Of a DNA stretch of 64,000 bases, positions 1 through 64,000 are shown piece by piece. This stretch comes from a virus (taxonomy: Duplodnaviria; Caudoviricetes): positions 1 through 64,000 of the IMG/VR virus record IMGVR_UViG_3300006204_000008; one strand, given 5' to 3'. The position numbers were made by a program, and so were the translations under genes. The notes beneath the pieces were generated by a model, which was not told where the DNA came from, made no database searches, and worked only from the letters and a program-made list of their open reading frames with translations. Positions within the stretch are counted from its first letter, which is position 1. Each line of letters starts with the position of its first letter.

Positions 1-23
1 ATTCCTCCTCCCCTAACCCCCCT

Positions 24-413
24 ATGTCCCCCCTTCCCCCTGCCACCGCCGCCAATAGCGCACGCGCACGCGAGGAGAGCCTGGGGCAGGTCATGTCTGC
101 CTACATGGACAGGATAAACCCGACTCCCTCCCCATCGAGCATGGCGGAGCTTGGGAGCTACGTCAAAGTCCTGGGAGGAGCTGTGTGCCTCCAGGCCATC
201 GACCGGGCAATAGATGCGGGGGCGGATAAGGCAAACTGGAACTACATACGGGGAATCCTTCGCAGTTTGGAGGCTCAAGGGGTGAAGTGTCTGTCCGATT
301 GGGAAGCGATTGATCGAAAACGAGAATACAAACGGGGGAAAGGAGCGCCTGTAGACCAGCAAGATGGATACCAGTATGACCCTGGTGATGGATGGGAGGA
401 ATATAGCCTGTGA
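24..413 (+). CDS. Phage replication initiator, C-terminal DnaD/DnaB_2-like domain (5' part probably outside the window)
   Basis: Helical domain with NWNYIRGILRSLEAQGVKCLSDW, matching the DnaD YxxxIxxxW motif; directly upstream of a DnaC-like loader. Confidence 0.75.
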   Translation: MSPLPPATAANSARAREESLGQVMSAYMDRINPTPSPSSMAELGSYVKVLGGAVCLQAIDRAIDAGADKANWNYIRGILRSLEAQGVKCLSDWEAIDRKREYKRGKGAPVDQQDGYQYDPGDGWEEYSL

Positions 414-1264
414 AAACCATGAATGACGCCGTAGGGAGTGTGACGAGCGGCGTTGTAGCAAGAGCCAATGCGATCCCAGCAAGCCCAGGAGACGTTGTGC
501 GCGGTGGGCTCCTGCACTGCAGCGTTTGCGGCAGGCCAAAACAGCATCGTTTGAAGCTGATGGGCAAGGAAACCGTCGTTCGCTGTATGTGCCGCTGTGA
601 GAATGCCCGGTTCGAGGCGGACAGGAAGGAGGCACAGGAGCGCGACCGCCGGATGCGGGTGCAGCAGCTCCGTGTGGAGGGGATTCAGGACCCGGCCATG
701 AGAAAGCATCGCTTTGAAGATGCGGAAGAAACCTCCGTCCTTGCCAAGTGCAGACGCTATGCCGAACGCTGGGACGAGATCGGGAAAGCGGGAAAAGGAC
801 TTCTCCTTTGGGGGGATGTGGGGACAGGGAAAACCTTTGCGGCGTCCTGTATCGCCAATGCCTTAATTGACCGGAATGTCCCAGTCCTGATGACAAGTTT
901 CCCGAGAATTTTGAACACAGCGGGATATGACAAAAGCGCCGTCATCAAACAGATGCAGCAGTTCAGCTTGGTGATCCTTGATGATTTCGGCGTGGAGCGG
1001 CAATCCGATTACGCACTGGAAATCGTGCAGTTTGTCTTGGATGAGCGATACAAATCGGGGCATCCGCTCATCGTTACCACAAATCTGACACTCAGAGATT
1101 TACGCAGTCCTAAAAATATCACTTGTGCCAGAATGTTTGACCGCTTGAATGAGATGTGTGTCCCTCTGCACTTTGAGGGGATTTCAAGACGAAAAGCAAA
1201 GGCAGAAGAAAACCTCAGAGCTATGTCAGACTTTCTGAGCTTGCTTGAACCGGGAGCGAGGTGA
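410..1264 (+). CDS. DnaC/IstB-like AAA+ helicase loader
   Basis: N-terminal CxxC...CxC zinc motif, Walker A GDVGTGKT, Walker B LVILDD, IVTTN and R..DRL motifs. Confidence 0.9.
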   Translation: MKTMNDAVGSVTSGVVARANAIPASPGDVVRGGLLHCSVCGRPKQHRLKLMGKETVVRCMCRCENARFEADRKEAQERDRRMRVQQLRVEGIQDPAMRKHRFEDAEETSVLAKCRRYAERWDEIGKAGKGLLLWGDVGTGKTFAASCIANALIDRNVPVLMTSFPRILNTAGYDKSAVIKQMQQFSLVILDDFGVERQSDYALEIVQFVLDERYKSGHPLIVTTNLTLRDLRSPKNITCARMFDRLNEMCVPLHFEGISRRKAKAEENLRAMSDFLSLLEPGAR

Positions 1265-1270
1265 GAAGAA

Positions 1271-1687
1271 ATGTCGGAGACGATGGAGCAAACCACCTAC
1301 CCGTGGGAACGTGCCGCCCTGTATGGGCACCCACTGCCCGAAGGACTTGGCCTGGAAGAACAGATGGCCTACACTTCCCTGCGCAATACCGTCTATGCTT
1401 TCCACGCAGGGAGACTGAGCGAGGAACAGGCAGCCCAAGAAAAACGGCTGCTGGTGGCCGAGTATCGGGCCAGGGCAGAGAAAAGGGAGTTTGAGAACCG
1501 TGTAACTGCCTATCATGTCCGGCTGATCCGGGCCACAGAGGGTGCTAAGACAGCGTGTCTAAAGAATCCGACGCCGGAAAATATACGGCGTTTGGTCCGG
1601 GTAATGGACGGCATCGAACGCCCCGAACAGAAGGAGGAAACGAACCATGGAGAATTGGGCAACCCTGAAACTCACGTCCCAGGCTGA
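1271..1687 (+). CDS. Hypothetical phage protein
   Basis: 138-aa ORF in operon context. Confidence 0.6.
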   Translation: MSETMEQTTYPWERAALYGHPLPEGLGLEEQMAYTSLRNTVYAFHAGRLSEEQAAQEKRLLVAEYRARAEKREFENRVTAYHVRLIRATEGAKTACLKNPTPENIRRLVRVMDGIERPEQKEETNHGELGNPETHVPG

Positions 1688-1820
1688 CCGGGAGATTGTT
1701 GCCTTGGCCTTATATCGCTCGGGCTATACCATCCGGCAGAGGAAGGAAAAGGAGAAAACTTCTACTAAGGCCGGGACCAAAACGGTGATTGTTCTGGACT
1801 ACCGGAAGGAGGAACCGTGA
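1647..1820 (+). CDS. Small hypothetical protein (57 aa, MENWATLKLTSQADRE...), not in the ORF track
   Basis: AAGGAGG SD upstream; its TGA overlaps the ATG of iscS. Confidence 0.55.
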   Translation: MENWATLKLTSQADREIVALALYRSGYTIRQRKEKEKTSTKAGTKTVIVLDYRKEEP

Positions 1821-2938
1821 TGGTATACGCAGACTATGCCGCCACAGCGCCGATGAGGGTTGCCGCGAAGGAGGCTATGCTGGATGCCATGGAGGACGTT
1901 GGAAATCCGTCCAGCATACACCGCGCAGGAGAAAGGGCCAGGGAGCGGGTAGAGACCGCCAGAAAAGAGATGGCCGAACTGCTGAACTGCCGGCCCCAGG
2001 AGATCTTTTTCACCTCCGGGGGTACGGAAGCCAATAACTGGGCAATTTCTGCGGCCCAGGAGACCCGGGTTGTTCTGTCCGCCTTTGAGCATCACTCTAT
2101 TACGCTCCCTGTGATGTGCGGGGAGGAATTCGTTCAAGTGAAGCCGGAATCAGATGGGGTACTGGACCCGGAGAAGGTTGTAAAATCCCTTCCAGACAGG
2201 TCGAGTTTCGTTACCATCATGACGGTAAATAACGAGATCGGCACGATTCAACCCATCGAAGAAATCACAAGGGAGGTCAGGCGGCACGGTTCCTGGGCAG
2301 TGCATACCGACGCGGTGCAGGCCGTGGGGCACATTCCTATCGACGTCCAGAATCTGGGGGTGGATATGCTCTCTCTGTCGGCCCACAAATTTGGAGGCCC
2401 CCAGGGTGTGGGAGCGCTTTACTGCCGCACAGGGTGTGTGCCCCTGCCGCTGCTCTTCGGGGGCGGACAGGAGAACGGACGCCGGTCAGGGACTGAAAAT
2501 GTGGCGGGAATCGTTGGGATGTGCGAGGCGCTGAAAATAGCCCAGAGCCGGATGCAGGAGGAAACGGTGCATATCCGAGAACTCCGGGATTGGCTCGTGG
2601 GGGAGATCATGACCATACCCGAGGCCAGGATCAATGGGGATCTGGAGCGGCGTGTGGCCGGGAACATCAACTGTTCCTTTGACGGTGTGGAAGGGGAATC
2701 CCTGGTGCTTATGCTGGACCAGGCAGGGATCTGTGTGTCTGCTGGTTCTGCCTGTGCGTCGGGCAGTCTGGAACCCAGCCATGTCATGACGGCGCTCGGC
2801 CAGACACCCCCGAAAGCGTATGAAGCGATTCGGATCAGTTTGGGTGAGGAGAATACCAAAGATGATGTGTCCTATATCGCCGAACAGCTGAGTGCCATAG
2901 TTAGGGAACTGAGAGGACGCAGAGGGAGACAGAGGTGA
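1820..2938 (+). CDS. iscS: Cysteine desulfurase, IscS/NifS family (PLP-dependent)
   Basis: YADYAATAP, FTSGGTEANN, HTDAVQ, SLSAHKFGGPQG (PLP lysine), AGSACASGS (catalytic Cys). Confidence 0.93.
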   Translation: MVYADYAATAPMRVAAKEAMLDAMEDVGNPSSIHRAGERARERVETARKEMAELLNCRPQEIFFTSGGTEANNWAISAAQETRVVLSAFEHHSITLPVMCGEEFVQVKPESDGVLDPEKVVKSLPDRSSFVTIMTVNNEIGTIQPIEEITREVRRHGSWAVHTDAVQAVGHIPIDVQNLGVDMLSLSAHKFGGPQGVGALYCRTGCVPLPLLFGGGQENGRRSGTENVAGIVGMCEALKIAQSRMQEETVHIRELRDWLVGEIMTIPEARINGDLERRVAGNINCSFDGVEGESLVLMLDQAGICVSAGSACASGSLEPSHVMTALGQTPPKAYEAIRISLGEENTKDDVSYIAEQLSAIVRELRGRRGRQR

Positions 2939-2941
2939 GCT

Positions 2942-3751
2942 ATGCAAAAGACAAAAATCGAATGGTGTGACAGTACCTGGAACCCCGTCACAGGCTGTCT
3001 GCACACCTGTGAATACTGCTATGCCAGACGAATTGCGGAACGCTTCGGGACATTGAACAAAGGCCCTCAGCCAGAGGACGAAGGGCTGTCGTTTGTGCCA
3101 GACGAACCAGAGCGGTTCTGGGAACTGGACGAACCGGTGCGGAATGAGGCCGGGAAAATCGAGCCCTTTCCCGCCGATTTCTATCCCACCCTGCACCGCT
3201 ACCGGATGAATGAACCGGCGCGGAATAAGAAGCCCCAGAACATCTTTGTTTGCTCTATGGCGGATCTGTTTGGTGAGTGGGTGCCGGATGAGTGGATTGA
3301 GGAGGTAATGAACGCCTGCCTGCTGTCCCCGCAACACCGATACCTGTTCCTTACCAAAAATCCGCGCCGGTACATGAGGTTGGCAGAAGCCAGGAAACTG
3401 CCGGATAAGGACAACTTCTGGTATGGCTCGTCTACGCCAACCCCGGACACGCCGTTCTGGTGGAGTGATCACCACAACACATTTGTTAGCATTGAGCCGA
3501 TGATGGAAGCGTTCCCGTGGGAGGGAGACTGCCCAGTCAAGAAGGTGGGCTGGGTCATCATGGGTGCCATGACAGGGCCGGGCAGCAAAACGCACCAGCC
3601 GAAGAAGGAGTGGGTGGAGTCGCTGGTCGAAGATGCTATGGCATCCGTGGTGCCGGTCTTTATGAAGAACAGCATGAAACCAATATGGGGGCCGGAGCTG
3701 GTTCGAGAATATCCAATGGGGAGGTATTGGCAGGAAGGAGTATTGAAGTGA
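2942..3751 (+). CDS. Phage Gp37/Gp68-family (DUF5131) radical-SAM-like protein
   Basis: TKIEWCDSTWNPVTGCLHTCEYCYAR (CxxxCxxC), FVCSMADLF, LFLTKNP, SIEP. Confidence 0.88.
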   Translation: MQKTKIEWCDSTWNPVTGCLHTCEYCYARRIAERFGTLNKGPQPEDEGLSFVPDEPERFWELDEPVRNEAGKIEPFPADFYPTLHRYRMNEPARNKKPQNIFVCSMADLFGEWVPDEWIEEVMNACLLSPQHRYLFLTKNPRRYMRLAEARKLPDKDNFWYGSSTPTPDTPFWWSDHHNTFVSIEPMMEAFPWEGDCPVKKVGWVIMGAMTGPGSKTHQPKKEWVESLVEDAMASVVPVFMKNSMKPIWGPELVREYPMGRYWQEGVLK

Positions 3752-5328
3752 AGCCGACGGAAATTATCGTGGACAGCTTCGCCGGCGGCGGCGGGGCCTC
3801 CACCGGTATTAAGCTGGCGACAGGCCGTGAGGTAGATATTGCCATCAATCACGACCCCGACGCTATCCTGATGCACAAAACCAACCATCCAAGCACCCGC
3901 CACTATCAGGCGGATGTATGGGATGTGGACCCGGCGGAAGTGTGTGCCGGCCGTCCTGTGGGCCTGCTGTGGGCGTCCCCGGACTGCAAGCATTTTTCCA
4001 AGGCTAAGGGAGGAAAACCCGTAGATAAGAATATACGCGGCCTTGCCTGGATCGTCCTGCGCTGGGCGGGAACCGTTCACCCCAGGGTCATCATCCTGGA
4101 GAACGTCGAGGAGTTCCAGACCTGGGGGCCAGTCCGCCGGGGCCGTCCGGTGAAATCCAAGACCGGGCAGACCTTCCGGCAGTGGTTGGGCCAGCTGGAA
4201 GGTCTGGGCTATGCCGTAGAGTGGCGGGAGCTTGTAGCGGCAGACTACGGAGCGCCCACCACCAGAAAGCGTTTCTTCCTGATCGCCCGCCGGGACGGCC
4301 AGCCTATTGTGTGGCCGGAACCGACCCACGCACCGGTGGGGAGCCCAGAGGTCGAAGACGGAGCACGGAATCCCTGGCGCAGCGCGGCGGAAATCATAGA
4401 CTGGAGCCTGCCTGTTCCCTCTATCTTTTCCACACGGGAGGAAATCAAGGAACGATATGGCGTGTCGGCGGTCCGTCCCCTGGCCAGGAATACCATGCGT
4501 CGGGTGGCACGGGGCGTGGACAAGTTCGTGATCCGCTCCGCCGCTCCGTTTCTGGTAACCATGAACTACGGTATGACAGCCCCGGCCATAATCCAGTATC
4601 ATACCGAGCAAACCGAGCGGGTCCGTGGCCAGGGCGTGACAGATCCCGTAATGACCATTGATGCCTCCAACCGCTATGGACTGGTAGCAGCCACCCTGAC
4701 AAAGTATTACAACGGGGACCACAACCAGGACGCAGCGGCCCCGTTGCATACGATAACCACACGGGACCGCGAGGGCCTGACTATGGCCAGCCTGTCCAAG
4801 TTCTATGGCGGCGTAGTAGGTACGGCGGCGTCTGATCCACTCCCCACCGTGACAACGGTAGACCACAACGCACTCCAGACTGCCCATATGGTCAAGATGA
4901 AAGGCACAAACCTGGGGAGCCGAGCACAGGACCCTTTGCAAACCATCACAGCAGGCGGGAGCCATCACGGCGTTGTCTCAACTAGGGTTGCCAAGGCAGA
5001 GCCAGGGGCAAATCTGCAGCACTGGCCGGAAATCCGGGCGATGTTAAATGCGTTTTGCGACTACCGCCTGGAGGACGATGCCGTGATCCTGTTTTCCATT
5101 GCCGGGGTTCAGTATTTTATGGCAGACATCGGCTTGCGGATGCTGACGCCGAGGGAATTATACCGGGCCAACGGCTTCCCAGAGGAGTATATCATCGACA
5201 GAGACTATACCGGCAACGACTACAGTAAAACAAAGCAGGTGGCCCGATGCGGCAATGCGGTCCCGCCGCCTTTTGCGGAAGCCCTAGTGCGGGCGAATTT
5301 GCCAGAGTGGTGCAAGGAGGACACATGA
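3748..5328 (+). CDS. DNA cytosine-5 methyltransferase
   Basis: Motif I DSFAGGGG, ASPDC (catalytic PC equivalent), ENVEEF, RKRFF, C-terminal GNAV; GTG start overlaps the upstream stop. Confidence 0.92.
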   Translation: MKPTEIIVDSFAGGGGASTGIKLATGREVDIAINHDPDAILMHKTNHPSTRHYQADVWDVDPAEVCAGRPVGLLWASPDCKHFSKAKGGKPVDKNIRGLAWIVLRWAGTVHPRVIILENVEEFQTWGPVRRGRPVKSKTGQTFRQWLGQLEGLGYAVEWRELVAADYGAPTTRKRFFLIARRDGQPIVWPEPTHAPVGSPEVEDGARNPWRSAAEIIDWSLPVPSIFSTREEIKERYGVSAVRPLARNTMRRVARGVDKFVIRSAAPFLVTMNYGMTAPAIIQYHTEQTERVRGQGVTDPVMTIDASNRYGLVAATLTKYYNGDHNQDAAAPLHTITTRDREGLTMASLSKFYGGVVGTAASDPLPTVTTVDHNALQTAHMVKMKGTNLGSRAQDPLQTITAGGSHHGVVSTRVAKAEPGANLQHWPEIRAMLNAFCDYRLEDDAVILFSIAGVQYFMADIGLRMLTPRELYRANGFPEEYIIDRDYTGNDYSKTKQVARCGNAVPPPFAEALVRANLPEWCKEDT

Positions 5329-7820
5329 ACTACCTAGATTTTCTGAGAGGGAAGATTTGTATCGCGCATGAATCAGGCTTTACTATGGACCCTTCGGCGC
5401 TTTCCCCGGTGCTGAAACCACATCAGCGTGCGGCGGTGGCCTGGGCACTGAAAGGCGGACGGCGGGCGCTGTTTGAATCCTTCGGGCTGGGAAAAACCGT
5501 CCAGCAGCTGGAGTGGTGCCGCCAGGTGGTCCGGCATGAGGGCGGAAAAGCTTTAATCGTGCTCCCGCTGGGGGTGCGGCAGGAGTTCCGCCGGGACGCG
5601 GTGGAACTCCTGGGGATGGAGCCGCCAGAGTATGTGAGGACGATGGAAGAGGCGTCATCTGCTGACGGGGACATCCTGCTGACCAACTATGAGAGGGTCC
5701 GGGACGGCGATATCGACCCTGCCCGGTTTATGGCGGTGAGTTTGGATGAGGCGTCCGTGCTTCGGAGCTTCGGAAGCAAGACCTATCAGACATTTCTGAA
5801 TAAGTTCCAGGGCGTGCGCTATAAGCTGGTCAACACGGCGACGCCATCCCCCAATAAATACAAAGAACTGATTCACTACGCGGGATATCTGGAAGTGATG
5901 GACACGGGACAGGCCCTGACCCGTTTTTTTCAGAGGGACAGCACAAAGGCAAACCACCTGACGCTGTATCCCCACAAGGAGGATGAGTTCTGGCTGTGGG
6001 TATCCTCCTGGGCGCTGGTGCTGAGCCGTCCATCGGACCTAGGCTTTGAGGATGAGGGGTATGCTCTGCCGCCGCTGGAGGTGCGCAGGCATATTGTCCG
6101 GGAAGAGTACGGCCATGCCTGCGACCGGGACGGGCAAATGAAGCTGATGAACGACGCGGCGGTTTCCCTGTCGGATGCCGCACGGGAGAAGCGGGAGAGC
6201 ATCGGGCTCCGGGTGGCAAAGGCAAAGGAGATCGTTTCCAGTGACCCGGACGCCCATTTTCTATTGTGGCATGACTTGGAAGTTGAGCGCCACGCGATAA
6301 AAGAGGTTTTTCCCAATGTGGTGGATATTTATGGGGCTATGGACTATGAAGAACGGGAGCGCCGAGTTATTGACTTCTCCCAGGGGCGGACCCGTCTGTT
6401 TGCCACCAAAAAAAGCCTCAGCGGGTCCGGTTGCAATTTTCAGCGCCATTGTCACCGGGCAATTTTCCTGGGGATCGACTATGAGTTCAATGATTTCATC
6501 CAGGCAATCCACCGCATTTATCGCTTCCTCCAAACAGAACCGGTCATCGTTGATATTATCTGCACGGAAGCGGAGGAGCCCATCTACCGCACGCTGATGG
6601 CAAAGTGGGAGCAGCACGATCATCTCCAGGAGAAAATGAGGGAGATCGTAAAAAAATACGGCCTGAACCAGGCGGCGTCAGAGCTGGTCATGGCCAGAAG
6701 CATAGGAGTGAAGCGCGTGGAAGTCAAAGGGGAGCGTTGGACCGCGGTCAATCATGACTGCGTAGAGGAAACAGAGAAACTGGAGGAGAACAGCGTGGAC
6801 CTGATCGTTACATCCATACCGTTTTCCAACCACTACGAGTATACCCCAAGCTATAACGACTTTGGGCACAATGAGGACACAGAGCGTTTCTTTGAGCAGA
6901 TGGAGTATCTGACGCCCCACCTGCTGCGGGTCCTGAAGCCCGGACGGGTGTTTGCCTGCCACGTCAAGGACAGAGTGTTGTTTGGAAACGCCACTGGCAT
7001 GGGGATGCCAACCATGGAACCGTTTCATGCGCTGTGTATTCAGCACTATATGCATCATGGCTTTGCCTACTTTGGCATGATTACCGTGGTGACAGATGTT
7101 GTTCGGGAGAACAATCAGACCTATCGTCTGGGCTGGACAGAGCAATGTAAGGACGGCAGTAAGATGGGTGTCGGATGCCCAGAGTATATTCTTCTTTTCC
7201 GAAAGCTGCCCACAGACCGGTCGAAGGCATACGCTGATGAACCGGTCTGCAAAACCAAAGAGGAGTATACCCGGGCCCAATGGCAGCTGGATGCCCATGG
7301 GTATTGGAGAAGCAGCGGGGACCGACTGATAAGCAAGTCGGAACTAAAGCAGATGCCTGTGGAGCGTCTGCAGGCGGCTTACCGGCGGTATAGCCGGGAC
7401 ACAGTCTACAGCTATGAAGATCATGTGGAATTGGCGAAGAAGCTGGATGAAGATGGACGCCTCCCGGCGACATTTATGGTGGTGGCTCCCGGCTCCTGGA
7501 CGGATGCTGTGTGGGATGATATCAACCGAATGCGTACCCTCAACAGCACCCAGAGTCAGCGCCGGAAGGCCCTTCATGTTTGCCCGCTCCAGCTGGATAT
7601 TGTGGACCGGCTGATTAACCGCTACAGTAACCCAGGGGACCTGATATTGGACCCTTTTGGAGGTTTGGGAACGGTGGCCTTGGAGGCGGTTAAGGCTGGC
7701 AGGCGGGGATACACAATCGAGCTCAACAATGACTATTTCCGGGACGCCGTGGGTTATCTGAAGGAGATGGATGAGAAGGAGGAGACCATTTCCCTGTTTG
7801 ATCTGATTGAAACAGGATAA
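5325..7820 (+). CDS. SNF2-like helicase fused to an N6A/N4C DNA methyltransferase domain
   Basis: GLGKT, LDEAS, TATP and C-terminal helicase motifs, followed by VTSIPF and DPFGGLGT methyltransferase motifs. Confidence 0.88.
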   Translation: MNYLDFLRGKICIAHESGFTMDPSALSPVLKPHQRAAVAWALKGGRRALFESFGLGKTVQQLEWCRQVVRHEGGKALIVLPLGVRQEFRRDAVELLGMEPPEYVRTMEEASSADGDILLTNYERVRDGDIDPARFMAVSLDEASVLRSFGSKTYQTFLNKFQGVRYKLVNTATPSPNKYKELIHYAGYLEVMDTGQALTRFFQRDSTKANHLTLYPHKEDEFWLWVSSWALVLSRPSDLGFEDEGYALPPLEVRRHIVREEYGHACDRDGQMKLMNDAAVSLSDAAREKRESIGLRVAKAKEIVSSDPDAHFLLWHDLEVERHAIKEVFPNVVDIYGAMDYEERERRVIDFSQGRTRLFATKKSLSGSGCNFQRHCHRAIFLGIDYEFNDFIQAIHRIYRFLQTEPVIVDIICTEAEEPIYRTLMAKWEQHDHLQEKMREIVKKYGLNQAASELVMARSIGVKRVEVKGERWTAVNHDCVEETEKLEENSVDLIVTSIPFSNHYEYTPSYNDFGHNEDTERFFEQMEYLTPHLLRVLKPGRVFACHVKDRVLFGNATGMGMPTMEPFHALCIQHYMHHGFAYFGMITVVTDVVRENNQTYRLGWTEQCKDGSKMGVGCPEYILLFRKLPTDRSKAYADEPVCKTKEEYTRAQWQLDAHGYWRSSGDRLISKSELKQMPVERLQAAYRRYSRDTVYSYEDHVELAKKLDEDGRLPATFMVVAPGSWTDAVWDDINRMRTLNSTQSQRRKALHVCPLQLDIVDRLINRYSNPGDLILDPFGGLGTVALEAVKAGRRGYTIELNNDYFRDAVGYLKEMDEKEETISLFDLIETG

Positions 7821-8024
7821 TACCGGAGATGTTGGTTGTATGAGCAGAAGATGACCGACTTTGAGATTGATTTCGTTCAGTGCTTTGATTCCAATGAAGT
7901 TCGGTTTGAAATGGATGGATGGACGGGAAGTGTCCATATTGTTCGGCAAGTGCGGCGGCAAAAGATAAGGTAAAGGCAATGCTTGATGAGCCGCTTAATT
8001 ATCAGCTAAAGTTGGAGGGGATGA

Positions 8025-8642
8025 ATGAAGATCGGCATGATTGACGTTGATGGCCACAACTTCCCGAATCTCGTCCTTATGAAGCTGTCTGCGTGGCACA
8101 AGGCGCAGGGGGACACGGTGGAATGGTGGTGGGGATTCGGAGAGTACGACCGAGTATACATGAGCAAGGTCTTTGACAGCACATACTCCCAGGACGTTCC
8201 AGAGCCGTTGAACGCCCGCGAGATCATCAAGGGCGGGACGGGATACGGCCTGGACAATCGCCTTCCGGATGAAGTGGAACACATCTACCCGGACTACTCT
8301 CTGTATCCGGAGATGACGAAGAACACCGCCTACGGTTTCCTGACCCGGGGCTGTCCGAGGGGGTGCCACTTCTGTATCGTGGCCGAAAAGGACGGGCGGC
8401 TGATGGTGCTTCCATGCAAAAGAGGTGACACACTTTGGAGCCTTTACAATTACCCCACAAAGGGTATTTGCGAGATCGTGATCACAGCGGTATCGACCCT
8501 TGACGGCGTTACTGTCATAAACACGAACAATTTCGGTGTACTGTCGGAGGAAGACGTCGGCAAAACCGTCTTTCTAACCCGAGAAGAAGCCGAGGCGGCG
8601 CTGAAAAAGAGGGAGGAGGAAGATGATGAAACTGTACGATAA
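8025..8642 (+). CDS. Chimeric ORF: truncated radical-SAM protein N-terminus fused to the C-terminus of a common phage hypothetical protein
   Basis: FPNLVLMKLSAWHK...LTRGCPRGCHFC, then an abrupt switch at AEKDGR to LMVLPCKRGDT...GKTVFLTREEAEAAL. Confidence 0.65.
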   Translation: MKIGMIDVDGHNFPNLVLMKLSAWHKAQGDTVEWWWGFGEYDRVYMSKVFDSTYSQDVPEPLNAREIIKGGTGYGLDNRLPDEVEHIYPDYSLYPEMTKNTAYGFLTRGCPRGCHFCIVAEKDGRLMVLPCKRGDTLWSLYNYPTKGICEIVITAVSTLDGVTVINTNNFGVLSEEDVGKTVFLTREEAEAALKKREEEDDETVR

Positions 8643-8982
8643 CGACGCATATCGCGAGGAATTCATGGCACTGGTATATGAATTGCTAGACAGCGACGGG
8701 ACAAATGACCGGGCCAATCAAATCATTGACGCATTTGACAGTGCGCCGGAGGTTGAGGCGGAACCAGTTCAGCCCAACGCCCCGCTCACCCTGGAGGAGC
8801 TGCGGGAGATAGATGACCCTGTTTGGGTGGAATGTGGCATAACTGCATTTACTCCAGATGGTGGATACTATTCTTTGTGCAAAAACGGACACATTACTAC
8901 TCCGTCGGGGATACAACACATAGCAGAAGATATTCCGCATTGGAAGTTTTACCGCCGCAAGCCGAAGGAGGAAACGAGATGA
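8623..8982 (+). CDS. Hypothetical phage protein
   Basis: ORF with SD, overlapping its neighbours. Confidence 0.55.
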   Translation: MMKLYDNDAYREEFMALVYELLDSDGTNDRANQIIDAFDSAPEVEAEPVQPNAPLTLEELREIDDPVWVECGITAFTPDGGYYSLCKNGHITTPSGIQHIAEDIPHWKFYRRKPKEETR

Positions 8983-9200
8983 CTTTAACAGAACTTCAAA
9001 ATAAGCTGGGAGAGCAGATAGAATTACTCACAGATAAAGAGACACCGCACGCAGCGAAGAAAGCACTTGCGGAAACATCTATCGTGGTATCTTCTCTTGC
9101 AAAGCAAATGATCAATAACGCGGACGTTGTGTTGAGAACAGAGAAGCTTATCAGTGAGGGCAAGCTGAAAGAAAGCGCCATCAAGGATATGATAAAATGA
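8979..9200 (+). CDS. Small helical phage protein preceding the HNH gene
   Basis: AAGGAGG SD, ATGA overlaps on both sides. Confidence 0.6.
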   Translation: MTLTELQNKLGEQIELLTDKETPHAAKKALAETSIVVSSLAKQMINNADVVLRTEKLISEGKLKESAIKDMIK

Positions 9201-9757
9201 GCGAACCATATACCGCTGCGCAGAAAGATTTTATCAAAGCGCATGGAGCATACATGACCACCAAGGAACTGCATCAAACACTCAATATCACTTTTGGGTG
9301 TAATCACTCCATAGGAAGTGTAAGAACGACAACGAAAAAACTTGGTATCAAGAAATCAGAATCTGTTAGGAGAAAAAACGCAAAAAAGGAAAAATACCAT
9401 ATCGGAGATACAGTGCTGTTCCATGGATATGAAATTATAAAGGTCAGCAACGACGATGGATTCTGGAACGCTTGGAAACCAAAAGCAAATGTAATATGGG
9501 AAAGCCATTTTGGAAAAATCCCGGACGGAAACCAAGTTGTTTTCCTAAATGGGAATAAAAGAGATATCCGCATTGAAAATCTTATGTGTATATCCAAACG
9601 AATAGCAGCGAAAATGGCAAACGGTCGCGGTAAATCTCTTTGGAGCGAAAGTTCTGATATCACAAAGACAGCAATTCTTGCTTGCGAACTTGAATTGACT
9701 ATCAAATGTATAGAGGAAGAACCCGATGCCAGAACCCCAGAAAGAGGGCTGACATGA
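9197..9757 (+). CDS. HNH_3-like endonuclease-family protein
   Basis: WESHFGKIPDGNQVVFLNGNKRDIRIENL resembles the HNH_3 core; the canonical catalytic His is not evident. Confidence 0.7.
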   Translation: MSEPYTAAQKDFIKAHGAYMTTKELHQTLNITFGCNHSIGSVRTTTKKLGIKKSESVRRKNAKKEKYHIGDTVLFHGYEIIKVSNDDGFWNAWKPKANVIWESHFGKIPDGNQVVFLNGNKRDIRIENLMCISKRIAAKMANGRGKSLWSESSDITKTAILACELELTIKCIEEEPDARTPERGLT

Positions 9758-10008
9758 CAGAGTTTGAGAAACAAACGTATAAAGACATGAGCAGGGCAGA
9801 TCGTGTCAGCATTTGGATGATAAAGGCATCTGAATTTTTTGAATTTAGCCGCCTGATGACCAACGAAGATGCTAAATTCCTGAAAAAAGTTTTGGACGCG
9901 ATGATATACGAAGAACAGAGACTTGATTTCCTCAATACTGTTGGAGAAGGACCGGCGGGGTATGACGGCTGGAAAGCCTACCGCTGCAGGCCGGAGGAGG
10001 GCGGTTGA
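9754..10008 (+). CDS. Hypothetical protein
   Basis: ORF overlapping the upstream stop. Confidence 0.5.
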   Translation: MTEFEKQTYKDMSRADRVSIWMIKASEFFEFSRLMTNEDAKFLKKVLDAMIYEEQRLDFLNTVGEGPAGYDGWKAYRCRPEEGG

Positions 10009-10009
10009 C

Positions 10010-10582
10010 ATGGTATTTTTTGATGCGCAAAGTCTATTCAATTTTTTACGTGAGCAATATGAGAAAAAAGAATGCCCTGTTGATATTGCTACTTACGGGA
10101 TAAGCCTTTTTGAGGAAAAAACGCCCTATGGTTCTTTTGAAAGTAGTGCTATGAAGTTCATGAACTGTTTGCGTGGTGGAGCGACTGATGTAAGGGTATT
10201 GGTTGGGCTTCAGCCGATAAAAAAGTTCAGAAATTCGACCTATGGAATGCGGGAATTGGAATACCGCAAAATGGTCAGGAGAGTATTAGAAATTGGGGAA
10301 GAATATGGTATTTGTTGCCTTCCAACTCAAAAATCCCACCTAAAAATGTATCGAATCGGTGATTTGTATGTTGTTGGGGGAATCAACCTTGGGAACTCCT
10401 ATTGGACCGATTGTTCGGTAGTGGTGGAAAACCAAGATGATAAAGACGAGATGCAGTATGTGTTTGATGCAATGTGGCATGGAGCCTGTACAGTTCAACC
10501 GCTTTGTGAGATTTCAGAAATGGTACAAGCTACTGATTGCTACGAAGAAACTTATTACGGTTTTGATGAGGTGGAAACATGA
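10010..10582 (+). CDS. PLD-superfamily (single HKD motif) nuclease-like protein
   Basis: HLKMYRIGDLYVVGGINL fits HxKxxxxD...GxxN; AT-rich relative to the backbone. Confidence 0.65.
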   Translation: MVFFDAQSLFNFLREQYEKKECPVDIATYGISLFEEKTPYGSFESSAMKFMNCLRGGATDVRVLVGLQPIKKFRNSTYGMRELEYRKMVRRVLEIGEEYGICCLPTQKSHLKMYRIGDLYVVGGINLGNSYWTDCSVVVENQDDKDEMQYVFDAMWHGACTVQPLCEISEMVQATDCYEETYYGFDEVET

Positions 10583-10956
10583 AAGACTTACACACCCTAG
10601 ACAAATACCGGCTTTCTGAGCTTGAGCGGAAATTCTACGGAAAGAACGGGGATGGAGGAAACGGTTGCTTCAAAGTTTTCGTGGGCGGGAAATCATTTTT
10701 CGTGATCGCTTCCAACAACTGCGGCTGGGAGCACGTCAGAGTGTCGCCTGGAAACAGTCGGCGAAAGACGTGCCCAACCTGGGAAGAGATGTGCGCCATC
10801 AAGGATATGTTCTTTGGAGAGGAGGAGCGGGTGGTACAGTACCACCCGCCCAAGAGCGAGTACGTAAACCAGCATCCTTATTGCCTCCATCTGTGGAGGC
10901 CAACGCAGGATCGTATGCCATTTCCTCCCTCAATTTTCGTTGGAAGGAGGCTTTGA
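10579..10956 (+). CDS. Conserved phage hypothetical protein
   Basis: GWEHVRVS...PTWEEMCAIKDMFF...HPYCLHLWRP pattern common in Firmicutes phages. Confidence 0.7.
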   Translation: MKDLHTLDKYRLSELERKFYGKNGDGGNGCFKVFVGGKSFFVIASNNCGWEHVRVSPGNSRRKTCPTWEEMCAIKDMFFGEEERVVQYHPPKSEYVNQHPYCLHLWRPTQDRMPFPPSIFVGRRL

Positions 10957-10959
10957 AAC

Positions 10960-11172
10960 ATGGGTGAATGGATTAGTGTGGAGGAAAGGCTGCCTCCTGA
11001 AAAAGGTGAGTACCTTGTTGCATATCACCCTTGCCATTGGGACCATGTGTACCCGGAAACGAGGACTGGCATAGATACTTTTCGTGGGAAAGCAGCATGG
11101 GCGAAAAAGAAATATCAGCGTGTCACCCACTGGATGCCACTCCCTGAGCCGCCGAAGGAGGAAACGACATGA
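10960..11172 (+). CDS. DUF551-like phage protein
   Basis: WISVEERLP ... VTHWMPLPEPP. Confidence 0.8.
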   Translation: MGEWISVEERLPPEKGEYLVAYHPCHWDHVYPETRTGIDTFRGKAAWAKKKYQRVTHWMPLPEPPKEETT

Positions 11173-11672
11173 AAGTCAAAATGGAAACCGCATTTGATGA
11201 AATGGTGGAGAAGGTCATGGAGAGCGACCGTCTCTGCGAAGCCTGTATGTTTGAGCATGAAGGGTGCCCTGGTTTGACCGTAGGGAGGAGCGGTGAGCCG
11301 AGCTTCCCTCCCTGCTCACAAGGCATCCCAGCGGAGGGATACATCGAGCCCAAACTGCTTAAAGTCGTTTATGATGAGATAGTGGAGGAGATGGAATTGA
11401 CAAACCGTGAACACCACAGAAAAATCCTGGATGAGCTGAACGAGCTCTATGCCAGGAAGAACCACGACTACGGTGACAGCTTCCACCAGTCCTATATAGA
11501 TGAGGGCCTTGCCATGGCCCGTATCCGCCTGGGGGACAAGCTGTCTCGGTTTAAGACGCTGACCCGAAAGGGGGAGCAGAAAGTCCAGGATGAAGCCATC
11601 CGAGACACTCTGCTTGACTTGGCGAACTACGCCGTGATGACGGTGATGGAATTGGAACGAGAGGAGGGATAG
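11169..11672 (+). CDS. Protein with a C-terminal DUF1599-like (nucleotide-modification-associated, MazG-like) domain
   Basis: KNHDYGDSF...RLGDKLSR...DTLLDLANYA. Confidence 0.75.
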   Translation: MKVKMETAFDEMVEKVMESDRLCEACMFEHEGCPGLTVGRSGEPSFPPCSQGIPAEGYIEPKLLKVVYDEIVEEMELTNREHHRKILDELNELYARKNHDYGDSFHQSYIDEGLAMARIRLGDKLSRFKTLTRKGEQKVQDEAIRDTLLDLANYAVMTVMELEREEG

Positions 11673-11676
11673 GACG

Positions 11677-11991
11677 ATGGCAAAGAAAAATTCGTTCCTC
11701 GCTAAGATGGAGGCGAAGCAGGAACAGGAGCTTGCCTTTATGCGCAGGTTCACGCTGCAGCAGTGCAAGGACATGATGCTGATCGCAGCTCATGAGGCAT
11801 TCGGGTTCGGACCGGACAGATCGAAAGCCCTTGGGGATATGTTCGATAAGGTTTTTGTGGAATACGCAAAAATGACCATATCGGATTCCAAGGACGACCA
11901 GGAGCTCTGGTACACCAAGGAGAAGGTGGACACGAAGCTCAAGGAGGTATGTGGAGAAAACTTCTCACCTTGGGAGGAAAGATATGGTTAA
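11677..11991 (+). CDS. Hypothetical phage protein
   Basis: ORF with SD in operon. Confidence 0.6.
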   Translation: MAKKNSFLAKMEAKQEQELAFMRRFTLQQCKDMMLIAAHEAFGFGPDRSKALGDMFDKVFVEYAKMTISDSKDDQELWYTKEKVDTKLKEVCGENFSPWEERYG

Positions 11992-12259
11992 TCTTAACCG
12001 GGGGTACCGTACAATAACCAAGCGGCCTTTTGATCTGCAGCAGTTTAACAGTGACCGGGATGAGGCGCTTCTTTCGCTGGACAAAGAGAAAATACAGACG
12101 TTTCAAAAAAAGTACAACATCGGATTCCAACCTTCAAGCGAACGTGTGTTCTGGGCGGGTGTTCATAAAGCAATCCTGGTTCTCAATGCTGCAACAGAAG
12201 AGCAGAAAAGGCGGTCCAGAGAATGGCTGAAAACAAACGGGTTTTCTGTTCAATTTTGA
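11984..12259 (+). CDS. Hypothetical phage protein
   Basis: ORF with GGAGG SD overlapping the previous gene. Confidence 0.55.
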   Translation: MVNLNRGYRTITKRPFDLQQFNSDRDEALLSLDKEKIQTFQKKYNIGFQPSSERVFWAGVHKAILVLNAATEEQKRRSREWLKTNGFSVQF

Positions 12260-12436
12260 TGGGTATGGTATCATAGAGGAAAAGAGGAGAAAGCGGCCCT
12301 AAACCGGCCCCAAAGGGGCGGCAGACATACTGGTGCGGCCTCCCGCGAGAGGACAACATTCCAGATGCCGCCCCGCTTTCTCCTTTGCATTTTACAGGTG
12401 GAAAAATCCTCTCCAACATGATATCCTATTACTACA

Positions 12437-13264
12437 ATGGGAAGGATTGCAGTGAAAGGAGAGAAAATGGATATCTTGACCCAAAGAATGCTATTGTCAG
12501 AGTCTTATGCCCGGCTTGGAGAGACCAAACAATCAATCCGAGTGGAACAGTGCGGGAAAATTTACTGGTCCGAACAAGAAGATGGAGGAAAATTAGAAGG
12601 CCGACCGAGCTTTTGTAAAGATCGTCTCTGCCCGGCCTGTAGTTGGAGGTGGGGAAAGTCTATCACAAAAGAGGCAGTAGAAACGTTGTACAGAGTAAAA
12701 GAGATTGACCCAGATAGTAAGTTTCTGTTCCTCACACTTACGGTTCGATCTGTGCCAGGTCCTGAGATAAGCGAGGCTTTGAACACAATGGCGGAAGGAT
12801 TCAACCGATTTGTTAATAATCGAGCATTTAAGAGACGTGTAAAAGGTTTCTTAAAGGTTTTAGGTCTGAAATTCAATCATGTGGATGGAACGTTTCATTT
12901 CTATTATCAGTTGATTTTGTGTGTGAGCAAGAGCTATAAAAAGAATAAAAAGAAACTTTACTGGGAAATGGATGATTGGGCTCGAGTGTGGAGACAATCG
13001 GCTCGGTTGACGTATGATCCTCATGTCTGGGTTAGAGAAATCACCGGAGGGGATAGGGGACTGGCAAGAGCAGCAAGGCATCTTTCTCGGAGATTTGAGT
13101 GTATTGTTTCTGAAGATTCAGACTATACAGATCAAATTGTAGCAAGTTTGAGTAAAGATCTAAAACATCGGAGAATGGTCAGTTTTGCAGGAATATTATC
13201 GGACGCACGGAGGACTATATACCCTAAAAATTTGGAACAGATGAAGCAAAGGAGACAGATATGA
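12437..13264 (+). CDS. Rep_1 (pC194/pUB110-type rolling-circle initiator) homologue, apparently catalytically inactive
   Basis: CKDRLCPACSWR, FLFLTLTV and LKHRRMVSFAG match Rep_1; the HUH position reads HFYYQL and the YxxK position reads RHLSR. Confidence 0.75.
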   Translation: MGRIAVKGEKMDILTQRMLLSESYARLGETKQSIRVEQCGKIYWSEQEDGGKLEGRPSFCKDRLCPACSWRWGKSITKEAVETLYRVKEIDPDSKFLFLTLTVRSVPGPEISEALNTMAEGFNRFVNNRAFKRRVKGFLKVLGLKFNHVDGTFHFYYQLILCVSKSYKKNKKKLYWEMDDWARVWRQSARLTYDPHVWVREITGGDRGLARAARHLSRRFECIVSEDSDYTDQIVASLSKDLKHRRMVSFAGILSDARRTIYPKNLEQMKQRRQI

Positions 13265-13311
13265 CAAATTACACAATTACCAGTAAATCCCAACGGGGGG
13301 GGGCGTTCTGA
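13261..13311 (+). CDS. Poly-G leader peptide 1 (MTNYTITSKSQRGGAF*), G9 at 13295-13303
   Basis: ATGA overlap with the rep stop; with 8 or 11 G the ORF would extend to TAA 13358-13360, just past the ATG at 13351. Confidence 0.7.
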   Translation: MTNYTITSKSQRGGAF

Positions 13312-13350
13312 CCTCCTGACTGGCAGAACGCCCAAAGAGGGGGTGACGGT

Positions 13351-14046
13351 ATGCCGATAACCAACGGCAAGTACGTCAACCCCGGCTGGAAGAACGGCGG
13401 ACCGCCAGCTTTGGATGCTGGGGAACTGAATGCGATCAGTGACAGGCTGCAATATTTGGATGCCAACGCACAGGTAACTAAACCTACCCCTCAAAGGGTT
13501 CATGGTAGCATTGAAGCGGTGGAATGGACGCCTTCTGATGGAATGAAGTGGAAGAATATAGGGTATCTGCCTGGTTTTGACGCCAGTGATGTATGGGGAA
13601 CTTTAGGCGGGGAGTTTTATGCTAAGAGTGGTATAATTCCGAGTACAGCGACTATAGAAATAGGCTTTTCTCACGCACAAGGATATGGGCCAGATACCAC
13701 TTCGGTGTCAAAGTTTTTCATATCAAGTTTTTCGGGATATCAATCTTCAATTTCTAGGTTTGTATTGGGACCTTTGCCCGCTAAAGCTACCACTCCTAGT
13801 GAATCATTATATTTTGAAATTTCATCTATGGCCAGAGGTACCACAGGGTCAATAAAAACACTGGTTCTTACCATTGTATCTAAAAAAGTATCTGGAAATA
13901 CTTCTCAGGTTGCATTAAATCAATATGGCATTTGCGGCGAATTTGAATCGCTCGCATATCTTTGGGCAAGGCCAAGCAATGCATTGACTTCTGGTATGCT
14001 GAGGTTTCAGGGAGGTCGTGTAGATTTGTTCCCTACTGCAACATAA
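13351..14046 (+). CDS. Cassette 1 putative receptor-binding/tail-fibre protein
   Basis: N-terminus NPGWKNGGPPALDAGELNAISDRLQ is shared with the other cassettes; unique AT-rich C-terminal domain. Confidence 0.6.
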   Translation: MPITNGKYVNPGWKNGGPPALDAGELNAISDRLQYLDANAQVTKPTPQRVHGSIEAVEWTPSDGMKWKNIGYLPGFDASDVWGTLGGEFYAKSGIIPSTATIEIGFSHAQGYGPDTTSVSKFFISSFSGYQSSISRFVLGPLPAKATTPSESLYFEISSMARGTTGSIKTLVLTIVSKKVSGNTSQVALNQYGICGEFESLAYLWARPSNALTSGMLRFQGGRVDLFPTAT

Positions 14047-14049
14047 AGC

Positions 14050-14083
14050 AAGAAGGGGCCCACAGTAAAGTGGGCCCCTTCTT
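14050..14083. terminator. Probable bidirectional intrinsic terminator between convergent genes
   Basis: Perfect 14-bp inverted repeat AAGAAGGGGCCCAC / GTGGGCCCCTTCTT. Confidence 0.75.
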
Positions 14084-14105
14084 CTTGGAATTTTTGATTG
14101 ATGAA

Positions 14106-14396
14106 CTAAAGATTTTGCAATAGCCCGTCCCCGAGTACAATTGCGTTGGATTGATTTCCGAACACAAGCACCAGGGCCTGATCCCCGACGCCCAGAGAGG
14201 CGGCAGAGGGGACATAGGGAAGAGATAGGGTAGTGTCCTCCAGGGGCTTACGGACGCCGATAGCACCCCCAGAGGGGGCGGCTGTTACCTGCGCCCTGAA
14301 AAAGCTGACCTCGCTTCGTAGCATCTCAGCAACCTTGGGGCGAAAATAGGTCCAGAGGCCGTCAGCCAAGTCTTTCATCTGGTCGTTACTGCTCAT
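14106..14396 (-). CDS. Small beta-rich protein, possible baseplate/tail-tip OB-fold type
   Basis: RAQVTAAPSGG..V.....LSLPY...LGVGDQALVLVFG pattern; a homologous 3' fragment occurs at 49108-49192. Confidence 0.45.
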   Translation of the reverse strand: MSSNDQMKDLADGLWTYFRPKVAEMLRSEVSFFRAQVTAAPSGGAIGVRKPLEDTTLSLPYVPSAASLGVGDQALVLVFGNQSNAIVLGDGLLQNL

Positions 14397-14571
14397 TCCT
14401 GTCCCCTCTTTCCTTTCGCTGGGCAATGCGTAAAATGACGGTACATTTGGGTAGCCGGAGTTTCACCCCATCTTCGGAAAAAGCAGATATTTTTTTCACG
14501 ATGGGAGTGTCCTCGTCGGGCAGTTTGTATTCGACGGCATATTCGCAGAGTTTTGCATTCGGTCTTAACAT
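14386..14571 (-). CDS. Small hypothetical protein, paralogue of 15386-15571
   Basis: Shared MLRxNAxL..Y.V.Y..P....PI...I..FS..G..LRLP...ERG.R pattern. Confidence 0.6.
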   Translation of the reverse strand: MLRPNAKLCEYAVEYKLPDEDTPIVKKISAFSEDGVKLRLPKCTVILRIAQRKERGDRNEQ

Positions 14572-15389
14572 AGTCCTGCCCCCTTCAGCACTTCATTGTA
14601 GGCGGACATGGAGGCGATGGCGGCATCAATGAACCATATGGTCCCATGCTCATCAGCCATGAAATCCAGAGACCACTTCGCGGCTCCATACTTGCCGCCG
14701 GGACGACCGGGAAAGTCTCTCAGACTGTCCTCCACCAGTCTGACCACGCTGTCCCGACCTTGAGTAAATTCACACTCCAGACGGTTTGCCTGGGATTGGA
14801 ACACCGCCAAATCCTCTGGCAGATAAGACAGGGCGTTCACCATCGTTTCCCGCTCCCAATAGGGTACTACCGCTAAGACCTTCTTTGCGTCGAAGTCGTA
14901 GAATACTCGGTACTCTGCCCGCAGCGGCATCCCATGATAGATGGTCGGGAGGCTGCAATCTGGGTCAATGTACTGCCGCAGGACAACTCCGTTGATGAAT
15001 TGATCCGCACACAAGGCATGGTAGATCATGCTCAGTGCGCTGTCACCCAAGTCGTGGTCCGTCATGTCCTCCGTGATTTTGGTTTTGCCGAACCAGAACT
15101 TGTGGGAGGTCAGGCTGGACTTGAGAAAAAGGGGATAGGAACATCCCAGGGAAGTGACCGCTTCCCAGACATACGGGCGAAGCCACGCGCCGAATTTTAC
15201 GATCATTTCCGGCGCGTAATCATCACTGCTTACCCAGCAGAACCAATCATAGGGCAGCGGGATAAATATGCTTCTGGGTGAGGGCAGATACCCGGAAAGT
15301 TGGTAGTACCAGTTGTTGAAGGCGTTGGGGTTGTCGCTGGCCTCCGCGAATACCCTTTGCATAAATTTTTCGTACTCTTCTTTGCTCAA
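14565..15389 (-). CDS. ATP-grasp-like protein (R2K/Cdc123-related, tentative)
   Basis: LFLKSS, VLRQYI, EYRVFY, WSLDFM...WFIDAA resemble ATP-grasp nucleotide- and metal-binding motifs. Confidence 0.5.
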   Translation of the reverse strand: MSKEEYEKFMQRVFAEASDNPNAFNNWYYQLSGYLPSPRSIFIPLPYDWFCWVSSDDYAPEMIVKFGAWLRPYVWEAVTSLGCSYPLFLKSSLTSHKFWFGKTKITEDMTDHDLGDSALSMIYHALCADQFINGVVLRQYIDPDCSLPTIYHGMPLRAEYRVFYDFDAKKVLAVVPYWERETMVNALSYLPEDLAVFQSQANRLECEFTQGRDSVVRLVEDSLRDFPGRPGGKYGAAKWSLDFMADEHGTIWFIDAAIASMSAYNEVLKGAGLC

Positions 15390-15571
15390 GACGGGTCCCT
15401 CCTTCCCCTCTCTTCGATCTCCACCATCTCCAGCACCTGCGCCCCCTGGGGCAGACGCAGTGCCGCCCCTGATTTGCTGAAATCCAATATCTCTACCTGA
15501 ATGGGGTCAGGGGAAGAGGGGATTGTGTAGAGGACGGAATACTTTTTGAGACGGGCGTTGGCTCGTAACAT
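15386..15571 (-). CDS. Small hypothetical protein, paralogue of 14386-14571
   Basis: 61 aa, same length and motif pattern as its paralogue. Confidence 0.6.
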   Translation of the reverse strand: MLRANARLKKYSVLYTIPSSPDPIQVEILDFSKSGAALRLPQGAQVLEMVEIEERGRRDPS

Positions 15572-15633
15572 CGCTTCAACCTCCTTACTCTGTACCGTTC
15601 TTTTTTTATTCTACCACCCTTGCGAAATGATGC

Positions 15634-15674
15634 TTGACTATAGGTTAAACCCATGTTATAATAGGTTTAACCTA
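15634..15674 (+). promoter_or_regulatory. Sigma-A promoter overlapped by an 11-bp inverted-repeat operator
   Basis: TTGACT(15634)-17 bp-TATAAT(15657); TAGGTTAAACC 15641-15651 and GGTTTAACCTA 15664-15674. Confidence 0.75.
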
Positions 15675-15693
15675 ATGGAGAAGGGGATACAAA

Positions 15694-15867
15694 ATGCCAG
15701 ACACCCAAGCGAAAAAGGAATGGGGGAAGCGCAACACAACCTTCATCGGCCTGAAACTGAACAACCGGACCGACCGCGACATCCTTCAGGCTCTGGAAGG
15801 GAAGGCGAAACAGACGGAAATCAAACGGCTGATCCGCCTTGCCCTGGAAAAACAAAAAGGGGAGTGA
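15694..15867 (+). CDS. Small ribbon-helix-helix-like DNA-binding protein (57 aa), not in the ORF track
   Basis: MPDTQAKKEWGKRNTTFIGLKLNNRTDRDILQALEGKAKQTEIKRLIRLAL; SD upstream. Confidence 0.6.
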   Translation: MPDTQAKKEWGKRNTTFIGLKLNNRTDRDILQALEGKAKQTEIKRLIRLALEKQKGE

Positions 15868-15872
15868 AATCT

Positions 15873-16889
15873 ATGGCAAAGCTGGCCGGGGAGAAGTGGC
15901 AGCAGGCCACAGAGGAATATTTGGAGAACATGAGGGCGACAGGTCAGGCCGCAGCAAGTCTGCGGAATATGACCCAGACCTTGGAGCAGTTCGGGACGTT
16001 TTGGACCGAGCAGGCCGAGACAGAGGGCCGTGACCTGGCTGATCCCGCTTTTTCCGACGTGCTCCAGTGGAGAAACAGTCTTGTGGCCCGTGGACTGAAG
16101 CCCCGGACCGTGGAAAAGTACCTGACCCGTTTGGGGGCGTTCTTTTCTTATGCCTCAGATCCTTGCCTGGGGGAAGGGCGGTACTATGACAGCAGCCCGG
16201 TTTCCAAGCGTTTGAAGCCGGACCTGCGGAAGGTGGACGCGCGGCCTTATGACATCATCCTCACCGACGAGCAGGCCGCGAAACTTTGGGACAGCAGTCT
16301 GCCGCCCAGCCGCAAGAACCACTACAAGGAATGGCCCCGGAACTATGCCATCGTGGTGATGTTTCTTTCCACTGAGCTGCGCAACAGTGAGCTGCGGGCC
16401 CTTCGCCTGGGGGATCTGGATTTTGCGGCCGGAGAGATCACAGTGGAGCGGGGCAAAGGGGATAAGTTTCGGGTGGTGGAGTTCCCCGCCGTGGCACAGA
16501 CCGCGGTGCAGTTGTACCTGCGTTCCGATGCCGCGCCACCGGAACGGGAAGCGGGTACCCTGCTCTTTGGACACGCCAGGAACGGCCTGTGGGGGGCGTT
16601 TACCTTGACGGGTATCTCATCGCTGGTGGAGCGCCATGTGCGCACGGTGACGGGCGTGGAGGGCGTGACAAGCCACGATCTGCGTCATGTCGGGGCAAGG
16701 CTGGATCTCAATAACGGAATGCGGCTGGAAGAGCTGCAAGCAAAGCTGGGCCATTCCAGCTATGACACCACACAGATCTACTCCGGCAGGCTCACTGCCC
16801 GCCGGGGGCAGCAGAAGGCCCGGGAGGTCTTTGCGGAGCGGGAGCGGCAGGCAGAGAAAAACGCCGCAAGGCTGCAGGAAGCTGTGTGA
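15873..16889 (+). CDS. Tyrosine recombinase, XerC/XerD-like
   Basis: Catalytic set intact: LRNSEL (R), GKGDK (K), HDLRH (HxxR), LGH, TQIY (Y). Confidence 0.92.
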   Translation: MAKLAGEKWQQATEEYLENMRATGQAAASLRNMTQTLEQFGTFWTEQAETEGRDLADPAFSDVLQWRNSLVARGLKPRTVEKYLTRLGAFFSYASDPCLGEGRYYDSSPVSKRLKPDLRKVDARPYDIILTDEQAAKLWDSSLPPSRKNHYKEWPRNYAIVVMFLSTELRNSELRALRLGDLDFAAGEITVERGKGDKFRVVEFPAVAQTAVQLYLRSDAAPPEREAGTLLFGHARNGLWGAFTLTGISSLVERHVRTVTGVEGVTSHDLRHVGARLDLNNGMRLEELQAKLGHSSYDTTQIYSGRLTARRGQQKAREVFAERERQAEKNAARLQEAV

Positions 16890-16999
16890 GAGAGGAAAAT
16901 ACCAGGGGGTTCCCTGTTTGAATAGAGAAGTTTTGAGAAAGAGACACGGCTGGCTACCGTGCCTCTCACCGTAAGTTTATTGTAATAGGAGAATGGATT

Positions 17000-17980
17000 T
17001 TGAAAAAACAACTCGGATGCTTTGTCCTCGTTTTGATTTGTGCAGCATCTTTGACGCTTGGAGGATGCGGACAAAGTCTGAATGAAAATTTTTCTGAGGC
17101 TTTGGAGGAAGCAGGGTATAGGGTGAATTCTGTATCGGTTTCTGACCCAAAAACAAAAATAAACGGGAAACAGGTTGAACTTAGCATTGAGAATGAAACC
17201 CTCTCAAAGGACGATTATGAAGCGATCCAGGAAATAGCGAACAGTGTTTACAAAAAGGAGAACAATTTTTCTGTTTTGCTGTCCATCGCTTATGATAACG
17301 GGAAAGAAAACTATTCCTATTTGGATGAAGTATATGGGATGACGCCGGAGGAGGCAAAAGAAAACCAAGGGAAGCCAAAAGCGGGGAAGCAGAAGGAGTT
17401 CGATTCAAAATCCGGGAGCGAAAACGCTGGGATCGGCGCAAAAGAGGGCAGCGGACTGGGGAAGTATGCCTATGAAGGATCACAAGGAGAAGCGCAAAAA
17501 GAAACCCAAACGCATACTACACAAGAACCAAAAGAAGAAACCTCTTTCTGGGGACGATCTCAAAAAAGCGTCCTGGATGCGGTAGCTTCCCGCATGAGCA
17601 AATTAGAACTGGATGGTGAGATAGGCGTATACAAAACCACCAATGAATATGGAGACCTTTATATCCCGACCGTAAACGGGACACCGACACAAAACTCTTT
17701 ATCCTTCACCGCAAACACCGCCAACGGCGTGGACGAACCCACAGTGTTGTGCCTTGACATCGGGGACAGCGATTCCAATACAGGATTCACAGCAGCTGCC
17801 TGCTGCCTAATCCAAGAAGCAACCGGGAAGGAATGGAGCGAAACATTTGAAGAGTTTATGGCTCTCTTCATCGGCGCAACAACGGCCCCAGGGGAAAGCT
17901 ATACAGACACATTCGGCGGGCAGGAACTCCGCATGATAAGCGACGGGAGTAACGTAATTTTTAAGATAACTGCGCCTTAA
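17000..17980 (+). CDS. Putative lipoprotein (moron)
   Basis: Signal peptide with lipobox LGGC; lower GC than the backbone. Confidence 0.7.
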   Translation: MKKQLGCFVLVLICAASLTLGGCGQSLNENFSEALEEAGYRVNSVSVSDPKTKINGKQVELSIENETLSKDDYEAIQEIANSVYKKENNFSVLLSIAYDNGKENYSYLDEVYGMTPEEAKENQGKPKAGKQKEFDSKSGSENAGIGAKEGSGLGKYAYEGSQGEAQKETQTHTTQEPKEETSFWGRSQKSVLDAVASRMSKLELDGEIGVYKTTNEYGDLYIPTVNGTPTQNSLSFTANTANGVDEPTVLCLDIGDSDSNTGFTAAACCLIQEATGKEWSETFEEFMALFIGATTAPGESYTDTFGGQELRMISDGSNVIFKITAP

Positions 17981-18045
17981 ACAGTGGTGGTAAGTTACCG
18001 CTTTTTCGGTGTAGAAACTATGAATTTTCGAGAGGAGAGATCAAA

Positions 18046-19545
18046 ATGAAAGGGAAAAATCTGATTCACCACCTAGTCTCAATCGCTTTGGTTTTTGCGT
18101 TGGCTGGAATCAGTACAACGGCCTTTGCAGTGGAGGAAGGACTTCAAAACTTCAAGAAAGTGAACACCTATGAGGATGGGATGTTTTTGGACGTGGGAAG
18201 CGATCATTGGGCCAGGGATAACGTGAAGCTGGCCTATGAAGTAGGGATCATGAAGGGTACTGGTTCTCAATTCAACCCAAACAGCAATGTATCCGAGCTC
18301 GAAGCAATCACCATGGCTGCACGTCTGCACAGTATATACCATACGGGGAAAGAAGATTTCCAGCAGGGATCTCCTTGGTATCAGTGTTATGTGGACTACG
18401 CAAAAGAAAATGGTATCATCCCGGAAGGAATAGTATCTTTTGAAAAGAGTGCCTGCCGTTCGTTGTTTGTTGATATTCTTTACAAAGCTTTCCCGGAGGA
18501 TGGGTTCAAAAAGATAAACGAGATTTCCAATATACCGGATGTGGATAGGAATGACTTGATTAACGGGGAAGAAATATATCAGTTTTATGAAGCTGGAATT
18601 TTAACAGGAGCGGACAAAGATGGCTCTTTTAATGAAATTGGGGATATTCGCAGGAGCGAAGCGGCTGCAATTATCAGCCGCATGGTTGATGAATCACTCA
18701 GAATAAAAACCACACAACCTGATTTCAAGCATTATTACCAGGATGATCCTCTCGTTTTGGACTTTGGGTATTACTGTGACGTAGATTTGAATAAAAAATA
18801 TCGAGAGGGAAACACAAATGTTTACCTTTATGAAGTGTTTTACCAGACCGAAAAAGGGCAAAAAATGATTGATTTTCACCAATGGCAAGATCGTTTAGCT
18901 GGAGAAGGATTTGTGCTGTCTGGTAGTGAAAGCCGTGATCGCGGCTATGCAACATTCTTTACGAAAGGTGACGTTGTTATAAAGGCTGGAATCTATCAAA
19001 CAAATTATTTCATGGTTGAGGTTGGGAAAAAAGGAGAGATTGATGCACCCTCTCAGGAGGAAAGTAAAATTTCCACAGTGGAAAAAATGGTAGCATATCT
19101 CAACAAAAATATGAACGAAATCAAAACGCCGATGGGGAATATCTCGGTTGAAACAACTATCAGCGTGAACAACCGGAGTTATAATCTATACGATTGGCAT
19201 ATTCAATCTGATCCCGGCGCTAGTATGGTGTTTTTTAACTTGGAATATTCCATCGAGCACACGAAAGAACAAAAGAAAGAAACAATAGAAGCGTTGAGAG
19301 CATACCAAAAGGGAGTATACGATATCATTTCTAAATATTTCCCGGATAAGAAACTGTACGGCGGTTATTACTCTGGGTTTTACCAATATCCTAACCTACA
19401 GGTTGGTTATGATACGATAAAAGCATTCTCGTGGATGAATTATACCCCAAGCGAGTATATGGGTATCGAGGATGATGCCTACTACTCTTCTAAAATTACT
19501 GATTTCCATTGGGTTTCGACCTATGACGATTATGTTTTCGACTGA
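18046..19545 (+). CDS. Secreted S-layer homology (SLH) domain protein (moron)
   Basis: Signal peptide; SLH-type motifs FLDVGSDHWARDNVKLAYEVGIMKG and GILTG...IRRSEAAAIISR. Confidence 0.85.
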   Translation: MKGKNLIHHLVSIALVFALAGISTTAFAVEEGLQNFKKVNTYEDGMFLDVGSDHWARDNVKLAYEVGIMKGTGSQFNPNSNVSELEAITMAARLHSIYHTGKEDFQQGSPWYQCYVDYAKENGIIPEGIVSFEKSACRSLFVDILYKAFPEDGFKKINEISNIPDVDRNDLINGEEIYQFYEAGILTGADKDGSFNEIGDIRRSEAAAIISRMVDESLRIKTTQPDFKHYYQDDPLVLDFGYYCDVDLNKKYREGNTNVYLYEVFYQTEKGQKMIDFHQWQDRLAGEGFVLSGSESRDRGYATFFTKGDVVIKAGIYQTNYFMVEVGKKGEIDAPSQEESKISTVEKMVAYLNKNMNEIKTPMGNISVETTISVNNRSYNLYDWHIQSDPGASMVFFNLEYSIEHTKEQKKETIEALRAYQKGVYDIISKYFPDKKLYGGYYSGFYQYPNLQVGYDTIKAFSWMNYTPSEYMGIEDDAYYSSKITDFHWVSTYDDYVFD

Positions 19546-19593
19546 AGGCTTAAACGAGAAAAGTTGCTGCGCGGCAAGAAGATGATAGAGACG

Positions 19594-19632
19594 CTGGCCC
19601 CCGCCTGGTACTTCCGGCGGGGGCCAGTTTTG
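19594..19632. terminator. Intrinsic terminator between convergent genes
   Basis: CTGGCCCCCGCC / GGCGGGGGCCAG stem followed by a T run. Confidence 0.75.
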
Positions 19633-19664
19633 GATTGATGTATAAGGGCATGATGTCAGGCACA

Positions 19665-20003
19665 TCATTCATCTGCTCCGGCCCTGTCCAGTTTAGACAG
19701 CAGCTTCTCATAGGTAGCTTTTAGCTCTGGACTCATTTCCTCGTGGGCGAGTTTCGGTTCTCCTCGGAGTTCTCCAAGGATATCCTGGTAAGTTTCCTGC
19801 GCGGCCGGAGACCATCGAGATTGGGGAGGATTGCGTCCTTCGGCTGCTCGTATTCCATAAAACTTTTCGAGCTGACATAGCAGCTCATGCTGAGCATTCT
19901 CAACGAATCGGAAGCTGCGGTAGAGCCAGATAAAAACGCCCAATGCCCCACACAGTACGCCGAGAAGAAAGAGCGCCCCCAGAAAGTAAGGATTACCGCT
20001 CAT
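19665..20003 (-). CDS. Hypothetical membrane-anchored protein
   Basis: N-terminal hydrophobic helix YFLGALFLLGVLCGALGVFIWLY. Confidence 0.55.
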   Translation of the reverse strand: MSGNPYFLGALFLLGVLCGALGVFIWLYRSFRFVENAQHELLCQLEKFYGIRAAEGRNPPQSRWSPAAQETYQDILGELRGEPKLAHEEMSPELKATYEKLLSKLDRAGADE

Positions 20004-20214
20004 TGTCGGCATCCTCTCCAATCAAATCCAAAAGCGTGACAAGGTCGTAGAAGCACTTGGGAGACAGGCCCGTCTTTCCGAGAACGGACTTGATCCGCCT
20101 CTCTACCCAGGTTTGAGACATATCCAGGTCCTGACAAACACGAGAGGTTTTCAAATCGCTGCGGGCCATAGAGGCGATTACCATTTTCTCTTCTGGCGTG
20201 AGTGTTTTTGACAT
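19993..20214 (-). CDS. Small helix-turn-helix protein (LuxR/PucR C-terminal-like)
   Basis: SRVCQDLDMSQTWVERRIKSVLGKTGL...FYDL. Confidence 0.6.
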   Translation of the reverse strand: MSKTLTPEEKMVIASMARSDLKTSRVCQDLDMSQTWVERRIKSVLGKTGLSPKCFYDLVTLLDLIGEDADNER

Positions 20215-20256
20215 GGCGCGTATTCCTCCTTCCGGGGTCTTGAATTGTGGCGGTTC

Positions 20257-20505
20257 TCATTTTGTACAAATTCCTCCCCTGGGTTTCCCCAGGGGAGGCT
20301 TGAACAGGAGGTAGGTGCGGTATGCGTCCAGGTCAGCCCGCTGGAGCCGAGAGGCACCAAGACCCTTGTGATGCACGGGGTGGTACGGTCTGCCGGAGCT
20401 GCCCCGTCGTATCTGCTGGCCGGATGTGATGTGTAAAGACCTCCAACCAACTTCACCCGGCGCGTCTGCAAATAAATCGGCATCAGCCTGAAAATAAATC
20501 TTCAT
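20257..20505 (-). CDS. Hypothetical protein
   Basis: 82-aa ORF co-oriented with neighbours. Confidence 0.4.
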   Translation of the reverse strand: MKIYFQADADLFADAPGEVGWRSLHITSGQQIRRGSSGRPYHPVHHKGLGASRLQRADLDAYRTYLLFKPPLGKPRGGICTK

Positions 20506-20775
20506 TTTCCGGTGCTTACTTTACACATCTGGGCACGCATCTTTTCAGTTCAATAACCCGTTGGCGACGTGCCTGCCCACCTCTCGTTATGGTGTATCCG
20601 GCGTCACTCTCCGTCGTGTCACAGTTGCTATCGGTCTGTATTCCGTCCGGCTTCCACGGATGGGAGCGACCCAGCTATTGCCCCGCTTAGATTATCAAAC
20701 ATCCCAGTAAGCTGGTCTCCGCAAAGGCTAACCCCCATTTTCGGTACATGACCGGGATGTAGTTTTCAGCAGGAT

Positions 20776-20853
20776 GGCCGCTGGCCGGATTTGAACCGGC
20801 AACCCTTGAGGGCCATTTCCTCCCTCCGGCTCTGCCTATTGAGCTACAGCGGC
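20776..20853 (-). tRNA. tRNA-like element with canonical acceptor, D and T arms but an aberrant anticodon arm; isotype unassignable
   Basis: GCCGCTG/CAGCGGC acceptor, GCTC-AATAGGCA-GAGC D arm, GCCGG-TTCAAAT-CCGGC T arm; anticodon stem GAGGG/CCCTC closes a 9-nt loop with no U33; no encoded CCA. Confidence 0.6.
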
Positions 20854-21117
20854 ATAGTCGGGCGCTGAACGGTTAAAACAGCAGCCCTATACTATTCTCT
20901 CATAAAGCGCGTTGAATAAATTTTACCGTTTTTGGGTTGGAACCATGGCCGGCCAAGCCGTGGGCCCAGGGTGCCGTCTGTTCCGAGCTGCCAAAACTAT
21001 AGAAAGAAAAGAGGGGCTTCACTTCCTTTCGTTTTTGAGTTGGCCTATAGATGGTCCATGGGCTTTCCCATCCCTGGGGAAGCTGTGGAACCTCCCTATT
21101 TATAGAATACCATGGGC

Positions 21118-22251
21118 TCAAAATAGCCCAATCTGCACTGGCTTGAAGGCTTCCTTTTGCTTTAGAAGCGCTTCGATCCGCTCCGGGTCCAATAATTTAT
21201 ACACCCGGCGTTTTTGGTATTGCTCCAGGTTATCCCACCCGTTGGAGAGAACCAGCCGCTCTGCCCGCTGGACCATTCTTTCCTGTGCGGCCTTTCGCCG
21301 GGCTGTTTTCTGCTCCTTGGCCTCTTTGAGCTCGTCTGCCGCATGGGTCACATGGACGCCGTCTGCAACGTCCTGCAAGTCCTGAAGGATATCTCGGGTA
21401 TCTCTCCGAGCCGCACGAAAGTTCAAAAGCTCGATCTGGAGCGTTTTATCAAAAAACATTGCACTCCAATAGCGGTCCATAACATGATGTGTAATTTTGC
21501 GCTGGGCGAATTGTATGATAGCCTCGCAGATGGTCATGGAAACTGGCTTTGGCAGCAGCTTGCAGCCCTTCTCAATGCTGACCCTTTTCTCATCCGGGAA
21601 CAAACCATTTCCTTTTTCTACCCAGGTTTTCTTTACGTCGTAAAAGACATTTCCCTTTTGAGGTACCAGGTCCTTTCCCAATATGCCGCAATGTGTACAG
21701 CCTAGGTTCATCTGAGCACAGTCAATCGGGTTATAATGGGTCCTCCAGGTCTTGCTTGTACGGCCGTAGCGGCTTTGATGGCGGCAGACACGGCCCTTGT
21801 GCGCACGCTCGAAAGCGTTCCAACGTTCTTCGGCCTCCTGCCATACTTGCTTATGGGCTTCCTCCACGCTACCCTCAAAGGTGTAGGGACGAGTGGTTGG
21901 GTGACAGTTACAAGAGAAAAGGATATCGTCTGGGTTGCTTCCGTAGCGTTCCTTCTGAAGAAGCGGATGCCGAAGGGGACACGGCTCGGCAGGGAAACGG
22001 GGGCAAGTGATCACTGGGTTGTCGTTCTCGGGGCGCCAGTCAATCCCATGAAAAGACATATAACCATTACTAAAGCCTGCGCCGGAAATCAGGAGGCCGC
22101 AGGGAGTCTCAAAGGTTATGTTTCCCCGGGTCTGGGGGGCATAGGTCCAGCCGCCTTCCAAGGGGTCATAGTTCCGCATACCGGGGGGTGTATCTTCCGG
22201 GGTGTATCCCTGCGCCAGGAGACGGCGGGTTAGGCTGTTGATCTCTTTCAT
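21118..22251 (-). CDS. Cys-rich hypothetical protein
   Basis: 377-aa ORF with several CxxC/CxC-like pairs; overlaps the upstream gene. Confidence 0.65.
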   Translation of the reverse strand: MKEINSLTRRLLAQGYTPEDTPPGMRNYDPLEGGWTYAPQTRGNITFETPCGLLISGAGFSNGYMSFHGIDWRPENDNPVITCPRFPAEPCPLRHPLLQKERYGSNPDDILFSCNCHPTTRPYTFEGSVEEAHKQVWQEAEERWNAFERAHKGRVCRHQSRYGRTSKTWRTHYNPIDCAQMNLGCTHCGILGKDLVPQKGNVFYDVKKTWVEKGNGLFPDEKRVSIEKGCKLLPKPVSMTICEAIIQFAQRKITHHVMDRYWSAMFFDKTLQIELLNFRAARRDTRDILQDLQDVADGVHVTHAADELKEAKEQKTARRKAAQERMVQRAERLVLSNGWDNLEQYQKRRVYKLLDPERIEALLKQKEAFKPVQIGLF

Positions 22252-22481
22252 AGGCCAGGACAGGGGACAAGGCCAAAGTGATTCTCCATGGTGTCCCGGA
22301 GCTCTGTTACAGTTAGGCCGTATTCTTCTGCAATGCAGCTTTCGCAGACGATAGACTGATAGCCCAAGGCCCGAGAGATCCGTTTTTCCCAGCTGTTGGT
22401 GCGTCCACTGCAGAGTGGGCAGCGGATATTGTCATACCAGCGGAGCTTTTGGGCGTTTGTATAGACTGCTTTCTCAGACAT
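22248..22481 (-). CDS. Small zinc-binding hypothetical protein
   Basis: CPLC...CESC...CPG. Confidence 0.6.
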   Translation of the reverse strand: MSEKAVYTNAQKLRWYDNIRCPLCSGRTNSWEKRISRALGYQSIVCESCIAEEYGLTVTELRDTMENHFGLVPCPGL

Positions 22482-22733
22482 CGTAAAACCTCCTCATTGT
22501 GCCCTGGCATTCGCTGTGGGCGCTTTTGTTTTCTTTTGGGTGTAATCGGCTAAGACTTGGAAAAAGCCGTCTGAGCGGGATACAAGCCCTGCTTCTTAAT
22601 TCCATCGTAACATGGGGACAAAATCAAAAGGTATTTGACAGAAACAGGGGTCTGAGATTCTGGTGGGGCTCGATTCCATATGCCGGAGGGCATTCTGCCA
22701 GATAGGGGACCACGGCCCCCTGCTGGCCCCTCG

Positions 22734-24833
22734 TTATGAGGGACCAGCGTCTTTCCAGCGGCGGAAAATATCCAAGGCTTTTTTGGAATCGCGGCGGTAG
22801 AGCTCTTGAAGAAAAAACTTTGCAACGTTTTGGTCCTTCGGGTCAACCTCTAGGACCAGCTGCTCCAGCTGTTCATCCGTGAGAAGGTCGAGCATATCTT
22901 TGATATCTTGCACTTCCTGCCGGCGGTGATCAACCAGGGCTTCCATCCAGGGTGCCAGGGAGACGGAAACCACATCCCCGGCGGCGGTGGAGAGGCAGGA
23001 GGCCAGACGGTCAGCCAGAGCCTCGATCTCCGCCGCCTCTTTGTCTGCTTCCTCTGCGGTGCATCCGTAGGGGTGTGCGCGGTGATGGGCGGCAAAGCTG
23101 CGGATGTGGGCCACCAGGCCACCGTCGTTATCCCCCAGGTCGTAGCGGCCTTCATAGCTGTGTTCCTCGCCGGATTCATCGGTCCAGGTGATGAGGAATT
23201 TCGTTTTATCATAGCCCCCCTTTTCCTCTTCTGCCCGTTCCAGGTCGTAACGTCCCAGGATGATTTCAGCGGCGGCGGGGGAGAGGTCCAGGGTGTTATC
23301 GTCCCAGCTGTAGAAGGCGGGGTGCTCACTCCAGCAGATTTTCACCACCGGCTCATCGGGACGGATGGGGTTTTGCCGGCTGATCTCTTCGATGTAGGCG
23401 CGGCCCTCCTGGGTTTGCTGCTCGACCTTGGCCTGCATCTCGGCCCGCTGTTTCTCGGCTGCTTCCTGCTCGGCAATTTGGCGGGCGGTTTCTTCGGCTT
23501 TTTCTGCAGAAGCCTCTTCAGGAGGGTTGGGGATCTTGATGCCCTCCGGGCAGAGCCGATTGACCACAGATTCATAGAACGCCTGGAGGGTGAGACTCTT
23601 CTGGATTTCCGGGTGATCTTCGCCGCAGTTCCAGGTGAGCCAGTCAGCGTTCTTTTTGGCGGCGTCTGCTTCCTGCTGGAAGTGGGCGGCGATCTGGGAC
23701 AGGTCCTTTACTGTGGCGGGTGTGATCTGCGCGTGTTCGGCGTTCCAGGCGTCGGCCTTGGCGCAGTATTCCCTGCTGCTGTGGAAGTTTTTGAGGGGCC
23801 AAAAATGGGTGCTGTCGCTTCTGGTGCTGAGTTTCCCGGCTTTGGTGATGCGGAGCAAACAATGGTCTTTGCCGAGCCATCCCGGATCACCGGGAGAGTG
23901 CGCTACGAAATACAGGCCGTTGTGGCTTTTGGCGTAGGCGTTGCTGATCCGGACGATATCTCCGGTTTTCATTTTCTGGTCCTCCTCATGGTTTGGGGTC
24001 TGCTCCTCTGGCGTTTCTCGTTTTGCAGGATCTTCGGGAAACTCTTCGGCTTCCGGGGTCTGAGATTGCAGCGGTTCTCCATTCGCGGGAGTTTCTTCCG
24101 ATGACACATCTTCCGGCGGAGCATAGCGGAGGGCAGTATTCTCGCGGGTATAGTTTTTGTGCAGACGGACAGGAAGCAAAATCCCGTCACCGCTTGGGCC
24201 GGTGAAGTAAATGGGGCCGCTTTCCGGCTGGTCTGCAATATGGCAGGCGCTTGCGTCGGGCAGAAGTTCCAGCACATCCAGCAGATACCGGGCATTGACC
24301 AGGGGACGGCCAGGGCCGAAGTCCCAGACGATTTGCCCCTTTTTCCCGTCTAAAAACTCTTTTTCTGCGGTGCATAGCTTAATATGGGCCCGTACCTGGG
24401 CAATCGCGGGAAGGGTGAGGGGCTGCGTTTTACCCCGGCCGGAACCAAGAATCACAGGTTCCAAACTTTCCGCACCTTCGCTTTCGGGGAGGTCCAGGGG
24501 CTCATTAAGGGCCGCTCCGTGGAAGCCGCTGCAGATATACTGCCGGCCGTCTTTGCCAGTCCAGGCACCAAAGAAGTCTTTCCGGCTCATGGTTCCGGCC
24601 ACCTTCAGCAGGCGGCGGGCGGCGGCCAGGATGCTCCGGCGGCCTGCGGACTTCGACTTGGCGGTAGCGATCTCTGTGCGGACGTCCCGCAGGATGGAGG
24701 CCAGGAGGCCCAGAGAATCGCCCAGGACCGGTGCGGCGGGGTCTGCGGCCAACTTCTTGACGGTGGCGGCTTCGGATTCCTCCAGGGTGGAAACATAGGC
24801 GTTCAGGTTTTCATACAGCTTCTCGATTTTCAT
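22734..24833 (-). CDS. Polyvalent-type multidomain protein: N-terminal beta-clamp-like region, C-terminal LPD25-like domain
   Basis: VNARYLLDVLELLP...PIYF...GILLPVR (clamp-like); PVVKICWSE...GYDKTKFLI...YEGRYDLGD (LPD25-like). Confidence 0.6.
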   Translation of the reverse strand: MKIEKLYENLNAYVSTLEESEAATVKKLAADPAAPVLGDSLGLLASILRDVRTEIATAKSKSAGRRSILAAARRLLKVAGTMSRKDFFGAWTGKDGRQYICSGFHGAALNEPLDLPESEGAESLEPVILGSGRGKTQPLTLPAIAQVRAHIKLCTAEKEFLDGKKGQIVWDFGPGRPLVNARYLLDVLELLPDASACHIADQPESGPIYFTGPSGDGILLPVRLHKNYTRENTALRYAPPEDVSSEETPANGEPLQSQTPEAEEFPEDPAKRETPEEQTPNHEEDQKMKTGDIVRISNAYAKSHNGLYFVAHSPGDPGWLGKDHCLLRITKAGKLSTRSDSTHFWPLKNFHSSREYCAKADAWNAEHAQITPATVKDLSQIAAHFQQEADAAKKNADWLTWNCGEDHPEIQKSLTLQAFYESVVNRLCPEGIKIPNPPEEASAEKAEETARQIAEQEAAEKQRAEMQAKVEQQTQEGRAYIEEISRQNPIRPDEPVVKICWSEHPAFYSWDDNTLDLSPAAAEIILGRYDLERAEEEKGGYDKTKFLITWTDESGEEHSYEGRYDLGDNDGGLVAHIRSFAAHHRAHPYGCTAEEADKEAAEIEALADRLASCLSTAAGDVVSVSLAPWMEALVDHRRQEVQDIKDMLDLLTDEQLEQLVLEVDPKDQNVAKFFLQELYRRDSKKALDIFRRWKDAGPS

Positions 24834-24935
24834 AACTTTTCCTCCTGTGATTCCCCGGTTTTCCCGGGACGTGTATTCTGTGTGGATTTGGGGTCTTGGA
24901 TTGTGGCGGTTCTCATTTTACGGGAAACCACTTTC

Positions 24936-25005
24936 ACCCATGAGCGCCGCCCCGGAAGGGGCACCGGGCTTGCACCGGTCACGCCGCAGCGCGGGCCTTG
25001 CGGGC
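24936..25005 (-). ncRNA. Twister-sister self-cleaving ribozyme
   Basis: Minus strand GCCCGCAAGGCC-CGCGC(TGCG)GCGTG-ACCGG(TGCAAGC)CCGGT-GCCCC(TTCC)GGGGC-GGCGCTCATGGGT matches the twister-sister architecture as recalled. Confidence 0.85.
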
Positions 25006-25007
25006 GA

Positions 25008-25571
25008 TCAATCCATCTGGCAGTAGTCCATAGCATCATAGCCCATGGAGCGGAGCGCGGCAGTCATGGCCTCTGCGTTGCGGCTGCGGGCGTTGCCCTG
25101 GGCTCGGGTGTCCGGGCCGAAAACAAACTGTTTGGAGCCGTAACAATTCCAGACAAAACAGCCGGTCCCGGCTTCCTTCGCGGCTTGCTTCACTTTCTCC
25201 GCAGTCCAGCGGGGGAGGGAGAGGGCGGAGCTGTCAAAGTTACAAGTGCCGCCGTCCTCCGGGTTGGCATCCTCTACAGCGCGGCCAGCGGCCAGGGCCT
25301 TCTTGAGATCATCACGGAGCTTGGCGTAGCGTCCAGTCAGAGCGCCGGGGGCTCTCTTGTCTTTGGGCTTGTCCGGGGGATAGGCGGCGCGGATCACGGC
25401 AAAGTGGCTCAGGGCTTCCGCCTCTGTGGCGGATCTCATGCTGGCGATCTCGACATAACCGCCGGAAGTCATGAGCATTGTTTCATAGCTGCCAGGGGCA
25501 AGCTCGGAAGCGTCCAGGATGACGCGGCGGCCCTTGAGGGTGTATTCCTCGTGCTTTACAGTGTTAACCAT
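25008..25571 (-). CDS. Hypothetical phage protein, flanked by two ribozymes
   Basis: 187-aa ORF with SD; conserved-looking DGGTCNFDS motif. Confidence 0.65.
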   Translation of the reverse strand: MVNTVKHEEYTLKGRRVILDASELAPGSYETMLMTSGGYVEIASMRSATEAEALSHFAVIRAAYPPDKPKDKRAPGALTGRYAKLRDDLKKALAAGRAVEDANPEDGGTCNFDSSALSLPRWTAEKVKQAAKEAGTGCFVWNCYGSKQFVFGPDTRAQGNARSRNAEAMTAALRSMGYDAMDYCQMD

Positions 25572-25583
25572 GATAATACCTTT

Positions 25584-25646
25584 CTGCTCTACCATCATCA
25601 GGCCAGGGGGAGCAGTCCCTGACGACGGGCCTTGGCCCGTTTCGGC
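25584..25646 (-). ncRNA. Type II hammerhead ribozyme with pseudoknot
   Basis: Minus strand GCC-GAAA-C-GGGC(CAAG)GCCC-GUC-GUCAGGG(ACUGCUCC)CCCUGGC-CUGAUGA-U-GGU; loop CUGCUC pairs with downstream GAGCAG. Confidence 0.85.
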
Positions 25647-25660
25647 TTAAATTGACGGGA

Positions 25661-26053
25661 TCAGGAGGCCCAGGGCAAGGGCCTGCCGGTGCTGTGGAAA
25701 TAGCCGCTCCACCCATCAGGGCTTGCCCAGAAGCGGCGGACGTTGTCCTCAGCTCTCCATCCGACGTGCGCACAGACCTGCCAGCGGTTCCGCTTTTCGT
25801 AGCGGTTCATGGCCTTTGCCGTAGTGAGGACGGCGTTCACGTCAACGGAAACGATTTCGCAGGCACTGCGCAGGGCATCCCATGTGTAGGTGCTGGCGGT
25901 TTCCTTGCGGACATAGTTTCCATATTCCTCCAGGTCCAGGCTGGGGACCCAGCCGCCCTTGAAGGTCAGGCAGAAAATGCGGTATTCGTTTTCTGCGTTT
26001 AGGTAGTTCTGCGCCATGTCCAGCAGGGCCCGGATATTGTAACTGTTTTTCAT
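25661..26053 (-). CDS. Hypothetical protein, first gene of the leftward operon
   Basis: GGAGG SD; downstream of the divergent promoter region. Confidence 0.6.
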   Translation of the reverse strand: MKNSYNIRALLDMAQNYLNAENEYRIFCLTFKGGWVPSLDLEEYGNYVRKETASTYTWDALRSACEIVSVDVNAVLTTAKAMNRYEKRNRWQVCAHVGWRAEDNVRRFWASPDGWSGYFHSTGRPLPWAS

Positions 26054-26119
26054 GATATTTCCCTCCTGTTGATCTATCGGCCTGCGGCCTGTCGTGTTTT
26101 GTTTGACTATGACCGTATT

Positions 26120-26208
26120 ATACACGCGATTGTGTGCATTGTAAATCGACATTATACACATAATTATGTGTATTTATTTGTGCAAAACATACACTTGTTT
26201 ATGTGTAT
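26120..26208. promoter_or_regulatory. Divergent promoter region with three ATACAC-N8-GTGTAT operators
   Basis: Copies at 26120-26139 (1 mismatch), 26154-26173 (perfect 20-bp palindrome) and 26189-26208. Confidence 0.75.
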
Positions 26209-26246
26209 ATATGGATATATAATTGAGAGAAAAGGGAGGGGAGAAA

Positions 26247-26480
26247 ATGGCTATAATTTATGACAAACTTTTCCAAAAGTTAAAAGAAAAAGGGTATACA
26301 ACATACCGCATCCGGCAGGAGCGGCTTATAAGTGAGGGGACATTGACCAACCTCCGGAATCATGCCAGGCATTTAGACGGCAAGGTCCTTGATCGTTTGT
26401 GTCGTGTGCTGGAGTGTCAGCCGGGGGATCTGATGGAGTGGGTGCCGGATGGTATCGCCAACGAGGAGGGCGTGGAGTGA
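26247..26480 (+). CDS. XRE/Cro-family HTH regulator
   Basis: MAIIYDKLFQKLKEKGYTTYRIRQ...TLTNLR...LDRLCRVLECQPGDLMEW. Confidence 0.88.
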   Translation: MAIIYDKLFQKLKEKGYTTYRIRQERLISEGTLTNLRNHARHLDGKVLDRLCRVLECQPGDLMEWVPDGIANEEGVE

Positions 26481-27232
26481 GGCAGCGAAGCTGTAAAGGG
26501 TGCGGAACCCCCTTTGTCGGAGAGGGTGAGCAACGGTTTTGCCCCACCTGCCGGATGGCGGCGCGGCAGGCATCGGTGATCCGGACCAGGCAGTGTATCC
26601 AGTGCAGCACACAATTTGAGGGTGGGCCCCGCGCTCGGTATTGCCCCCAATGCCGGACAGAGCGGCAGAGGCAACAGTCCCGAGAGTACCACCAACGCAA
26701 AGCTGCGGGGTCTGTCCGTCCCCTGGGGAGTGTGGACCTTTGTCAGGTATGTGGCGGAGAGTACATTGTTACCGGCGCACTACAGATGTACTGTCCAGCT
26801 TGTGCTGCTGATGCCGTGAGAGATAAGGTTTTGCCGAGCAAACGAGCCCGAGCAAGATATCACGCCGAAGAACAAAGCGCACGGAAAAAAGAGTTGCGCA
26901 AGGAGAGCGCCGTCTGTGCCTACTGCGGCGCGCTGTACACCCCAACGGACGCGGCTGTAACGTGCAGTGAGCAATGCGCCAAAGAGTATAAGCGCATTGT
27001 GCAGGGGATGGCCGACTATAAGCGAGGGAGGCGCAAAAAGCCGCCGGCACATGAGCGATATGCCAGCGGGTTGCCCCAGTCTGATCTCCCCGGTGTGTCT
27101 TATCACAGGAAGCGGAAGAAATGGCAAGTTATCCATCAGGGGAAATATGTTGGGCTTTTTGCATCCCAAGAGGAAGCCGAAGTGGTCAAGAAGAGGTTGG
27201 GAGAACAAGATGTTATGCCAAACGACGAATAA
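26477..27232 (+). CDS. Multi-zinc-ribbon protein with a C-terminal AP2-like DNA-binding domain
   Basis: Repeated CxxC...CxxC units; C-terminal GVSYHRKRKKWQVIHQGKYVGLFASQEEA. Confidence 0.65.
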   Translation: MRQRSCKGCGTPFVGEGEQRFCPTCRMAARQASVIRTRQCIQCSTQFEGGPRARYCPQCRTERQRQQSREYHQRKAAGSVRPLGSVDLCQVCGGEYIVTGALQMYCPACAADAVRDKVLPSKRARARYHAEEQSARKKELRKESAVCAYCGALYTPTDAAVTCSEQCAKEYKRIVQGMADYKRGRRKKPPAHERYASGLPQSDLPGVSYHRKRKKWQVIHQGKYVGLFASQEEAEVVKKRLGEQDVMPNDE

Positions 27233-27271
27233 ACGATATCATTATCCCTGTTCTTTTGTTTATTTTGTGGA

Positions 27272-27300
27272 TTGTATATACACATAATCGCGTGTATAAT
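27272..27300 (+). promoter_or_regulatory. Sigma-A-like promoter with a fourth ATACAC-N8-GTGTAT operator over its spacer
   Basis: TTGTAT(27272)-17 bp-TATAAT(27295); operator at 27278-27297. Confidence 0.7.
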
Positions 27301-27382
27301 AATGGCAGACTCAAACAAGGCGAGACCCCAGAGGTCCACCCAAAGGACACCCCACCAGGGGAAGAAACAGGAGGATTAGAAA

Positions 27383-27691
27383 ATGACTATCGAAATGATG
27401 AAGAAAAACAATGGGGAAACCACCGACAACGGAAAAACCTATGTCCTGACACATCAGGCGAACATTGGAGGCCCCCTGGATGCCCCCTATTATGCGGCAT
27501 ACGCAATCTGCCCGACAGACGGCCCAGACGAAGATGGTCTTTATCCGGTCTATTCTGTCACCTGGTATCCGTCTCAGGAGTGGCTGGACAGCGACCGAGA
27601 GGATGAGGGTTGGGCTTGCAACTGGGAAGAGGCCGATGAATTGTCCGCAACTGGGATGGGATACGACTTGGAGGATGACCGGTTAATTTGA
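27383..27691 (+). CDS. Hypothetical acidic phage protein
   Basis: AGGAGG SD, 102 aa. Confidence 0.65.
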   Translation: MTIEMMKKNNGETTDNGKTYVLTHQANIGGPLDAPYYAAYAICPTDGPDEDGLYPVYSVTWYPSQEWLDSDREDEGWACNWEEADELSATGMGYDLEDDRLI

Positions 27692-27771
27692 GCACCATCA
27701 AAACCCACCTGATGAGAGCCCGGAGGCACCGGGCCGAAACCACCCCGCAGCCAGCGGCGGCAGCTGCTCAA
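27688..27771 (+). ncRNA. Hammerhead-like element (type I topology), probably degenerate
   Basis: CTGATGA 27709-27715, stem II GCCCGG/CCGGGC, GAAA 27736-27739, closing pair TTGAGCA/TGCTCAA; no properly placed GUH triplet with proximal stem I. Confidence 0.45.
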
Positions 27772-27847
27772 GTCTCCCGTGGTATGGAGCGATGAGGCCC
27801 GCCGCAAGCCCCAGAATACCGCGAGATTGACAAGGAGGTATAACCCC

Positions 27848-28012
27848 ATGGCACGCTATCAAATCACCTACACCAAGGGCAACGCGCCCCTGGTGGCTTG
27901 GGCAGATACGCCGGAGGCAGCGCAGGTCAAAGCGGATCAGCTCCGGCGCGTCGGGTACGCCGTCATGGTGTGGGAGCACACCAAGGCAGGAGCCCGCAAA
28001 GCGGACATCTAA
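27848..28012 (+). CDS. Small hypothetical protein
   Basis: AAGGAGGT SD; followed by a hairpin terminator at 28026-28058. Confidence 0.55.
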   Translation: MARYQITYTKGNAPLVAWADTPEAAQVKADQLRRVGYAVMVWEHTKAGARKADI

Positions 28013-29224
28013 GCAAGACAGCACAGGGCCGGGGGGGGATTATTCCGCCGGCCCTTTTCCATGCCCGCATACGTCAAAATAAGAGCCGCCAAGGACGCCC
28101 ATCACCCCATGAGTTTTGGGGCCGCATTCCCTGGCGGTTCTTGCTTTTTATACTTTCTTCAGGGGGCAATTCTTTAGCGCGCTACTGTGTTCCCTCTACC
28201 CCTGCGCGCGCACGCGTGCGCGTATATATAATATATTTATATAAGCGAGCGCCCCCAGCGTAAGCGTCGGGGCGTGAGATACTTACATGACCATATACTG
28301 TGAGCGGCCAGCGCAAGTGAGGCCGCGGATGGTCTTTACTCGTGAGGCGGACGCGCAAGCGCTCCGCCGGATTGAGTATATCCACCCACAGAGCGCGACG
28401 AGCGTCAGCAATGTCGCGCGAGAGTATCACAGCCGGGGCGGTGCTGGTGTTGGTGATGGGGGGATGGATGAGTGAGGGCGCAAGCCTGCGGACTCTCCCG
28501 CCCTACTCCTGCCCTCCCTGCGGCCTGCTGCGGTTTTGGGGCTCGCTCTGCTCGCCTTGCGTGGTATACGATTAGTATATTATATACAATACTTACAGTT
28601 ATACGTACATCAGGAAGAAGGTTGACGTAGAAAAAAACGAAGAGGACCAAAGCCACTGCGAAGATGGCGGAGAAACCAGAGCCCACCAAAGGGGGAGGGA
28701 AAGAAGAGATCAGCAGGGAAGAAACAGAGCGGGGGCCCAACAGGAGAGAGGGGAAGAAAAAACGGGGAGAAGATGGGGAGATGGGGAGAGGGAAGGGAGT
28801 GTGTAGGAGGATGGAAAGAGTCACCGCGCGGCTGATGTTCCTGCTCAAAGCCATGAGGGCCCGCGCGATGATCCAAGCGCGAAGTGTGAAAAAGGCACGG
28901 ATCAGGCGGGAGACGCGCCACCTTGGCGGTCAAGTGGCAAGTGTTGTGATTCCTGCGAAGAATCACAACACTTGAAACCCATATACAGGCTTGAATAGAA
29001 AATAAAGGGTAAAACAGGGAGGCGGGGGAGTGCTTTTGCCGCAAGCACCCCCCTGGTTTGCAGTTTGGACCCCCTTTTTGGGCACGGTATACCTACTAGC
29101 TCTTCTTTCCGCTCCCATGTTCTCCATACCCCTCTGAACAGCGCACCCATCACCCAAGAACAAACTTAAACATCCAACCGCATGAGAAGCTTGGATAATA
29201 TATCGAAAAGATAGACATTAGCAT

Positions 29225-29359
29225 TTGACAAATGCTGGATTTATGCTATAATGAGGGCTGAAAGTGAATAAGTAATCCTCACCGCAAGCAGGCGGCGGGA
29301 AGAGCCAAGCTGGGCTGAATCTATTTCCAGAGATGGAGATGGGTTTAGCCCAGTTTTTT
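29225..29359 (+). promoter_or_regulatory. Late-operon leader 1: promoter, conserved 31-nt hairpin motif, intrinsic terminator
   Basis: TTGACA(29225)-16-TATAAT(29247); CCTCACCGCAAGCAGGCGGCGGGAAGAGCCA at 29277-29307; CTGGGCT...AGCCCAG plus T run. Confidence 0.8.
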
Positions 29360-29393
29360 ATATCAAGAAATCAAGGGAGGAGGTGATGAGGAC

Positions 29394-29924
29394 GTGAGTG
29401 TAAGTGAAAACTACGGCTTTCAGCGCTGGCCCATGCTGCGGGAACCTTCCCGGGCTGTGACAGACGCCATGGAGAGAGCCATGCGCTTTATGGACAGCTG
29501 CAAAGAATCGGTCCTCATTTTGGAAGGGATGCCTATGACGGCACTGTGCATCCACAAGCAGGCCCATACCTACGGGGAGCTCTGGGACCAATTCGGTGAG
29601 ATACTGCACCAGCGTCATTTTATCCAGGAGTTTCCTGGAACGCCGGAGCTGGACGAAAAGCCGGACCTGAGCAGAGCCTTCGAGATCATGCTGGACTGCA
29701 TGGAGCGGGTCATTACAGCCCTGGGAGAGTTCATCTTGGCGGCGGACGCCAACCGTCTTTATCCCCTGGGCCGGGAGGCAGAAAACCTGCAGATGGAGGT
29801 CAGCGGGGATATGACCCGCTGGCTGGAAGCGGCAAGGCTTTGGGAGGATTCGGCGGGAAGCAAGGTATCCTTCGAGAAATGGATGAGGGACTTCTTCGAT
29901 GCAGGACCGGATACGGCGGAATGA
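29394..29924 (+). CDS. Helical protein, possibly ferritin-like
   Basis: Four-helix pattern with HKQAH and ENLQ; first gene of the head operon. Confidence 0.45.
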   Translation: MSVSENYGFQRWPMLREPSRAVTDAMERAMRFMDSCKESVLILEGMPMTALCIHKQAHTYGELWDQFGEILHQRHFIQEFPGTPELDEKPDLSRAFEIMLDCMERVITALGEFILAADANRLYPLGREAENLQMEVSGDMTRWLEAARLWEDSAGSKVSFEKWMRDFFDAGPDTAE

Positions 29925-29937
29925 GAGGGGAAGTGCG

Positions 29938-31347
29938 ATGAAAGCAGTGAAAACGAAGCCTCTGCTGGACCCCATTCGTGTGGTACAGACGGGAGAGCTG
30001 AAAGTTCTGCGCAGACAGAACGCCTTTCTCTCCGACGTGGAGCTCTGGGTACTCAACGACCTGGTCAACCGAAATAACTGGCGGTTCGTCAACCTGGAGG
30101 AGCATCGGGCCCTCTTTGCTGGGACGCCGATCCTCATCGCCTACATCCACAAGGGAGCGGGCATCGGAGACGGCCATAACTTTGAGCTGCGCCGGGACCC
30201 CAAGACGGGGAAGAACCGTCCGTCCTTCACGGCGGACACGGCGGAGCGGATCGTGGGATCTCTGTCGGATGATCCCGGCGATATCCGGCTGGAAGAGAAA
30301 GGCGGCGTGACTTGGGTGGTCGCCCGGGGAACACTCTGGAACTTCTACGCGCCGGAGCTGGTGGACAAGATCACGGCGGATGCTGCGCAGGGACGGACCA
30401 TGTCGGTGAGCATCGAAGCCCTGGTCCAGGAGTTCCACATAGGCGAAGAGGGCGAGGAAGTGGAGGACCGGTGGATTCCTCTGGGCACCACCATCCTGGG
30501 GGACCACGTTGCCCCTGCAGTGAAAGACGCCCGGATCGTAGCAATGCAGGAGGGCGGGAGCTTTGAGGAATTGAAGGTCCGGGCAGCCTCGTATGCGAGA
30601 AACAACGGCAACCAAAAGAACGGAAGAGGAGGGAGCGCAAAGATGAACAAGAAAGCCATGGAACAGCTGGCTGCTAAGTTTGAGGGCTATAAGGTCCTTG
30701 CTGTGTCCAAGGACGGACGGCGTGTCATTCTTTTGGACCAGGGGGGCGGGGCCTACGGCTACACCTTCGGGGAAGAGGACCAGGGCGAAGTTATCCAGGC
30801 CAAGATCAAGCCCACGGAGCTGAGTGTCCGCACCGCGGCTGAGGACGGCGAAGAGGGCCTGAGCCTGGACATGGACGACATTCTGGACCATGTGACCAAC
30901 AGCGTTCGGGATCAGGCAAAGACCATTGAGAACCTGAACAAGCAGCTGGAGGAGGCCAACGCCGCCGTGGAGGCCATGAAGCAGGCCGAACAGCAGCGCC
31001 GGGTGGACAGCGTCAAGGATGTGCTCACACGCACTCTGGAGGAAATCAGGGAAAACACTGGCGCGGATGTCTCCGAGCTGGCGGAAAAGGTCAAAGAGCT
31101 GTCGGATAAAGCGGAAAACTATGCGCAGCTGGAGGACAGCGAGGGCAAGTTCTGCGGCGCAGACCAGGCCAAGAAAGACCTCCTGGCGATTCACGGGGAA
31201 CTCTGCATCAAGAAAGCGAAGGCGCAGAAGCTGGCGGAGAAGAACACCTACATCTGGGATCATCTGCGGCGCAGCAGCGCCGGCAGCGGTGAGGATGATG
31301 GCGGGATTGCCGGACTGCTGGCCAGAAACGGAATCACCAACGAGTAA
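29938..31347 (+). CDS. Prohead protease/scaffolding protein (SPbeta YonD-like position)
   Basis: Globular N-terminal domain (NRN..., GTPILIAY, MSVSIE) plus a long coiled-coil C-terminus, upstream of the capsid genes. Confidence 0.65.
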   Translation: MKAVKTKPLLDPIRVVQTGELKVLRRQNAFLSDVELWVLNDLVNRNNWRFVNLEEHRALFAGTPILIAYIHKGAGIGDGHNFELRRDPKTGKNRPSFTADTAERIVGSLSDDPGDIRLEEKGGVTWVVARGTLWNFYAPELVDKITADAAQGRTMSVSIEALVQEFHIGEEGEEVEDRWIPLGTTILGDHVAPAVKDARIVAMQEGGSFEELKVRAASYARNNGNQKNGRGGSAKMNKKAMEQLAAKFEGYKVLAVSKDGRRVILLDQGGGAYGYTFGEEDQGEVIQAKIKPTELSVRTAAEDGEEGLSLDMDDILDHVTNSVRDQAKTIENLNKQLEEANAAVEAMKQAEQQRRVDSVKDVLTRTLEEIRENTGADVSELAEKVKELSDKAENYAQLEDSEGKFCGADQAKKDLLAIHGELCIKKAKAQKLAEKNTYIWDHLRRSSAGSGEDDGGIAGLLARNGITNE

Positions 31348-31370
31348 GGAAAAGGGAGGGACAATTCAAG

Positions 31371-31970
31371 ATGGCCTATATTGAAAAAACTGCTTTTGAG
31401 GCGCGGATCACGAACAACGAGTTCAACGAGCTTGTGAATGTGACGGGCCGATTCCAGACGGATGAGACGGATGACGTGTGTTCGGCCGGGATGCTGTGCG
31501 TGAGAGGGGATCAGCTTCCTTGTGCTGGTTTTCCTGCCTCTGTGAAGAACGAAAATGCTTGGTATATGACGGCTGCGGCATCAACGGTGAATGCCAACGA
31601 AGTGATTTATGCCAGCAACACCTATGACTGGAACCTGCTTCAGGACCCCGTGACAGGCAACGCCTATGCCGTCGGGGTGGAGACCCTGGGTCTGCCCATC
31701 CCCAAGGGCCGGGACGGGACTTTCACGCAGATCGTGTTTGACGGCGTTCATGTGTACCGCTTTGGTGAGGGCAACTTCTCTGCGGAAGTGGGGAGTAATA
31801 CGTTCTTCACGATTGCGGATGGGCTTCTGGTGCCTGCCGCCGCTGCTCCGACGGCTGCCGGGGCCATTTACTTCAAGCTCCGGGGTACCGGCAGCTTCAC
31901 GGTAGGTACCCGTCAGGCATTCGGTTATGTGGACGTGGTGGCGTGCAAAGTCAACGCTGCCGGCAACTGA
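31371..31970 (+). CDS. Capsid decoration/auxiliary head protein
   Basis: Beta-rich 199-aa protein between scaffold and capsid genes. Confidence 0.5.
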   Translation: MAYIEKTAFEARITNNEFNELVNVTGRFQTDETDDVCSAGMLCVRGDQLPCAGFPASVKNENAWYMTAAASTVNANEVIYASNTYDWNLLQDPVTGNAYAVGVETLGLPIPKGRDGTFTQIVFDGVHVYRFGEGNFSAEVGSNTFFTIADGLLVPAAAAPTAAGAIYFKLRGTGSFTVGTRQAFGYVDVVACKVNAAGN

Positions 31971-31987
31971 GAGAGGAGGAAGACAGA

Positions 31988-33226
31988 ATGAAACTTTCCT
32001 TGAACAGCATTCCTCAGAGTGTATTTTCTGTGCGGGCGTGCGACACCCAGGACAAGACCAGCGAGAGGGCGAACCTGGTTGCCTTGGGCCGTCTGCTGAA
32101 CTTCTCTTATGCGGAGCAGGGTAAGCGGATGCTGGATAAGGCCAAGGGCATGGATGTCATTGGCGACCGTTTGCCGCTGACGGCTCAGGCATACCGGGAA
32201 ACCAACGAGAAGTTCCGCCAGGGCCATCTGCTCTATGCGGCGAAGCGTCTGTGCGACTTTACAGGTCAGCAGGCCCCGGAGGATTTTGAGGCATTCAAGC
32301 GTCAGTCCCAGAACTACTACGGAAACCCTGACTTCTACCGGATTCTCCAGGGCATCTATGTAGAGATCATCACGCCGATCCTGCCGTCTGTGTACTCTGA
32401 GGCGGTGAGCCTGTTTGCTGAGGTGGTAGAGGTCGGCTTCGGGGAGACCTACACGGTGCAGGTAGGCTCCAACGACATTCCTGTGTTCCAGGATTCCTCC
32501 TGGGGCGCTTCTCGGTCGGTGCCCCGCAATCGCTTCTATGATGCGTCTTACACGCTGAATCCCTCTCCGAAGAGTGCGTGGATCACGGCAAAGTGGACCC
32601 AGCTGGTGGGTAACGGCATGGACTTCGGACGGTTCTTCGCCAACATTGCCGCCGGTATGTATGCCAAGACCATGGGGATGTTCAATCAGGCGATGGTTAC
32701 GGCCACTGCTGACACCAGCCTGATTCCTGCCGGCTTGAACTACACCTTCAACACCCCCAACTGGGTTGCGGCATCTGCCAAGGTGGCGGCACTGAACGGC
32801 ACGATTATCAGCAACGTGTTCGCCACGGGGGCGGCCGTGCCGCTGAGCAAGGTGCTTCCCACCAACGTGACCGGCAGCACCAACGTGAATATGGATGCAG
32901 CCATCGCCACGCTGCTGGGCGCAGACTATACCCGCAGCGGCTACCTGGGCGAGTTCATGAGTGTTCGCCTGATTCCCTTCATGGATGCTGTGGTACCGGG
33001 CACCCAGAACACCACGGTTGACCTGATCACCAGCCAGACGGATATCTGGATGATGGCGGGGAACGGACTGAAGCCTCTGACGATGGCCTTCAACCGCGAC
33101 ACACCCATTACCATTGAGATGGACCCGACCAAGACGGCGGATTTCGAGATCGGATTCAACCTCACCATGGCGCTGGATTCCGTAGCGGTGTTCGCCGGCA
33201 AAATCGCGCACTTCACGGTGGCCTGA
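31988..33226 (+). CDS. Major capsid protein
   Basis: 412 aa; position after scaffold and decoration genes; composition consistent with an HK97-fold capsid. Confidence 0.7.
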   Translation: MKLSLNSIPQSVFSVRACDTQDKTSERANLVALGRLLNFSYAEQGKRMLDKAKGMDVIGDRLPLTAQAYRETNEKFRQGHLLYAAKRLCDFTGQQAPEDFEAFKRQSQNYYGNPDFYRILQGIYVEIITPILPSVYSEAVSLFAEVVEVGFGETYTVQVGSNDIPVFQDSSWGASRSVPRNRFYDASYTLNPSPKSAWITAKWTQLVGNGMDFGRFFANIAAGMYAKTMGMFNQAMVTATADTSLIPAGLNYTFNTPNWVAASAKVAALNGTIISNVFATGAAVPLSKVLPTNVTGSTNVNMDAAIATLLGADYTRSGYLGEFMSVRLIPFMDAVVPGTQNTTVDLITSQTDIWMMAGNGLKPLTMAFNRDTPITIEMDPTKTADFEIGFNLTMALDSVAVFAGKIAHFTVA

Positions 33227-33406
33227 ATTTTCCGGGGGGAGGGGAGTTCCCTTTCCCCCGCTTTATGCACCTGCGGGAAGAAGCCGGTTCAACTCCGGCG
33301 AGGTGCATTTTGACGGAATGCTATACTAAAAACAGAGGGAACGCAGGGCGGGCAAGCCCCCGCCGCCTCTGACGATAAAACCAAAGGATGGAAAGGAGCG
33401 GACCCA

Positions 33407-34189
33407 ATGGCAAGACAGAAGAAGACGGATCTGCTTCCCGAAGGGGAGCTTATGGAGGAGACCGGCGCGGCCGGCATGACCCTTGGCGAGAGTTCGGAAG
33501 GGGAGCCTCCCACGGAAGAGGCGGAAACCAAGATGGAGACGATTTCTCTGGAAGACAGCGATCTTGCTGTCGAGATGGAGAAACTGCGCCGGCAGAATGA
33601 AACCCTCGTGGAACAGATGGAGATCATGAAGGAGCAGCTGCAAAAGCAGAGTGTCCCGACCGTGGTCCAGGTATCCGCCGAAACGGAGCGGGTTCGCTTC
33701 CTGTGGCAGGCAGAGGTAGCCAACGAAAACATCAAGACCTTTGGGGAAGGCGGGATGTTTGGCCGGATCGTGGGCAAAACGGGAAGCTTCTATGTCCCCA
33801 AGAGCGACTTGGCCCGGGTAATGGATGCGGAAAACCGCCTGTTTTTGGACAAACGCTGGCTGATCGTGGTCAGCGGTTTGGATGAGGAGGAGCGGGAAGC
33901 CCTGGGCGTGAATTATCACGACGGGGAACTGCTTGATCGGAGGGCGTTTGAGAAGATGGTGGAGCTTGGGGACGAGCTGTTGGAGCTGTACCCTGAGCTG
34001 TGTGAGGGGCATAAGGTGATGGTGGCTCAGCGTTACCGGGAAGCCTTTGACCGGGGAAGCCCCCATGTGACCCGGGAGCGTGTGACTGCCCTGCGTGACA
34101 TGGCCCAAACGGCCCATATCACACCCAACCCCTTCACCAGCATCCTGCAGGAGATGAACAAGCGGGAAGCCGGAGAGGGCGAAGGCTGA
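33407..34189 (+). CDS. Hypothetical virion-module protein
   Basis: Acidic N-terminus, coiled coil, follows the capsid gene. Confidence 0.6.
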   Translation: MARQKKTDLLPEGELMEETGAAGMTLGESSEGEPPTEEAETKMETISLEDSDLAVEMEKLRRQNETLVEQMEIMKEQLQKQSVPTVVQVSAETERVRFLWQAEVANENIKTFGEGGMFGRIVGKTGSFYVPKSDLARVMDAENRLFLDKRWLIVVSGLDEEEREALGVNYHDGELLDRRAFEKMVELGDELLELYPELCEGHKVMVAQRYREAFDRGSPHVTRERVTALRDMAQTAHITPNPFTSILQEMNKREAGEGEG

Positions 34190-34200
34190 GGAAGAGACCT

Positions 34201-34251
34201 ATGGCAAAGTGTATAAATACCACTATTTACCAGTGGGGGGGGGCGTTCTGA
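34201..34251 (+). CDS. Poly-G leader peptide 2 (MAKCINTTIYQWGGAF*), G9 at 34235-34243
   Basis: With 8 or 11 G it would end at TGA 34289-34291, overlapping ATG 34291. Confidence 0.7.
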   Translation: MAKCINTTIYQWGGAF

Positions 34252-34290
34252 CCTCCTGATTGGCGAAATGCCCAAAGGGGGGTGCGTCTG

Positions 34291-34800
34291 ATGGCATATG
34301 TTGCCCCCAACTGGAAGAATGGCGCGGCCCCCGCGCTGGATGCCGCAGCCTTACAGGCAATCAGCGACGCCATTGTGGAGTTGCAAAACAAGAATACGTC
34401 CCAGGATAGCCTGATTGCTTCTTTGCAGTCAGAAATTTCATCCCTAAAGGATGGAAATATTCAGGTAGCCAGCGGATCATATTCAGGCACAGGAAGATCC
34501 GGAAGCTATGAAAACAGCACGAGAATTAACTTTCCCTTTGTTCCTGGCGTTATCTTCCTCTATTGCCCTAATGATGGCTGCTGCATGACCATCACTTCGA
34601 GTTCACAACAGAATACAATGTATCTGTTTGGCTCCAGCGGATCTGTGGTTTATGCATTTGATTGGACCCAGATTTCTGTAAGCCCAAAGTATGGTACAGG
34701 ATCTATTGCTTGGTATGGGAGCTCGGCTAAGAGACAGGCGAATGAATCAGGAAAGAAGTATTACTACCGAGCGTTTGGTAGGGTAGAAAAGAGTGCTTGA
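34291..34800 (+). CDS. Cassette 2 putative receptor-binding protein
   Basis: MAYVAPNWKNGAAPALDAAALQAISD N-terminus; GSYSGTG...WY...Q.N...YYY.AFG head domain. Confidence 0.65.
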   Translation: MAYVAPNWKNGAAPALDAAALQAISDAIVELQNKNTSQDSLIASLQSEISSLKDGNIQVASGSYSGTGRSGSYENSTRINFPFVPGVIFLYCPNDGCCMTITSSSQQNTMYLFGSSGSVVYAFDWTQISVSPKYGTGSIAWYGSSAKRQANESGKKYYYRAFGRVEKSA

Positions 34801-34861
34801 TATCCAAAGTTATATTTTGCCATAGGTGTTGCGGCACTGATTTCATAAAGGAGGAATCTGC

Positions 34862-35566
34862 ATGGGCACCACATGGTCAGAAGTTATCACGGACTATGCG
34901 ATGCTGGAGATCAACGACATACGCCTCCAGCAGGAATCGGCACAGAATCCGGCGCAGTTTTTCCGGCGGATGAGTGCGTATATGAAAAATGCGATCCCCC
35001 GATTTACCAGTCCCCCGGAAGAACGGGCGTGGCTTTCCCATACACCCCCTCAGTTTTGGGATACCGCATGGACGGCCCCGGCGGGAGGCGAAGCGGCCAC
35101 GCTGGAGACAGGTCAAACGGGTTTTGAGATGATGAGCGTGGTGGAGGCCCAAGCCGCAAGGACGGGGGAAACCCTTTGGGTGCCGTACACGGAGGCCAGC
35201 TATGACCCGGAGACGGGGGACGTGTGTTTTCCAGCGGGCATCCCGGAGGGGACGCGGTTCCGTCTGGATTTCTTCACCGACGGTGTGTTTGACTACGAAC
35301 TTTCCGAAGAGGAAAAGCATATCCTGGCCCTGTTTATCAAGCTGATCTGGACGAAACGCTTCGCCGGGGACTGGCTGAATATGCAGCCCAAGGTCAAGGA
35401 TAAGAGTTTCAGCACCGGCGCAGAGTCGAACCAGATTCGGGCCATGACGGAGCGGGGAACAGCAGACAGCTATGATGTGTATGCGCAGATGGCAACGTAT
35501 GCGCAGAACGTGGAATATCTGAACCTTCTGCGGCAGGGCCGTGTCCCGACCCCCAGGAGGCCATGA
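34862..35566 (+). CDS. Putative head-tail adaptor/neck protein
   Basis: Position after the capsid genes; AAGGAGG SD. Confidence 0.5.
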   Translation: MGTTWSEVITDYAMLEINDIRLQQESAQNPAQFFRRMSAYMKNAIPRFTSPPEERAWLSHTPPQFWDTAWTAPAGGEAATLETGQTGFEMMSVVEAQAARTGETLWVPYTEASYDPETGDVCFPAGIPEGTRFRLDFFTDGVFDYELSEEEKHILALFIKLIWTKRFAGDWLNMQPKVKDKSFSTGAESNQIRAMTERGTADSYDVYAQMATYAQNVEYLNLLRQGRVPTPRRP

Positions 35567-35578
35567 GGGGAAAAGGCT

Positions 35579-36928
35579 ATGGCAGGAGAAGAACACACAG
35601 TGAGGATAGAGGACAGGCTTAGGAATGTATCTGCTGTGGCGGATGTCCCTATCGTGATCCCGGGAAATACTCCGGCCCAGGCGGCAGGGCGGCAGTTTGC
35701 CTATTTTGAAGGGGAGACGGCTCTGTTTCGTGAGTTGTATGACCAGTACGCCGCCGATTATTTTGAGGCCCAAGTCCAGGGACTTGACCCGGAGGATTTT
35801 ATGGCCTGGAGCTGGCAGAAGCTCCGCTTTTCGGATATGGCGGACCTGACGCCGACGGCAACATACCTGTCGGACAATATCAAGCTGGTGCTGTTTGCCA
35901 GTGCGGCGATTCAGTATGTGCCCCGTGGGGCGAAGATCGTGACGGCGGGCTCTACCTGGTTAGTGACCAACCCGCAAAGCATTTCTGGGGTCAGTGCGGT
36001 GGCGGTGGCGGAACGCTGCGCTGCCATGTGGCACTATTTTGACTGGTACGGAAACGTCAAGGGGGAGCCGATGGTGGTGCGGGATCAGATTGCCCGGGCT
36101 TCTGCCCAAGACCCCCAGGACTGGCTTTTGATTACGAAGCAGTATTTCAACGTCAAAATGCAGTACAACGAGGCAACCGCCCAACTGAACACAAACAGCC
36201 GCATGATCCTGGGCTCGGGAGCCTACCACATTACGGGATATTCTGACTTCCTGCGGGAGTTTACGGAGGACGGAGAAAGTATCCACATGGTGGAATTCGC
36301 CCTGCGGTATGAGGAGCCCAACGATGCCATCGACGATATGGCGCGGCAGGTAGCGGGAGGAAAGAACTTCTCGTGGGAGGTGGATGTCTCCGGCCCGAAG
36401 CAGCTGCGGGTGGGAGAGAATGCGGTGTATCAGGCCGCGTCCCTGCGGTGTGGGGAGGGGGTGGAGAACAGCGAGGAGCATCCCATCACCTACCTATGGG
36501 GCAGCAGCGACAGCGAAATGGCGCAGGTGGATGAGGCAAGCGGAGAAGTGACAGCCTTTGCTGCCGGACGGGTCACCCTGACAGCTGTCTTGTCTGAGAA
36601 CCCGGAGCATAGCGGGAGCTTTGAGATTGAAATCTCAGAAGCAGCGCCGGAGGAGAAGTATGCTGTCTTTCTGGGAACGGTACCGGAAAAACTGTCAGCC
36701 TATGAAAGTATGACGCTCCGTGCTGTCTGCTGCCGGGGCGGCACTCAGCTGCCCGAGGAGCCGGTGACGTGGAACTTCACTGGGGCGCAGCTGAGTGCCT
36801 ATAGCGCGGTGGTCCATGGAAACGAGGCGCATATTTCCTGCTGGGGCGGGAGTGTGGAGCCTTTGGCCGTCACAGTGTCGTTTGGAACAGGAAAGACCAC
36901 AGCGGAAATTCAACTGGAAGGGATCTGA
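35579..36928 (+). CDS. Putative head-closure protein with C-terminal Ig-like (Big_2) domains
   Basis: RGAKI....STWLVT head-closure-like core; WGSSDSEMAQVDEASGEVTAFAAGRVTLTA Big_2 pattern. Confidence 0.6.
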   Translation: MAGEEHTVRIEDRLRNVSAVADVPIVIPGNTPAQAAGRQFAYFEGETALFRELYDQYAADYFEAQVQGLDPEDFMAWSWQKLRFSDMADLTPTATYLSDNIKLVLFASAAIQYVPRGAKIVTAGSTWLVTNPQSISGVSAVAVAERCAAMWHYFDWYGNVKGEPMVVRDQIARASAQDPQDWLLITKQYFNVKMQYNEATAQLNTNSRMILGSGAYHITGYSDFLREFTEDGESIHMVEFALRYEEPNDAIDDMARQVAGGKNFSWEVDVSGPKQLRVGENAVYQAASLRCGEGVENSEEHPITYLWGSSDSEMAQVDEASGEVTAFAAGRVTLTAVLSENPEHSGSFEIEISEAAPEEKYAVFLGTVPEKLSAYESMTLRAVCCRGGTQLPEEPVTWNFTGAQLSAYSAVVHGNEAHISCWGGSVEPLAVTVSFGTGKTTAEIQLEGI

Positions 36929-36932
36929 ATAC

Positions 36933-37109
36933 ATGGCTTCTGAGAACTGCCCCCACGCAGTGAGAAAGCGGGGGGATGTGAGCATCCATTGCAAAAAGCT
37001 GGAGGGAGAGCGGTATACCCAGTGCGCCCACCAGTATTTCTGCGGCCAGACCAAGCGTTGGGAGGCATCACCCAATGCGGCGGACTGCCCGCTGCGGGTC
37101 CGAAAGTAA
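36933..37109 (+). CDS. Small Cys/His-rich protein
   Basis: CPHA...HC...CAHQYFC...CPL. Confidence 0.55.
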   Translation: MASENCPHAVRKRGDVSIHCKKLEGERYTQCAHQYFCGQTKRWEASPNAADCPLRVRK

Positions 37110-37146
37110 AAGCGTACCAAGACAAGCGAAGAGAAGGAGGAAGGGT

Positions 37147-37785
37147 ATGCAGATTTATCGGTTGAACGAAGAGAAAGCGGCGAAGCTGCGGGCCTATATG
37201 CCAGTGATGGAGAAGGCAGCGTTCGTGGAGCAGGCGGCCAGTCGCTGCTTTGATCGGTTGGAGGTGGGCTATCACGGGAACGGGATGGACCTGCCCCTGG
37301 CCCCCATGTACAAGGAAAATCCTCAGCTTCCGGCCCGATACCTGATGGGCGTTTTGGTGAAGTTCTACCTGGGCGAGAGTTTCGAGGGTGTAGAGGAGGA
37401 TCCAGAGCTGATGAGTGCAGACGATTACGACCGCTGGGCTCGGGCTGACCCCTTGGGACAGCTCATCCAGTGGAAGAGCAAGGATCCGGGGGCGCGGGAG
37501 ACGGCGGCGTTCCTGCTGCGGGACTATCACGATTTGGAGAAACGGTTTTACCGGGAGATCGCGGGCCTGCTGCAGGTGATGAACGATCCCCTGGGGCGGC
37601 TGTTCTATGTGCTGGAATCCTACAGCCAGACCGGGCCGAACGCCTGGGAAAAAGGCGTGGAGGACTTGAAGAAGGTCCGGGATGAGCTGGAAGCCTACCA
37701 TAAAGGGAAAGAAAAGGCGCGTGAGAAGGGGGAAGGCTGCGCTCAGGAGACGGAGGAAGGAGCGCGGAGCGATGGCGGCGTGTGA
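37147..37785 (+). CDS. Hypothetical morphogenesis protein
   Basis: ORF with SD in the structural operon. Confidence 0.55.
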   Translation: MQIYRLNEEKAAKLRAYMPVMEKAAFVEQAASRCFDRLEVGYHGNGMDLPLAPMYKENPQLPARYLMGVLVKFYLGESFEGVEEDPELMSADDYDRWARADPLGQLIQWKSKDPGARETAAFLLRDYHDLEKRFYREIAGLLQVMNDPLGRLFYVLESYSQTGPNAWEKGVEDLKKVRDELEAYHKGKEKAREKGEGCAQETEEGARSDGGV

Positions 37786-38476
37786 GGTGGGGTTTGAAAG
37801 CCCCTATTACCCCTATGAGAAGGTGCAAACGGGCTTCAACACCCTGCGCGGGGCCGAAGAAATTCCCGCCAAGATTCTTCGATATCTGCTTGACCTGCCG
37901 GACTGGAAAGGGTATCAGCCTGTAGATGATAACAGCAGGCCAAGGGTGAGGTTGGCAAAGTATGTGTACTATGACGATGCAAACCCTTTGTCTTATCCGC
38001 TGCCGTCACCCCAGCAGAAGCTGAGCCTGTTGTATGATGGGGACCAGCCTGTAGTGAACACAGACGAGGAGAAGGTGCGTCACCCCAAGGGTTACCGGCT
38101 GTATCCCCAGATGTATTGGGGGCAAAGTCAGCTGGAGGCCCAGACTACAGTGAAATGCTACATTGGTCGTGTGCTTCCTGTGAGCGAGATGAGGACAAGC
38201 ATCGGCCTGAGTTTTGTGATCTTATGCAATACCAGCCAGGAGAACAACACGAGAACGGACGCCTACTCCCGGGCGTATGACATTGAGCAGTGTATCATTG
38301 AGGCGCTGCACGGTGTGAATCTGTCAGGTATCGGCGTGGTGGAGTTCTCCCGGCCCAGCCACTTTGACAACGGGAGTGAAGCCATTGCCGACCAGGGAAC
38401 CAACGTAGGCCGGGAGCTTCACATGAGCATCAGCTGGATGGAGAGCGGAGGAAGCGAAGATGGAACTCTCGGCTAA
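37772..38476 (+). CDS. Putative tail terminator/completion protein
   Basis: Position upstream of the tail tube gene; overlapping neighbours. Confidence 0.45.
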   Translation: MAACEVGFESPYYPYEKVQTGFNTLRGAEEIPAKILRYLLDLPDWKGYQPVDDNSRPRVRLAKYVYYDDANPLSYPLPSPQQKLSLLYDGDQPVVNTDEEKVRHPKGYRLYPQMYWGQSQLEAQTTVKCYIGRVLPVSEMRTSIGLSFVILCNTSQENNTRTDAYSRAYDIEQCIIEALHGVNLSGIGVVEFSRPSHFDNGSEAIADQGTNVGRELHMSISWMESGGSEDGTLG

Positions 38477-39332
38477 GACGGCGCGGGCCATCCGCGTTTA
38501 CGAGCCTGTGAAAACGGAGGGCTTGACCCTGTACCCGATTTTGATGCAGGAGTATGAGAGTTTTCTGCAGGGGAAGTCGGCGATCTCTTTTCTGGCGCGG
38601 TCGCTGCCCCTGGAATATCTGTCCCAGCCGCTTCTCTCGGCCTTTTACCGGATGGATATGACGGCGCTGAGGCAGGGAGAGGAACCATCGGGGATGTTTT
38701 ACCGAAGTCTGCTCTTCCTGGCTCTGTCTCTGCGCTTGGGAGAGGGGAAGAGCGAGGAGGAGCGTGTGAAGCTGTTCCGCGTGGCAGCGGAGCGGGAGCA
38801 ACCAGATAAACTTCTGGCCGTGGAGGCGGAGACCGGAGAGGGAGAAAAGATTCGGATCACGCCGGTGATGTTCCAGCGCCTGCGGCCCATCCTGGCGGCG
38901 CAGAATGGGATCGAACTGCTCAGCGACGACACAAACCCTGACCTGCTGGAAGCAGAACGGGACATTGCCCAGCAGCGGGGGCCGAAGCTGGATTATAGGA
39001 TGGATAGCCTCATAAGCACGGTAGCGGCCCTGAGCGGAAGCGAAGAAAGGGATCTGGAGGACTGGCCCATTCTAAAGTTTCAGAGGAGACAGGAGGCATT
39101 GGAACGGGTACTGAACTTCCTGATCTGCGGCGTGGGAGAGACCCAGGGGACGAAGTGGAAGAAAGGGAATCCATATCCCAGCCCGTTCTTTGACCGGGTA
39201 CAGGAGGACAGCGCGGCGCTTGTCTCGCTGGAATCCTACGCAGGGGGCGCGGGGCTGGAAGCCGTACGCAACGCAGGAAACAGCGTGGCTCCGGCTGCGC
39301 CCATCCTGGAATTTCCGATGATTGGAAAATAG
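38460..39332 (+). CDS. Hypothetical tail-module protein (possible assembly chaperone)
   Basis: 290-aa ORF adjacent to the tail tube gene. Confidence 0.45.
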   Translation: MELSAKTARAIRVYEPVKTEGLTLYPILMQEYESFLQGKSAISFLARSLPLEYLSQPLLSAFYRMDMTALRQGEEPSGMFYRSLLFLALSLRLGEGKSEEERVKLFRVAAEREQPDKLLAVEAETGEGEKIRITPVMFQRLRPILAAQNGIELLSDDTNPDLLEAERDIAQQRGPKLDYRMDSLISTVAALSGSEERDLEDWPILKFQRRQEALERVLNFLICGVGETQGTKWKKGNPYPSPFFDRVQEDSAALVSLESYAGGAGLEAVRNAGNSVAPAAPILEFPMIGK

Positions 39333-39348
39333 AAAGGAGTAAACACGC

Positions 39349-40488
39349 ATGATTAGTTTTACTGACCCGAGATTGTATGTAAAGGGCACCTGTGCGGCTA
39401 TGCTGCTGGACAAAAGTACGGGGGATGTGAAGTATTGGTCCGACAAGTTTCAGACCGGCAACATCACCACATCCCTGACCGAGGGCGAGATCCGTGCGGG
39501 TCTTGGCAACGGAATCGCAGCGATCATCCCTTCGGATTCTGACCTCCAGGTAGAATTCACTGCCGCGAACTTCTCTCTGTGGGCGAAGATGGCCCAGGTG
39601 GGCGGTACACTGAACTACAATGCCCCGGTCATGACTTGCCAGGTAATCGAAGCAACTGCCGCTTCCTTGTCCCTGGATGTGACCCAGGGCGCTCCCATCG
39701 CACCGCTGGGCATGAGTCAGGCGGCAGTGTATGTGCAGGAAGTGGGGACCACCGCGCCGGTGGGGGTGTATGGCAAAGCCTATGCGGTAGACCCGTCCAC
39801 AGGCGTGATTGCCGATTTTACCGCTACGGTGGGCAAGAAGTACAAGGTGTTTTACACCAAAAACTTTGCCACGGCTCAGGTGGGTACCATATCCAGCTTC
39901 TTTGACCCAGGCGTTTATTACTTCCTGGCACAGATGGCGGTTTATGCCAACAAAACTGCTGGGGAGAAGAACAGCGGGACCCGTGTGGGCTGGCTGTATA
40001 ACATCGTCCCGAGTTTGAAGCTGGGCGGCAACGCCGGTGTGGTAGGAGATCAGACCAACAATGACACCACCAGCATCTCTGGCCGCGCGGTGATCTCTGA
40101 CGAGGATGTGGTCTCGGAGCTGTGCGGGACCTGCAACGGCGGCGGCAACGTATATGCCTACTACGTCTATGTCCCAGATGACGGTGCGGAAGCTATTTCC
40201 GGCCTGGCCGTCGTGGGCGGCACAGTGAACGTGGAGGTAGGCAAGACCGCACAGATTCCCGTCCGCTTTGTGATGGCCAACGGGGAACTGGTGATCCCCG
40301 CCTCCTATGGTGATGGGTTTACTTATGAAGCTACGGGTGCGCCGGAGGGTACTACGGTGTCCAATGAAGGTTTGATTACCGCTGGGACTACGGCAGGTGA
40401 CTTCGACGTGAAGATCATCTATGACAACGGAGGAAAGGACATGGAAGCCTCTGTTACCGCGAGTGTGGTAGCGGCGCCGGAGCCTTGA
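39349..40488 (+). CDS. Major tail tube protein with a C-terminal Ig-like domain
   Basis: Beta-rich 379-aa protein; C-terminal VNVEVGKTAQIP...VSNEGLITAG Ig-like segment; followed by a terminator. Confidence 0.7.
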   Translation: MISFTDPRLYVKGTCAAMLLDKSTGDVKYWSDKFQTGNITTSLTEGEIRAGLGNGIAAIIPSDSDLQVEFTAANFSLWAKMAQVGGTLNYNAPVMTCQVIEATAASLSLDVTQGAPIAPLGMSQAAVYVQEVGTTAPVGVYGKAYAVDPSTGVIADFTATVGKKYKVFYTKNFATAQVGTISSFFDPGVYYFLAQMAVYANKTAGEKNSGTRVGWLYNIVPSLKLGGNAGVVGDQTNNDTTSISGRAVISDEDVVSELCGTCNGGGNVYAYYVYVPDDGAEAISGLAVVGGTVNVEVGKTAQIPVRFVMANGELVIPASYGDGFTYEATGAPEGTTVSNEGLITAGTTAGDFDVKIIYDNGGKDMEASVTASVVAAPEP

Positions 40489-40506
40489 TGATAGAGGGAT
40501 AAATAC

Positions 40507-40538
40507 TACAGGGCTCCTCGGTTTTGAGGAGCCCTGTA
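40507..40538. terminator. Intrinsic terminator
   Basis: Perfect 13-bp stem TACAGGGCTCCTC / GAGGAGCCCTGTA. Confidence 0.7.
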
Positions 40539-40765
40539 AAAGAAATAGCCCCCCAAAAAGCAGAGGGCTATCGCTTGGTTCGAGCCTGCACTTAATACCC
40601 CGCACGCAGGCACGCGGCCGTCGAAAGCGAGTTGCACACTTATAAACCGCTGGCAACACGCGGCAACATTGGGTAGAGCTAAGCAGAGCTTAGTTTCCCT
40701 TTTATATTATAAGAATTCCGGTGAGAAATCCACCATCAGCTTATACGAAAAAGGAGGAACCGACT

Positions 40766-40816
40766 GTGGCGAAATACACAATTACCAATAAATGGATACG
40801 GGGGGGGGCATTCTGA
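40766..40816 (+). CDS. Poly-G leader peptide 3 (GTG start, MAKYTITNKWIRGGAF*), G9 at 40800-40808
   Basis: AAGGAGG SD; with 8 or 11 G it would end at TGA 40854-40856, overlapping ATG 40856. Confidence 0.75.
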   Translation: MAKYTITNKWIRGGAF

Positions 40817-40855
40817 CCTCCTGACTAGCAGAATGCCCAAAAGGGGGTGCGTCTG

Positions 40856-41371
40856 ATGGCATATGTTGCCCCCAACTGGAAGAATGGCGCGGCCCCCGCG
40901 CTGGATGCCGCTGCGTTGCAAGCAATCAGTGATGCCATTGTGGAGTTGCAAAACAAGAACACATCCCAGGATTCACTGATATCCTCCCTGCAGTCAGCGG
41001 TCAATGGAAAAGCAAGAGTGGCGTTTGGGACATATAGAGGGACGGGAGCGTTTGGAAGTACACATAGAAACCGTATAACATTGGGGTTTGCACCGTTTCT
41101 TTTTATGTGTACGGGTACCTATTGTTATAGCCCCATGAAATATTTTACTGTCGGATTTGGATGCGCGGCTGGGTATGTGACCCCTTCATTCGTTTGGTTA
41201 AGGGGGCCAAACACTATTTTGACGAGCGACGTTAATTCTACGAGTCAGCTTGAACACTATAGTATATACCCAACATGGGGGGATACCTTTATGGAGTGGT
41301 ATAGTGAAAGCAACGCAGAATGCCAACTAAACGCTTTATATACATACTACAATTATCTTGCTTTAGGGTAA
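40856..41371 (+). CDS. Cassette 3 putative receptor-binding protein
   Basis: Shared N-terminus; GTYRGTG...WY...QLN...YNYLALG head domain. Confidence 0.65.
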   Translation: MAYVAPNWKNGAAPALDAAALQAISDAIVELQNKNTSQDSLISSLQSAVNGKARVAFGTYRGTGAFGSTHRNRITLGFAPFLFMCTGTYCYSPMKYFTVGFGCAAGYVTPSFVWLRGPNTILTSDVNSTSQLEHYSIYPTWGDTFMEWYSESNAECQLNALYTYYNYLALG

Positions 41372-41492
41372 ACAAAACGTGAAGTCTTTGCAGTTACGAA
41401 AAAGAATCACCCTTCCGCCGAAGCGAAATCCTGAGCGGGATTCCACAGAAAGCCTTTTTGTGCTATAATCTTTGTGAAGGGAGGCGAAACCT

Positions 41493-41804
41493 GTGCAGAG
41501 ATGGAAAAACCGGTGGCTTCGCCGCAATGCTGGGGCACGTGCGGCGCTGCGGACACGGCCCGCTTCGGCGGATGGAACAAGGCGGTGCAGCGACTGCGCA
41601 AATTTCCTCTGCTGCCCGAAGGGGAGCAGGGCCGGAAATCATGTAGACTGCTTTGTGCCCTACACTATGCTGCGGGATCAGGAACGGCGCAGGGAAGAGC
41701 ACAAGGAAGTGGATCAGTTTGCAGCTGTGATGGGGGGCATTCTTGCCATCTCCTGTGTTGTTCTGGTTTTGATTTTCGTCATCCCGTATGTCCTTGGTAT
41801 TTGA
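41493..41804 (+). CDS. Small Cys-containing protein with a C-terminal transmembrane helix
   Basis: GGGAGG SD, extended -10 TGCTATAAT upstream, CSDC/CC motifs, hydrophobic tail. Confidence 0.45.
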   Translation: MQRWKNRWLRRNAGARAALRTRPASADGTRRCSDCANFLCCPKGSRAGNHVDCFVPYTMLRDQERRREEHKEVDQFAAVMGGILAISCVVLVLIFVIPYVLGI

Positions 41805-41931
41805 TAGAATACGGACAAAAAAACATACTTTTGAAAGATTCCCTCGCCGCAAGCAGGCGGCGGGAAGAGCCAGAAGGGCTGAACAAACCTCTCGGAAGAA
41901 ACCGGGAGGGGCGTTCAGCCCTTCTTTTTTT
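41801..41931 (+). promoter_or_regulatory. Late-operon leader 2: promoter, conserved motif, intrinsic terminator
   Basis: TTGATA(41801)-17-CATACT(41824); CCTCGCCGCAAGCAGGCGGCGGGAAGAGCCA at 41842-41872; GAAGGGCTGAAC...GTTCAGCCCTTC plus T run. Confidence 0.75.
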
Positions 41932-41953
41932 ATTCGGGAAGGGAGGAAAGAAA

Positions 41954-42379
41954 GTGGGAGAGAGCGCAAATGTCGCGGCATTTATTGCCAAGCTGGACAC
42001 AGCGATTGACGAAGTGATGCAGACAACAGTGGCGGACGGCGCGAAGGAAGCTCTTCAGAGGGCCGCACAGTCAGAAGTGTATTCGTATTCCCCGCTATTC
42101 TACAGCCGCAGAGGGACAGCAGGGGGCATCGCAGACAAGAGGAATATGGAAACGGAGTACGGCGGTTTTACGTTGACCATCCAGGACGTGGCCTCCTGGC
42201 AGCAGATTTACGGCGGGAGCGCCCCGGGGGAACGGTTAGCGGAGGCCCTTGCATCTGGGTCAGCCCGGTATCACTTTCATCGGGCGGGGCCGAGGCCCTT
42301 CCATGAAAAGGCGGAGAAGGAGTACGGCGCACTGTTTGCCGCTGATTTGATTGGTGGGCTTCGGGCCAAAGGTTTTTGA
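41954..42379 (+). CDS. HK97-gp10-like tail completion protein
   Basis: Helical N-terminus, SEVYSYSP...RRG motif, C-terminal PRPF; GGGAGG SD. Confidence 0.55.
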   Translation: MGESANVAAFIAKLDTAIDEVMQTTVADGAKEALQRAAQSEVYSYSPLFYSRRGTAGGIADKRNMETEYGGFTLTIQDVASWQQIYGGSAPGERLAEALASGSARYHFHRAGPRPFHEKAEKEYGALFAADLIGGLRAKGF

Positions 42380-42397
42380 GGAAGGATGGGATAGAGC

Positions 42398-45300
42398 ATG
42401 GCAGAGATCGTCACGTTAAAAGTTAATGTTGACCGGGGACAGCTGACCGCCCTCCAGGCGGACTTGGCGAAACTACAGTCTAAGACGGTGGACATTAAGG
42501 TAAACGCCTCCGGGTTTGCGGCATTGGACAAGAACATCGTCAAGAACATCAACAGCGTATCCCGCTTTGTCAATGCCGCCTCCCGACTGGAAAAGACCCA
42601 GGCCCAAGTGCGGATTGCCCAGGAGCGGACGGCGCAGGCAACTCAGCGGAGGATGACGGCGGAGAGCCAGCTTGCCGCACAGCAGGCGCGGCTTGCAACG
42701 CAAAACGCCAGGACGGCAACGGAGGAAGCACGGCTTGCCACCCAGACCCAGAAAACCGCCACGGAGGAAGCCAAGGCAGCGACCCAGGCCCAGAGAGTGG
42801 CCCAGGAGCGGGCCAAACTGGCTACCCAGACCCAGCGGACCGCGACGGAAGAGGCGCGGCTTGCCACCCAGCAGGAACGCACACGGACCGCCCAGGCCCG
42901 GGCGTCGGCGTCCCAGCAGAGGATGATCCGCTCTACTAACGAAGCGACCCAGGCCAACAATAACCTCATTACCAGCCTTGCCAGCAGCGCAAAGGGAATG
43001 GCACAGTCGATGCTGACGGCGGCGCTGATTTATAAGCCTGTCCAGTCGTTCAAGGAAGCTCTGGAAACCATGAAGGCTGTGGATGCCGAGCTGGTCAACG
43101 TGGGCAAGGTGACCAAGTGGCCGGAGGAACGGTTGAAGGCCATGGGAGAGCAGGCATACAAGACTGCTTCTGAATATGGCGTGGCGGCGAATGAGTATTT
43201 GTCGAGCGTAACGGAGTTTACTCGGGCAGGCTATCTGGGACAGAGCGAGGCGTTGGCAGAGCTGGCGAACAAGACGCAGATCGTGGGTGACACCACGGCA
43301 GATGTGGCCAACCAGTTTTTGCTGGCGGTGGACAAGGGCTACCAGATGGGCGGTTCTGTTGAGAAGCTGAGCGCGGTGCTGGACGGGGCCAACGAGATTG
43401 GCAACAACTTTGCAACTAGCATCCCGAAAATTGCCGAGGGCCTTGGTAAGGTGGCGCCCATCGGCGCACAGGCCAAGGTGGGCATTGACGAACTGTCTGC
43501 CGCCATCGGCACGGTCACAGCCGTCACGCAGAGAAGCGGTACTGAGGCCGCGACGGCCCTTCGCGCCCTGTTCTTGAACATCATGGGCGACACTAAGACG
43601 GAGATTGACGAGGGCGTGACCTGGACCACAGGTGAAATCGCGGGTTTGCGGGACGTGCTGAATATCTATGCCTCCGACGTAGTGGCGGCGGCGGATGCTA
43701 CGGGCAGCCTCATCAATCCCATGGAAGCCATCGGGGCGCTGTCGCAGTCGATGAAGGACGGCGTTCTGACGGAACAGAAGCTGATGGAAATGGTTTCCGA
43801 CATCGGCGGCAAACTCCGTACCTCTCAGCTGCTGGCCTTGATCCAGAACTGGGATATGTACGAGGCGATGCTGGATAAGTACGAAAACGCCGCCGGGTCT
43901 GCCGACCGGGAAGTGGAACGGGCCATGGATTCCTGGGGGAGAAAGACCGAGGTTCTGAAGAACACCTGGACACAGTTTGTTTCCCATATCGTAGAGACAG
44001 ACACCATCAAAGGGACCATTACCGGGGTCACTGACGTCATTTCCGGGTTGGACACCCAATTTGGCCATGTAGCACTGAGCGTGGGGACATGGACTCTGGG
44101 GATTATGGGCGCGGCAAAGGCCGTGAATGCGCTCGGAACGGCCTTTGCTTCCTCAAAACTCATGTCGGGGATCAACTACCTGAGAAGCATGAATGCCCTG
44201 GGCGGCGCACAGGGCGTGATGAAAGGGCTTGGATTCCTGATAAAAACTAACCCGGTGATTGCCGGGGGTCTTGCCTTTGCGGGCCTGTATACTTTAGTCA
44301 AAGAGCTTCGGGAAGTCGCTCCGACCGTGGAACACGCCAGAGACGAGATAGAAAAACTGCAAGCGCAGCTAGAAGAGGGTTTTGGTGGTGGCAGTGAGTA
44401 CGAGGACCTTCTCTCCCGGGCGGATAGTCTGACAGCGGCCGAGCAGCAGCGGCTTACCATTTTGAAAGCGCAGAAGCAGGCGTTGGAAGGGCAGATCGAG
44501 GACACCAAAGAGTTGGAATTTGCCCGTTTCCAGAATAACCTTGGCATTGGGAACGAGCGTCAGGAAATGTCCGGGAAAACCATAGACGAAACCCGGCTTG
44601 ACAAGATGAGAAAGACGCAGGAGAGCTTGACAGAGGCTTTCCAAGCGGGTGAGATCGGTGCGACGGAGTTCAAGAAGGGTCTGACAGATCTGATTTCGGA
44701 GAGTGAGGAGTATTACAACGCCCTTGTGAAGTATAAGGACGCGGGATACGACCTGACCCAAGCTCAAAAAGCCACGATTGAGCGGTATGAATCTATCGCG
44801 CAGCTGCTGGGCACAGCAGAAAATGGGTATCTGTCGGCGGCAGTGGCCTTGGAGCGGTTTGACGCCGCAGCGGAGGTAGGGGGGAAGACCCTGCTCAATG
44901 GAGATGCTTTGAAAAAGTCCCTGGAAGAAGCAGGGGCAACGGCGGAGCAGATCGAATCCATCCTGGCGAACATCGGCGAGGATGAGAACACCATCCTGAT
45001 TGACATTGAAGCTGACCCGAAAGCCGCCTTGGATGCTTTGAAGGAAGTGGGCATTGCAGCGGAGAACGCCGACGGGACGATTGAGATCGACTATTCCGCG
45101 TTCAGCGGACTCATGAGCCAGCTGGGCTACACAAATGAAGAGGCTTCTTCCCTGACGCAGAATCTGAGAGAGCTGGGAAATGTCACATTCACGAATCTTC
45201 CCGGACAGATGGATGCGACCGGAGCGAAAATCGAAAGCGTTTCAGAGCGGACGCAGAATGCGAAGAGACAGCTGGACGCACTGGGCAGGACGAAGGCCCA

Positions 45301-48046
45301 GCCGAAGATAGAACTGAAAGATGACGGCGCACAGGCGCGGATCGAAGCCATCAAGAGCAGTCTGGCCGGAATCCCGCGTAGCATCAACGTTGCCATCCGT
45401 GTAGCAAATGGGACCGCAGGGGCTATTACCGGAAGTATGCTCAGCCCATATTTGCCGAAACGAGCAGACGCAGAAGGCACCGATGCCTTCCCCGGCGGTA
45501 AAACCCTGGTCAACGAGTTGGGGCCTGAAATCATCCGGGAAGGAGGCCGGGCCAGGATCGCCGCCGGAGGCAGGCCGACCATCACCACGGTAGCGCGGGG
45601 AGCGCAGATTTTTACGGCGGAAGAGACGAGGGATATTCTCTCCGGGCGCGGGCAGGATATCCCACTCGCGTCTTTTGCCTTTGGTGCGAAGAAATCCGGG
45701 TCTATTTCCTCGCTATCCTCTAACGGAACAGGTCTTTCGGAATTTGCCCACAGCAGACCGGCCGGAAGCCAGACCAGCAGCGGGAGCGGCAGCCCAAGCA
45801 GTGCAGGGAAGAAGAGTGCGTCCGGTTCTACCGCGAGAAAGTCCAGCTCTGGAAGCGGGAGTTCCGGGAAGAGCGGCGGCAGCAGCGGAGGCGGAAATGA
45901 TGCACAGCTGGAGGCATTGCAGGCGGATCTTGAGCTTTTGAAGGCGCAGTATAGCTTTCTGGAAGCCTCCGGGGCCGGAGCCGATGCACTCACCGCCAAG
46001 TCCAAAGAAATCCAAACGGCCCTGCATAACATCAACAACTACCTCCGGGCTACCAACGGGGAGGAAAAGGACATCGTGTCCAATTCCACCGACTGGTGGA
46101 AAGAACTTGAAACGATAAAATCCACCATCACGGAGGCTTACGAGGCGGAGCGGGATTTGCTGGACACGGAGATCGAGCTTTCCCAGCGGCAGGGCCTGAA
46201 TGTTGGGACGCAGCTGGAGAAGTATCGTCAAATTCAGGATTCCCTACACAAGCAGGCGCAGTATTTAAGGCAGATCGGCGCATCTCAGGCGGAGATCAAC
46301 AAGCTGTCTTTGGAATGGTGGGATGTTCAAGAGGACATCAAAAAGGCTCAGGAGGATCTTTGGGACGAGTTGAGTGATGCTGTTGATTGGGAACTTCAGC
46401 GGGCGGATGAAGCGCGGGAAGCTGAGATTAAGGCCATTGATTACCTCATTGAGCAGAAGGAAGCGGCGCGGGATGCGGCGAAGGAGGAGAAGGAGACCCA
46501 GGAAAAACTATTACGCATTGAGGAGGCACGGGCCGCGCTGGAAAACGCGAAGAATGAGCGAACGGTCCGAATGTTCAACGCCCAGACCGGGCAGTGGGAA
46601 TGGATTGCAGACCCCAAAACGGTGAAGAGCGCCCAGGATGAGTTGGATGAGGCGGAGAAGGACTGGAGGGAATACCAGGAAGAGCTCGCATACCAGAAAG
46701 AAATCAGGGAGATGGAGCGGCGCAAGAAGGCCATCAACGATCAATATGATGAGTTGGAAAAGTCCTGGAAGAAGATCACCCAGAGTATGCAGCAGCCAGC
46801 CCGGAAAATCAGTGACATTCTTGATGACATTGCTAAGAATGGCACGCCGCAGATGAAGGCGCAGATTGGTAATGTAAATAAGCTTCTGGGCGACCTTGGG
46901 AACTACATCAAGGGGGTTATCGGAATCGGTACAGGTGACAGCTACTTCGACGAGTATTGGAGTCAGCCCTTTGACCAGACGAAGGTTGACGAGGTTGTCA
47001 CCCAAGGCAAGGACTACAGTCAAGACACAGCGGACTATCACGCGATGATGGAACGGGCCTCGAATGTGGATGACTTTTACTACTTTGCGGCACAGCGGCA
47101 AGCCAAAATGGAGGCGTTAGGCATCAAGGCAGGGGTGGACAAGGACGCCAACGGGAACGTTTATAAGACCAATGAGCAGATTTGGAAGGAATGGCAGGCA
47201 AATCATAAGGGGTGGGAAAATGTTCCGACGAACATGGGAGCGCCCTACACACCGGTAACCGGCGGTGGGAAGACTTATGCTTCAGTAAACGGCAAGGCCC
47301 CGGCTGGGATGAAGGTTGGGGACCAAGTAGTTACCCAGGGCGGAACTTATGAAATCACGGGATTCAACCCCGATGGTACTTATCAATCTAAGTATGTGAG
47401 TGATACCACTAAGGACACCTATAAGGGTAGTTACGCTAACAGCTCCGGTTCTTCCTCATCTGGAAGCTCTGGCAGCAAGGGAAGCGGTTCTTCCTCCGGG
47501 TCCTCTTCTTCCGGCAACAAGGGTGGCGGGACATATGCTTCTGTCAACGGTAAAGCCCCCTCCGGCCTGTCAGCAGGGGACAAGGTAGTCACTCAGGGCG
47601 GCACATACAAAATCACAGGTGTCAATAAGGATGGGTCCTACCAGTCTCAAAAGGTGTCAAGTCAGACAAAGAGCGACTATGAGAAAAATGGCGGCACCTA
47701 CTCCAAGAAGTACGATGAAGGCGGCATCCTTCGCGGCCTGGGCGGCATCAAGGCTACAGCGGAAAATGAAATGGTCCTGCCCCCGGACATCACTGCCGCC
47801 CTGCTCAAACCAAGCGCGGACGCTGTGTTCCAGCAGAGAATGAAGGAGCTGGGGCTGATTTATGGTACGCCCCAGCGTCTTGGACCTCAGCTGGCGGGCA
47901 TGGCCAGGACAGGGAACAACTATGACCACTCTGGCCCGGAGTATCATATGGGCAATATCACCCTCAGCGAGGCCCAGGCAAAGAGCATGACAGTCTATGA
48001 TCTGGCGCAGAAGGCGAGGAATCTGACTCTATTCAATGGAAGATAG
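42398..48046 (+). CDS. Tail tape measure protein
   Basis: 1882 aa, Ala/Glu-rich coiled coil; TP901-type core (GNNFATS...AAIGTVTAVTQRSGTEAATALRALF). Confidence 0.92.
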   Translation: MAEIVTLKVNVDRGQLTALQADLAKLQSKTVDIKVNASGFAALDKNIVKNINSVSRFVNAASRLEKTQAQVRIAQERTAQATQRRMTAESQLAAQQARLATQNARTATEEARLATQTQKTATEEAKAATQAQRVAQERAKLATQTQRTATEEARLATQQERTRTAQARASASQQRMIRSTNEATQANNNLITSLASSAKGMAQSMLTAALIYKPVQSFKEALETMKAVDAELVNVGKVTKWPEERLKAMGEQAYKTASEYGVAANEYLSSVTEFTRAGYLGQSEALAELANKTQIVGDTTADVANQFLLAVDKGYQMGGSVEKLSAVLDGANEIGNNFATSIPKIAEGLGKVAPIGAQAKVGIDELSAAIGTVTAVTQRSGTEAATALRALFLNIMGDTKTEIDEGVTWTTGEIAGLRDVLNIYASDVVAAADATGSLINPMEAIGALSQSMKDGVLTEQKLMEMVSDIGGKLRTSQLLALIQNWDMYEAMLDKYENAAGSADREVERAMDSWGRKTEVLKNTWTQFVSHIVETDTIKGTITGVTDVISGLDTQFGHVALSVGTWTLGIMGAAKAVNALGTAFASSKLMSGINYLRSMNALGGAQGVMKGLGFLIKTNPVIAGGLAFAGLYTLVKELREVAPTVEHARDEIEKLQAQLEEGFGGGSEYEDLLSRADSLTAAEQQRLTILKAQKQALEGQIEDTKELEFARFQNNLGIGNERQEMSGKTIDETRLDKMRKTQESLTEAFQAGEIGATEFKKGLTDLISESEEYYNALVKYKDAGYDLTQAQKATIERYESIAQLLGTAENGYLSAAVALERFDAAAEVGGKTLLNGDALKKSLEEAGATAEQIESILANIGEDENTILIDIEADPKAALDALKEVGIAAENADGTIEIDYSAFSGLMSQLGYTNEEASSLTQNLRELGNVTFTNLPGQMDATGAKIESVSERTQNAKRQLDALGRTKAQPKIELKDDGAQARIEAIKSSLAGIPRSINVAIRVANGTAGAITGSMLSPYLPKRADAEGTDAFPGGKTLVNELGPEIIREGGRARIAAGGRPTITTVARGAQIFTAEETRDILSGRGQDIPLASFAFGAKKSGSISSLSSNGTGLSEFAHSRPAGSQTSSGSGSPSSAGKKSASGSTARKSSSGSGSSGKSGGSSGGGNDAQLEALQADLELLKAQYSFLEASGAGADALTAKSKEIQTALHNINNYLRATNGEEKDIVSNSTDWWKELETIKSTITEAYEAERDLLDTEIELSQRQGLNVGTQLEKYRQIQDSLHKQAQYLRQIGASQAEINKLSLEWWDVQEDIKKAQEDLWDELSDAVDWELQRADEAREAEIKAIDYLIEQKEAARDAAKEEKETQEKLLRIEEARAALENAKNERTVRMFNAQTGQWEWIADPKTVKSAQDELDEAEKDWREYQEELAYQKEIREMERRKKAINDQYDELEKSWKKITQSMQQPARKISDILDDIAKNGTPQMKAQIGNVNKLLGDLGNYIKGVIGIGTGDSYFDEYWSQPFDQTKVDEVVTQGKDYSQDTADYHAMMERASNVDDFYYFAAQRQAKMEALGIKAGVDKDANGNVYKTNEQIWKEWQANHKGWENVPTNMGAPYTPVTGGGKTYASVNGKAPAGMKVGDQVVTQGGTYEITGFNPDGTYQSKYVSDTTKDTYKGSYANSSGSSSSGSSGSKGSGSSSGSSSSGNKGGGTYASVNGKAPSGLSAGDKVVTQGGTYKITGVNKDGSYQSQKVSSQTKSDYEKNGGTYSKKYDEGGILRGLGGIKATAENEMVLPPDITAALLKPSADAVFQQRMKELGLIYGTPQRLGPQLAGMARTGNNYDHSGPEYHMGNITLSEAQAKSMTVYDLAQKARNLTLFNGR

Positions 48047-48092
48047 GATGATTTGGAGCCTGTGATACGATGGAGGTGGGAGGTGAAAAGCT

Positions 48093-48338
48093 GTGCAAAA
48101 TCTATATTTAATACAATCTGCTGCGGGAAAGAGTGTGAGCGAATTGGAACAGGAACGGTTTGCTTTGCTTGAAAAAGCAAAATTCGTTCTTGGAGAAGGT
48201 GATTTTGAAATACGCAGGGTAATTCCTGCTATTGGCATGGCCGTTTTGCATGGGAATTCTGAAGGTCTCAATTCTTTATTCTGCGGGGATTCGGCATTGT
48301 TTTGGATGGATAGTCCGGTGGAAAGAATCGGTAGCTGA
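48093..48338 (+). CDS. Hypothetical protein
   Basis: GGAGG SD; 81 aa. Confidence 0.4.
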   Translation: MQNLYLIQSAAGKSVSELEQERFALLEKAKFVLGEGDFEIRRVIPAIGMAVLHGNSEGLNSLFCGDSALFWMDSPVERIGS

Positions 48339-48354
48339 GAGAGGAGTAAATTAT

Positions 48355-48405
48355 ATGACAAATTGCACAATTACCAATAAATGGATGCGGGGGGGGGGGC
48401 TCTAG
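48355..48405 (+). CDS. Poly-G leader peptide 4 (MTNCTITNKWMRGGGL*), G11 at 48389-48399
   Basis: GAGGAG SD; with 10 or 13 G it would extend to TGA 48452-48454, just past ATG 48442. Confidence 0.7.
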   Translation: MTNCTITNKWMRGGGL

Positions 48406-48441
48406 CCTACTAACCGTCAAAATGACGAAGGGGGTGCTGGT

Positions 48442-49053
48442 ATGCCTCTGGTGAATGGGAAATATCAGGCCCCAAACTGGAAGAACGGACAGGCCCCGGC
48501 CATTGACGCAGCGGAGCTGCAAGCAATCTGCGATAGATTGCAGGCGCTGGATAATTCTACAGCCTCTCCTATACTGGAGTTTGACGAGACAAAGATAGAC
48601 ACGGTTGCGTCTTCTGGTAAGAGGATTGAATTGGTGGCTCCTTTGATGCCTTACTTTAAAGCTGTGGAATGCTCCGCTTACCTACAGCTACTTGAGACGT
48701 TGTCGGAAGCCCCCAATTATCAGTTGGAATTTGTGAACTCCTATAATAATGCGGTTAAAATAAATTACTATAGGGATGGACAAACCGTAGCCAATAATGT
48801 TGATGCAATAGTTCTACCTGGAGGACCAAAAAGAAATGGAGAGAGGCTATCAATAAATTGGGGGTGGAATGATGTTTCGACTAGTGGTGTCATCACAAAA
48901 CTAGATTATTGGGCACAAAATAACGGTGGATTCATCAAGAGTACGTTTTATATCTGGTGTGATAGTTTGATCCAGAGGGTTTATTTGAAAAACTATAATG
49001 GGACAACAAAGGTTACTGGGAGAATGGCAAGATTGGGAGTTTTGGAAACATGA
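48442..49053 (+). CDS. Cassette 4 putative receptor-binding protein
   Basis: MPLVNGKYQAPNWKNGQAPAIDAAELQAICDRLQ (same subtype as cassette 1); unique AT-rich C-terminal domain. Confidence 0.6.
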   Translation: MPLVNGKYQAPNWKNGQAPAIDAAELQAICDRLQALDNSTASPILEFDETKIDTVASSGKRIELVAPLMPYFKAVECSAYLQLLETLSEAPNYQLEFVNSYNNAVKINYYRDGQTVANNVDAIVLPGGPKRNGERLSINWGWNDVSTSGVITKLDYWAQNNGGFIKSTFYIWCDSLIQRVYLKNYNGTTKVTGRMARLGVLET

Positions 49054-49107
49054 CACTCCCCACAGCTAAAGCCGGGGGAGTGTCAACGATAGACCATTTT
49101 TCAAATG

Positions 49108-49192
49108 TCAAAGATTACTTAACGTCCCATCCCCCAGGACAATGGCGTTGGACAGATTGCCAAATACCAGCACCAGAGCCTGATCCCCCACG
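49108..49192 (-). pseudogene. 3' fragment of a homologue of the 14106-14396 gene
   Basis: Minus strand encodes VGDQALVLVFGNLSNAIVLGDGTLSNL*, versus VGDQALVLVFGNQSNAIVLGDGLLQNL*. Confidence 0.75.
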
Positions 49193-49404
49193 GCCTTGGA
49201 CGCTGCGGCTCTACAAGCGATGAGTGACGCTATTGTAGCGAACCAGACGAAGAACACGTCCCACGATTCCACCATCTCATCCATGCAGTCAGCAATCTCG
49301 GCGTTACAAAGTGGTGGATTGATAGTGGAAGTGGTGCGCCAACTGCATCAACGCAACTTAATGTTTCTGGCTCGACATACCATTTCTTGGAAATCTGGGT
49401 ATAA
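49193..49404 (+). pseudogene. Remnant seventh cassette: no leader or start, internal frameshifting deletion
   Basis: ALDAAALQAMSDAIV... in one frame; from 49315 another frame gives WIDSGSGAPTASTQLNVSGSTYHFLEIWV*, the head-domain C-terminal motif. Confidence 0.7.
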
Positions 49405-49441
49405 TTCAGGCTAACATCTGCGTAAAAGGAGGAGTAAACGA

Positions 49442-50401
49442 ATGGAACGAGAAAAAATACCGCCTGCGGAGCAGCAGCGGCGGTACAACGAATTGGAGCA
49501 GGAGACCAGCACAGACTTGGCGTATTTCTATTGCTGCATCGCTTTTGATGTTCCCTTCGCTCCAGAAGCGGTACCCAAGGACGAGGGGGCGGACCGGTGG
49601 GTGCAGTACCTCAAGAACCTAGCCCGGATGCCGCAATATCTGGACCGGAAGGGCAAGTATCTGAGCTTCCTGGCCGGGAGGACGAACGTCCTGGAGATTT
49701 TTGGGGCCAGCTTGGATGTGGGACGGTTCCGGGAAGCTCTGGAGGACGGCAAGCCCGGGACCCGGGAGCAGAGGGAGACTTGGGGTGTGGGGCCTAAAAA
49801 ATATCCCTACACCGCGGAAGATTATGACGAGCTGGACCGGACTTATAAAATCCTCTCCTCAGATTTGGAGAAGGCCGGGGGCGTGTCTGTGAAGCAGGAG
49901 TTTGTCCTTCGCCGCTGCTCCACCCGTACCCTTGAAATGAAACGGCTTGAGGACGCGGGCCGCCTAGACTCAGCCAAAAAGCTCCAGGAAATGATTCAAA
50001 AGGACCTGGAATCGGAACAGCTACGCAAAAAGGACGCCAAGCCCGTTGAAGACTTCCGGCTGGATTCCCTGGCCGACGCACTGGAGAAGGCGGGGCTGAT
50101 GCGGGAGGGAAAGTGGTGCCCCCCCGATGAGGCGTTTGAAATCTTCTTTGGGCATCCCCCTGCCTACCCTTACACCCGGGATGCGGCGGATCAGATGATC
50201 CTCATCAATGAGAACCGGATGCGGAACAACGACGGCCTGCCGGAGCTGGGGATTCTGCCGGACGAAATGCGTCTGGTGGATGAGCTGGGCGAGTTTGCCC
50301 AGGAGCAAAGTCCCAGAGAAGTGACAGCGTATGAAAAGCTGGGCCTGGTGAAAATGCCCCCTGTGGGGCAGGGGGAAAGCCCGGAGGAGGGCGGGAACTG
50401 A
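49442..50401 (+). CDS. Putative terminase small subunit
   Basis: Directly upstream of the large terminase; helical, 319 aa. Confidence 0.5.
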   Translation: MEREKIPPAEQQRRYNELEQETSTDLAYFYCCIAFDVPFAPEAVPKDEGADRWVQYLKNLARMPQYLDRKGKYLSFLAGRTNVLEIFGASLDVGRFREALEDGKPGTREQRETWGVGPKKYPYTAEDYDELDRTYKILSSDLEKAGGVSVKQEFVLRRCSTRTLEMKRLEDAGRLDSAKKLQEMIQKDLESEQLRKKDAKPVEDFRLDSLADALEKAGLMREGKWCPPDEAFEIFFGHPPAYPYTRDAADQMILINENRMRNNDGLPELGILPDEMRLVDELGEFAQEQSPREVTAYEKLGLVKMPPVGQGESPEEGGN

Positions 50402-50417
50402 TGGGAAAGGAGGAAGC

Positions 50418-52274
50418 ATGGCCCATAGGACAGGGAAAGCCTATATCAACAACCTGGGATGGGTGAGCAAGAAGGCCACAGCAGACCGGGACTATCAGGG
50501 CTATGAGGACGCCGTGGGGGCGTTTGTGCTTTGGGTGTTCCGGTGGTACCCGGACAAGCTCTTGGACATCCTGCGAAGCCCGGAGGCAGATTATAAAAAC
50601 GAAGAGCTGATCCAGCGGGTTATGATGCGGGCTTATGCCAGAAAACAGCGGGTCAGTTTTACGGGCTGCCGGGGCCTGACCAAGACTTCCACCAAGTTCA
50701 AGTCCAAGCTCATTGACGGGTTGGTTTGGCCCGGAACACAATCCAGTTACTACGGACCGTCCTATAAACAGATGGCGGCGATTGCCTCCAAGACCTTCCA
50801 CCAGATCGCTCATGATTACCCCGTTTTGGCGGGGATGTGGCGGGTGGCGGCGGAATCCAAGGACGATTTCAAGATCCAGACTGTGTTCGGCTCTACCTTT
50901 TCCATCGCCGCCATGCGCGGAGACAATATCCATGATGTGACGGCGGAGGAGTATGCCCAGGAAGAGAACCCTGCCTTTGACTATCTGGAATATAAGCGGG
51001 TGGTGCTTCCGGCAGTGCGCCTGTGGCATAACGTCCTGGGCGCCCCGGATGAGAACTATATCGGCTACAAACGCCATGCCATCACCTCCGCCGGACGGAA
51101 GCAGAATCATGCTTATCAGACCCGGTGTCGGGTGGCGAAGGCTATGAATGAGGGCGAGAGTGCTTTTGCCATGGATATCTCCTGGGAGAGCGTAGTCCTG
51201 CAGCTCATGCGGCCTTTCGATTGGGCGGCGGACCTGAAAGAAGAACTGACCCCAGAGGAGTGGATGCGGGAGATGGAGAGCCGTTACACAGGAACCGATG
51301 AGTTCCCCATGCTCACGGAAGAAACCCTGCTGGACAGCCAGAGAAACGCCGTGATGGAGCGGCAGCACTGCTGCAAGGAAGCGGAATGCAAGCTGCGGCC
51401 CGAGGATGTGATCTACATCGTGGGCTACGACGTGTCCTACGAGGACAGCGCCCGCAACGCCAAGTGTGCTCTGGTGGTGCTGAAACTCACCCGGTACAAG
51501 AACTATATGAAGCGCAACGTGTACTGCAAGGAAGTGGTCTATGTGGATGACTGGCCCCCGCCGGACAATCAGATGGTGCAGGCGCGAAAGCTGAAGGACG
51601 TGTGGAATCGTTTCTGCTATGAGGGCAGCGAGACCTATATCGCCATTGACTGCTGGCAGTACGGCAAGGGCGTGGTGGAATGCTTGATGATGGACCTGGC
51701 CGACGGACTGCCGCCACTGTGTGTGTATGAGCACGCCATGTACCGGGACACGGAGCTTCCCGGATCTTTGCCGGTGATCTACCCCATCAAGGCCGGCGGT
51801 GCGGGGGTGACGGATCCGGACTTTGAGATGATCAAGTATGCCCAGACCCAGTTTGACAACCACAATGTATCCTTACTGTTGGGGAATCAGCGGGAGGGTG
51901 TAGAGGCATACAAGCGGTATCACAACATCAAGACGGATATGCAGGACTGGTATATCGTCAAGCCATATCAGAAGTGCCGGGAGCTGGTGGGGCAGATCCA
52001 GAATCTGAAGCTCATGCCCTCTGGCGCTGGAATGAGTGAGAAGCGGATCAGTAAAAGTATCCAGCGTGACAGCTGGTCAGCTTTGAAGTATGCCCTGCGC
52101 TTTGCCCAGCGGTTAGAATGGCAGAATCTGCGGCAGAGGAACCGGAGCAGCGATTGGGACGAACTTCTGAGGCAGTACGAGGACAAGGCCCCTGGACGCT
52201 CTGATCTTCTCTCCTGGGGAGGACGAGGGAAAGGGAGGCTGGCGACACAGAGGAAAGGAGGCAGATTATTTTGA
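50418..52274 (+). CDS. terL: Terminase large subunit (SPbeta YonF-like)
   Basis: RGLTKT Walker A variant, AMRGD...EEYAQE Walker B region, ITSAG, nuclease GYDVS and IAIDC. Confidence 0.85.
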   Translation: MAHRTGKAYINNLGWVSKKATADRDYQGYEDAVGAFVLWVFRWYPDKLLDILRSPEADYKNEELIQRVMMRAYARKQRVSFTGCRGLTKTSTKFKSKLIDGLVWPGTQSSYYGPSYKQMAAIASKTFHQIAHDYPVLAGMWRVAAESKDDFKIQTVFGSTFSIAAMRGDNIHDVTAEEYAQEENPAFDYLEYKRVVLPAVRLWHNVLGAPDENYIGYKRHAITSAGRKQNHAYQTRCRVAKAMNEGESAFAMDISWESVVLQLMRPFDWAADLKEELTPEEWMREMESRYTGTDEFPMLTEETLLDSQRNAVMERQHCCKEAECKLRPEDVIYIVGYDVSYEDSARNAKCALVVLKLTRYKNYMKRNVYCKEVVYVDDWPPPDNQMVQARKLKDVWNRFCYEGSETYIAIDCWQYGKGVVECLMMDLADGLPPLCVYEHAMYRDTELPGSLPVIYPIKAGGAGVTDPDFEMIKYAQTQFDNHNVSLLLGNQREGVEAYKRYHNIKTDMQDWYIVKPYQKCRELVGQIQNLKLMPSGAGMSEKRISKSIQRDSWSALKYALRFAQRLEWQNLRQRNRSSDWDELLRQYEDKAPGRSDLLSWGGRGKGRLATQRKGGRLF

Positions 52275-52612
52275 GCAGCGCAAAGGAAAAAGTGTGGAAG
52301 GTCTGGGCTATGCCTTTCGGCGAAGATACGTCCCGGGAGGCCCAATCCTTTCCCTGCTGCCGGATCACGAAAGACTATATTCTGGTCTACAGCCCGCAGC
52401 CGCCCGAGGGAGCGGCGGTGGAGGTTGGAGCGGAAGAACTGTACCGGCTGACCGGGCAGGACAATGACTGGCTCCTGGGGGCACTCCTGGAGCAGCTGGG
52501 ACGCAGGATGAAGGAAGAGGAAAAAGAAATCCAGTCCCGCCTGCGGGAGAAGGTGGAACAGCTGGCTGCTGAGCTGCAGAAGGAAGCAGAGAAAGAAGGG
52601 CTGCCCTTATGA
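52271..52612 (+). CDS. Hypothetical protein between terminase and portal
   Basis: Overlaps both neighbours. Confidence 0.55.
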   Translation: MSSAKEKVWKVWAMPFGEDTSREAQSFPCCRITKDYILVYSPQPPEGAAVEVGAEELYRLTGQDNDWLLGALLEQLGRRMKEEEKEIQSRLREKVEQLAAELQKEAEKEGLPL

Positions 52613-54390
52613 GAGAAGCACGGAATCTGACGGAAGATTTACAGCAGGCGGCATTCGGCTCCTACCAGGAAATCTTTGATACGTTCCGCACTTTGTCACA
52701 GAAGTATGGGAACCTGTCGCAGGACGGCATGATCGCCGCCTTTACGCGGGTGAGCGGGCAGGGGGCTTTCCTCAATAACCCCTACATACAGAACCGGCGG
52801 GTGAAAGGTATTTCCTCTCTTCCGGCGGACTTCACCAAGGACCAGGTGGGGGAGATGCTGCGAAGCGCGGAGAGCAACGAGCAGCCCCTGCGGCAGGTGG
52901 AGCATGGGTTGGAGTATACGGCTTATCCGCTGCTCCACATGAGAAAGGTCTACCAGGACCTCCTGACCTATCACAACTGCTTTACGCCGGCTTTTGTAGA
53001 CAGGGAGGACGTGAAGAAGGATTCCTTCTGGCGGGAATGGCGGCTGCTGGAAAAGATGAGACGGGAACTGAACCCAGGACGATGGGCCCATCAGATCGCC
53101 GGTCAGGCCATGCAGGAGGGGAAGGTGTTCTATGTTCCCCGGGTGGAGGTGGACAAGAGCCACAATGAAGTCTGCCACGCCTTTCTGCAGCAGCTGCCGT
53201 CGGACTGGACCAAAATCGTGGGGTTCAACAATAAGTCGAAGTATACGGTGTCGTTCAATCTCTTCTACTTCCTGCAGCCGGGGACGAACCCGCTCCAATT
53301 CGGGGACCTGTTCCTGCCTTACCTGGACCCGTTCTTTTCCCTCCTGCCGCCAAAGCCCCCGAAAGGGACGGGCAGGACGGTTCTGTACGCATCCAAGAAT
53401 GCCTTGGACCTGACACGGTTTGAGGCCATGCAGAAAGCGGGGACGCTGGGAGGAGAAGTGGATGCCTATTATCAAAACGGGCGTTGGTTCTATTGGGTGA
53501 CCCTCCCCGTGGAGAAAGTCTTTCCCTTTGAGATAGACGATGCCAACCGGGCAGTGGTATCCCCGTGGACGGGCCTGTTTTTGAGCCTGATCCAGCTGGC
53601 CCAGTATGAGCAGGTGCAGCTGGAGCTGGTGCAGAACCCGCTGATTTCCCTGCTGACGGGGGAAATCCCTTATTATGATTCCCAGTCCTCCAAACTGGAG
53701 GATACCTACCGGCTGTCCAGGACGGGCCAGAAGATGTTTGAAAGTTTCTGGTACCAGATGTTGGAGCAGAGCAACACCAGCGGGATCGGCCTTTACATGG
53801 CTCCCCTGGCAAATATGAAGCTCCACACGCTGTCGGAAGCCCCTGGCGCCACGGAGATCAGTTCCAATGGCTACGCTTACACCATGGCGAAGGCAGGGCT
53901 GGCGGGCATCATCCCCACGAAGGAGGATCCGAAGGCCGGACTAGCGCAGATATCATTCAAGATCGAGAGCCGCTTTGCACAGCAGATTTATGGCGATTTT
54001 GAGCGGATGGTAAACTGCATCGTGAAGGGCCTGCATCTGAACTACCGATGGACTTTCCGTATGTTTGGAGATCTGGCGACAGACCCGGAGTTGGAGGAGG
54101 GCGCCCGAAAAGGTATGACTTTGGGCATCCTGCCAGACACCATTTTGTACAACGCCCTGCACGACCGCAGCATATTGGATGATATGTCGGTATCCTTCGC
54201 GGTGGCGGAAAGTGGTATCATGGACGCACGGCTTCCCTTGGTGACCAGCTACAGCGCCAAGAATCCGGACAGCGGTCTGCCGCCGGAGGTAAAGCACGAG
54301 CTGAACCCTGGGGGACGCCCGGACAGCGGAGGGAAGGCTACGTCGGAAGGCCAGGAGCAGGACATTGACCAGGGAGGAGGCACGGTGTGA
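52609..54390 (+). CDS. Portal protein
   Basis: 593 aa after the terminase; helical; ends with a GGRP-containing low-complexity tail typical of portals. Confidence 0.7.
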   Translation: MREARNLTEDLQQAAFGSYQEIFDTFRTLSQKYGNLSQDGMIAAFTRVSGQGAFLNNPYIQNRRVKGISSLPADFTKDQVGEMLRSAESNEQPLRQVEHGLEYTAYPLLHMRKVYQDLLTYHNCFTPAFVDREDVKKDSFWREWRLLEKMRRELNPGRWAHQIAGQAMQEGKVFYVPRVEVDKSHNEVCHAFLQQLPSDWTKIVGFNNKSKYTVSFNLFYFLQPGTNPLQFGDLFLPYLDPFFSLLPPKPPKGTGRTVLYASKNALDLTRFEAMQKAGTLGGEVDAYYQNGRWFYWVTLPVEKVFPFEIDDANRAVVSPWTGLFLSLIQLAQYEQVQLELVQNPLISLLTGEIPYYDSQSSKLEDTYRLSRTGQKMFESFWYQMLEQSNTSGIGLYMAPLANMKLHTLSEAPGATEISSNGYAYTMAKAGLAGIIPTKEDPKAGLAQISFKIESRFAQQIYGDFERMVNCIVKGLHLNYRWTFRMFGDLATDPELEEGARKGMTLGILPDTILYNALHDRSILDDMSVSFAVAESGIMDARLPLVTSYSAKNPDSGLPPEVKHELNPGGRPDSGGKATSEGQEQDIDQGGGTV

Positions 54391-54391
54391 G

Positions 54392-54577
54392 ATGGGGAAA
54401 GTGAGAGTAAGTGCGGCGGACCTGCGGTGCATCAACGACGCCCTGGAATCCGGGTGTGATGTGCGCATCCAGAATGTAAAAGGCGGCTACCGCATCATTG
54501 CGGAGCGGCCCAAGGTATTGAAGCGAGAACCGGACCGGGAAAACAGAACGGAGGAAAATACATGGCAAAGTGTATAA
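54392..54577 (+). CDS. Small hypothetical protein
   Basis: 61-aa ORF; its 3' end overlaps leader 5. Confidence 0.45.
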   Translation: MGKVRVSAADLRCINDALESGCDVRIQNVKGGYRIIAERPKVLKREPDRENRTEENTWQSV

Positions 54578-54621
54578 ATACCACTATTTACCAGTGGGGG
54601 GGGGGCGATCTAGCCTCCTGA
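54562..54621 (+). CDS. Poly-G leader peptide 5 (MAKCINTTIYQWGGGDLAS*), G10 at 54596-54605
   Basis: GGAGG SD; with 8 or 11 G it would end at TGA 54651-54653, overlapping ATG 54653. Confidence 0.7.
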   Translation: MAKCINTTIYQWGGGDLAS

Positions 54622-54652
54622 CTGGCAGAATGCCCAAAAGGGGGTGCGTCTG

Positions 54653-55144
54653 ATGGCATACGTTGCCCCCAACTGGAAGAATGGCGCGGCCCCAGCGCTG
54701 GACGCTGCCGCCTTGCAGGCAATCAGCGATGCCATTGTGGAGAACCAAGGAGATATTGCCTCACTCAAAACAGCAGTGGCAGAGAAAGCAGATGTGGTAA
54801 TCGGGTCCTATGTTGGCACGGGTGGCTATGGAAGTTCGCGCCCGTCTTCGCTCACATTCCCTAGTCCAGTCGAGTTTCTTTGGATATATGCTATTCGTTA
54901 TGGAGATGGCAGCATAGGCTCTACGCTTTATCGAGGGATGACTACCCTTCCCACCCTCACATTGTTGATGAATACTTGGCGCACGACACGCGGTTTTGAT
55001 CTTATTAACCACAGTTTGACTTCTGCCGCTGCAGCAAGGCGCACCAACTCTGGAAAAACTGTAGAGTGGTACAATAGTAATTCGGATAGTTCACAAGGTA
55101 GTATCAGTGGCTATACTTACTATTATTTGGCTGTATTGCAATAG
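54653..55144 (+). CDS. Cassette 5 putative receptor-binding protein
   Basis: Shared N-terminus; GSYVGTGGYGS..PSSLTF...WY...YTYYYLA head domain. Confidence 0.65.
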   Translation: MAYVAPNWKNGAAPALDAAALQAISDAIVENQGDIASLKTAVAEKADVVIGSYVGTGGYGSSRPSSLTFPSPVEFLWIYAIRYGDGSIGSTLYRGMTTLPTLTLLMNTWRTTRGFDLINHSLTSAAAARRTNSGKTVEWYNSNSDSSQGSISGYTYYYLAVLQ

Positions 55145-55189
55145 GTCAGTGCAGAGAGCAATTCTCTAAATAAGTAGAAGGAGCATAAA

Positions 55190-55525
55190 ATGAAACTAAT
55201 CGAAATCGCCGCTCTGGAAAACGGGGCGCATAGAAACCAGGAAATCTATGGGGTTGAAGATATGGAAATACCCAAGGGATACGCCGTCATCCCAGAGGAT
55301 ATGGAGATACCGGAAACCTTTCCGTTTGTGAACGTCAAGGCTGAGCCCGTGACACGCACGATGGATGTCGGCAGGGACGAAGAGGGCAACCCTGTTCAGG
55401 ACACCTTCGAGCGCATGGAGGTAGTGGAACTCACCCCAGGCGAAGTTCCACCCCCGGAGCCAGAGCCTCCCAGAGAGCCCACCGACAGCGAGATTTTAAG
55501 CGCCATGCTTGGTCTGGCGCAGTAA
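55190..55525 (+). CDS. Tail-fibre-associated protein (chaperone-like)
   Basis: Ends PEPEPPREPTDSEILSAMLG, typical of genes downstream of fibre genes. Confidence 0.5.
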   Translation: MKLIEIAALENGAHRNQEIYGVEDMEIPKGYAVIPEDMEIPETFPFVNVKAEPVTRTMDVGRDEEGNPVQDTFERMEVVELTPGEVPPPEPEPPREPTDSEILSAMLGLAQ

Positions 55526-55540
55526 GAGGAGGGAAACGAA

Positions 55541-55969
55541 ATGGACAAGCTGCAAGCAGCCGAACAGTTCCGCCGCACCTTACAGCTCTTTGCGGCAAGC
55601 TTGGGCGAGGATCAGGCCAGGGAAGTGGCAACCATCTACCCCCACTATGCGCCTGGGACTGTCTACACCAAGGGCCAGTACATCATTGCGGGGGAGGACG
55701 GCAACGGGGACCCGCTGCTTTATCGTGTTGAGCAGGACCACAGCAGTCAGGAGGATTGGCCCCCAAAGAGTACGCCGTCCCTCTATACCTGCCTCAGTCT
55801 GACGGAAGAAGGATATCCCATTTGGAGTCCGCCCAGCGGGGCGCAGGACGCTTATAACATGGGTGATATCGTTTCCTGCGACGGGAAGCTTTGGAAGTCG
55901 GAAATCGACGGGAACACGACGCAACCCGGGAGTGACGGGCGGTGGTGGAGTGTTTATCATGAGGAATGA
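55541..55969 (+). CDS. Protein with CBM5/12-like (ChtBD3-like) modules
   Basis: YTKGQYI...LYRVEQDHSSQ and AYNMGDIVSCDGKLWKS...WW. Confidence 0.6.
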   Translation: MDKLQAAEQFRRTLQLFAASLGEDQAREVATIYPHYAPGTVYTKGQYIIAGEDGNGDPLLYRVEQDHSSQEDWPPKSTPSLYTCLSLTEEGYPIWSPPSGAQDAYNMGDIVSCDGKLWKSEIDGNTTQPGSDGRWWSVYHEE

Positions 55970-55991
55970 GAACACACCCCACTGACATTGT

Positions 55992-56115
55992 TTGACATTC
56001 CCCAAGTTTATGGTATAATCAGCTTAATATGAAATTCCTCGTCGCAAGCAGGCGGCGGGAAGAGCCAAGCTGGGCTGTTTTCTCCTGAACAAGGGGAAGG
56101 CAGCCCAGCTTTTTT
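55992..56115 (+). promoter_or_regulatory. Late-operon leader 3: promoter, conserved motif, intrinsic terminator
   Basis: TTGACA(55992)-16-TATAAT(56014); CCTCGTCGCAAGCAGGCGGCGGGAAGAGCCA at 56037-56067; AGCTGGGCTG...CAGCCCAGCT plus T run. Confidence 0.8.
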
Positions 56116-56137
56116 CAAAGGGAGAGGAGGTCAGACG

Positions 56138-58225
56138 GTGCTTTTCCAACCCACGAACATCACCCCATCCCTGCGGGGAGAGCTGGGAAACGGGACGGTG
56201 GACGCTACCAAGGATTTGACAGTTTCCTGGCAGGTCAACGGCAATTCACCGCTGACGGCCTTCCAGATCGTGATCTATCAAAACAACACCTCCAGCACCC
56301 AGGTATACACCACGGGAAAGAAAACGGACAACTGTCCGTTCTACGGAACCAACTACGCCGGGGCTGTGGAGACTTTTTCGTATACCATCCCCAAGGCGGC
56401 GCTTTCCGGCGCAGGCATCACAAATGGGAAGGAATATAAGTTGGTCATCACCCAGTGGTGGAGCAGTTCGGAGAGCGTGGTACAGACCAGCGCGGCGGCG
56501 TTTCTCACCCGGGCGGCGCCATCCTTGGCTTTGAAGAGTTTCCCGCCGGTCCTGGCAGTACGCTTGTATACCTTTGAGGCCAACTACACCCAGGCCCAGG
56601 GTGATGTCCTGAACTGGGTGCGCTGGCAGATCGCCCTGCAGTCTGACGTGGGCAATCCCCTTTACGACAGCCACAACATTTACGGGACCGCAGAGCTGAA
56701 GGTCTCTTATGACGGCTTTTTCTCCGGCGGGGCCTATGCAGTGCGCTGCCGGGTTCAGACGGTGAACGGTGTGGAGGCGGATACGGGCTGGGTGAGTTTC
56801 CGGGTGAACTACGCATCCTCCATGCTGGAGGGCGTTGTGACAGCCCGCTGCGCTTCCGGGCAGAAGAGCGCAGTGCGGGTGGAATGGCCCGCCATCTCCT
56901 ACACACCGGGGAGCGGCACGGGGAGCTGGAGCGTGAGCGAGGGGATCTTGAATCTGTCCCCCGGGTCCTCCGTTACTTGGGATACCACCAACGGGAAGGG
57001 TTTGGTATTCCCGGCCCCGTGGTCCATTCTCTATAAAACGGCCCTGGGGGGTGTGAGCGCAGCCCTTATCACCATGACTACCGGTGGCGGAACGCTGGCA
57101 GTGAGCTATAACGCGGCCAACCTGACCCTGAGCATCACTCTGGGGGGAACGACGCTGGCGGCGTGGTCCGGGCTGACAGCCAACGCCCAGCTCAACATGG
57201 TATTGACCCCGACGGCCCTCTACCTTTATAAGCTGGAGTATACCGGAGGGCTATATCCTTCGGCAACCCTGTTTCCTGGTCCCAACCTCTTCCCTATGGC
57301 GGACAACTTTCCCACTGTGGGGCAGCAGGCTTTTTCCCTGCGCTATACCCAGGGCAGTATCGCCAGCGTCACCTTGGGGGCAGTACAGAGCTGCGATTTT
57401 ATCGAGATCATCCAGAGGGAACCGTCCAGCGCGGCCATTCAGGCGCTGTACAACGGACGGCCTTATACACCCGTTTACGATTCCAACACCTACCTGCTGG
57501 CGGACTTCTCCAACGGCCTGAACGCCGGGAACCTGGGGAACAACAGCAGCGGAGAGCTGACGGGACTGGCCCTCTACCGCCGGAAGGGGAGCGGGGGCAA
57601 TTTGAAGCATTTGGCAGATCTGCCGCTGACCACCGTGGGCGTCTATGACTACGGCGCGGCCAGTCAGCAGGGACCCTATGTCTACTACCTTTTCCCACTG
57701 GGTACTGACACTTATATTGCATCGCCTATTCAATCCGGGGAGATCGTTCCGTGCTTTTGGAACTGGTCTATCCTCTCCTGTGTGGATGGGACAAGGGAAG
57801 GGGAGTATCAGGTCCAGGCGGAGTACCGCTTTGGGAAGAACTTGGTCAGCGGGAGTATGAGCAACAACAACGCCCCAAACGTGATGAAGAATTTCACCCG
57901 TTATCCCACGATCCAGCCGGAGCCGAGCAATTATCTTTCCGGTACCCTGCAAAGCCTGATCGGCATCATCGACTACCGGGACGGGAACGGCTACAGCGAC
58001 ACCCTGGACTTGCGCGATGAAATCTACGAGCTGTCCACCACGTCGAACACTCTCTTCTTGAAGAACCGGAAGGGGGATCTGTTTCCGATTCGCCTGAGCG
58101 ACGCCACGTCCATGGAGACTATGGACGCCAGCCGGGAGCAGGCCCAGAGCGTGTCCCTGTCTTGGGCGCAGACCGGCAGCGGGGAGGGTGTGTCCCTGCT
58201 GGCCTATACCGATATTGATGCCTGA
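56138..58225 (+). CDS. Distal tail/baseplate protein with FN3/Ig-like domains
   Basis: Beta-rich, FN3-like LTVSWQVNG; LYPSATLFPGPNLFP repeat; Dit-like C-terminus. Confidence 0.6.
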   Translation: MLFQPTNITPSLRGELGNGTVDATKDLTVSWQVNGNSPLTAFQIVIYQNNTSSTQVYTTGKKTDNCPFYGTNYAGAVETFSYTIPKAALSGAGITNGKEYKLVITQWWSSSESVVQTSAAAFLTRAAPSLALKSFPPVLAVRLYTFEANYTQAQGDVLNWVRWQIALQSDVGNPLYDSHNIYGTAELKVSYDGFFSGGAYAVRCRVQTVNGVEADTGWVSFRVNYASSMLEGVVTARCASGQKSAVRVEWPAISYTPGSGTGSWSVSEGILNLSPGSSVTWDTTNGKGLVFPAPWSILYKTALGGVSAALITMTTGGGTLAVSYNAANLTLSITLGGTTLAAWSGLTANAQLNMVLTPTALYLYKLEYTGGLYPSATLFPGPNLFPMADNFPTVGQQAFSLRYTQGSIASVTLGAVQSCDFIEIIQREPSSAAIQALYNGRPYTPVYDSNTYLLADFSNGLNAGNLGNNSSGELTGLALYRRKGSGGNLKHLADLPLTTVGVYDYGAASQQGPYVYYLFPLGTDTYIASPIQSGEIVPCFWNWSILSCVDGTREGEYQVQAEYRFGKNLVSGSMSNNNAPNVMKNFTRYPTIQPEPSNYLSGTLQSLIGIIDYRDGNGYSDTLDLRDEIYELSTTSNTLFLKNRKGDLFPIRLSDATSMETMDASREQAQSVSLSWAQTGSGEGVSLLAYTDIDA

Positions 58226-58280
58226 GTTTTAACCTGGTCGAAATCGACCCCTTTACTCAAAACAGAAGGAGGGAATCGCT

Positions 58281-61200
58281 GTGGCCTACTTCGCCGCCAC
58301 CGGAAGCGAACAGAGCTTTACCATGCCCAAAGCGGGGCGGTATTACATAGATGTGGCCGGCGCGGAAGGCGCTGTGGGCAACAGCTATTCCGGCAGCTAT
58401 GGGTCTGTCCCCGGCAAGGGAGCCAGACTTCGCCTGCTGGTAGATCTGGCCGCAGGGGATGTTCTGACGGTCATCGTCGGCAAGCAGGGAAAGGGGACCA
58501 ACGGGACCGCGAAGGATGGTGCTTCCGGCGGGTCCGGCGGCGGGACCTTCGTTTTCAAGCGGATTGCTTCCGTCACCAACGCCAACTATCAGTTCACCAA
58601 GAACGGGGTGAACTACGAGGTGTTGGCCGTAGCCGCCGGCGGCGGCGGGACCGGGGACCAGAGCTATAAATCAGCGGTGAGCAACGGGGCCAACGGCCTT
58701 GGCGCAGCATATAAGCATCCGGGAAACTATGTGGCCTGGTCCACCCAGACGGCAAGCCTGACCTCCTCTGTGAGCCTGTCCGCCCCGCTGAGTATTTCTC
58801 AGTATATCGCCAACGGAGCTGGGGGTGCTTACTATACCCGCGGTTCCTCCACAGGCACCGGAGGATTTGGCATGGGCGGAGCCACGGATGACAATCCCTC
58901 CTGCGGCGGCGGCTGGTCCGGCAATAACACGGGGGTCTATTCCTGGGCCATCAACACCAGTGCCATAGGCGAGGACGGGGCCAACAGCGGGGATGGTTAC
59001 GCGGAGATCACCGAGCTGAAAACCATGCTGACCAACCTGATTCCCAACCCCAGCTTTGAGACGACGGCGGATTGGTCCGGGCTGACCCGTTCCACCACCT
59101 ATGCAGATTTTGGGCAATATTCCTCCCGCCTGGGGAGCACGTCAGGCACCGGCACCTATATCAATACGGTCAAGCCCACCAAGCCCCCGGTGAAGGGGCA
59201 CAAATACTATGGGCGGCACTATCTGCGCACCACCACCAATGTCACCACGGCGGATAACCGCTTTGAACTCTACGCCGGAGACGGTGCGGGGCTGAACTTC
59301 GTGTTTGGCAACAACGGCGGAAATCACCCCCAGTGGGATATGGAGTCTAAGATCATCACGCTGACCACACTGGCCTCCGCCGCGTCCAACTACAGCATCC
59401 GCAACTTTACGGTCAACGCCTCCAATTATGTCTACTGCGACGGGCTGATGCTCATTGACCTGACTGCAGCCTTCGGGGCCGGGAACGAGCCCAGCAAGGA
59501 GTGGTGCGACCGGGTGATCCCCTTCTTCGAGGGGACCAGGGCGGTGACCGTGCGGGCCAAGGCCACCATTACCAGGCAGCCGGTGAGCGGGAGCTATATC
59601 ATCAACACCGCCGCCTCGGCCCTGACGGTTGCCGCCACGGGACAGGGGACGCTTTCTTATCAGTGGCAGCGGTCCAGCAACGGCAGCAGCTGGACCAATA
59701 TTTCTGGGGCGACGGGGACCGCCTACACCCCGCCGACAACGGCCCTTGGAACCATCTATTACCGCTGTGTGGTGACGGATACCCTGGGCGCCCCGGCCCT
59801 GTATCCCTCCACCGCACTTTATCCTGGAACCGTGCTGTACCCCATGGCGGAGGGTCTTTACGACACAGCGGCCACCAACAGCACGGCGGTGACGGTACTG
59901 GTTTACGGAGCGGTGGCCCCCACTATCACCACCCAGCCTGTGAGCGCCACCTACGATAACAGCGAGACACCGGTTCCTCTGACTGTAGCGGCGTCGCCTC
60001 CAGCCAACGGGACCCTGGAATACCAGTGGCAGAACAGCCCCAACGGAAATACCTGGACGAATATCTCTGGAGCTACAGGGACCAGCTATACACCGCCCAC
60101 CAGCACCAACGGGTCCATTTCCTACCGCTGCGTGGTGACGAACGTGGTTCAGTCTGACCGCAAGTCCACCAATTCCAACACGGCTACCATTACCATCCGA
60201 GGTGCCGTAGCACCTACGATCAGCGCACAGCCCCAGAGTTCGGCCTATGGACTGGAGGACACGCCGGCGCCTTTAAGCGTGACAGCGTCCACCACCCAGG
60301 GAACGCTGAGCTATCAGTGGTCGGTGTCTGGGGACGGGGGCATCACCTGGGCCAATATCGCCGGAGCCACGTCCAGTACCTACACCCCGCCCACGGACAG
60401 CACGGGGACGAAGCAATACCGGGTGACGGTGACCAGCACAGTGGGCATCTCTACCGCTTCTGTGGTTTCTGACCCGGCCAGCGTTACGGTTTACGCCGCA
60501 ACAATACCGGTATTTACCAGGCAGCCCACCGGGGCCACCTATGACCATGGGGCAGAGGCCGCGCCTCTGACAGCGGCGGCAAGTGCGGAATGGGGCGCTG
60601 TTCTTTATCAGTGGGAACGGTCCGAGGATGCCGGCGCAAGCTGGAGCGAGATCCCGGGAGCCACGGCGGCTTCCTACATGCCCCCGACCACCCCGGGTGG
60701 GACGGTTTCCTACCGGCTCAAGGCCACCAATATCGTTGGCCCTACCTCCGAAAGCGCCTATTCCGACACTGCGGTCATTACCATCCTGTCGGCCTCCGCG
60801 CCTGTGTTTGCCGCGCCCCTGAGCGGGGCGGAATACGATCAGGGAGATCCGACGACCGCTCTGATCGGAACGGCCGCATCCCCGCATGGTACCGTGACTT
60901 ATCAGTGGTACGGCAGGACGGGAAGTGGGGCTTTCTCCGCCCTCACAGGCCAGACTGCCGCAGCCTTTACGCCGCCCAGCGCGGCCCAGGGTGTGTATCA
61001 ATACTACGTCGTTGCCACCAACACCGTGGGGACTTCCACGGCCACGGCCCAAAGCAATACCGTCACCATCACGGTCTATGGGGCCACGGAGCCGATCTTT
61101 ACGGTTCAGCCAGTGAGTGCGGATTATATTGAAAACGACCCGGCAGCGGCTCTGACTGTTGCGGCCACCGTGGAGCGGGGAAGCCTTGCCTTCCAGTGGC

Positions 61201-62933
61201 AGTTGTCTCGGGGGACGGTCCGGGCGTGGTCTGATATCCCGGGGGCAGACGCAAACGCTTATACACCACCTACCAGTGTCCCGGGAACATACCAGTACCG
61301 CTGTGTAGCGGTGAATACCGTGGGTACCTCCGTCGCTACCAGCTTTTCGGAGACGGCGCAGATCACGGTGACAGCGGCCCAGGTCCCTGTTTTCCTGCAT
61401 CCGCTGGTCAATGCCACCTACAGTCTGCTTTCCCTCACCGGGGAGCTGGACGGCACGGCGGAGGTCACGGACGGGGGTACTATCACTTACCGGTGGTTCA
61501 TGGCAGAGAAGGGACAGTCCTTTGTGGAAATCCCTGACGCGGTGTATGCTGCCTATCAGCCCAAGTCCATCACGGCAGGGGTATGGCAATACTACGTCAT
61601 CGCTACTAACACGCTCCATAACTCCGTACGCAGCGCCACGTCCAATACGGCGGAAATTACTATCATCGACCGGCGGTGGACGGCGGCGGAGAAGATGCGG
61701 GACTATCTAAACCAGCTCCGCACACCCTTTGTAAAATTGTGCCGCCTGCGTTTCCTTCAGCCCGACGGGTCCACGGCCTTTGCCCTGGACAACAACCCCT
61801 TTAACCGCCGCAGTGGGGCTTTTATCGCCGACGGGAGCATTTCATGCAACCTCCAGAACGGCACCCGCCGTACAGCCACGGTGAATCTCTCAAACCTCGA
61901 TGCCGCCTACGACTACAACCTCAACATGGTTTGGTTCGGTCAGGAGATCGCCATCGATGAGGGCCTTGTCCTCTCCAATGGGGAGGACTACTACATCCAG
62001 CAGGGAATCTTCTGTGTGGAAAGCCCAACGGAGACCGTAGAGCCAGGGAACCGGGTGGCCCAATACAATCTTACTGATAAATGGTCCATGCTGGACGGAA
62101 CGTTGTTTGGCTACCTGGAGGGGACGTATGAGGTGAAAGTGAACACCAACATTTTTGAGCCGATTCAAGCGATCTTGTCCTTGGACCGGGGGAATGGGCG
62201 GAAAGTAGATGCTGTGCCACCGGTTTTCACGGAATATTACAACACAAAAACCCAAAAACTTGCGGACGGAACTACAGTCAAGCTAACTGATTCTCCGTAT
62301 ACTCTTCGTGTTGATGGGGAGAGCGGGTCCTATGGAGACGTGGTTCTGGGGATGGCGGAGATGGTAAATGCCTGGGTCGGCTACGATTCCGCAGGTGCCC
62401 TGCGCCTGGACCCATCCCAGGATGATATCCTTGACACGGACAAACCCATACTCTGGCGTTTCTCCATGGAGGAGGCACAGTTATTGGGCGCAGCCTACAC
62501 GGTGAAAAACACGGAAGTCTACAATGATTACATCGTGATCGGCGAACAGTTGGATGACAACAGCCAGCCTGCGGGTCGGGCCACCAACTTAGACCCCATG
62601 AGCGACACCAATGTACAGACCATAGGCCGCAAGACGTTCCGGCAGAGCGCGGCGGGATACGCCACAAAACAGCAATGTGAAGACAGAGCTGTTTGGGAAC
62701 TGAAACGGTCTGCGGGATTGCAAAAGGCGGTGTCTATCTCCTGTACGCAGATGTTCCACCTTGAGGAAAACAACCTTGTCACCGTGACCCGGACGGACAA
62801 GCCGGGGTCTCCGGTAGAGCGGCACCTGATCATGGGCTTTGAGCGGCCCTTGGCAGGCACAGGGGAGATGACCATCACGGCAGTGTCGGTGAATGATTAC
62901 CCAAACGCCACGGTGACGGGTTGGCCGGAGTGA
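58281..62933 (+). CDS. Large tail protein: glycine-rich domain, CBM-like domain, seven Ig-like repeats, C-terminal hub-like domain
   Basis: GGxGGG motifs; NLIPNPSFE...DLTAAFGAGNEPSKEWCD; seven P.(I/F)..(Q)P...Y...L......YQW...Y repeats; C-terminal IVIGE...GRK...A.WEL. Confidence 0.8.
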   Translation: MAYFAATGSEQSFTMPKAGRYYIDVAGAEGAVGNSYSGSYGSVPGKGARLRLLVDLAAGDVLTVIVGKQGKGTNGTAKDGASGGSGGGTFVFKRIASVTNANYQFTKNGVNYEVLAVAAGGGGTGDQSYKSAVSNGANGLGAAYKHPGNYVAWSTQTASLTSSVSLSAPLSISQYIANGAGGAYYTRGSSTGTGGFGMGGATDDNPSCGGGWSGNNTGVYSWAINTSAIGEDGANSGDGYAEITELKTMLTNLIPNPSFETTADWSGLTRSTTYADFGQYSSRLGSTSGTGTYINTVKPTKPPVKGHKYYGRHYLRTTTNVTTADNRFELYAGDGAGLNFVFGNNGGNHPQWDMESKIITLTTLASAASNYSIRNFTVNASNYVYCDGLMLIDLTAAFGAGNEPSKEWCDRVIPFFEGTRAVTVRAKATITRQPVSGSYIINTAASALTVAATGQGTLSYQWQRSSNGSSWTNISGATGTAYTPPTTALGTIYYRCVVTDTLGAPALYPSTALYPGTVLYPMAEGLYDTAATNSTAVTVLVYGAVAPTITTQPVSATYDNSETPVPLTVAASPPANGTLEYQWQNSPNGNTWTNISGATGTSYTPPTSTNGSISYRCVVTNVVQSDRKSTNSNTATITIRGAVAPTISAQPQSSAYGLEDTPAPLSVTASTTQGTLSYQWSVSGDGGITWANIAGATSSTYTPPTDSTGTKQYRVTVTSTVGISTASVVSDPASVTVYAATIPVFTRQPTGATYDHGAEAAPLTAAASAEWGAVLYQWERSEDAGASWSEIPGATAASYMPPTTPGGTVSYRLKATNIVGPTSESAYSDTAVITILSASAPVFAAPLSGAEYDQGDPTTALIGTAASPHGTVTYQWYGRTGSGAFSALTGQTAAAFTPPSAAQGVYQYYVVATNTVGTSTATAQSNTVTITVYGATEPIFTVQPVSADYIENDPAAALTVAATVERGSLAFQWQLSRGTVRAWSDIPGADANAYTPPTSVPGTYQYRCVAVNTVGTSVATSFSETAQITVTAAQVPVFLHPLVNATYSLLSLTGELDGTAEVTDGGTITYRWFMAEKGQSFVEIPDAVYAAYQPKSITAGVWQYYVIATNTLHNSVRSATSNTAEITIIDRRWTAAEKMRDYLNQLRTPFVKLCRLRFLQPDGSTAFALDNNPFNRRSGAFIADGSISCNLQNGTRRTATVNLSNLDAAYDYNLNMVWFGQEIAIDEGLVLSNGEDYYIQQGIFCVESPTETVEPGNRVAQYNLTDKWSMLDGTLFGYLEGTYEVKVNTNIFEPIQAILSLDRGNGRKVDAVPPVFTEYYNTKTQKLADGTTVKLTDSPYTLRVDGESGSYGDVVLGMAEMVNAWVGYDSAGALRLDPSQDDILDTDKPILWRFSMEEAQLLGAAYTVKNTEVYNDYIVIGEQLDDNSQPAGRATNLDPMSDTNVQTIGRKTFRQSAAGYATKQQCEDRAVWELKRSAGLQKAVSISCTQMFHLEENNLVTVTRTDKPGSPVERHLIMGFERPLAGTGEMTITAVSVNDYPNATVTGWPE

Positions 62934-62987
62934 TTTTAGGGCTGTGATACAATGAGAGATAAGATGACAGGAAGGAGAGATATGACT

Positions 62988-63050
62988 ATGGCGAAATACA
63001 CAATTACCAGTAAATCCCAACGGGGGGGGGGTGCCTCCATAACACCCTAG
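62988..63050 (+). CDS. Poly-G leader peptide 6 (MAKYTITSKSQRGGGASITP*), G10 at 63022-63031
   Basis: AAGGAG SD; with 8 or 11 G it would end at TGA 63074-63076, overlapping ATG 63076. Confidence 0.7.
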   Translation: MAKYTITSKSQRGGGASITP

Positions 63051-63075
63051 GCACCTTGCACAAGGGGGTGGCGTG

Positions 63076-63762
63076 ATGGCTTACGTTGCCCCCAAGTGGA
63101 AGAACAGCGGACCGCCCGCCTTGGACGCTGCCGCGCTGCAAGCGATTTCTGATACATTGGCGAAAGTGCCCATTGAAAATGGTGGGACTGGGGCTACCAG
63201 CGCTGCGGCTGCCCTCCATGCACTCATCAGTGCAGTCGAAGGAGTGAATGAAACGGGGATCACTTCCAGTTCCCGTATCCCATTTGATGTTTGGCCAGAT
63301 GGCCCTGCGAAATATATAACAGCGAATGGACTCGGAAGGTACTTTGCAAGAAATGTTGATGGCCTGATGATGCAGGTTGGTTCCTATGTCGGGACAGGGC
63401 TTTATGGAAGTGGTAACCATAACACGCTTACTTTCACCATGTATCCTAAATTTGTTTGGCTGTTTGGGATGTGTAATTCCAGTTATACAAGTGGAATAGG
63501 CACCAAACTTAGTCTGATAGGAATCAACGACGGGGGAGATAACAACACCATTTATTCGACAGCACCTGGATGGTATGTGTCTGGGTACAAACAAGAACAA
63601 GGATTTTGGTATAAATCTTCTTCTACATATTCATATGGGCGTGAACAAAGTATATCAACCGGAGATGGCAGAGTGAGATCTTTAAGATGGTATAACACAC
63701 AAAGTGCATCTGCACAGCTTAATCAAAGCTCAACGAGGTATATATGGCTTGCTTTGGGCTGA
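63076..63762 (+). CDS. Cassette 6 putative receptor-binding protein (canonical tail-fibre position)
   Basis: MAYVAPKWKNSGPPALDAAALQAISD; GSYVGTGLYGS..NTLTF...WY...QLN...YIWLALG. Confidence 0.7.
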   Translation: MAYVAPKWKNSGPPALDAAALQAISDTLAKVPIENGGTGATSAAAALHALISAVEGVNETGITSSSRIPFDVWPDGPAKYITANGLGRYFARNVDGLMMQVGSYVGTGLYGSGNHNTLTFTMYPKFVWLFGMCNSSYTSGIGTKLSLIGINDGGDNNTIYSTAPGWYVSGYKQEQGFWYKSSSTYSYGREQSISTGDGRVRSLRWYNTQSASAQLNQSSTRYIWLALG

Positions 63763-63807
63763 GCTTCGAATCCTGCTACAGATAAATGATTGAGAGGGGG
63801 AAAACGT

Positions 63808-64000
63808 ATGAAGAAAACAGAACCGATCGGCACCCTGCGCTTCAAAGACGGAACGGACGTTGAAGTGACAGGGGAGAACAACCGCTACTGGCTGTGTCAG
63901 TACGGGCAGTTCCGCAAGAACAACCCGGCAATCGAAGGCTTCACCCCGCCTTCTAAGAAGCCGAGGCGGAGCGAACCGGACTTTGAAGCGTTAGGGGAGG
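63808..64000 (+). CDS. Hypothetical protein, truncated by the window end
   Basis: GAGGGGG SD and ATG; open to the end of the window. Confidence 0.5.
   Translation, partial: MKKTEPIGTLRFKDGTDVEVTGENNRYWLCQYGQFRKNNPAIEGFTPPSKKPRRSEPDFEALGE

Follow-up and report, generated by a model that had tools for sequence, protein, structure and literature searches.

Translational coupling relies on overlapping stop and start codons and on a hairpin that sequesters the downstream Shine-Dalgarno (SD) sequence until it is opened by the upstream ribosome. Campylobacter phages of the genus Fletchervirus are reported (Sorensen et al., 2021, Cell Rep 35:109214) to carry hypermutable poly-G in their receptor-binding genes, where slippage yields subpopulations differing in host recognition. 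In S. gallolyticus the number of repeats in a leader-peptide ORF of pil1 and pil3 sets how far ribosomes reach, far-reaching ribosomes melt a stem-loop to give the ON state, and low-state cells make up most of the population at pil1 (Danne et al., 2014, PLoS Pathog 10:e1003860; PMC3894217). Homopolymer slippage as a form of bet-hedging is described for T2/T4 and other phages in a recent preprint (Gomez, Barrick and Waters, 2025; bioRxiv 10.1101/2025.10.21.683753). For H. pylori tlpB, a G homopolymer of variable length in the mRNA leader tunes translation via the sRNA RepG (PMC8295292), and the requirements for re-initiation in coupling are treated in PMC2268962.

The window analysed here is a stretch of 64,000 nt from a phage genome of mouse-gut origin that is complete at 78.9 kb. 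Three contigs bearing the cassettes described below were binned within a mouse-gut Oscillospiraceae MAG, a hint to the host that rests on the binning association only.

Architecture of the leader cassettes

The original prediction had placed six sites of a single design in the window, and recomputation of run positions, frames and stops bore this out. All six share one order: an SD, a start codon, a 34 nt AT-rich leader (11 codons plus 1 nt between each leader start and G run), a run of G9-G11, a spacer, a GGGGGUG SD and the start of a gene, with 42-47 nt between the G run and the gene start. The features are as follows.

12437-13264: Rep_1 gene, its stop overlapped by the ATG of leader 1
13261-13311, + strand: leader ORF 1 as assembled; G9 at 13295-13303; GGAG SD immediately upstream
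About 13301-13333: hairpin H1 of cassette 1
13351-14046, + strand: fibre-like gene 1, 231 aa; shared N-terminal WKN..PALDA motif, own C-terminal domain
14050-14083: strong bidirectional terminator after fibre-like gene 1
34201-34251, + strand: leader ORF 2 as assembled; G9 at 34235-34243; coupled frame (G8/G11) ends at 34291, UGAUG
34278-34308, + strand: predicted hairpin sequestering the SD in cassette 2; GGGGGUG (SD) paired with GCCCCC (codons 5-6), AUG in the loop, -17.8 kcal/mol
34291-34800, + strand: fibre-like gene 2, 169 aa; N-terminal strand, helix 18-54 and 8-strand beta sandwich (model)
40766-40816, + strand: leader ORF 3 as assembled; GTG start; G9 at 40800-40808
40843-40873, + strand: predicted SD hairpin of cassette 3
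40856-41371, + strand: fibre-like gene 3, 171 aa
48355-48405, + strand: leader ORF 4 as assembled; G11 at 48389-48399; coupled frame (G10/G13) ends at 48454
48442-49053, + strand: fibre-like gene 4, 203 aa; own C-terminal domain; start region weakly structured, -7.5 kcal/mol
49190-49330, + strand: relic of another member of the fibre-gene family; only the N-terminal motif and the neck are left, with no start codon
54562-54621, + strand: leader ORF 5 as assembled; G10 at 54596-54605
54640-54670, + strand: predicted SD hairpin of cassette 5
54653-55144, + strand: fibre-like gene 5, 163 aa
62988-63050, + strand: leader ORF 6 as assembled; G10 at 63022-63031; spacer unrelated, same stop logic
63064-63093, + strand: predicted SD hairpin of cassette 6, -25 kcal/mol, rank 1 for structure among 60 gene starts
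63076-63762, + strand: fibre-like gene 6, 228 aa; weak PHROG tail-fibre match

The cassettes are direct repeats on the same strand, with no inverted copy. Their conservation sets in abruptly at the leader start codon and extends about 35 codons into the downstream gene, and upstream of the leader start they have only a GGAG-type SD in common. The only runs of at least eight Gs in the window are the six cassette runs and a G8 at 28031-28038, and no C run of at least eight occurs anywhere across it. No extra cassette was found in the remaining 15 kb of the genome. A match at 1353 to the codon string for WKN is spurious, lying in another reading frame. The relic at 49190-49330 reads as the scar of a cassette replacement.

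Two frames are closed within 19 nt after each G run (6/6). The early stops lie 8 nt apart and flank a CCUCC-like pentamer, within the hairpin that holds the last Gs of the run. Cassettes 2, 3, 5 and 6 close the third frame with UGAUG, cassettes 1 and 4 with a stop 9-12 nt beyond the downstream AUG. Without any expression data, we can show that the length of the G run determines which of the three frames ribosomes follow: the coupled frame requires G8 or G11 in cassettes 1, 2, 3, 5 and 6 and G10 or G13 in cassette 4. As assembled, no cassette (0/6) is in the coupled frame; each is one G away, as had been claimed and as the frame computation confirms, the shift needed being the loss of one G in cassettes 1-4 and the gain of one in cassettes 5 and 6.

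The downstream SD is predicted to lie in a hairpin of -17 to -25 kcal/mol in four of the six cassettes (rank 1-7 of 60 gene starts), and ranking of local structure over the same 60 starts puts fibre-gene start regions at ranks 1, 4, 5, 7 and 9. In the UGAUG types the computed probability that the SD is unpaired is 0.02-0.08. Cassette 4 has little SD structure and in cassettes 1, 7 and 8 the SD is sequestered in a different manner, thus one mechanism may not fit all. Distant homologues without leaders have neither the G-rich SD nor the C-run codons. Hairpin H1 is followed by AAAG with no U-tract, a second hairpin holds the SD and AUG, and a terminator scan made no + strand call between the G run and the gene; the missing U-tract and the position of the stem-loop on the SD and start point to translational coupling as the form of control. 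Whole-leader RNA folds are not unusually stable (z -1.7 to +0.7 against shuffles), so the structural signal is local. Occlusion of the downstream SD unless the leader is translated remains an inference from predicted hairpins only, and so strong an SD could also support basal translation independent of frame.

No Rfam family matched at any cassette. Away from the cassettes, Rfam matches comprise a twister-sister ribozyme, a hammerhead II ribozyme and one tRNA. An RNA run (X15) covers cassette 1 and parts of the region with contigs of low depth; it was rejected as evidence for transcript starts, since its contig ends follow repeats and DNA carry-over cannot be excluded.

Gated proteins and relatives of the design

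The gated proteins (163-231 aa) are modelled as trimeric coiled-coil fibres with a beta-sandwich head. The AlphaFold model of fibre-like gene 2 (pLDDT 75) has a long helix and a beta sandwich, and its homotrimer prediction scored 0.67 against 0.00 for the best control, with contact agreement of at least 78% and partner pLDDT of at least 82 across runs. Among proteins whose solved structures are pairs of one chain, 20 of 30 reached a score of 0.67, and among those solved as single chains 1 of 23 did; these calibration counts are approximate here, as our homotrimer runs used their own alignment and three copies. Tail-fibre matches in BFVD reached E 8e-7, the best VIA match, to the SFP21A tail fibre (Z 6.0, rmsd 3.1 over 96 residues), falls within the chance range, and Foldseek against the PDB returned generic Ig-like matches only, with E above 0.03. 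Neither Pfam nor PHROGs assigned the gated proteins to a family, two weak PHROG matches aside. A homologue on one contig (L018) sits between tail genes and lysis genes. That the gated proteins bind receptors is inferred from the modelled trimeric fibres and the one distant homologue in a tail module, without binding data.

Among INPHARED phages there was one unannotated partial match, to the tape-measure gene. Protein-based scans found no matches in genome contigs and, in metagenome contigs, only three distant loci, all without leaders.

Where leaders do occur in related contigs, their features are those of a translated ORF. GGAG or GAGG lies 6-10 nt before the leader start in 14 of 14 non-homologous upstream contexts (background 0.14 per 14-nt window), and the start codon is ATG or GTG. 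The stretch before the run measures 25, 28 or 34 nt (32 in one variant), lengths that keep the conserved ACC-AAT-AAA motif in frame, and the G tract lies in codons 12-15 of the leader. Leader sequence variation has no wobble bias, suggesting that the leader is partly conserved as nucleic acid, for a reason that is unknown.

Absence of the pattern of two closed frames and one coupled frame from homologous loci would have refuted the original prediction; the pattern is present at every homologous and analogous locus found. It holds in all 11 spacer types, which include three phage lineages with unrelated downstream genes, and TGA, TAG and TAA all occur at both early-stop positions, a sense codon never. 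Composition-preserving shuffles of the spacers recover the full design at P 0.02-0.16 per type, giving a joint P of ~6e-8 for six dissimilar types treated as independent, a figure that overstates the case because the spacer types have common ancestry. The same design precedes genes unrelated to those here in L041/L043 (a second tail-fibre-like gene after baseplate genes) and in L050/L051 (with an ATGA overlap in L050), and in one variant (L002) the leader is fused to the downstream ORF. That three or more phage lineages have this design, and that the genes behind it can be unrelated, indicates a general regulatory module, one that annotation pipelines miss because the leaders are only 16-20 codons long.

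Tract-length variation and its interpretation

Tract lengths were read from consensus contigs (JGI, ENA, Logan), not from raw reads, and in the comparison of Logan runs paralogous cassettes cross-map. The G tract is hypermutable in nature, with 8-12 G seen among relatives and otherwise identical metagenome contigs. JGI sibling contigs differ at cassette 2 (9 versus 11 G), cassette 3 (9 versus 8) and cassette 5 (10 versus 11). By locus, cassette 2 is G11 in L011, cassette 3 is G8 in L011, X1 and X11, cassette 4 is G10 in X7, and cassette 5 is G11 in L013 and G12 in X7; a single ENA cassette has G8, G9 and G10 across three samples. Control homopolymers (C7, A7, T7) are invariant in length. Over 20 kb, the indels listed for Logan runs X1 and X7 are confined to three G runs, and the long pieces from these runs (12.7 and 9.9 kb) have no further differences from this phage. 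Invariant tracts would have refuted the original prediction; instead the tracts supply the main length differences, and the sole ones in two runs. Its further claim of independent switching is matched by independent variation in length: L011 has cassettes 2 and 3 in the coupled frame and its third cassette not, and X7 has cassette 4 at -1, cassette 5 at +2 and cassette 3 unchanged.

Over 46 observations the number of Gs was 8 in 5, 9 in 19, 10 in 16 and 11 in 6. Ten of these are in the coupled frame and 36 in an early-stop frame (binomial P 0.06 against one third), so that the coupled frame is at best a minority state. In L057/L058, from one study, cassette 4 has an interrupted 10-nt tract that lies in the coupled frame. 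A G9 contig at cassette 5 in X1 and X11 was set aside as possible cross-mapping of cassette 2, whose substitutions it carries. Joints between cassettes (in Logan runs, L011 and L012) were likewise discarded as evidence of recombination, such long repeats being able to mislead assemblers.

Our preferred reading, to which we assign a probability of roughly 0.6, is that each cassette is a contingency locus working via translational coupling. Slipped-strand mispairing during replication of the phage DNA would alter each tract independently. The third frame leads ribosomes to the downstream start, by way of the UGAUG or of the stop 9-12 nt past the AUG; in four of the six cassettes a stable predicted hairpin with codons 5-6 would hide the downstream SD, which third-frame ribosomes alone would melt before re-initiating, giving the ON state, and the remaining two classes of tract length would be OFF or low. 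Genotypes expressing different subsets of six alternative small trimeric fibres, which have one shared docking N-terminus and differing heads, would then coexist in a phage population, and the presumed outcome is bet-hedging in host recognition. Since run length is almost the sole difference between otherwise identical phage copies, each fibre is probably switched on and off at random and heritably. Support for taking the coupled frame as the expressing one is inferential and comes from the SD hairpins and from the single locked allele of one study. That translational output tracks the number of Gs, and that switching is reversible, are inferences made without reporter, expression or read-level data.

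Several other explanations must be weighed against this reading. Runs of 9-11 identical bases suffice for transcriptional slippage, and the tracts are of this length; RNA polymerase slippage, or +1/-1 slippage of ribosomes on the rare CGG-GGG-GGG codons, could place a constant fraction of ribosomes in the coupled frame at every infection, a fixed-ratio recoding rather than a heritable switch in which DNA length merely tunes the ratio. Such recoding is compatible with variation at the DNA level, most spacer types have a hairpin beginning at the 3' end of the run, and with all six cassettes one G off the coupled frame a low, constant expression of six fibres is conceivable. We nevertheless consider it unlikely, though not to be dismissed: the shift needed is one G lost in some cassettes (1-4) and one gained in others (5, 6), the run abuts the hairpin without the spacer of a classical -1 frameshift site, the DNA tracts demonstrably differ between populations, and the interrupted, non-slippery allele in the coupled frame (L057/L058) would be intolerable for a device that depends on slippage. 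Expression might also be graded by the number of Gs without regard to frame, the run competing with the SD for an anti-SD segment (the CCUCC or the GCCC arm of H1), serving as target of a C/U-rich sRNA or forming a G-quadruplex. The CCUCC-like pentamer between the two early stops would suit such a device, as would the pairing, in five unrelated spacer families, of the last Gs of the run with a CCC directly ahead of the SD and the alternative pairing of the cassette 1 CCC with the SD, and there is a precedent for an sRNA that reads a G-repeat of varying length in an mRNA leader (PMC8295292). This is improbable as the whole explanation, because it does not account for the SD and start codon of every leader, the in-frame leader lengths, the two stops kept through changes among TGA, TAG and TAA, or the third frame left open to the start; graded control could still be superimposed on the frame mechanism.

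The shared 190-nt 5' module might instead be a recombination handle for swapping fibre heads, with the G tract a drifting passenger. Within a genome, paralogous modules resemble each other more closely than orthologues do from strain to strain (here cassettes 2, 3 and 5 are near-identical, and the BATT21 strain has another, identical set), one and the same fibre gene is found with different leaders in different contigs, joints across cassettes occur in L011 and L012, and there is the relic fragment at 49190-49330. Short contigs with mixed leaders and genes could be chimeras of the assembly, however, and a passenger would decay by interruption, yet 46 of 48 observed cassettes retain G8-G12, as do three lineages whose downstream genes are unrelated, and the stop design is retained with it; we hold this quite improbable as a replacement for regulation, with which recombination is in any case compatible. 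The AT-rich leader could also be a promoter (-35 ATGACA, -10 TAAAT) starting transcription in the G run, so that length would affect initiation or reiterative transcription. ATGACA does lie 17 nt before TAAAT in cassettes 1 and 4, the run begins ~7 nt after TAAAT, and the leader is conserved at the nucleotide and not the amino-acid level. Yet a sigma-70 consensus scan called none of the six sites on the + strand while finding perfect promoters elsewhere, the -35 reads GTGGCG in cassette 3, the start codon lies 10-13 nt before TAAAT in L041, L043 and L050, where the SD plus ATG is conserved and the -35 is not, and four leaders start 0-55 nt after the preceding gene, like cistrons of an operon; a promoter is accordingly very improbable. 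Hardly credible is a sequencing or assembly artefact in which homopolymer miscalls mimic length variation. Several platforms are prone to errors in long G runs, the cassettes are places where contigs break and only consensus contigs were available, but the differences were called in consensus sequence at depth 18-40, in some cases amount to two units (9 versus 11, 10 versus 12) and recur across independent studies and assemblers (JGI, ENA, Logan), and miscalls leave the conserved design unexplained.

Known switching devices were also sought. The original prediction held that switching needs no recombinase or reverse transcriptase. Reverse transcriptase is indeed absent, with no RVT_1 match throughout the complete 78.9-kb genome, and a diversity-generating retroelement was rejected on this ground. 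Two recombinases are encoded, which qualifies that part of the claim, but the cassettes are all direct repeats, and switching by an invertase or shufflon of the Mu Gin or P1 Cin type was rejected for want of any inverted cassette copy. A programmed -1/+1 ribosomal frameshift site, which calls for a single shift direction and for 5-9 nt between slippery site and stimulatory structure, was rejected as well, the direction needed varying by cassette and the hairpin including the last Gs of the run.

Implications and relation to described systems

If, as translational coupling at a contingency locus would have it, the tract gates translation, the phage varies its choice among six fibres with the fibre genes untouched and without recombinase or retroelement machinery, by a module that is small and self-contained. 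This would be a compact form of host-range bet-hedging in the gut, where hosts vary their own surfaces. Consensus assemblies would then misreport the expressed repertoire: all six cassettes would count as OFF here, and most individual genomes may have at least one ON. A broader and tentative proposal, which we put at somewhat less than even odds, is that the series of SD, short ORF, poly-G, two stops and SD hairpin is a portable cassette that moves among gut Firmicutes phages, fits any accessory virion gene and acts as a heritable coin-toss. Its six copies would allow up to 64 expression genotypes of fibres competing for one docking site, a host-range lottery played in translation only, with the 5' module doubling as a recombination handle that renews the heads.

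The design that had been put forward as a candidate new system is real; 'new' was too strong a word, as leader-peptide phase variation and phage contingency loci have already been published. Like Fletchervirus, this phage carries slipping poly-G and would form subpopulations with different host-recognition proteins. The Fletchervirus tract reportedly lies inside the coding sequence and shifts the frame of the protein itself, whereas here it lies 42-47 nt upstream in an ORF of its own, whose third frame stops at the fibre start without fusing to it, so that the fibre ORF stays intact throughout; the presumed host is a Firmicute, not Campylobacter, and the targets are six paralogues with one docking end. 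Classical coupling shares the UGAUG or near-AUG stop and, as far as the predicted folds go, the downstream SD in a local hairpin. Its upstream ORF is a fixed gene, whereas in the phage a hypermutable tract leaves it to chance whether the coupling frame is reached.

The T2/T4-type loci are intragenic frameshifts in many gene classes, without a leader ORF, a coupling design or a fibre bank (10.1101/2025.10.21.683753). RepG control of tlpB is presented as antisense pairing with gradual effect, with no leader ORF or frame logic (PMC8295292). As in S. gallolyticus pil1, a simple-sequence repeat sits in a short leader ORF before surface-appendage genes; the pil1 repeat is a GCAGA pentamer and not a G homopolymer, its stem-loop is an intrinsic transcription terminator (attenuation) where the stem-loop predicted for the phage contains the next gene's SD and start, and a single bacterial locus stands against a phage device in six copies (PMC3894217). 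The phage cassettes thus work like pil1-type attenuation without being a member of that class, as they have no intrinsic terminator, and they would carry the leader-peptide principle of S. gallolyticus over from attenuation of transcription to translational coupling.

Cassette architecture and variation in G-run length

Six G runs lie where the original prediction placed them, each within a short leader ORF followed by a spacer, a Shine-Dalgarno (SD) sequence and a fibre-like gene. Apart from these six and a control run at 28031, no G run in the window reaches 8 nt, nor does any C run, and the last 15 kb of the genome contain no seventh cassette.

Cassette 1: leader from 13261, fibre-like gene from 13351
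Cassette 2: leader from 34201, fibre-like gene from 34291
Cassette 3: leader from 40766, fibre-like gene from 40856
Cassette 4: leader from 48355, fibre-like gene from 48442
Cassette 5: leader from 54562, fibre-like gene from 54653
Cassette 6: leader from 62988, fibre-like gene from 63076

The distance from start codon to G run is 34 nt in every leader of the six. A spacer of 42-47 nt leads to the downstream start, which has GGGGGUG as its SD. In a six-way alignment similarity begins exactly at the leader start codon and extends ~35 codons into the downstream gene. Translating the leaders with G-2 to G+2 recovers the predicted frame table: in all six cassettes two frames are closed 6-19 nt past the run, and the third (coupled) frame, which reaches the fibre-gene start, ends in UGAUG (cassettes 2, 3, 5 and 6) or 9-12 nt beyond the AUG (cassettes 1 and 4). 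As assembled, none of the six is in the third frame, and one G separates each from it. The putative switch is real as a feature of the sequence, and its interpretation as a set of poly-G leaders gating six receptor-binding protein genes is supported as far as sequence can go, in the absence of any expression measurement.

Invariant tract lengths would have spoken against the prediction, and the run lengths in consensus contigs differ among siblings and samples. Sibling JGI contigs have 11 G rather than the 9 of the window in cassette 2, 8 rather than 9 in cassette 3 and 11 rather than 10 in cassette 5, the G number of cassettes 4 and 6 being unchanged. Logan contigs from two sequencing runs (X1 and X7) include long pieces (12.7 and 9.9 kb) otherwise identical to the window; over 20 kb of these contigs the sole indels listed are at the three covered runs, cassettes 3 and 4 each being one G shorter and cassette 5 two G longer or one shorter. 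One cassette from an ENA study has G8, G9 and G10 across three samples. The 46 non-redundant observations comprise run lengths of 8 (5), 9 (19), 10 (16) and 11 (6), with the coupled frame found in 10/46 and an early-stop frame in 36/46. Seven-nt runs of C, A or T show no length change where covered; in the control G run (28031-28038) a sibling contig has 8 G and a diverged strain 6. An inverted repeat, GGGCCGG/CCGGCCC, holds this control run in its loop region. Because only consensus contigs were available for tract lengths, variation within a population and reversibility are not shown.

A reading of the leader as a promoter (ATGACA, 17 nt, TAAAT) was rejected: of the six cassettes only 1 and 4 match it, the short leaders of three other contigs (L041, L043 and L050) do not fit, and a consensus scan calls no promoter at the leaders. 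As for the leader as a translated ORF, its start codon is ATG or GTG and is preceded at 6-10 nt by GGAG or GAGG in 14/14 distinct non-homologous upstream contexts collected, the background chance being 0.14 per 14-nt window. Leader lengths (25, 28 and 34 nt) are spaced in multiples of three, which preserves the frame of the conserved ACC-AAT-AAA, and every run starts at codon position 2.

Frame design and the predicted ON state

The pattern of two closed frames and one coupled frame, whose absence from homologous loci would also have refuted the prediction, is kept in all 11 spacer types found: the frame of the gene itself and a second frame close early, leaving the third open to the start. 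Shuffles reproduce this design with P of 0.02-0.16 per spacer type. Most spacer types have a CCUCC-like pentamer between the early stops, which are separated by 8 nt. Each early-stop position is seen as TGA, TAG and TAA, with a sense codon at neither; such interchange is what purifying selection for a stop at these positions would look like.

Two hairpins are predicted in the cassettes. The first occurs in five unrelated spacer families; it is formed by the final G's of the run with a CCC just before the SD and encloses both early stops in an arrangement whose role remains open. The second, predicted for cassettes 2, 3, 5 and 6, joins the G-rich SD to the GCCCCC of codons 5-6 and places the AUG in the loop (-17 to -25 kcal/mol, P(SD unpaired) 0.02-0.08). 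By local structure these four cassettes rank 1, 4, 5 and 7 among 60 gene starts of the genome, with cassette 1 at 9 and cassette 4 at 28. Leaderless homologues have ordinary SDs and GCA-CCT/CCC codons, indicating that the SD hairpin goes with the leader.

In the proposed mechanism a ribosome in the third frame would meet the SD hairpin and terminate on the start codon, and ribosomes in the other two frames would stop >25 nt upstream. The third frame should be the ON state, an assignment based on the SD hairpins and one interrupted allele, with no expression data. In this allele, present in Logan contigs from two runs of one study (L057 and L058), the cassette 4 tract is broken by two T's, giving a non-homopolymeric tract of 10 nt in total that is in the coupled frame ~60 nt upstream of the gene at 401. 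It is a candidate locked-ON allele from a single strain, of the form that fixation of the ON state would take.

Proteins proposed to be gated and their genomic setting

The six proteins behind the leaders have ~35 N-terminal residues in common and diverge beyond them, four carrying related heads and two other heads. No Pfam or PHROG family fits them, and their family is rare, 5.8 billion proteins yielding 32 clusters. In the model of protein 2 (pLDDT 75) a short strand is followed by a helix of 37 residues and a sandwich of eight strands. Among BFVD entries the model matches predicted tail-fibre proteins of phages (E 8e-7), and its similarity to solved fibre/spike C-termini is weak (Z of 6.0 and 5.4, in the chance range). 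Prediction with three copies yields a parallel trimer formed through the helix heptad positions (score 0.67 versus 0.00 for the best control), with runs agreeing in at least 78% of contacts and pLDDT of at least 82. The 0.67 mark is reached by 20/30 solved one-chain pairs and 1/23 single chains, a calibration that is only rough here. In another contig (L018) the fibre homologue lies between tail genes and a lysis cassette. As a predicted architecture, small trimeric fibres with a shared docking end are well supported; receptor binding is an inference.

The window covers the opening 64 kb of a virus record of 78,923 bp, a single contig rated complete, and has a G+C content of 55%. Near-identical copies occur in mouse-gut metagenomes from at least 11 studies, and the natural host is probably a relative of the Oscillospiraceae of mouse gut. 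SPbeta-type structural families (YomU tube, YomW, YomN, YonD_N) and a tape-measure protein are encoded on sibling contigs. The genome has no reverse transcriptase, and its recombinases are one large serine and one tyrosine enzyme. Further features of the window are as follows.

12437-13264: Rep_1 (rolling-circle plasmid replication) family protein, E 3e-39
20776-20853, minus strand: tRNA gene (Rfam, 45 bits)
24931-25008, minus strand: twister-sister ribozyme, 65.7 bits
25583-25647, minus strand: type II hammerhead, 45.6 bits
29276-29317, 41841-41882 and 56036-56077: three copies of a 42-nt motif, 76-95% identity
49190-49330: remnant of a seventh fibre gene from this family, lacking a start codon and reduced to the N-terminal motif and neck
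59682-60688: four tandem units of ~294 nt each, 68-75% identity, within a 1550-aa tail protein

Cassette 1 lies within the replication module, distant from the tail genes, and the stop of the Rep_1 gene overlaps the start of leader 1. The twister-sister ribozyme and hammerhead bracket a 196-aa ORF (25008-25598, minus strand). The 42-nt motif is possibly a 5' leader element common to three structural operons; a perfect sigma-70 promoter (55992-56019) precedes the copy at 56036-56077, and the copy at 41841-41882 is followed by a terminator (41904-41926) directly ahead of the tape-measure operon. The tandem units match Ig-like and Hoc-like PHROG families.

The modules are more alike within one genome than to orthologues in other strains, and the fibre-gene remnant follows fibre gene 4, ahead of the next gene, observations that point to putative gene conversion at the shared 5' module and to replacement of heads there. 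Some contigs fuse the leader of one cassette to the gene of another, and this mixing may be misassembly. In two JGI contigs (L011 and L012) the cassette 3 leader is joined to fibre gene 5 and the gene upstream of cassette 2 to cassette 5; the joins skip 14-20 kb, tape-measure gene included, and reflect either recombination between cassettes or misassembly at repeats. Deletions also occur in two contigs: at 9507 of L002 (minus strand) the spacer is missing and a G8 leader abuts the fibre ORF, where G9 would fuse both in frame, and at 139 of L001 (plus strand) the SD and start region are lost.

Spread of the module and relation to known systems

The design is found with a new spacer ahead of a homologous fibre gene in a Clostridiales MAG (L038), and in Peptococcaceae MAGs from mouse gut and human gut, one each (L041 and L043), where it precedes the second of two paralogous tail-fibre-like genes after baseplate genes. 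In an IMG/VR phage (L050 and L051) it stands ahead of the gene for a 115-aa protein adjoining the terminase genes. Leader and run are both absent at the distant fibre-protein homologues (L009, L018 and L020-22), and the module is therefore an add-on. The low-GC homologue L009, which has no leader, contains a C10 run (~1525-1540) within its conserved N-terminal coding motif that may be an intragenic contingency tract.

No paper found in a literature search describes phage fibre genes coupled to a leader ORF that contains a homopolymer. Contingency loci have reportedly been published in a Campylobacter phage study, as intragenic tracts. Those of T2/T4 are likewise intragenic (bioRxiv 10.1101/2025.10.21.683753). 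The tract of the cassettes described here occupies a separate leader ORF instead. The leader-peptide repeat of S. gallolyticus pil1 controls whether ribosomes get as far as a stem-loop and melt it (PMC3894217). To that extent the logic proposed for the phage is the same, a leader repeat controlling ribosome access to a stem-loop; however, the pil1 stem-loop is a transcription terminator (PMC3894217), while the one predicted in the phage cassettes holds the ribosome-binding site, and the cassettes are therefore not a member of the pil1 mechanism.

Follow-up and report, generated by a model that had tools for sequence, protein, structure and literature searches.

A recurrent but apparently dispensable hairpin in the structured spacer between poly-G leader reading frames and small tail-fibre-like genes of a gut phage

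The hairpin that follows a run of G at positions 13301–13350 of the phage DNA studied here appears, as judged from its sequence and from that of its relatives, to be a recurrent, dispensable and fast-evolving part of a structured spacer, and not a conserved RNA motif. The window, i.e., the whole stretch of DNA that was analysed, comprises 64,000 nucleotides of a virus record that is complete at 78.9 kb. A module with the order Shine-Dalgarno sequence (SD), 11-codon leader, run of 8 to 13 G, spacer, GGGGGTG SD and gene occurs six times in the whole genome, always on the plus strand, and there are no further copies. In cassette 1 the spacer is the segment 13301–13350, which separates a small tail-fibre-like gene from a short and presumably efficiently translated leader ORF. 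The reading that we favour, to which we assign somewhat less than an even chance, is that the hairpin belongs to a group of interchangeable structures, which close or insulate the ribosome-binding site (RBS) of the main gene in a phage contingency locus of changed design.

In cassette 1, the SD of the leader (AGGAG, 13250–13254, plus strand) was read directly from the sequence, and the ATG of the leader (13261) overlaps the stop codon of an upstream Rep_1-like gene; throughout the leaders, a GGAGG-type SD precedes the start codon by 6–9 nt. The leader ORF comprises 16 codons in the assembled form with nine G (13261–13311, plus strand), and its first 11 codons are followed by the G9 run at 13295–13303 (plus strand), the putative contingency tract. 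The final three G of the run and seven further bases make up the 5′-arm of the hairpin (13301–13333, plus strand), whose perfect stem of 10 bp (13301–13310 with 13324–13333), already described in the initial annotation, encloses a loop of 13 nt. Within this hairpin lie the stop codons of both OFF frames (TGA at 13309–13311 and 13317–13319) and, in the loop, a CCTCC (13312–13316), for which the complementarity to the downstream G5 SD (13339–13345) that had been pointed out holds as a sequence fact. The SD of the main gene is GGGGGTG (13339–13345, plus strand), a form that is nearly universal in related cassettes, whereas the leader SDs are of the GGAGG type. The main gene itself (13351–14046, plus strand) encodes 231 aa, with a shared N-terminal module of approximately 30 aa and a variable C-terminal part, and a TAA at 13358–13360 (plus strand), 7 nt past the A of the main ATG, closes the leader ORF in the coupled (ON) frame. 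Prediction at the site called neither a promoter inside the leader nor a terminator, and Rfam gave no match at E-values up to 1; neither a role of the hairpin as an intrinsic terminator nor a promoter in the leader is thus supported.

The other five cassettes, all on the plus strand, repeat this layout with different degrees of pairing, as the initial annotation had described. Cassette 3 (leader GTG at 40766, G run 40800–40808, main ATG at 40856) also has a perfect 10-bp hairpin (40806–40838; arms 40806–40815 and 40829–40838), in which an A:U pair replaces the G:C pair of cassette 1. Cassettes 2 and 5 have a G·U at this varying pair and one or two mismatches each: the hairpin of cassette 2 (34241–34273; leader start 34201, G run 34235–34243, main ATG at 34291) is imperfect, with a G·U, a C·A mismatch and a U·G, and that of cassette 5 (54603–54635; leader start 54562, G run 54596–54605, main ATG at 54653) contains the G·U and two mismatches. 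Cassette 6 (leader start 62988, G run 63022–63031, main ATG at 63076) forms a hairpin of 7–9 bp at 63030–63055, the stem of which is unrelated in sequence and occupies the same register. In cassette 4 (leader start 48355, G run 48389–48399, main ATG at 48442) there is only a stem of 5 bp (CGTCA/TGACG, 48415–48427), which is not above shuffles. A seventh copy of the N-terminal coding motif (repeat family D4) is found at 49193–49221 of the window, with neither a leader nor a G run nearby.

When the leader ORF was tabulated for each run length, two frames were found to end 3–16 nt after the G run in all six cassettes, and the third to remain open through the spacer and the SD and to end on or just past the main start. 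The end of this coupled frame takes the form TGATG in cassettes 2, 3, 5 and 6, and that of a stop codon 7–10 nt after the ATG in cassettes 1 and 4. The runs of all six leaders have 9 to 11 G, and their length alters the reading frame with three outcomes, of which the coupled one is given by G8 or G11 in cassettes 1, 2, 3, 5 and 6 and by G10 or G13 in cassette 4; in the assembled window, six of six copies are in an uncoupled (OFF) frame. The tract has the length (approximately 8 nt or more) and the frame-changing position of a contingency locus, and the overlap or proximity of stop and start that marks termination-reinitiation occurs in one frame only. An alternative in which readthrough of the one in-frame TGA in the leader would add an N-terminal extension to the gene was rejected, because cassette 3 has a second stop codon in that frame and because run lengths differ between cassettes.

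The same frame architecture is present in leaders of other phage contigs and of Oscillospiraceae/Clostridiales genome bins, and it is kept even where the spacer sequence is unrelated or the downstream gene belongs to another family; the module precedes unrelated genes in L051, L048, L173, L193 and L063. In these related lineages, one frame ends at TGATG, at ATGA or at a stop codon 4–10 nt past the main ATG, and the uncoupled frames stop 2–17 nt after the run in most cases, the exceptions being L051, L048 and L211, in each of which one frame remains open. In L048 (G013:C1, about 1702290–1702420) it is the third frame that is open, with no early stop; this module and that of L049 (G212:C47, about 8340–8480) reside in bacterial genomes before a different gene, whose product starts with MG. 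A more distant branch is represented by L184 (leader at about 9990–10140), L188, L191, L197 and L206, which have a shorter leader and runs of G9–G10, with G20 in one contig. The longer spacer of the L184 branch (approximately 110 nt) holds two strong hairpins; a perfect 10-bp hairpin in this branch takes in GGGGGTG, and the downstream gene, which is a different one, has the coupling stop 4 nt past its ATG.

Looking up the six cassette proteins in other assemblies revealed that the run length is itself polymorphic. More than 25 other assemblies agree with the window in every base of leader and spacer and differ from one another only in the length of the run (G8–G12): G8, G9 (six copies), G10 and G11 for cassette 3, G9 to G12 for cassette 4, and G9 and G10 for cassette 6. 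Four copies (L216, L218, L226 and L233) are in the coupled frame, and in L226 the gene caller annotated a coupled leader ORF of 32 aa that overlaps the main start. Orthologous leaders in another phage lineage have G9, G10 and G11. On the evidence of the sequences, variation in the run alone between otherwise identical copies is the signature of a contingency tract, to which homopolymer assembly error may contribute, and it is a variation that moves copies between the presumed coupled (ON) and uncoupled (OFF) frames. The frame architecture in all six cassettes and in related lineages, taken together with this polymorphism, lends good support to the earlier proposal that the position at which the leader ribosome stops sets expression, and suggests that the leader is translationally coupled to the main gene.

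Some of these copies also differ in their arrangement. L233 (gene 401–892) encodes the cassette 5 protein behind the leader and spacer of cassette 3, at the position of the tube gene, with G8 and hence in the coupled frame, and L214 (gene 226–735) encodes the cassette 2 protein behind a spacer of the cassette 5 type, with G10; these swaps of spacers between cassettes point to recent exchange. The assemblies L020, L024, L025, L215, L224, L231 and L234 end in or beside the leader, the G run or the conserved N-terminus, and contig breaks at these repeats will conceal cassettes in metagenome surveys.

A feasible model may be that the G run of the leader changes in length through DNA slippage, and that the fate of the leader ribosomes changes with it. 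In the coupled frame (G8 or G11 for cassette 1), leader ribosomes would cross the spacer, melting any structure in it, and would end on or just past the main AUG, so that termination-reinitiation would account for translation of the main gene. Ribosomes in either of the other two frames would halt in the hairpin (at 13309 or 13317), 34–42 nt before the AUG. The spacer structures would be interchangeable and would include the hairpin, the pairing of CCUCC with the G5 SD, and the pairing of the G5 SD with GCCCCC Ala-Pro codons; with the main RBS mostly paired, uncoupled initiation would be low, and the frame would decide expression.

Such a design fails unless the main RBS is little used by free ribosomes, and structure predictions agree, in outline, with a poorly used main RBS. 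Compared with 45 further RBSs from the window, the six main ones have a lower predicted accessibility (Mann-Whitney p 0.003, the six cassettes being paralogues), and this is also so in comparison with the RBSs of their own leaders (p 0.013); since the G5 SD pairs readily in a GC-rich context and the cassettes are paralogous, this comparison comprises few independent data points. The core of the G5 SD is predicted to be at least 80% paired in cassettes 1, 2, 3 and 5, with a partner that varies. In the pseudoknot-free ensemble of cassette 1 in its full context, the hairpin has a probability of 1.00 and the CCUCC:SD helix one of 0.00, and C-rich codons of the gene are the partner of the SD; in that of cassette 2, the CCUCC:SD helix supplants the hairpin (P 0.99), and cassettes 3 (CCUCC:SD P 0.56) and 5 are mixtures of the alternatives. 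The hairpin and the CCUCC:SD pairing therefore compete in such ensembles, with a balance that varies among these four cassettes.

In cassette 6 and most relatives, the SD is predicted to pair with the GCCCCC Ala-Pro codons of the ORF, and the universal choice of GGGGG over GGAGG for the main SD agrees with a C5 partner no less than with CCUCC. The G5 SD of cassette 6 and the bases that follow it (63067–63096 of the window) are predicted to pair with the Ala-Pro codon region in a stem of 13 bp, which includes four G·U pairs and places the AUG in the apical loop, and similar, weaker stems between the SD and the Ala-Pro codons are predicted in cassettes 2, 3 and 5. Enrichment of SD pairing with the coding region over shuffles is borderline, the data points being homologous and not independent. 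The hairpin itself excludes the SD, and shuffling of the spacer caused no significant change in predicted SD accessibility; nor did masking of ribosome footprints at the OFF stops cause a consistent change in predicted SD pairing. We infer from these models that the main RBS may be occluded and that the hairpin may contribute to the occlusion.

The complementarity of the loop to the SD had led the initial annotation to propose an H-type pseudoknot, in which the CCUCC of the loop and the G5 SD form a helix without disruption of the 10-bp stem, so that the SD is hidden. The 7-bp complementarity of 13311–13317 with 13338–13344 (−11.3 kcal/mol) and the dominance of the CCUCC:SD helix in cassettes 2 and 3 are in keeping with such a fold, which we nonetheless regard as improbable. 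The CCUCC:SD duplex is no stronger than those of shuffled spacers (p about 0.15 in the cassette 1 family; Fisher p 0.39 for 12 lineages), its second helix shows no sequence variation, and L051 and L048 have a clear hairpin without a C-rich loop. Moreover, in cassette 1 the nested ensemble consists of the hairpin to the exclusion of the CCUCC:SD helix, and only 4 nt (13334–13337) join the stem to the SD strand; a link of this length is probably, on geometric grounds, too short for an intact stem of 10–12 bp unless the base of the stem opens. Neither a conserved H-type pseudoknot nor a conserved anti-SD loop is thus supported.

The stability of the hairpin was assessed by folding the last four G together with the spacer and comparing the result with shuffled spacers. 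The local fold of cassette 1 reaches −23 kcal/mol (z −4.8 to −5.4), and the local z values are −4 for cassette 3, −3.2 for cassette 5, about −2.2 for cassette 6 and −1.6 to −2.3 for cassette 2; the stability of the cassette 4 spacer is not beyond that of its shuffles. Folding of the whole region with a context of 76 nt gave weak z values (−2.1 to +0.1). The window contains 17 inverted repeats of at least 10 nt, so that a single 10-nt stem is unremarkable, but the occurrence of two perfect ones in a shared register, in paralogous cassettes, is noteworthy.

The hairpin had also been described as covarying; the hairpin is indeed present, but its covariation was overstated, being limited to one pair in four paralogues. 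In the alignment of cassettes 1, 2, 3 and 5, pair 8–32 alone varies compatibly (GC, GU, GU and AU), four cells are unpaired, and the observed covariation score was reached by 377 of 500 column shuffles. The spacers in the more than 25 other assemblies, being identical, add no covariation information, and L173, the sole diverged homologue of the cassette 1-type spacer, retains the basal 5 bp alone. Scans for the leader pattern in viral, metagenome and genome collections, including 400 genomes of one family, gave few matches, and the five distinct sequences of the cassette 1-type hairpin that were found are too few for a covariation test. A search of IMG/VR with the loop and stem sequence of this type returned eight matches, all unrelated and due to chance, and of 117 loci matched by a 14-mer spanning the SD, one was real.

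Beyond the cassette 1 type, unrelated stems occupy the same register in L051 (z −4.3), L048 (z −2.0) and L211 (z −1.8), where, as in cassette 6, the 5′-arm begins in the last 2–4 G of the run. By contrast, no hairpin above shuffles was found in about nine lineages (cassette 4, L028, L027/L034/L019, L031, L063, L173, L193, L203 and L049), which implies that the hairpin is not required for the module. It is this combination of unrelated stems in some lineages with no stem in about nine that leads us to read the hairpin as recurrent but dispensable.

The main rival to this interpretation is that the hairpin has no selected function and is a lineage-specific palindrome of the cassette 1-type spacer, which gene conversion has distributed over cassettes 1, 2, 3 and 5, in which case the switch would act through the frames alone or through pairing of the SD with the coding region. 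Its absence from those nine or so related lineages would be expected of a neutral palindrome, as would the disruption of pairs by three of the approximately six substitutions in stem columns, the swapped cassette spacers in L214 and L233, and the prediction that the SD pairs most often with GCCCCC in the ORF. A neutral palindrome does not readily account for unrelated stems in exactly the same register in four or five lineages, with z values of −2 to −5; the shuffle p-values of the individual lineages, combined by hand using Fisher's method, amount to about 1e-4, and the series GC, GU and AU at one pair is the pattern expected of a maintained stem. On balance, we consider an origin without selected function unlikely, yet substantial enough to be weighed seriously against the interchangeable RBS-closing structures that we prefer.

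The position of the hairpin beside the G run raises two further possibilities. The initial annotation suggested that a structure next to a slippery run could stimulate frameshifting. Such frameshifting would allow OFF templates a low level of ON expression, since the G run is perfectly slippery in sequence and a shift of +1 or −1 would bring ribosomes to the coupled frame. At known −1 frameshift sites, however, the structure is located 5–9 nt after the slippery heptamer, whereas the stem described here starts at the seventh G of the run and leaves no such spacer, and the structure is missing in many lineages; stimulation of frameshifting is therefore highly improbable.

The element might instead act on the DNA or on the transcript, either by altering the rate of polymerase slippage or as an element of RNA processing or stability. 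The 5′-arm always begins within the run, deletions from the run to the G5 SD are seen in the relatives L008 and L029, and assemblies often break at these sites, all of which would suit a role of this kind. Against it, the site has no promoter, terminator or Rfam match, and variation of the run extends to cassette 4 and to leaders of the L028 type, both of which are devoid of a hairpin, so that we give this explanation little credence, although slightly more than frameshifting.

Among the relatives of the module, L008 (1474–1520), L029 and L001 (about 119–200) derive from deletions that fused the G run directly to the gene, with the run joined either to the G5 SD or to codon 10. The leader there forms an extension of the N-terminus, and the run acts as a contingency tract of the ordinary kind, within the coding region. 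L004 (1501–1560) and L009 (1501–1560) encode relatives of the cassette 1 protein that have no leader ORF and carry a run of C9–C10 in the gene, immediately after the conserved WK motif, which implies that this protein family also uses an in-frame homopolymer.

The six cassette proteins comprise 163–231 aa and have in common only the N-terminal stretch of approximately 30 aa (WKN...PALDA). Searches of Pfam and PHROGs assigned no family to them, except for one weak tail-fibre match for the cassette 6 protein. Just beyond the window, L170:111–1424 (G000 64010–65323) encodes a protein of 437 aa that is headed by the same stretch; it matches pre-neck-appendage (PHROG) and tailspike families, with Peptidase_G2 in related contigs, and its gene has an ordinary SD and no G run. 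Because the stretch heads this tailspike-like protein, the shared module is likely to serve as a virion-docking domain, and the products of the six genes are likely to be accessory proteins for receptor binding or decoration.

It is tempting to speculate that the module is a portable “translational contingency switch” of gut-Firmicutes phages, in which the frame of a poly-G leader is read out by termination-reinitiation across a structured spacer, and in which the hairpin and its CCUCC loop keep the RBS shut in the two uncoupled frames; we regard this fuller reading as possible, with a probability below even. If it is true, the six copies would control different small proteins with the virion-docking N-terminus of a tailspike, and the phage population would display stochastic combinations of accessory receptor-binding proteins. 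This would suggest that single gut phages hedge among several such proteins, with a bearing on host range among Oscillospiraceae-type hosts. The hairpin would be of consequence only if it set the tightness of the OFF state.

Several elements of the proposed switch have precedents. In the translational coupling of MS2 coat to replicase or lysis and of rpmI to rplT in E. coli, a paired downstream RBS is opened or reached only by ribosomes of the upstream ORF, whose stop codon overlaps or adjoins the downstream start. In the phage module, by comparison, a hypermutable tract would decide whether ribosomes arrive, and the predicted occluding partner varies among copies. In the attenuation of ermC and cat, which of the alternative hairpins involving the SD of the next gene will form depends on where the ribosome is positioned on a short leader. 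There, the ribosome is stalled by a drug; here, the length of the run would fix the stop position genetically, and the leaders show no evident stalling signal.

Homopolymer slippage is a familiar source of phase variation in bacteria and was recently demonstrated in phages as well, to our knowledge so far always within coding sequences or promoters; a full-text literature search found no description of a contingency locus with a leader-ORF design. In T2, T4 and other phages, simple-sequence repeats undergo reversible frameshifts and create population heterogeneity (preprint 10.1101/2025.10.21.683753); the repeats of these contingency loci are in coding regions, and the available part of that report describes no leader ORF, coupling frame or spacer structure. 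In Campylobacter phages, hypermutable polyG tracts are located in receptor-binding genes (Sorensen et al., 2021, Cell Rep 35:109214, cited in PMC12823448; PMC10877375), and the likeness is that slippage of a G run varies the expression of host-recognition proteins, with lengths that differ between otherwise identical genomes. The Campylobacter phage tract, however, is internal to the coding sequence, where it leads to truncation of the protein, whereas here it lies in a separate leader ORF, with a proposed coupling across a structured spacer; the hosts here also differ, being Oscillospiraceae/Clostridiales-type gut Firmicutes, as does the presence of six cassettes per genome. A contingency locus with its hypermutable tract in a leader ORF and with a readout by translational coupling would be wired in a different way, one that would leave the regulated protein intact and provide a module of approximately 90 nt that could be moved before unrelated genes.

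Follow-up and report, generated by a model that had tools for sequence, protein, structure and literature searches.

Why should a gut phage place the same short sequence, joined to a strong terminator, ahead of three separate blocks of its structural genes? The question is raised by the window analyzed here, a stretch of 64,000 nucleotides from a Caudoviricetes virus record (IMGVR_UViG_3300006204_000008). A degenerate 31-mer scan matched the 31-nt motif with 0 mismatches, on the + strand only, at 29277-29307, 41842-41872 and 56037-56067, and found no match in 100 dinucleotide-preserving shuffles, even with 3 mismatches allowed, which bears out the three copies reported in an initial annotation of this DNA. 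A covariance model run along the entire 78.9-kb genome, with each position scored, returned exactly three copies (52–59 bits), the next-best match scoring 10.5 bits. Relatives were gathered with a loose pattern and then with a covariance model, giving a family set of 37 distinct copies from ∼25 phage records; these phages carry 1–3 copies each, always on one strand and ahead of gene blocks.

Each copy comprises an 8-bp hairpin with the hexaloop AAGCAG (P1), an AAG linker, and a 4-bp mini-hairpin (P2):

29278-29299, + strand: copy 1 P1 hairpin, 8-bp stem with one A-C mismatch, hexaloop AAGCAG at 29286-29291
29300-29316, + strand: copy 1 AAG linker and P2, AGCC-AAGCUG-GGCU (putative antiterminator)
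41843-41864, + strand: copy 2 P1 hairpin, 8 contiguous pairs, loop AAGCAG at 41851-41856
41865-41880, + strand: copy 2 AAG linker and deviant P2, AGCC-AGAAG-GGCU, with a 5-nt loop
56038-56059, + strand: copy 3 P1 hairpin, a C-to-U change keeping the pair as G-U, loop AAGCAG at 56046-56051
56060-56076, + strand: copy 3 AAG linker and P2, AGCC-AAGCUG-GGCU

Folding places AAGCAG in the P1 loop of all three copies, as originally described. The sequence reported as invariant, AAGAGCCA, is likewise present, its nature as the AAG linker plus the 5' arm of P2 having been overlooked.

The covarying stems, their G-U pairs and the strand specificity of the element support a structured RNA rather than a DNA site. 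P1 pairing is kept in 97–98% of alignment cells, with compensatory double changes at 8/8 pairs (37 distinct sequences), and P2 pairing in 100%, with double changes at 3/4 pairs (in members found by covariance model, not by fixed pattern); sliding the partners by 1–3 columns lowers pairing to 23–46%. When a stem-free pattern was used, 38 of 41 matches showed 7–8 of the 8 P1 pairs. G-U pairs are frequent, U-G being the commonest pair at columns 5/24. In 37/37 sequences the P1 loop keeps A1, A2 and G6, the P2 loop keeps G6 and the linker keeps A27-G28, and the first linker A is invariant in 36/37, although the conservation of linker and P2 is overstated, since the pattern used to seed the alignments prescribed the linker and most of P2. 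Loop positions 3–5 of P1 and P2 agree in 71% of cases within an element vs. 41% after shuffling (0/5000 shuffles reached the observed value); the same positions vary among the copies of one genome.

The motif had not been recognized as a known Rfam family, which comparison with Rfam (cmscan) corrects: it is not a new RNA family, but a divergent, sub-threshold relative of the orphan gut-2 RNA (RF02990; source paper Weinberg et al. 2017, PMC5737381). Copies 1 and 3 score 19.1 and 22.0 bits, short of the gathering threshold of 39.8 bits, and cmscan reported no match for copy 2 at E≤5; these low scores arise mainly because the loops are AAGCAG/AAGCUG here, in contrast to AAUUGG in gut-2. Close architectural relatives reach 46–59 bits (10 of the 12 tested pass the threshold), and a model built from the window copies and pattern-found relatives scores all of them at 33–67 bits, indicating continuity with accepted gut-2 members. 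The two share a 48-nt layout, the initial CC, an 8-bp P1 whose hexaloop begins with AA and closes with G (consensus AAnnGG in gut-2), a GAAG junction (last P1 base plus AAG linker), and a 4-bp P2 with a GCC/GGC core and a similar hexaloop; the cmscan alignment covers all 48 positions of the model and preserves both helices, the P2 loop of copy 2 having 5 nt. Rfam types gut-2 as ‘Gene; sRNA’ and gives no function, and no account of it is found in the available main-body text of the source paper or elsewhere in the literature searched. What is added to gut-2 here is a terminator overlap, a multi-copy layout and a candidate protein partner.

In each window copy, P1 is followed by a 20–24-bp G+C-rich terminator and U tract, the minimum free energy (MFE) being −47 to −55 kcal/mol (z = −6.0 to −6.9):

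29307-29361, + strand: copy 1 intrinsic terminator, ∼24-bp stem and U tract, its 5' arm containing the P2 loop and P2 3' arm
41872-41932, + strand: copy 2 intrinsic terminator, overlapping P2, plus U tract
56067-56117, + strand: copy 3 intrinsic terminator, overlapping P2, plus U tract

Since the bases of the P2 loop and 3' arm double as the terminator 5' arm, P2 and terminator are mutually exclusive, and this competition accounts for terminator arms that are conserved around an interior that is not. A terminator hairpin and U tract follow the element in 32 of 33 distinct instances, with all four P2 3'-arm bases inside the terminator 5' arm; the genome-derived variants L157 and L165 have no obvious terminator after P2. 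P1 and P2 alone yield ∼−12 to −25 kcal/mol vs. an MFE of −32 to −54, so that P2 cannot win without help. The element is indeed fused to an intrinsic terminator ahead of structural operons, and the P2/terminator overlap fits the antitermination switch that had been suggested.

Promoter-like sites and genes surrounding the copies are arranged as follows:

29225-29252, + strand: copy 1 promoter, TTGACA, 16-nt spacer, extended −10 TGnTATAAT, 12/12 matches
29394-41371, + strand: operon after copy 1, virion-module genes (by synteny)
29899-31347, + strand: phrog_3313 gene, copy 1 operon
35579-36928, + strand: Big_2/Ig structural protein, copy 1 operon
39349-40488, + strand: virion structural protein, copy 1 operon
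41801-41829, + strand: copy 2 weak promoter-like site, TTGATA, 17-nt spacer, CATACT, 9/12 matches
41954-48046, + strand: operon after copy 2, 141-aa protein (41954-42379) and tape measure protein (42398-48046)
49442-54390, + strand: packaging module (by synteny)
52609-54390, + strand: portal (phrog_2739)
55992-56019, + strand: copy 3 promoter, TTGACA, 16-nt spacer, TGnTATAAT, 12/12 matches
56138-62933, + strand: operon after copy 3, 695-aa protein and 1550-aa tail protein with Ig-like repeats (phrog_1887)

Judged by position alone, 50418-52274 probably encodes the large terminase. A sigma-A type −10 had been noted ahead of every copy; those of copies 1 and 3 are perfect, but copy 2 has just the 9/12 site. 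Similarly, ‘promoter-proximal’ is a fitting description of this phage but not of most relatives, in which the element lies directly after an upstream gene (1–55 nt past it), without an intervening promoter, and is followed by a same-strand gene with a ribosome-binding site (RBS).

In other phages, the motif shows no link to any of the regulators proposed in the initial annotation (RHH, XRE, zinc-finger/AP2, dead Rep). The gene that is linked was absent from that list:

54392-54577, + strand: candidate trans-acting factor, 61-aa protein, ATG just past the portal stop codon, RBS GGAGGAG 12 nt upstream

The protein is predicted to fold as a helix and beta-hairpin with a basic C-terminal tail; AF2 models its own subfamily as a confident helix plus beta-hairpin (core pLDDT above 90) and the group A subfamily as a helix with three strands, the two being joined weakly (hhalign E = 0.012). 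This mini-protein family (45–80 residues) has no Pfam, PHROG or PDB match, and comparison of sequence and fold revealed no known RNA-binding domain and no fold match. Its co-occurrence with the motif is near-obligate: the profile matches 24 of 25 motif-bearing virus records, the sole exception being 57% complete, vs. 0 of 17 controls (one of 437 kb), a tally that is partly circular, as several records had supplied profile sequences. In 21 of the 24 records a same-strand motif copy begins ≤60 nt past the end of the match. Across ∼1 Mb of control loci, the only matches (E = 7e-15 and 0.002) lie directly upstream of true motif copies (L159 and L157), and searches begun from the protein led to a motif 11 nt past the stop codon in the P0017 locus and 107 and 125 nt downstream in L131 and L134. 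The pairing spans two phage groups without detectable shared structural proteins. Two records, G002 and G022, are independent of the profile but match weakly (E about 1e-6), and their mini-protein genes lie 5 kb from the nearest motif copy.

We propose that every copy, placed in the leader of a late (virion) operon, acts as a protein-dependent switch between terminator and antiterminator, opened by the 61-aa protein, a reading to which we assign a probability of roughly 0.55. Polymerase would start upstream (in this phage, at a sigma-A promoter 7–20 nt before the element), and P1, transcribed first, would fold every time. Were the factor absent, the sequence after the linker would become the 5' arm of the 20–24-bp terminator, and transcription would stop after ∼90–110 nt. 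Once accumulated, the protein may bind the look-alike hexaloops (AAnnnG), probably as a dimer, docking on P1 first and then capturing the nascent 4-bp P2; P2 held in this way would sequester bases that the terminator needs, allowing polymerase to read through into the operon. Copy 2 precedes the protein gene in this phage, an order that would permit a positive-feedback latch. Further observations count against the proposal: copy 3 lies 1.46 kb beyond the gene rather than adjacent to it; the gene lies downstream of the copy 2 terminator, so that the switch does not account for its initial expression; and the copy 2 P2 loop, AGAAG, departs from AAnnnG. Motif and mini-protein could also be adjacent as a co-inherited cassette whose protein has another job.

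The same switch between P2 and terminator could be operated by a different stabilizer of P2, be it an RNA-binding protein of the host, some other phage protein or a small ligand, with the mini-protein gene just travelling along. The anatomy of the RNA holds whichever protein is assigned, the mini-protein has no recognizable RNA-binding domain, its gene is not adjacent to a copy in this phage, G002 or G022, and loop positions 3–5 differ within a genome, so that no tight co-evolution of protein and loop is visible. We nonetheless consider this explanation unlikely, given co-occurrence (24/25 vs. 0/17) and adjacency (21/24) across otherwise unrelated phages and the lack of an ANTAR domain match in the phage. 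Ligand-binding riboswitches typically show a junction or pocket, whereas the element is a 42-nt pair of simple hairpins with neither. The ANTAR domain (PF03861) gave no match at E≤1 in a six-frame search of the 78.9-kb phage, a result that covers the phage genome and leaves room for a host ANTAR protein; the Q families PF06530 and PF03589 and the ArpU family TIGR01637 (Ltr/ArpU/RinA late activators) likewise gave no match in the phage at E≤1.

The proposed switching by the mini-protein most resembles the ANTAR antiterminators EutV, NasR and AmiR, whose RNA targets carry dual hexaloops, position 1 being A and position 4 being G in both (Ramesh et al. 2012, PMC3369931). As in those targets, two tandem hairpins bear hexanucleotide loops of similar sequence, and part of the second hairpin is shared with the 5' arm of an intrinsic terminator; P2, being weak, would likewise need a dimeric protein, and several copies would be placed under one regulator. 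In contrast to ANTAR targets, the invariant loop bases are A1, A2 and G6 rather than A1 and G4 (position 4 is C in the window copies, and C, G or U across the family), P1 has 8 bp vs. ∼3, the linker is fixed as AAG rather than variable, and the operons encode phage virion proteins rather than metabolic functions; the phage has no ANTAR domain, and the candidate is a ∼50-aa helix plus beta-hairpin without a sensor domain. By analogy, the system is best read as an ANTAR-like, protein-stabilized antiterminator with new RNA and protein parts, in which we infer that the protein binds the RNA. The BglG/SacY/LicT proteins offer another likeness, a small (∼55-aa) dimeric RNA-binding module (CAT) that stabilizes an antiterminator hairpin overlapping a terminator. 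However, the RAT target consists of one imperfect hairpin, the CAT domain is all-beta and carries fused PRD sensor domains, and the mini-protein has no sequence or fold match.

That the short terminated transcripts (P1 plus terminator, ∼100 nt) are themselves functional, as trans-acting sRNAs or protein-titrating decoys, appears very unlikely. The Rfam type of gut-2 agrees with such a role, as do the consensus promoters and strong terminators of copies 1 and 3, from which abundant ∼100-nt RNAs are expected, and the L157 and L165 variants without an obvious terminator. However, the promoterless position of the element in most phages, behind one gene and ahead of a same-strand gene with an RBS, does not suit an sRNA, nor would one need the P2/terminator overlap seen in 32 of 33 instances, and the terminator interior is too variable to provide a conserved seed region.

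Even less probable are ordinary operon-boundary terminators, the upstream hairpins serving RNA stability or processing (as a 5' stabilizer or RNase site) or acting at the DNA level as a protein-binding or packaging site. The elements do lie at module boundaries beside packaging genes, and stable 5' hairpins are known to stabilize mRNA in Firmicutes. Frequent G-U pairs in a strictly coding-strand element argue against a DNA cruciform or palindrome, a stabilizer leaves the P2 covariation, invariant AAG linker and twin loops unexplained, and a terminator between promoter and operon would block expression unless overridden.

The analogy first drawn with lambdoid nut/qut and HK022 put sites is not apt, since those systems modify polymerase processively; the ANTAR type fits better. 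The lambda PR'-tR' arrangement with Q (6S RNA) does share a strong constitutive promoter with a terminator close behind it, so that a short RNA is made before late transcription is enabled by a phage factor, and N-boxB and HK022 put share a signal in the form of an RNA hairpin (boxB, put). Yet Q binds DNA and a sigma-paused complex, and N and put modify polymerase so that distant terminators are read through, whereas the element here physically overlaps its own terminator, and no Q family is matched in the phage. In relatives, the conserved element usually does not lie beside a promoter. Least probable of all is a protein-free put- or EAR-like RNA acting in cis to make polymerase terminator-resistant over a whole operon: two adjacent stem-loops do head 6–14-kb operons, as HK022 putL and putR do, and carry invariant unpaired bases, but a constitutive cis antiterminator right before its own strong terminator would render the latter pointless, the P2 overlap is a signature of competing structures rather than of polymerase modification, and ∼42 nt is far smaller than put.

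The antitermination reading may extend beyond this phage. At somewhat less than even odds, gut-2 and the undescribed family of 45–80-aa proteins, folded as a helix with a beta-hairpin or beta-meander, make up a portable, RNA-binding antitermination cassette with which unrelated temperate gut-Clostridia phages open successive virion blocks; here each of the three copies would have acquired a consensus sigma-A promoter and, with the protein gene placed after copy 2, the system would be a promoter-fed, self-reinforcing latch, its promoters idling into terminators until the protein appears. The parts are tiny and modular (a 48-nt RNA and a ∼60-aa protein), and therefore directly testable in vitro. 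If the proposal is true, it would assign a function to the orphan Rfam family gut-2 and add a fourth kind of RNA-binding antiterminator, a ∼50-residue protein without a known domain, to CAT/PRD, ANTAR and HutP; the RNA/protein pair could also serve as an orthogonal transcription switch. It would further explain how virion gene expression is timed, without Q-, N-, RinA- or ArpU-type regulators, in widespread uncultured gut-Clostridia phages.

A degenerate 31-mer matches the window exactly at 29277, 41842 and 56037 (copies 1, 2 and 3), always on the + strand, and none of 100 shuffled sequences contained a match even with up to three mismatches. The parent IMG/VR virus record is 78,923 bp long, with a completeness rating of 100%, and its first 64 kb make up the window. 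When a covariance model was run along this entire record, the three copies received 52–59 bits and the runner-up 10.5 bits, which confirms the three-copy motif described in the initial annotation. Copies 1 and 3 are preceded by perfect promoters (TTGACA-16-TGnTATAAT), and the site before copy 2 is only a 9/12 promoter match. Such dedicated promoters are exceptional, being found in this phage and ahead of one copy in G011, another motif-bearing virus record; elsewhere the element lies 1–55 nt after a gene. In each leader, folding predicts a hairpin with the loop AAGCAG (P1) and, after it, a terminator of 20–24 bp with its U tract (z = −6.0 to −6.9).

What had been read as an invariant AAGAGCCA downstream of this hairpin consists of an AAG linker and the 5′ strand of a further hairpin stem, P2, whose sequence is AGCC-AAGCUG-GGCU in copies 1 and 3 and AGCC-AGAAG-GGCU in copy 2. 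The 5′ arm of the terminator starts with the P2 loop and P2 3′ arm, so that P2 and the terminator are mutually exclusive; the terminator contains the P2 3′ arm in 32 of 33 instances. In the window copies P1 and P2 alone reach −12 to −18 kcal/mol, far weaker than the minimum free energy of −46 to −54, implying that P2 needs a stabilising factor. Loop–loop kissing between P1 and P2 was rejected on inspection, as the 3 bp possible in this phage are impossible in relatives (e.g. AAACGG/AAACGG).

Both helices are supported by covariation. In the seed alignment (29 sequences), 98% of cells are paired, versus 72% in shuffles and 23–46% with slid partners. The model-derived alignment (37 distinct sequences) contains compensatory changes at all eight P1 pairs and at three of the four P2 pairs (AGCC/GGCU, GGCC/GGCC, GACC/GGUC, GACU/AGUC), with a covariation score of 0.75 versus 0.18 in shuffles. 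The frequency of G-U pairs and the strict strandedness argue for an element that acts as RNA rather than DNA. Three loop bases of P1 (A1, A2 and G6), one of P2 (G6) and, in the AAG linker, A27-G28 are unpaired and invariant, while the first linker A is kept in 36 of 37 sequences and the C before P1 in 35 of 37; conservation of the linker and most of P2 is overstated here, because the seed pattern fixed those parts. The variable positions of the two loops within an element agree in 71% of cases versus 41% when shuffled (none of 5000 shuffles was as high), relatedness being uncontrolled in this comparison.

The motif reaches the Rfam threshold of no family, and the initial annotation did not recognise it as a known one. 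In E-value mode, the best match for copies 1 and 3 is gut-2 (RF02990), at 19.1 and 22.0 bits versus a threshold of 39.8, with all 48 positions and both helices aligned. A pattern with the exact loops, CAAGCAGG-N6-GAAGAGCC, was of no use: its 14 matches over viral contigs were all chance occurrences inside genes. With a looser pattern, which specified nothing beyond the loop ends, the linker and the P2 core, 41 loci were retrieved from IMG/VR; the P1 arms, left free by this pattern, form 7–8 of 8 pairs in 38 of these, from highly varied sequences. Of 12 such relatives tested against gut-2, ten score above its threshold (46–59 bits), which places the window copies in a divergent branch of gut-2. 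The RNA thus adds a new, divergent member to an orphan family already on record, which corrects the initial annotation as to family. We found no function for gut-2 in the main text of the paper describing it or elsewhere in the literature searched, and a 2025 review of RNA-binding antiterminators makes no mention of phages.

All 25 virus records tested carry one to three copies, always on one strand and ∼10–15 kb apart, at positions that vary even between related phages. Seven of them (this phage, G002, G003, G006, G008, G011 and G020) have a common virion module; five records of ∼26–42 kb carry the same RNA and no detectable structural proteins in common with those seven. The packaging block (terminase, portal and a small ORF discussed below) lies before the head, tape-measure and tail blocks in the other six, and has moved to between tape measure and distal tail in this phage (window 29394–62933). 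Among bacterial genome contigs, where the matches listed were mostly chance, at least five true members were found (Oscillospiraceae, Ruminococcus, Eubacterium, a ‘Prevotella’ MAG and one more), giving only a hint of host range. Two of these loci, L157 (Oscillospiraceae MAG) and L165 (Ruminococcus MAG), are gut-2-like, with loops AAGUGG/AAGUGG, perfect P1 and P2, and no obvious terminator after P2; this type may be a variant with a different action, e.g. at the level of translation.

By all-versus-all BLAST, the motif phages have in common only integrases and XRE repressors, both generic among temperate phages. Most phages have a small ORF whose end lies 1–55 nt upstream of one copy. Its homologue in this phage (54392–54577, 61 aa) has the ribosome-binding site GGAGGAG and an ATG just past the portal stop codon. 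A phmmer search of 1.8 billion representatives returned ∼20 small homologues (49–81 aa). A joint profile of all subgroups of this mini-protein detects 24 of 25 motif-bearing records and none of 17 control virus records. Of the 24 matches, 21 end no more than 60 nt from a copy, and where a record has several copies it is the earliest-transcribed one that adjoins the match. Across ∼1 Mb of control loci, the sole profile matches lie directly upstream of true motifs, in L159 and L157. Searching from the protein instead recovered the motif 11 nt past the stop codon at the P0017 homologue, and 107 and 125 nt downstream at loci L131 and L134; at P0003, P0005, P0011, P0014 and P0021, which were uninformative, the small gene is followed by further ORFs or by the end of the contig or flank. 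For a related-locus search, the alignment of the protein family offered no sufficiently conserved segment; the window's own mini-protein gave no match, and that of group A, the second subgroup, gave only five close loci.

AlphaFold2 predicts for the window's own family a helix (17–28) and a β-hairpin (32–38, 41–47), with core pLDDT above 90, and for group A a helix and three strands; the subgroups are linked weakly, in the same register (hhalign E = 0.012). No similar protein was found by Foldseek against PDB at E ≤ 0.001, by VIA-align wide (best Z 2.8), or in Pfam and PHROGs, and the ESM Atlas returned unnamed clusters only (scores ≤ 0.80). A PDB sequence profile retrieved nothing but ankyrin-like repeats and proteins designed de novo, taken as spurious.

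Further features of this phage (window coordinates unless stated).
3517–5328, +: C5 cytosine methylase
5247–7820, +: SNF2 helicase fused to N6/N4 DNA methylase
13351–14046, 34282–34800, 40847–41371, 48442–49053, 54644–55144 and 63073–63762, +: dispersed paralogue family, six window copies
64010–65323 of the genome, +: further copy of this family
20776–20853, −: tRNA-like gene, 78 nt (Rfam tRNA, 45.4 bits; ARAGORN, tRNA-Phe with the unusual anticodon AAA)
24931–25008, −: twister-sister ribozyme (65.7 bits, above Rfam threshold)
25008–25598, −: ORF phrog_23592, unknown function, flanked by both ribozymes
25583–25647, −: type II hammerhead ribozyme (45.6 bits, above Rfam threshold)
26399–27232, +: protein of 277 aa (double zinc-ribbon motifs; match to HNH endonuclease in PHROGs; C-terminal segment initially called AP2-like)

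The flanking ribozymes could cut out the RNA of phrog_23592 at both ends, and the two methylase genes probably serve anti-restriction or epigenetic functions. The dispersed paralogues conserve ∼35 N-terminal amino acids (consensus M..YVAPNWKNGAAPALDAAALQAISD) and have unrelated C-terminal parts; a poly-G tract precedes four of the six window copies, with two exact matches to TTACCAGTGGGGGGG (34227 and 54588), and similar genes come after the mini-protein gene in contigs L135 and L140.

Among candidate regulators, a terminator-ignoring RNA polymerase like YonO of SPbeta is dismissed, since the 857-aa ORF considered (5247–7820) is the SNF2 helicase–methylase fusion. The 277-aa zinc-ribbon protein, proposed earlier as a regulator, is not associated with the RNA motif in phages other than this one. 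The anatomy of the element resembles that of ANTAR targets (PMC3369931), in which the second of twin hexaloop hairpins overlaps a terminator and a dimeric protein acts as holder, but the loop signature and protein differ here, and no ANTAR, Q or ArpU family was found in the phage; the mini-protein is therefore proposed as the factor. We infer that it binds RNA as a dimer and permits readthrough: it would dock on P1 and then on nascent P2, and bound P2 would block terminator formation. Co-evolution of protein and loop specificity is unsupported, as loop positions 3–5 differ between copies in one genome. In this phage the mini-protein gene lies behind the terminator of copy 2, an arrangement that allows positive feedback. 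The antitermination switch first suggested is supported in outline, with its RNA family, its type of mechanism (ANTAR-like) and its regulator revised, and the functional system would represent a new variant of protein-mediated antitermination.
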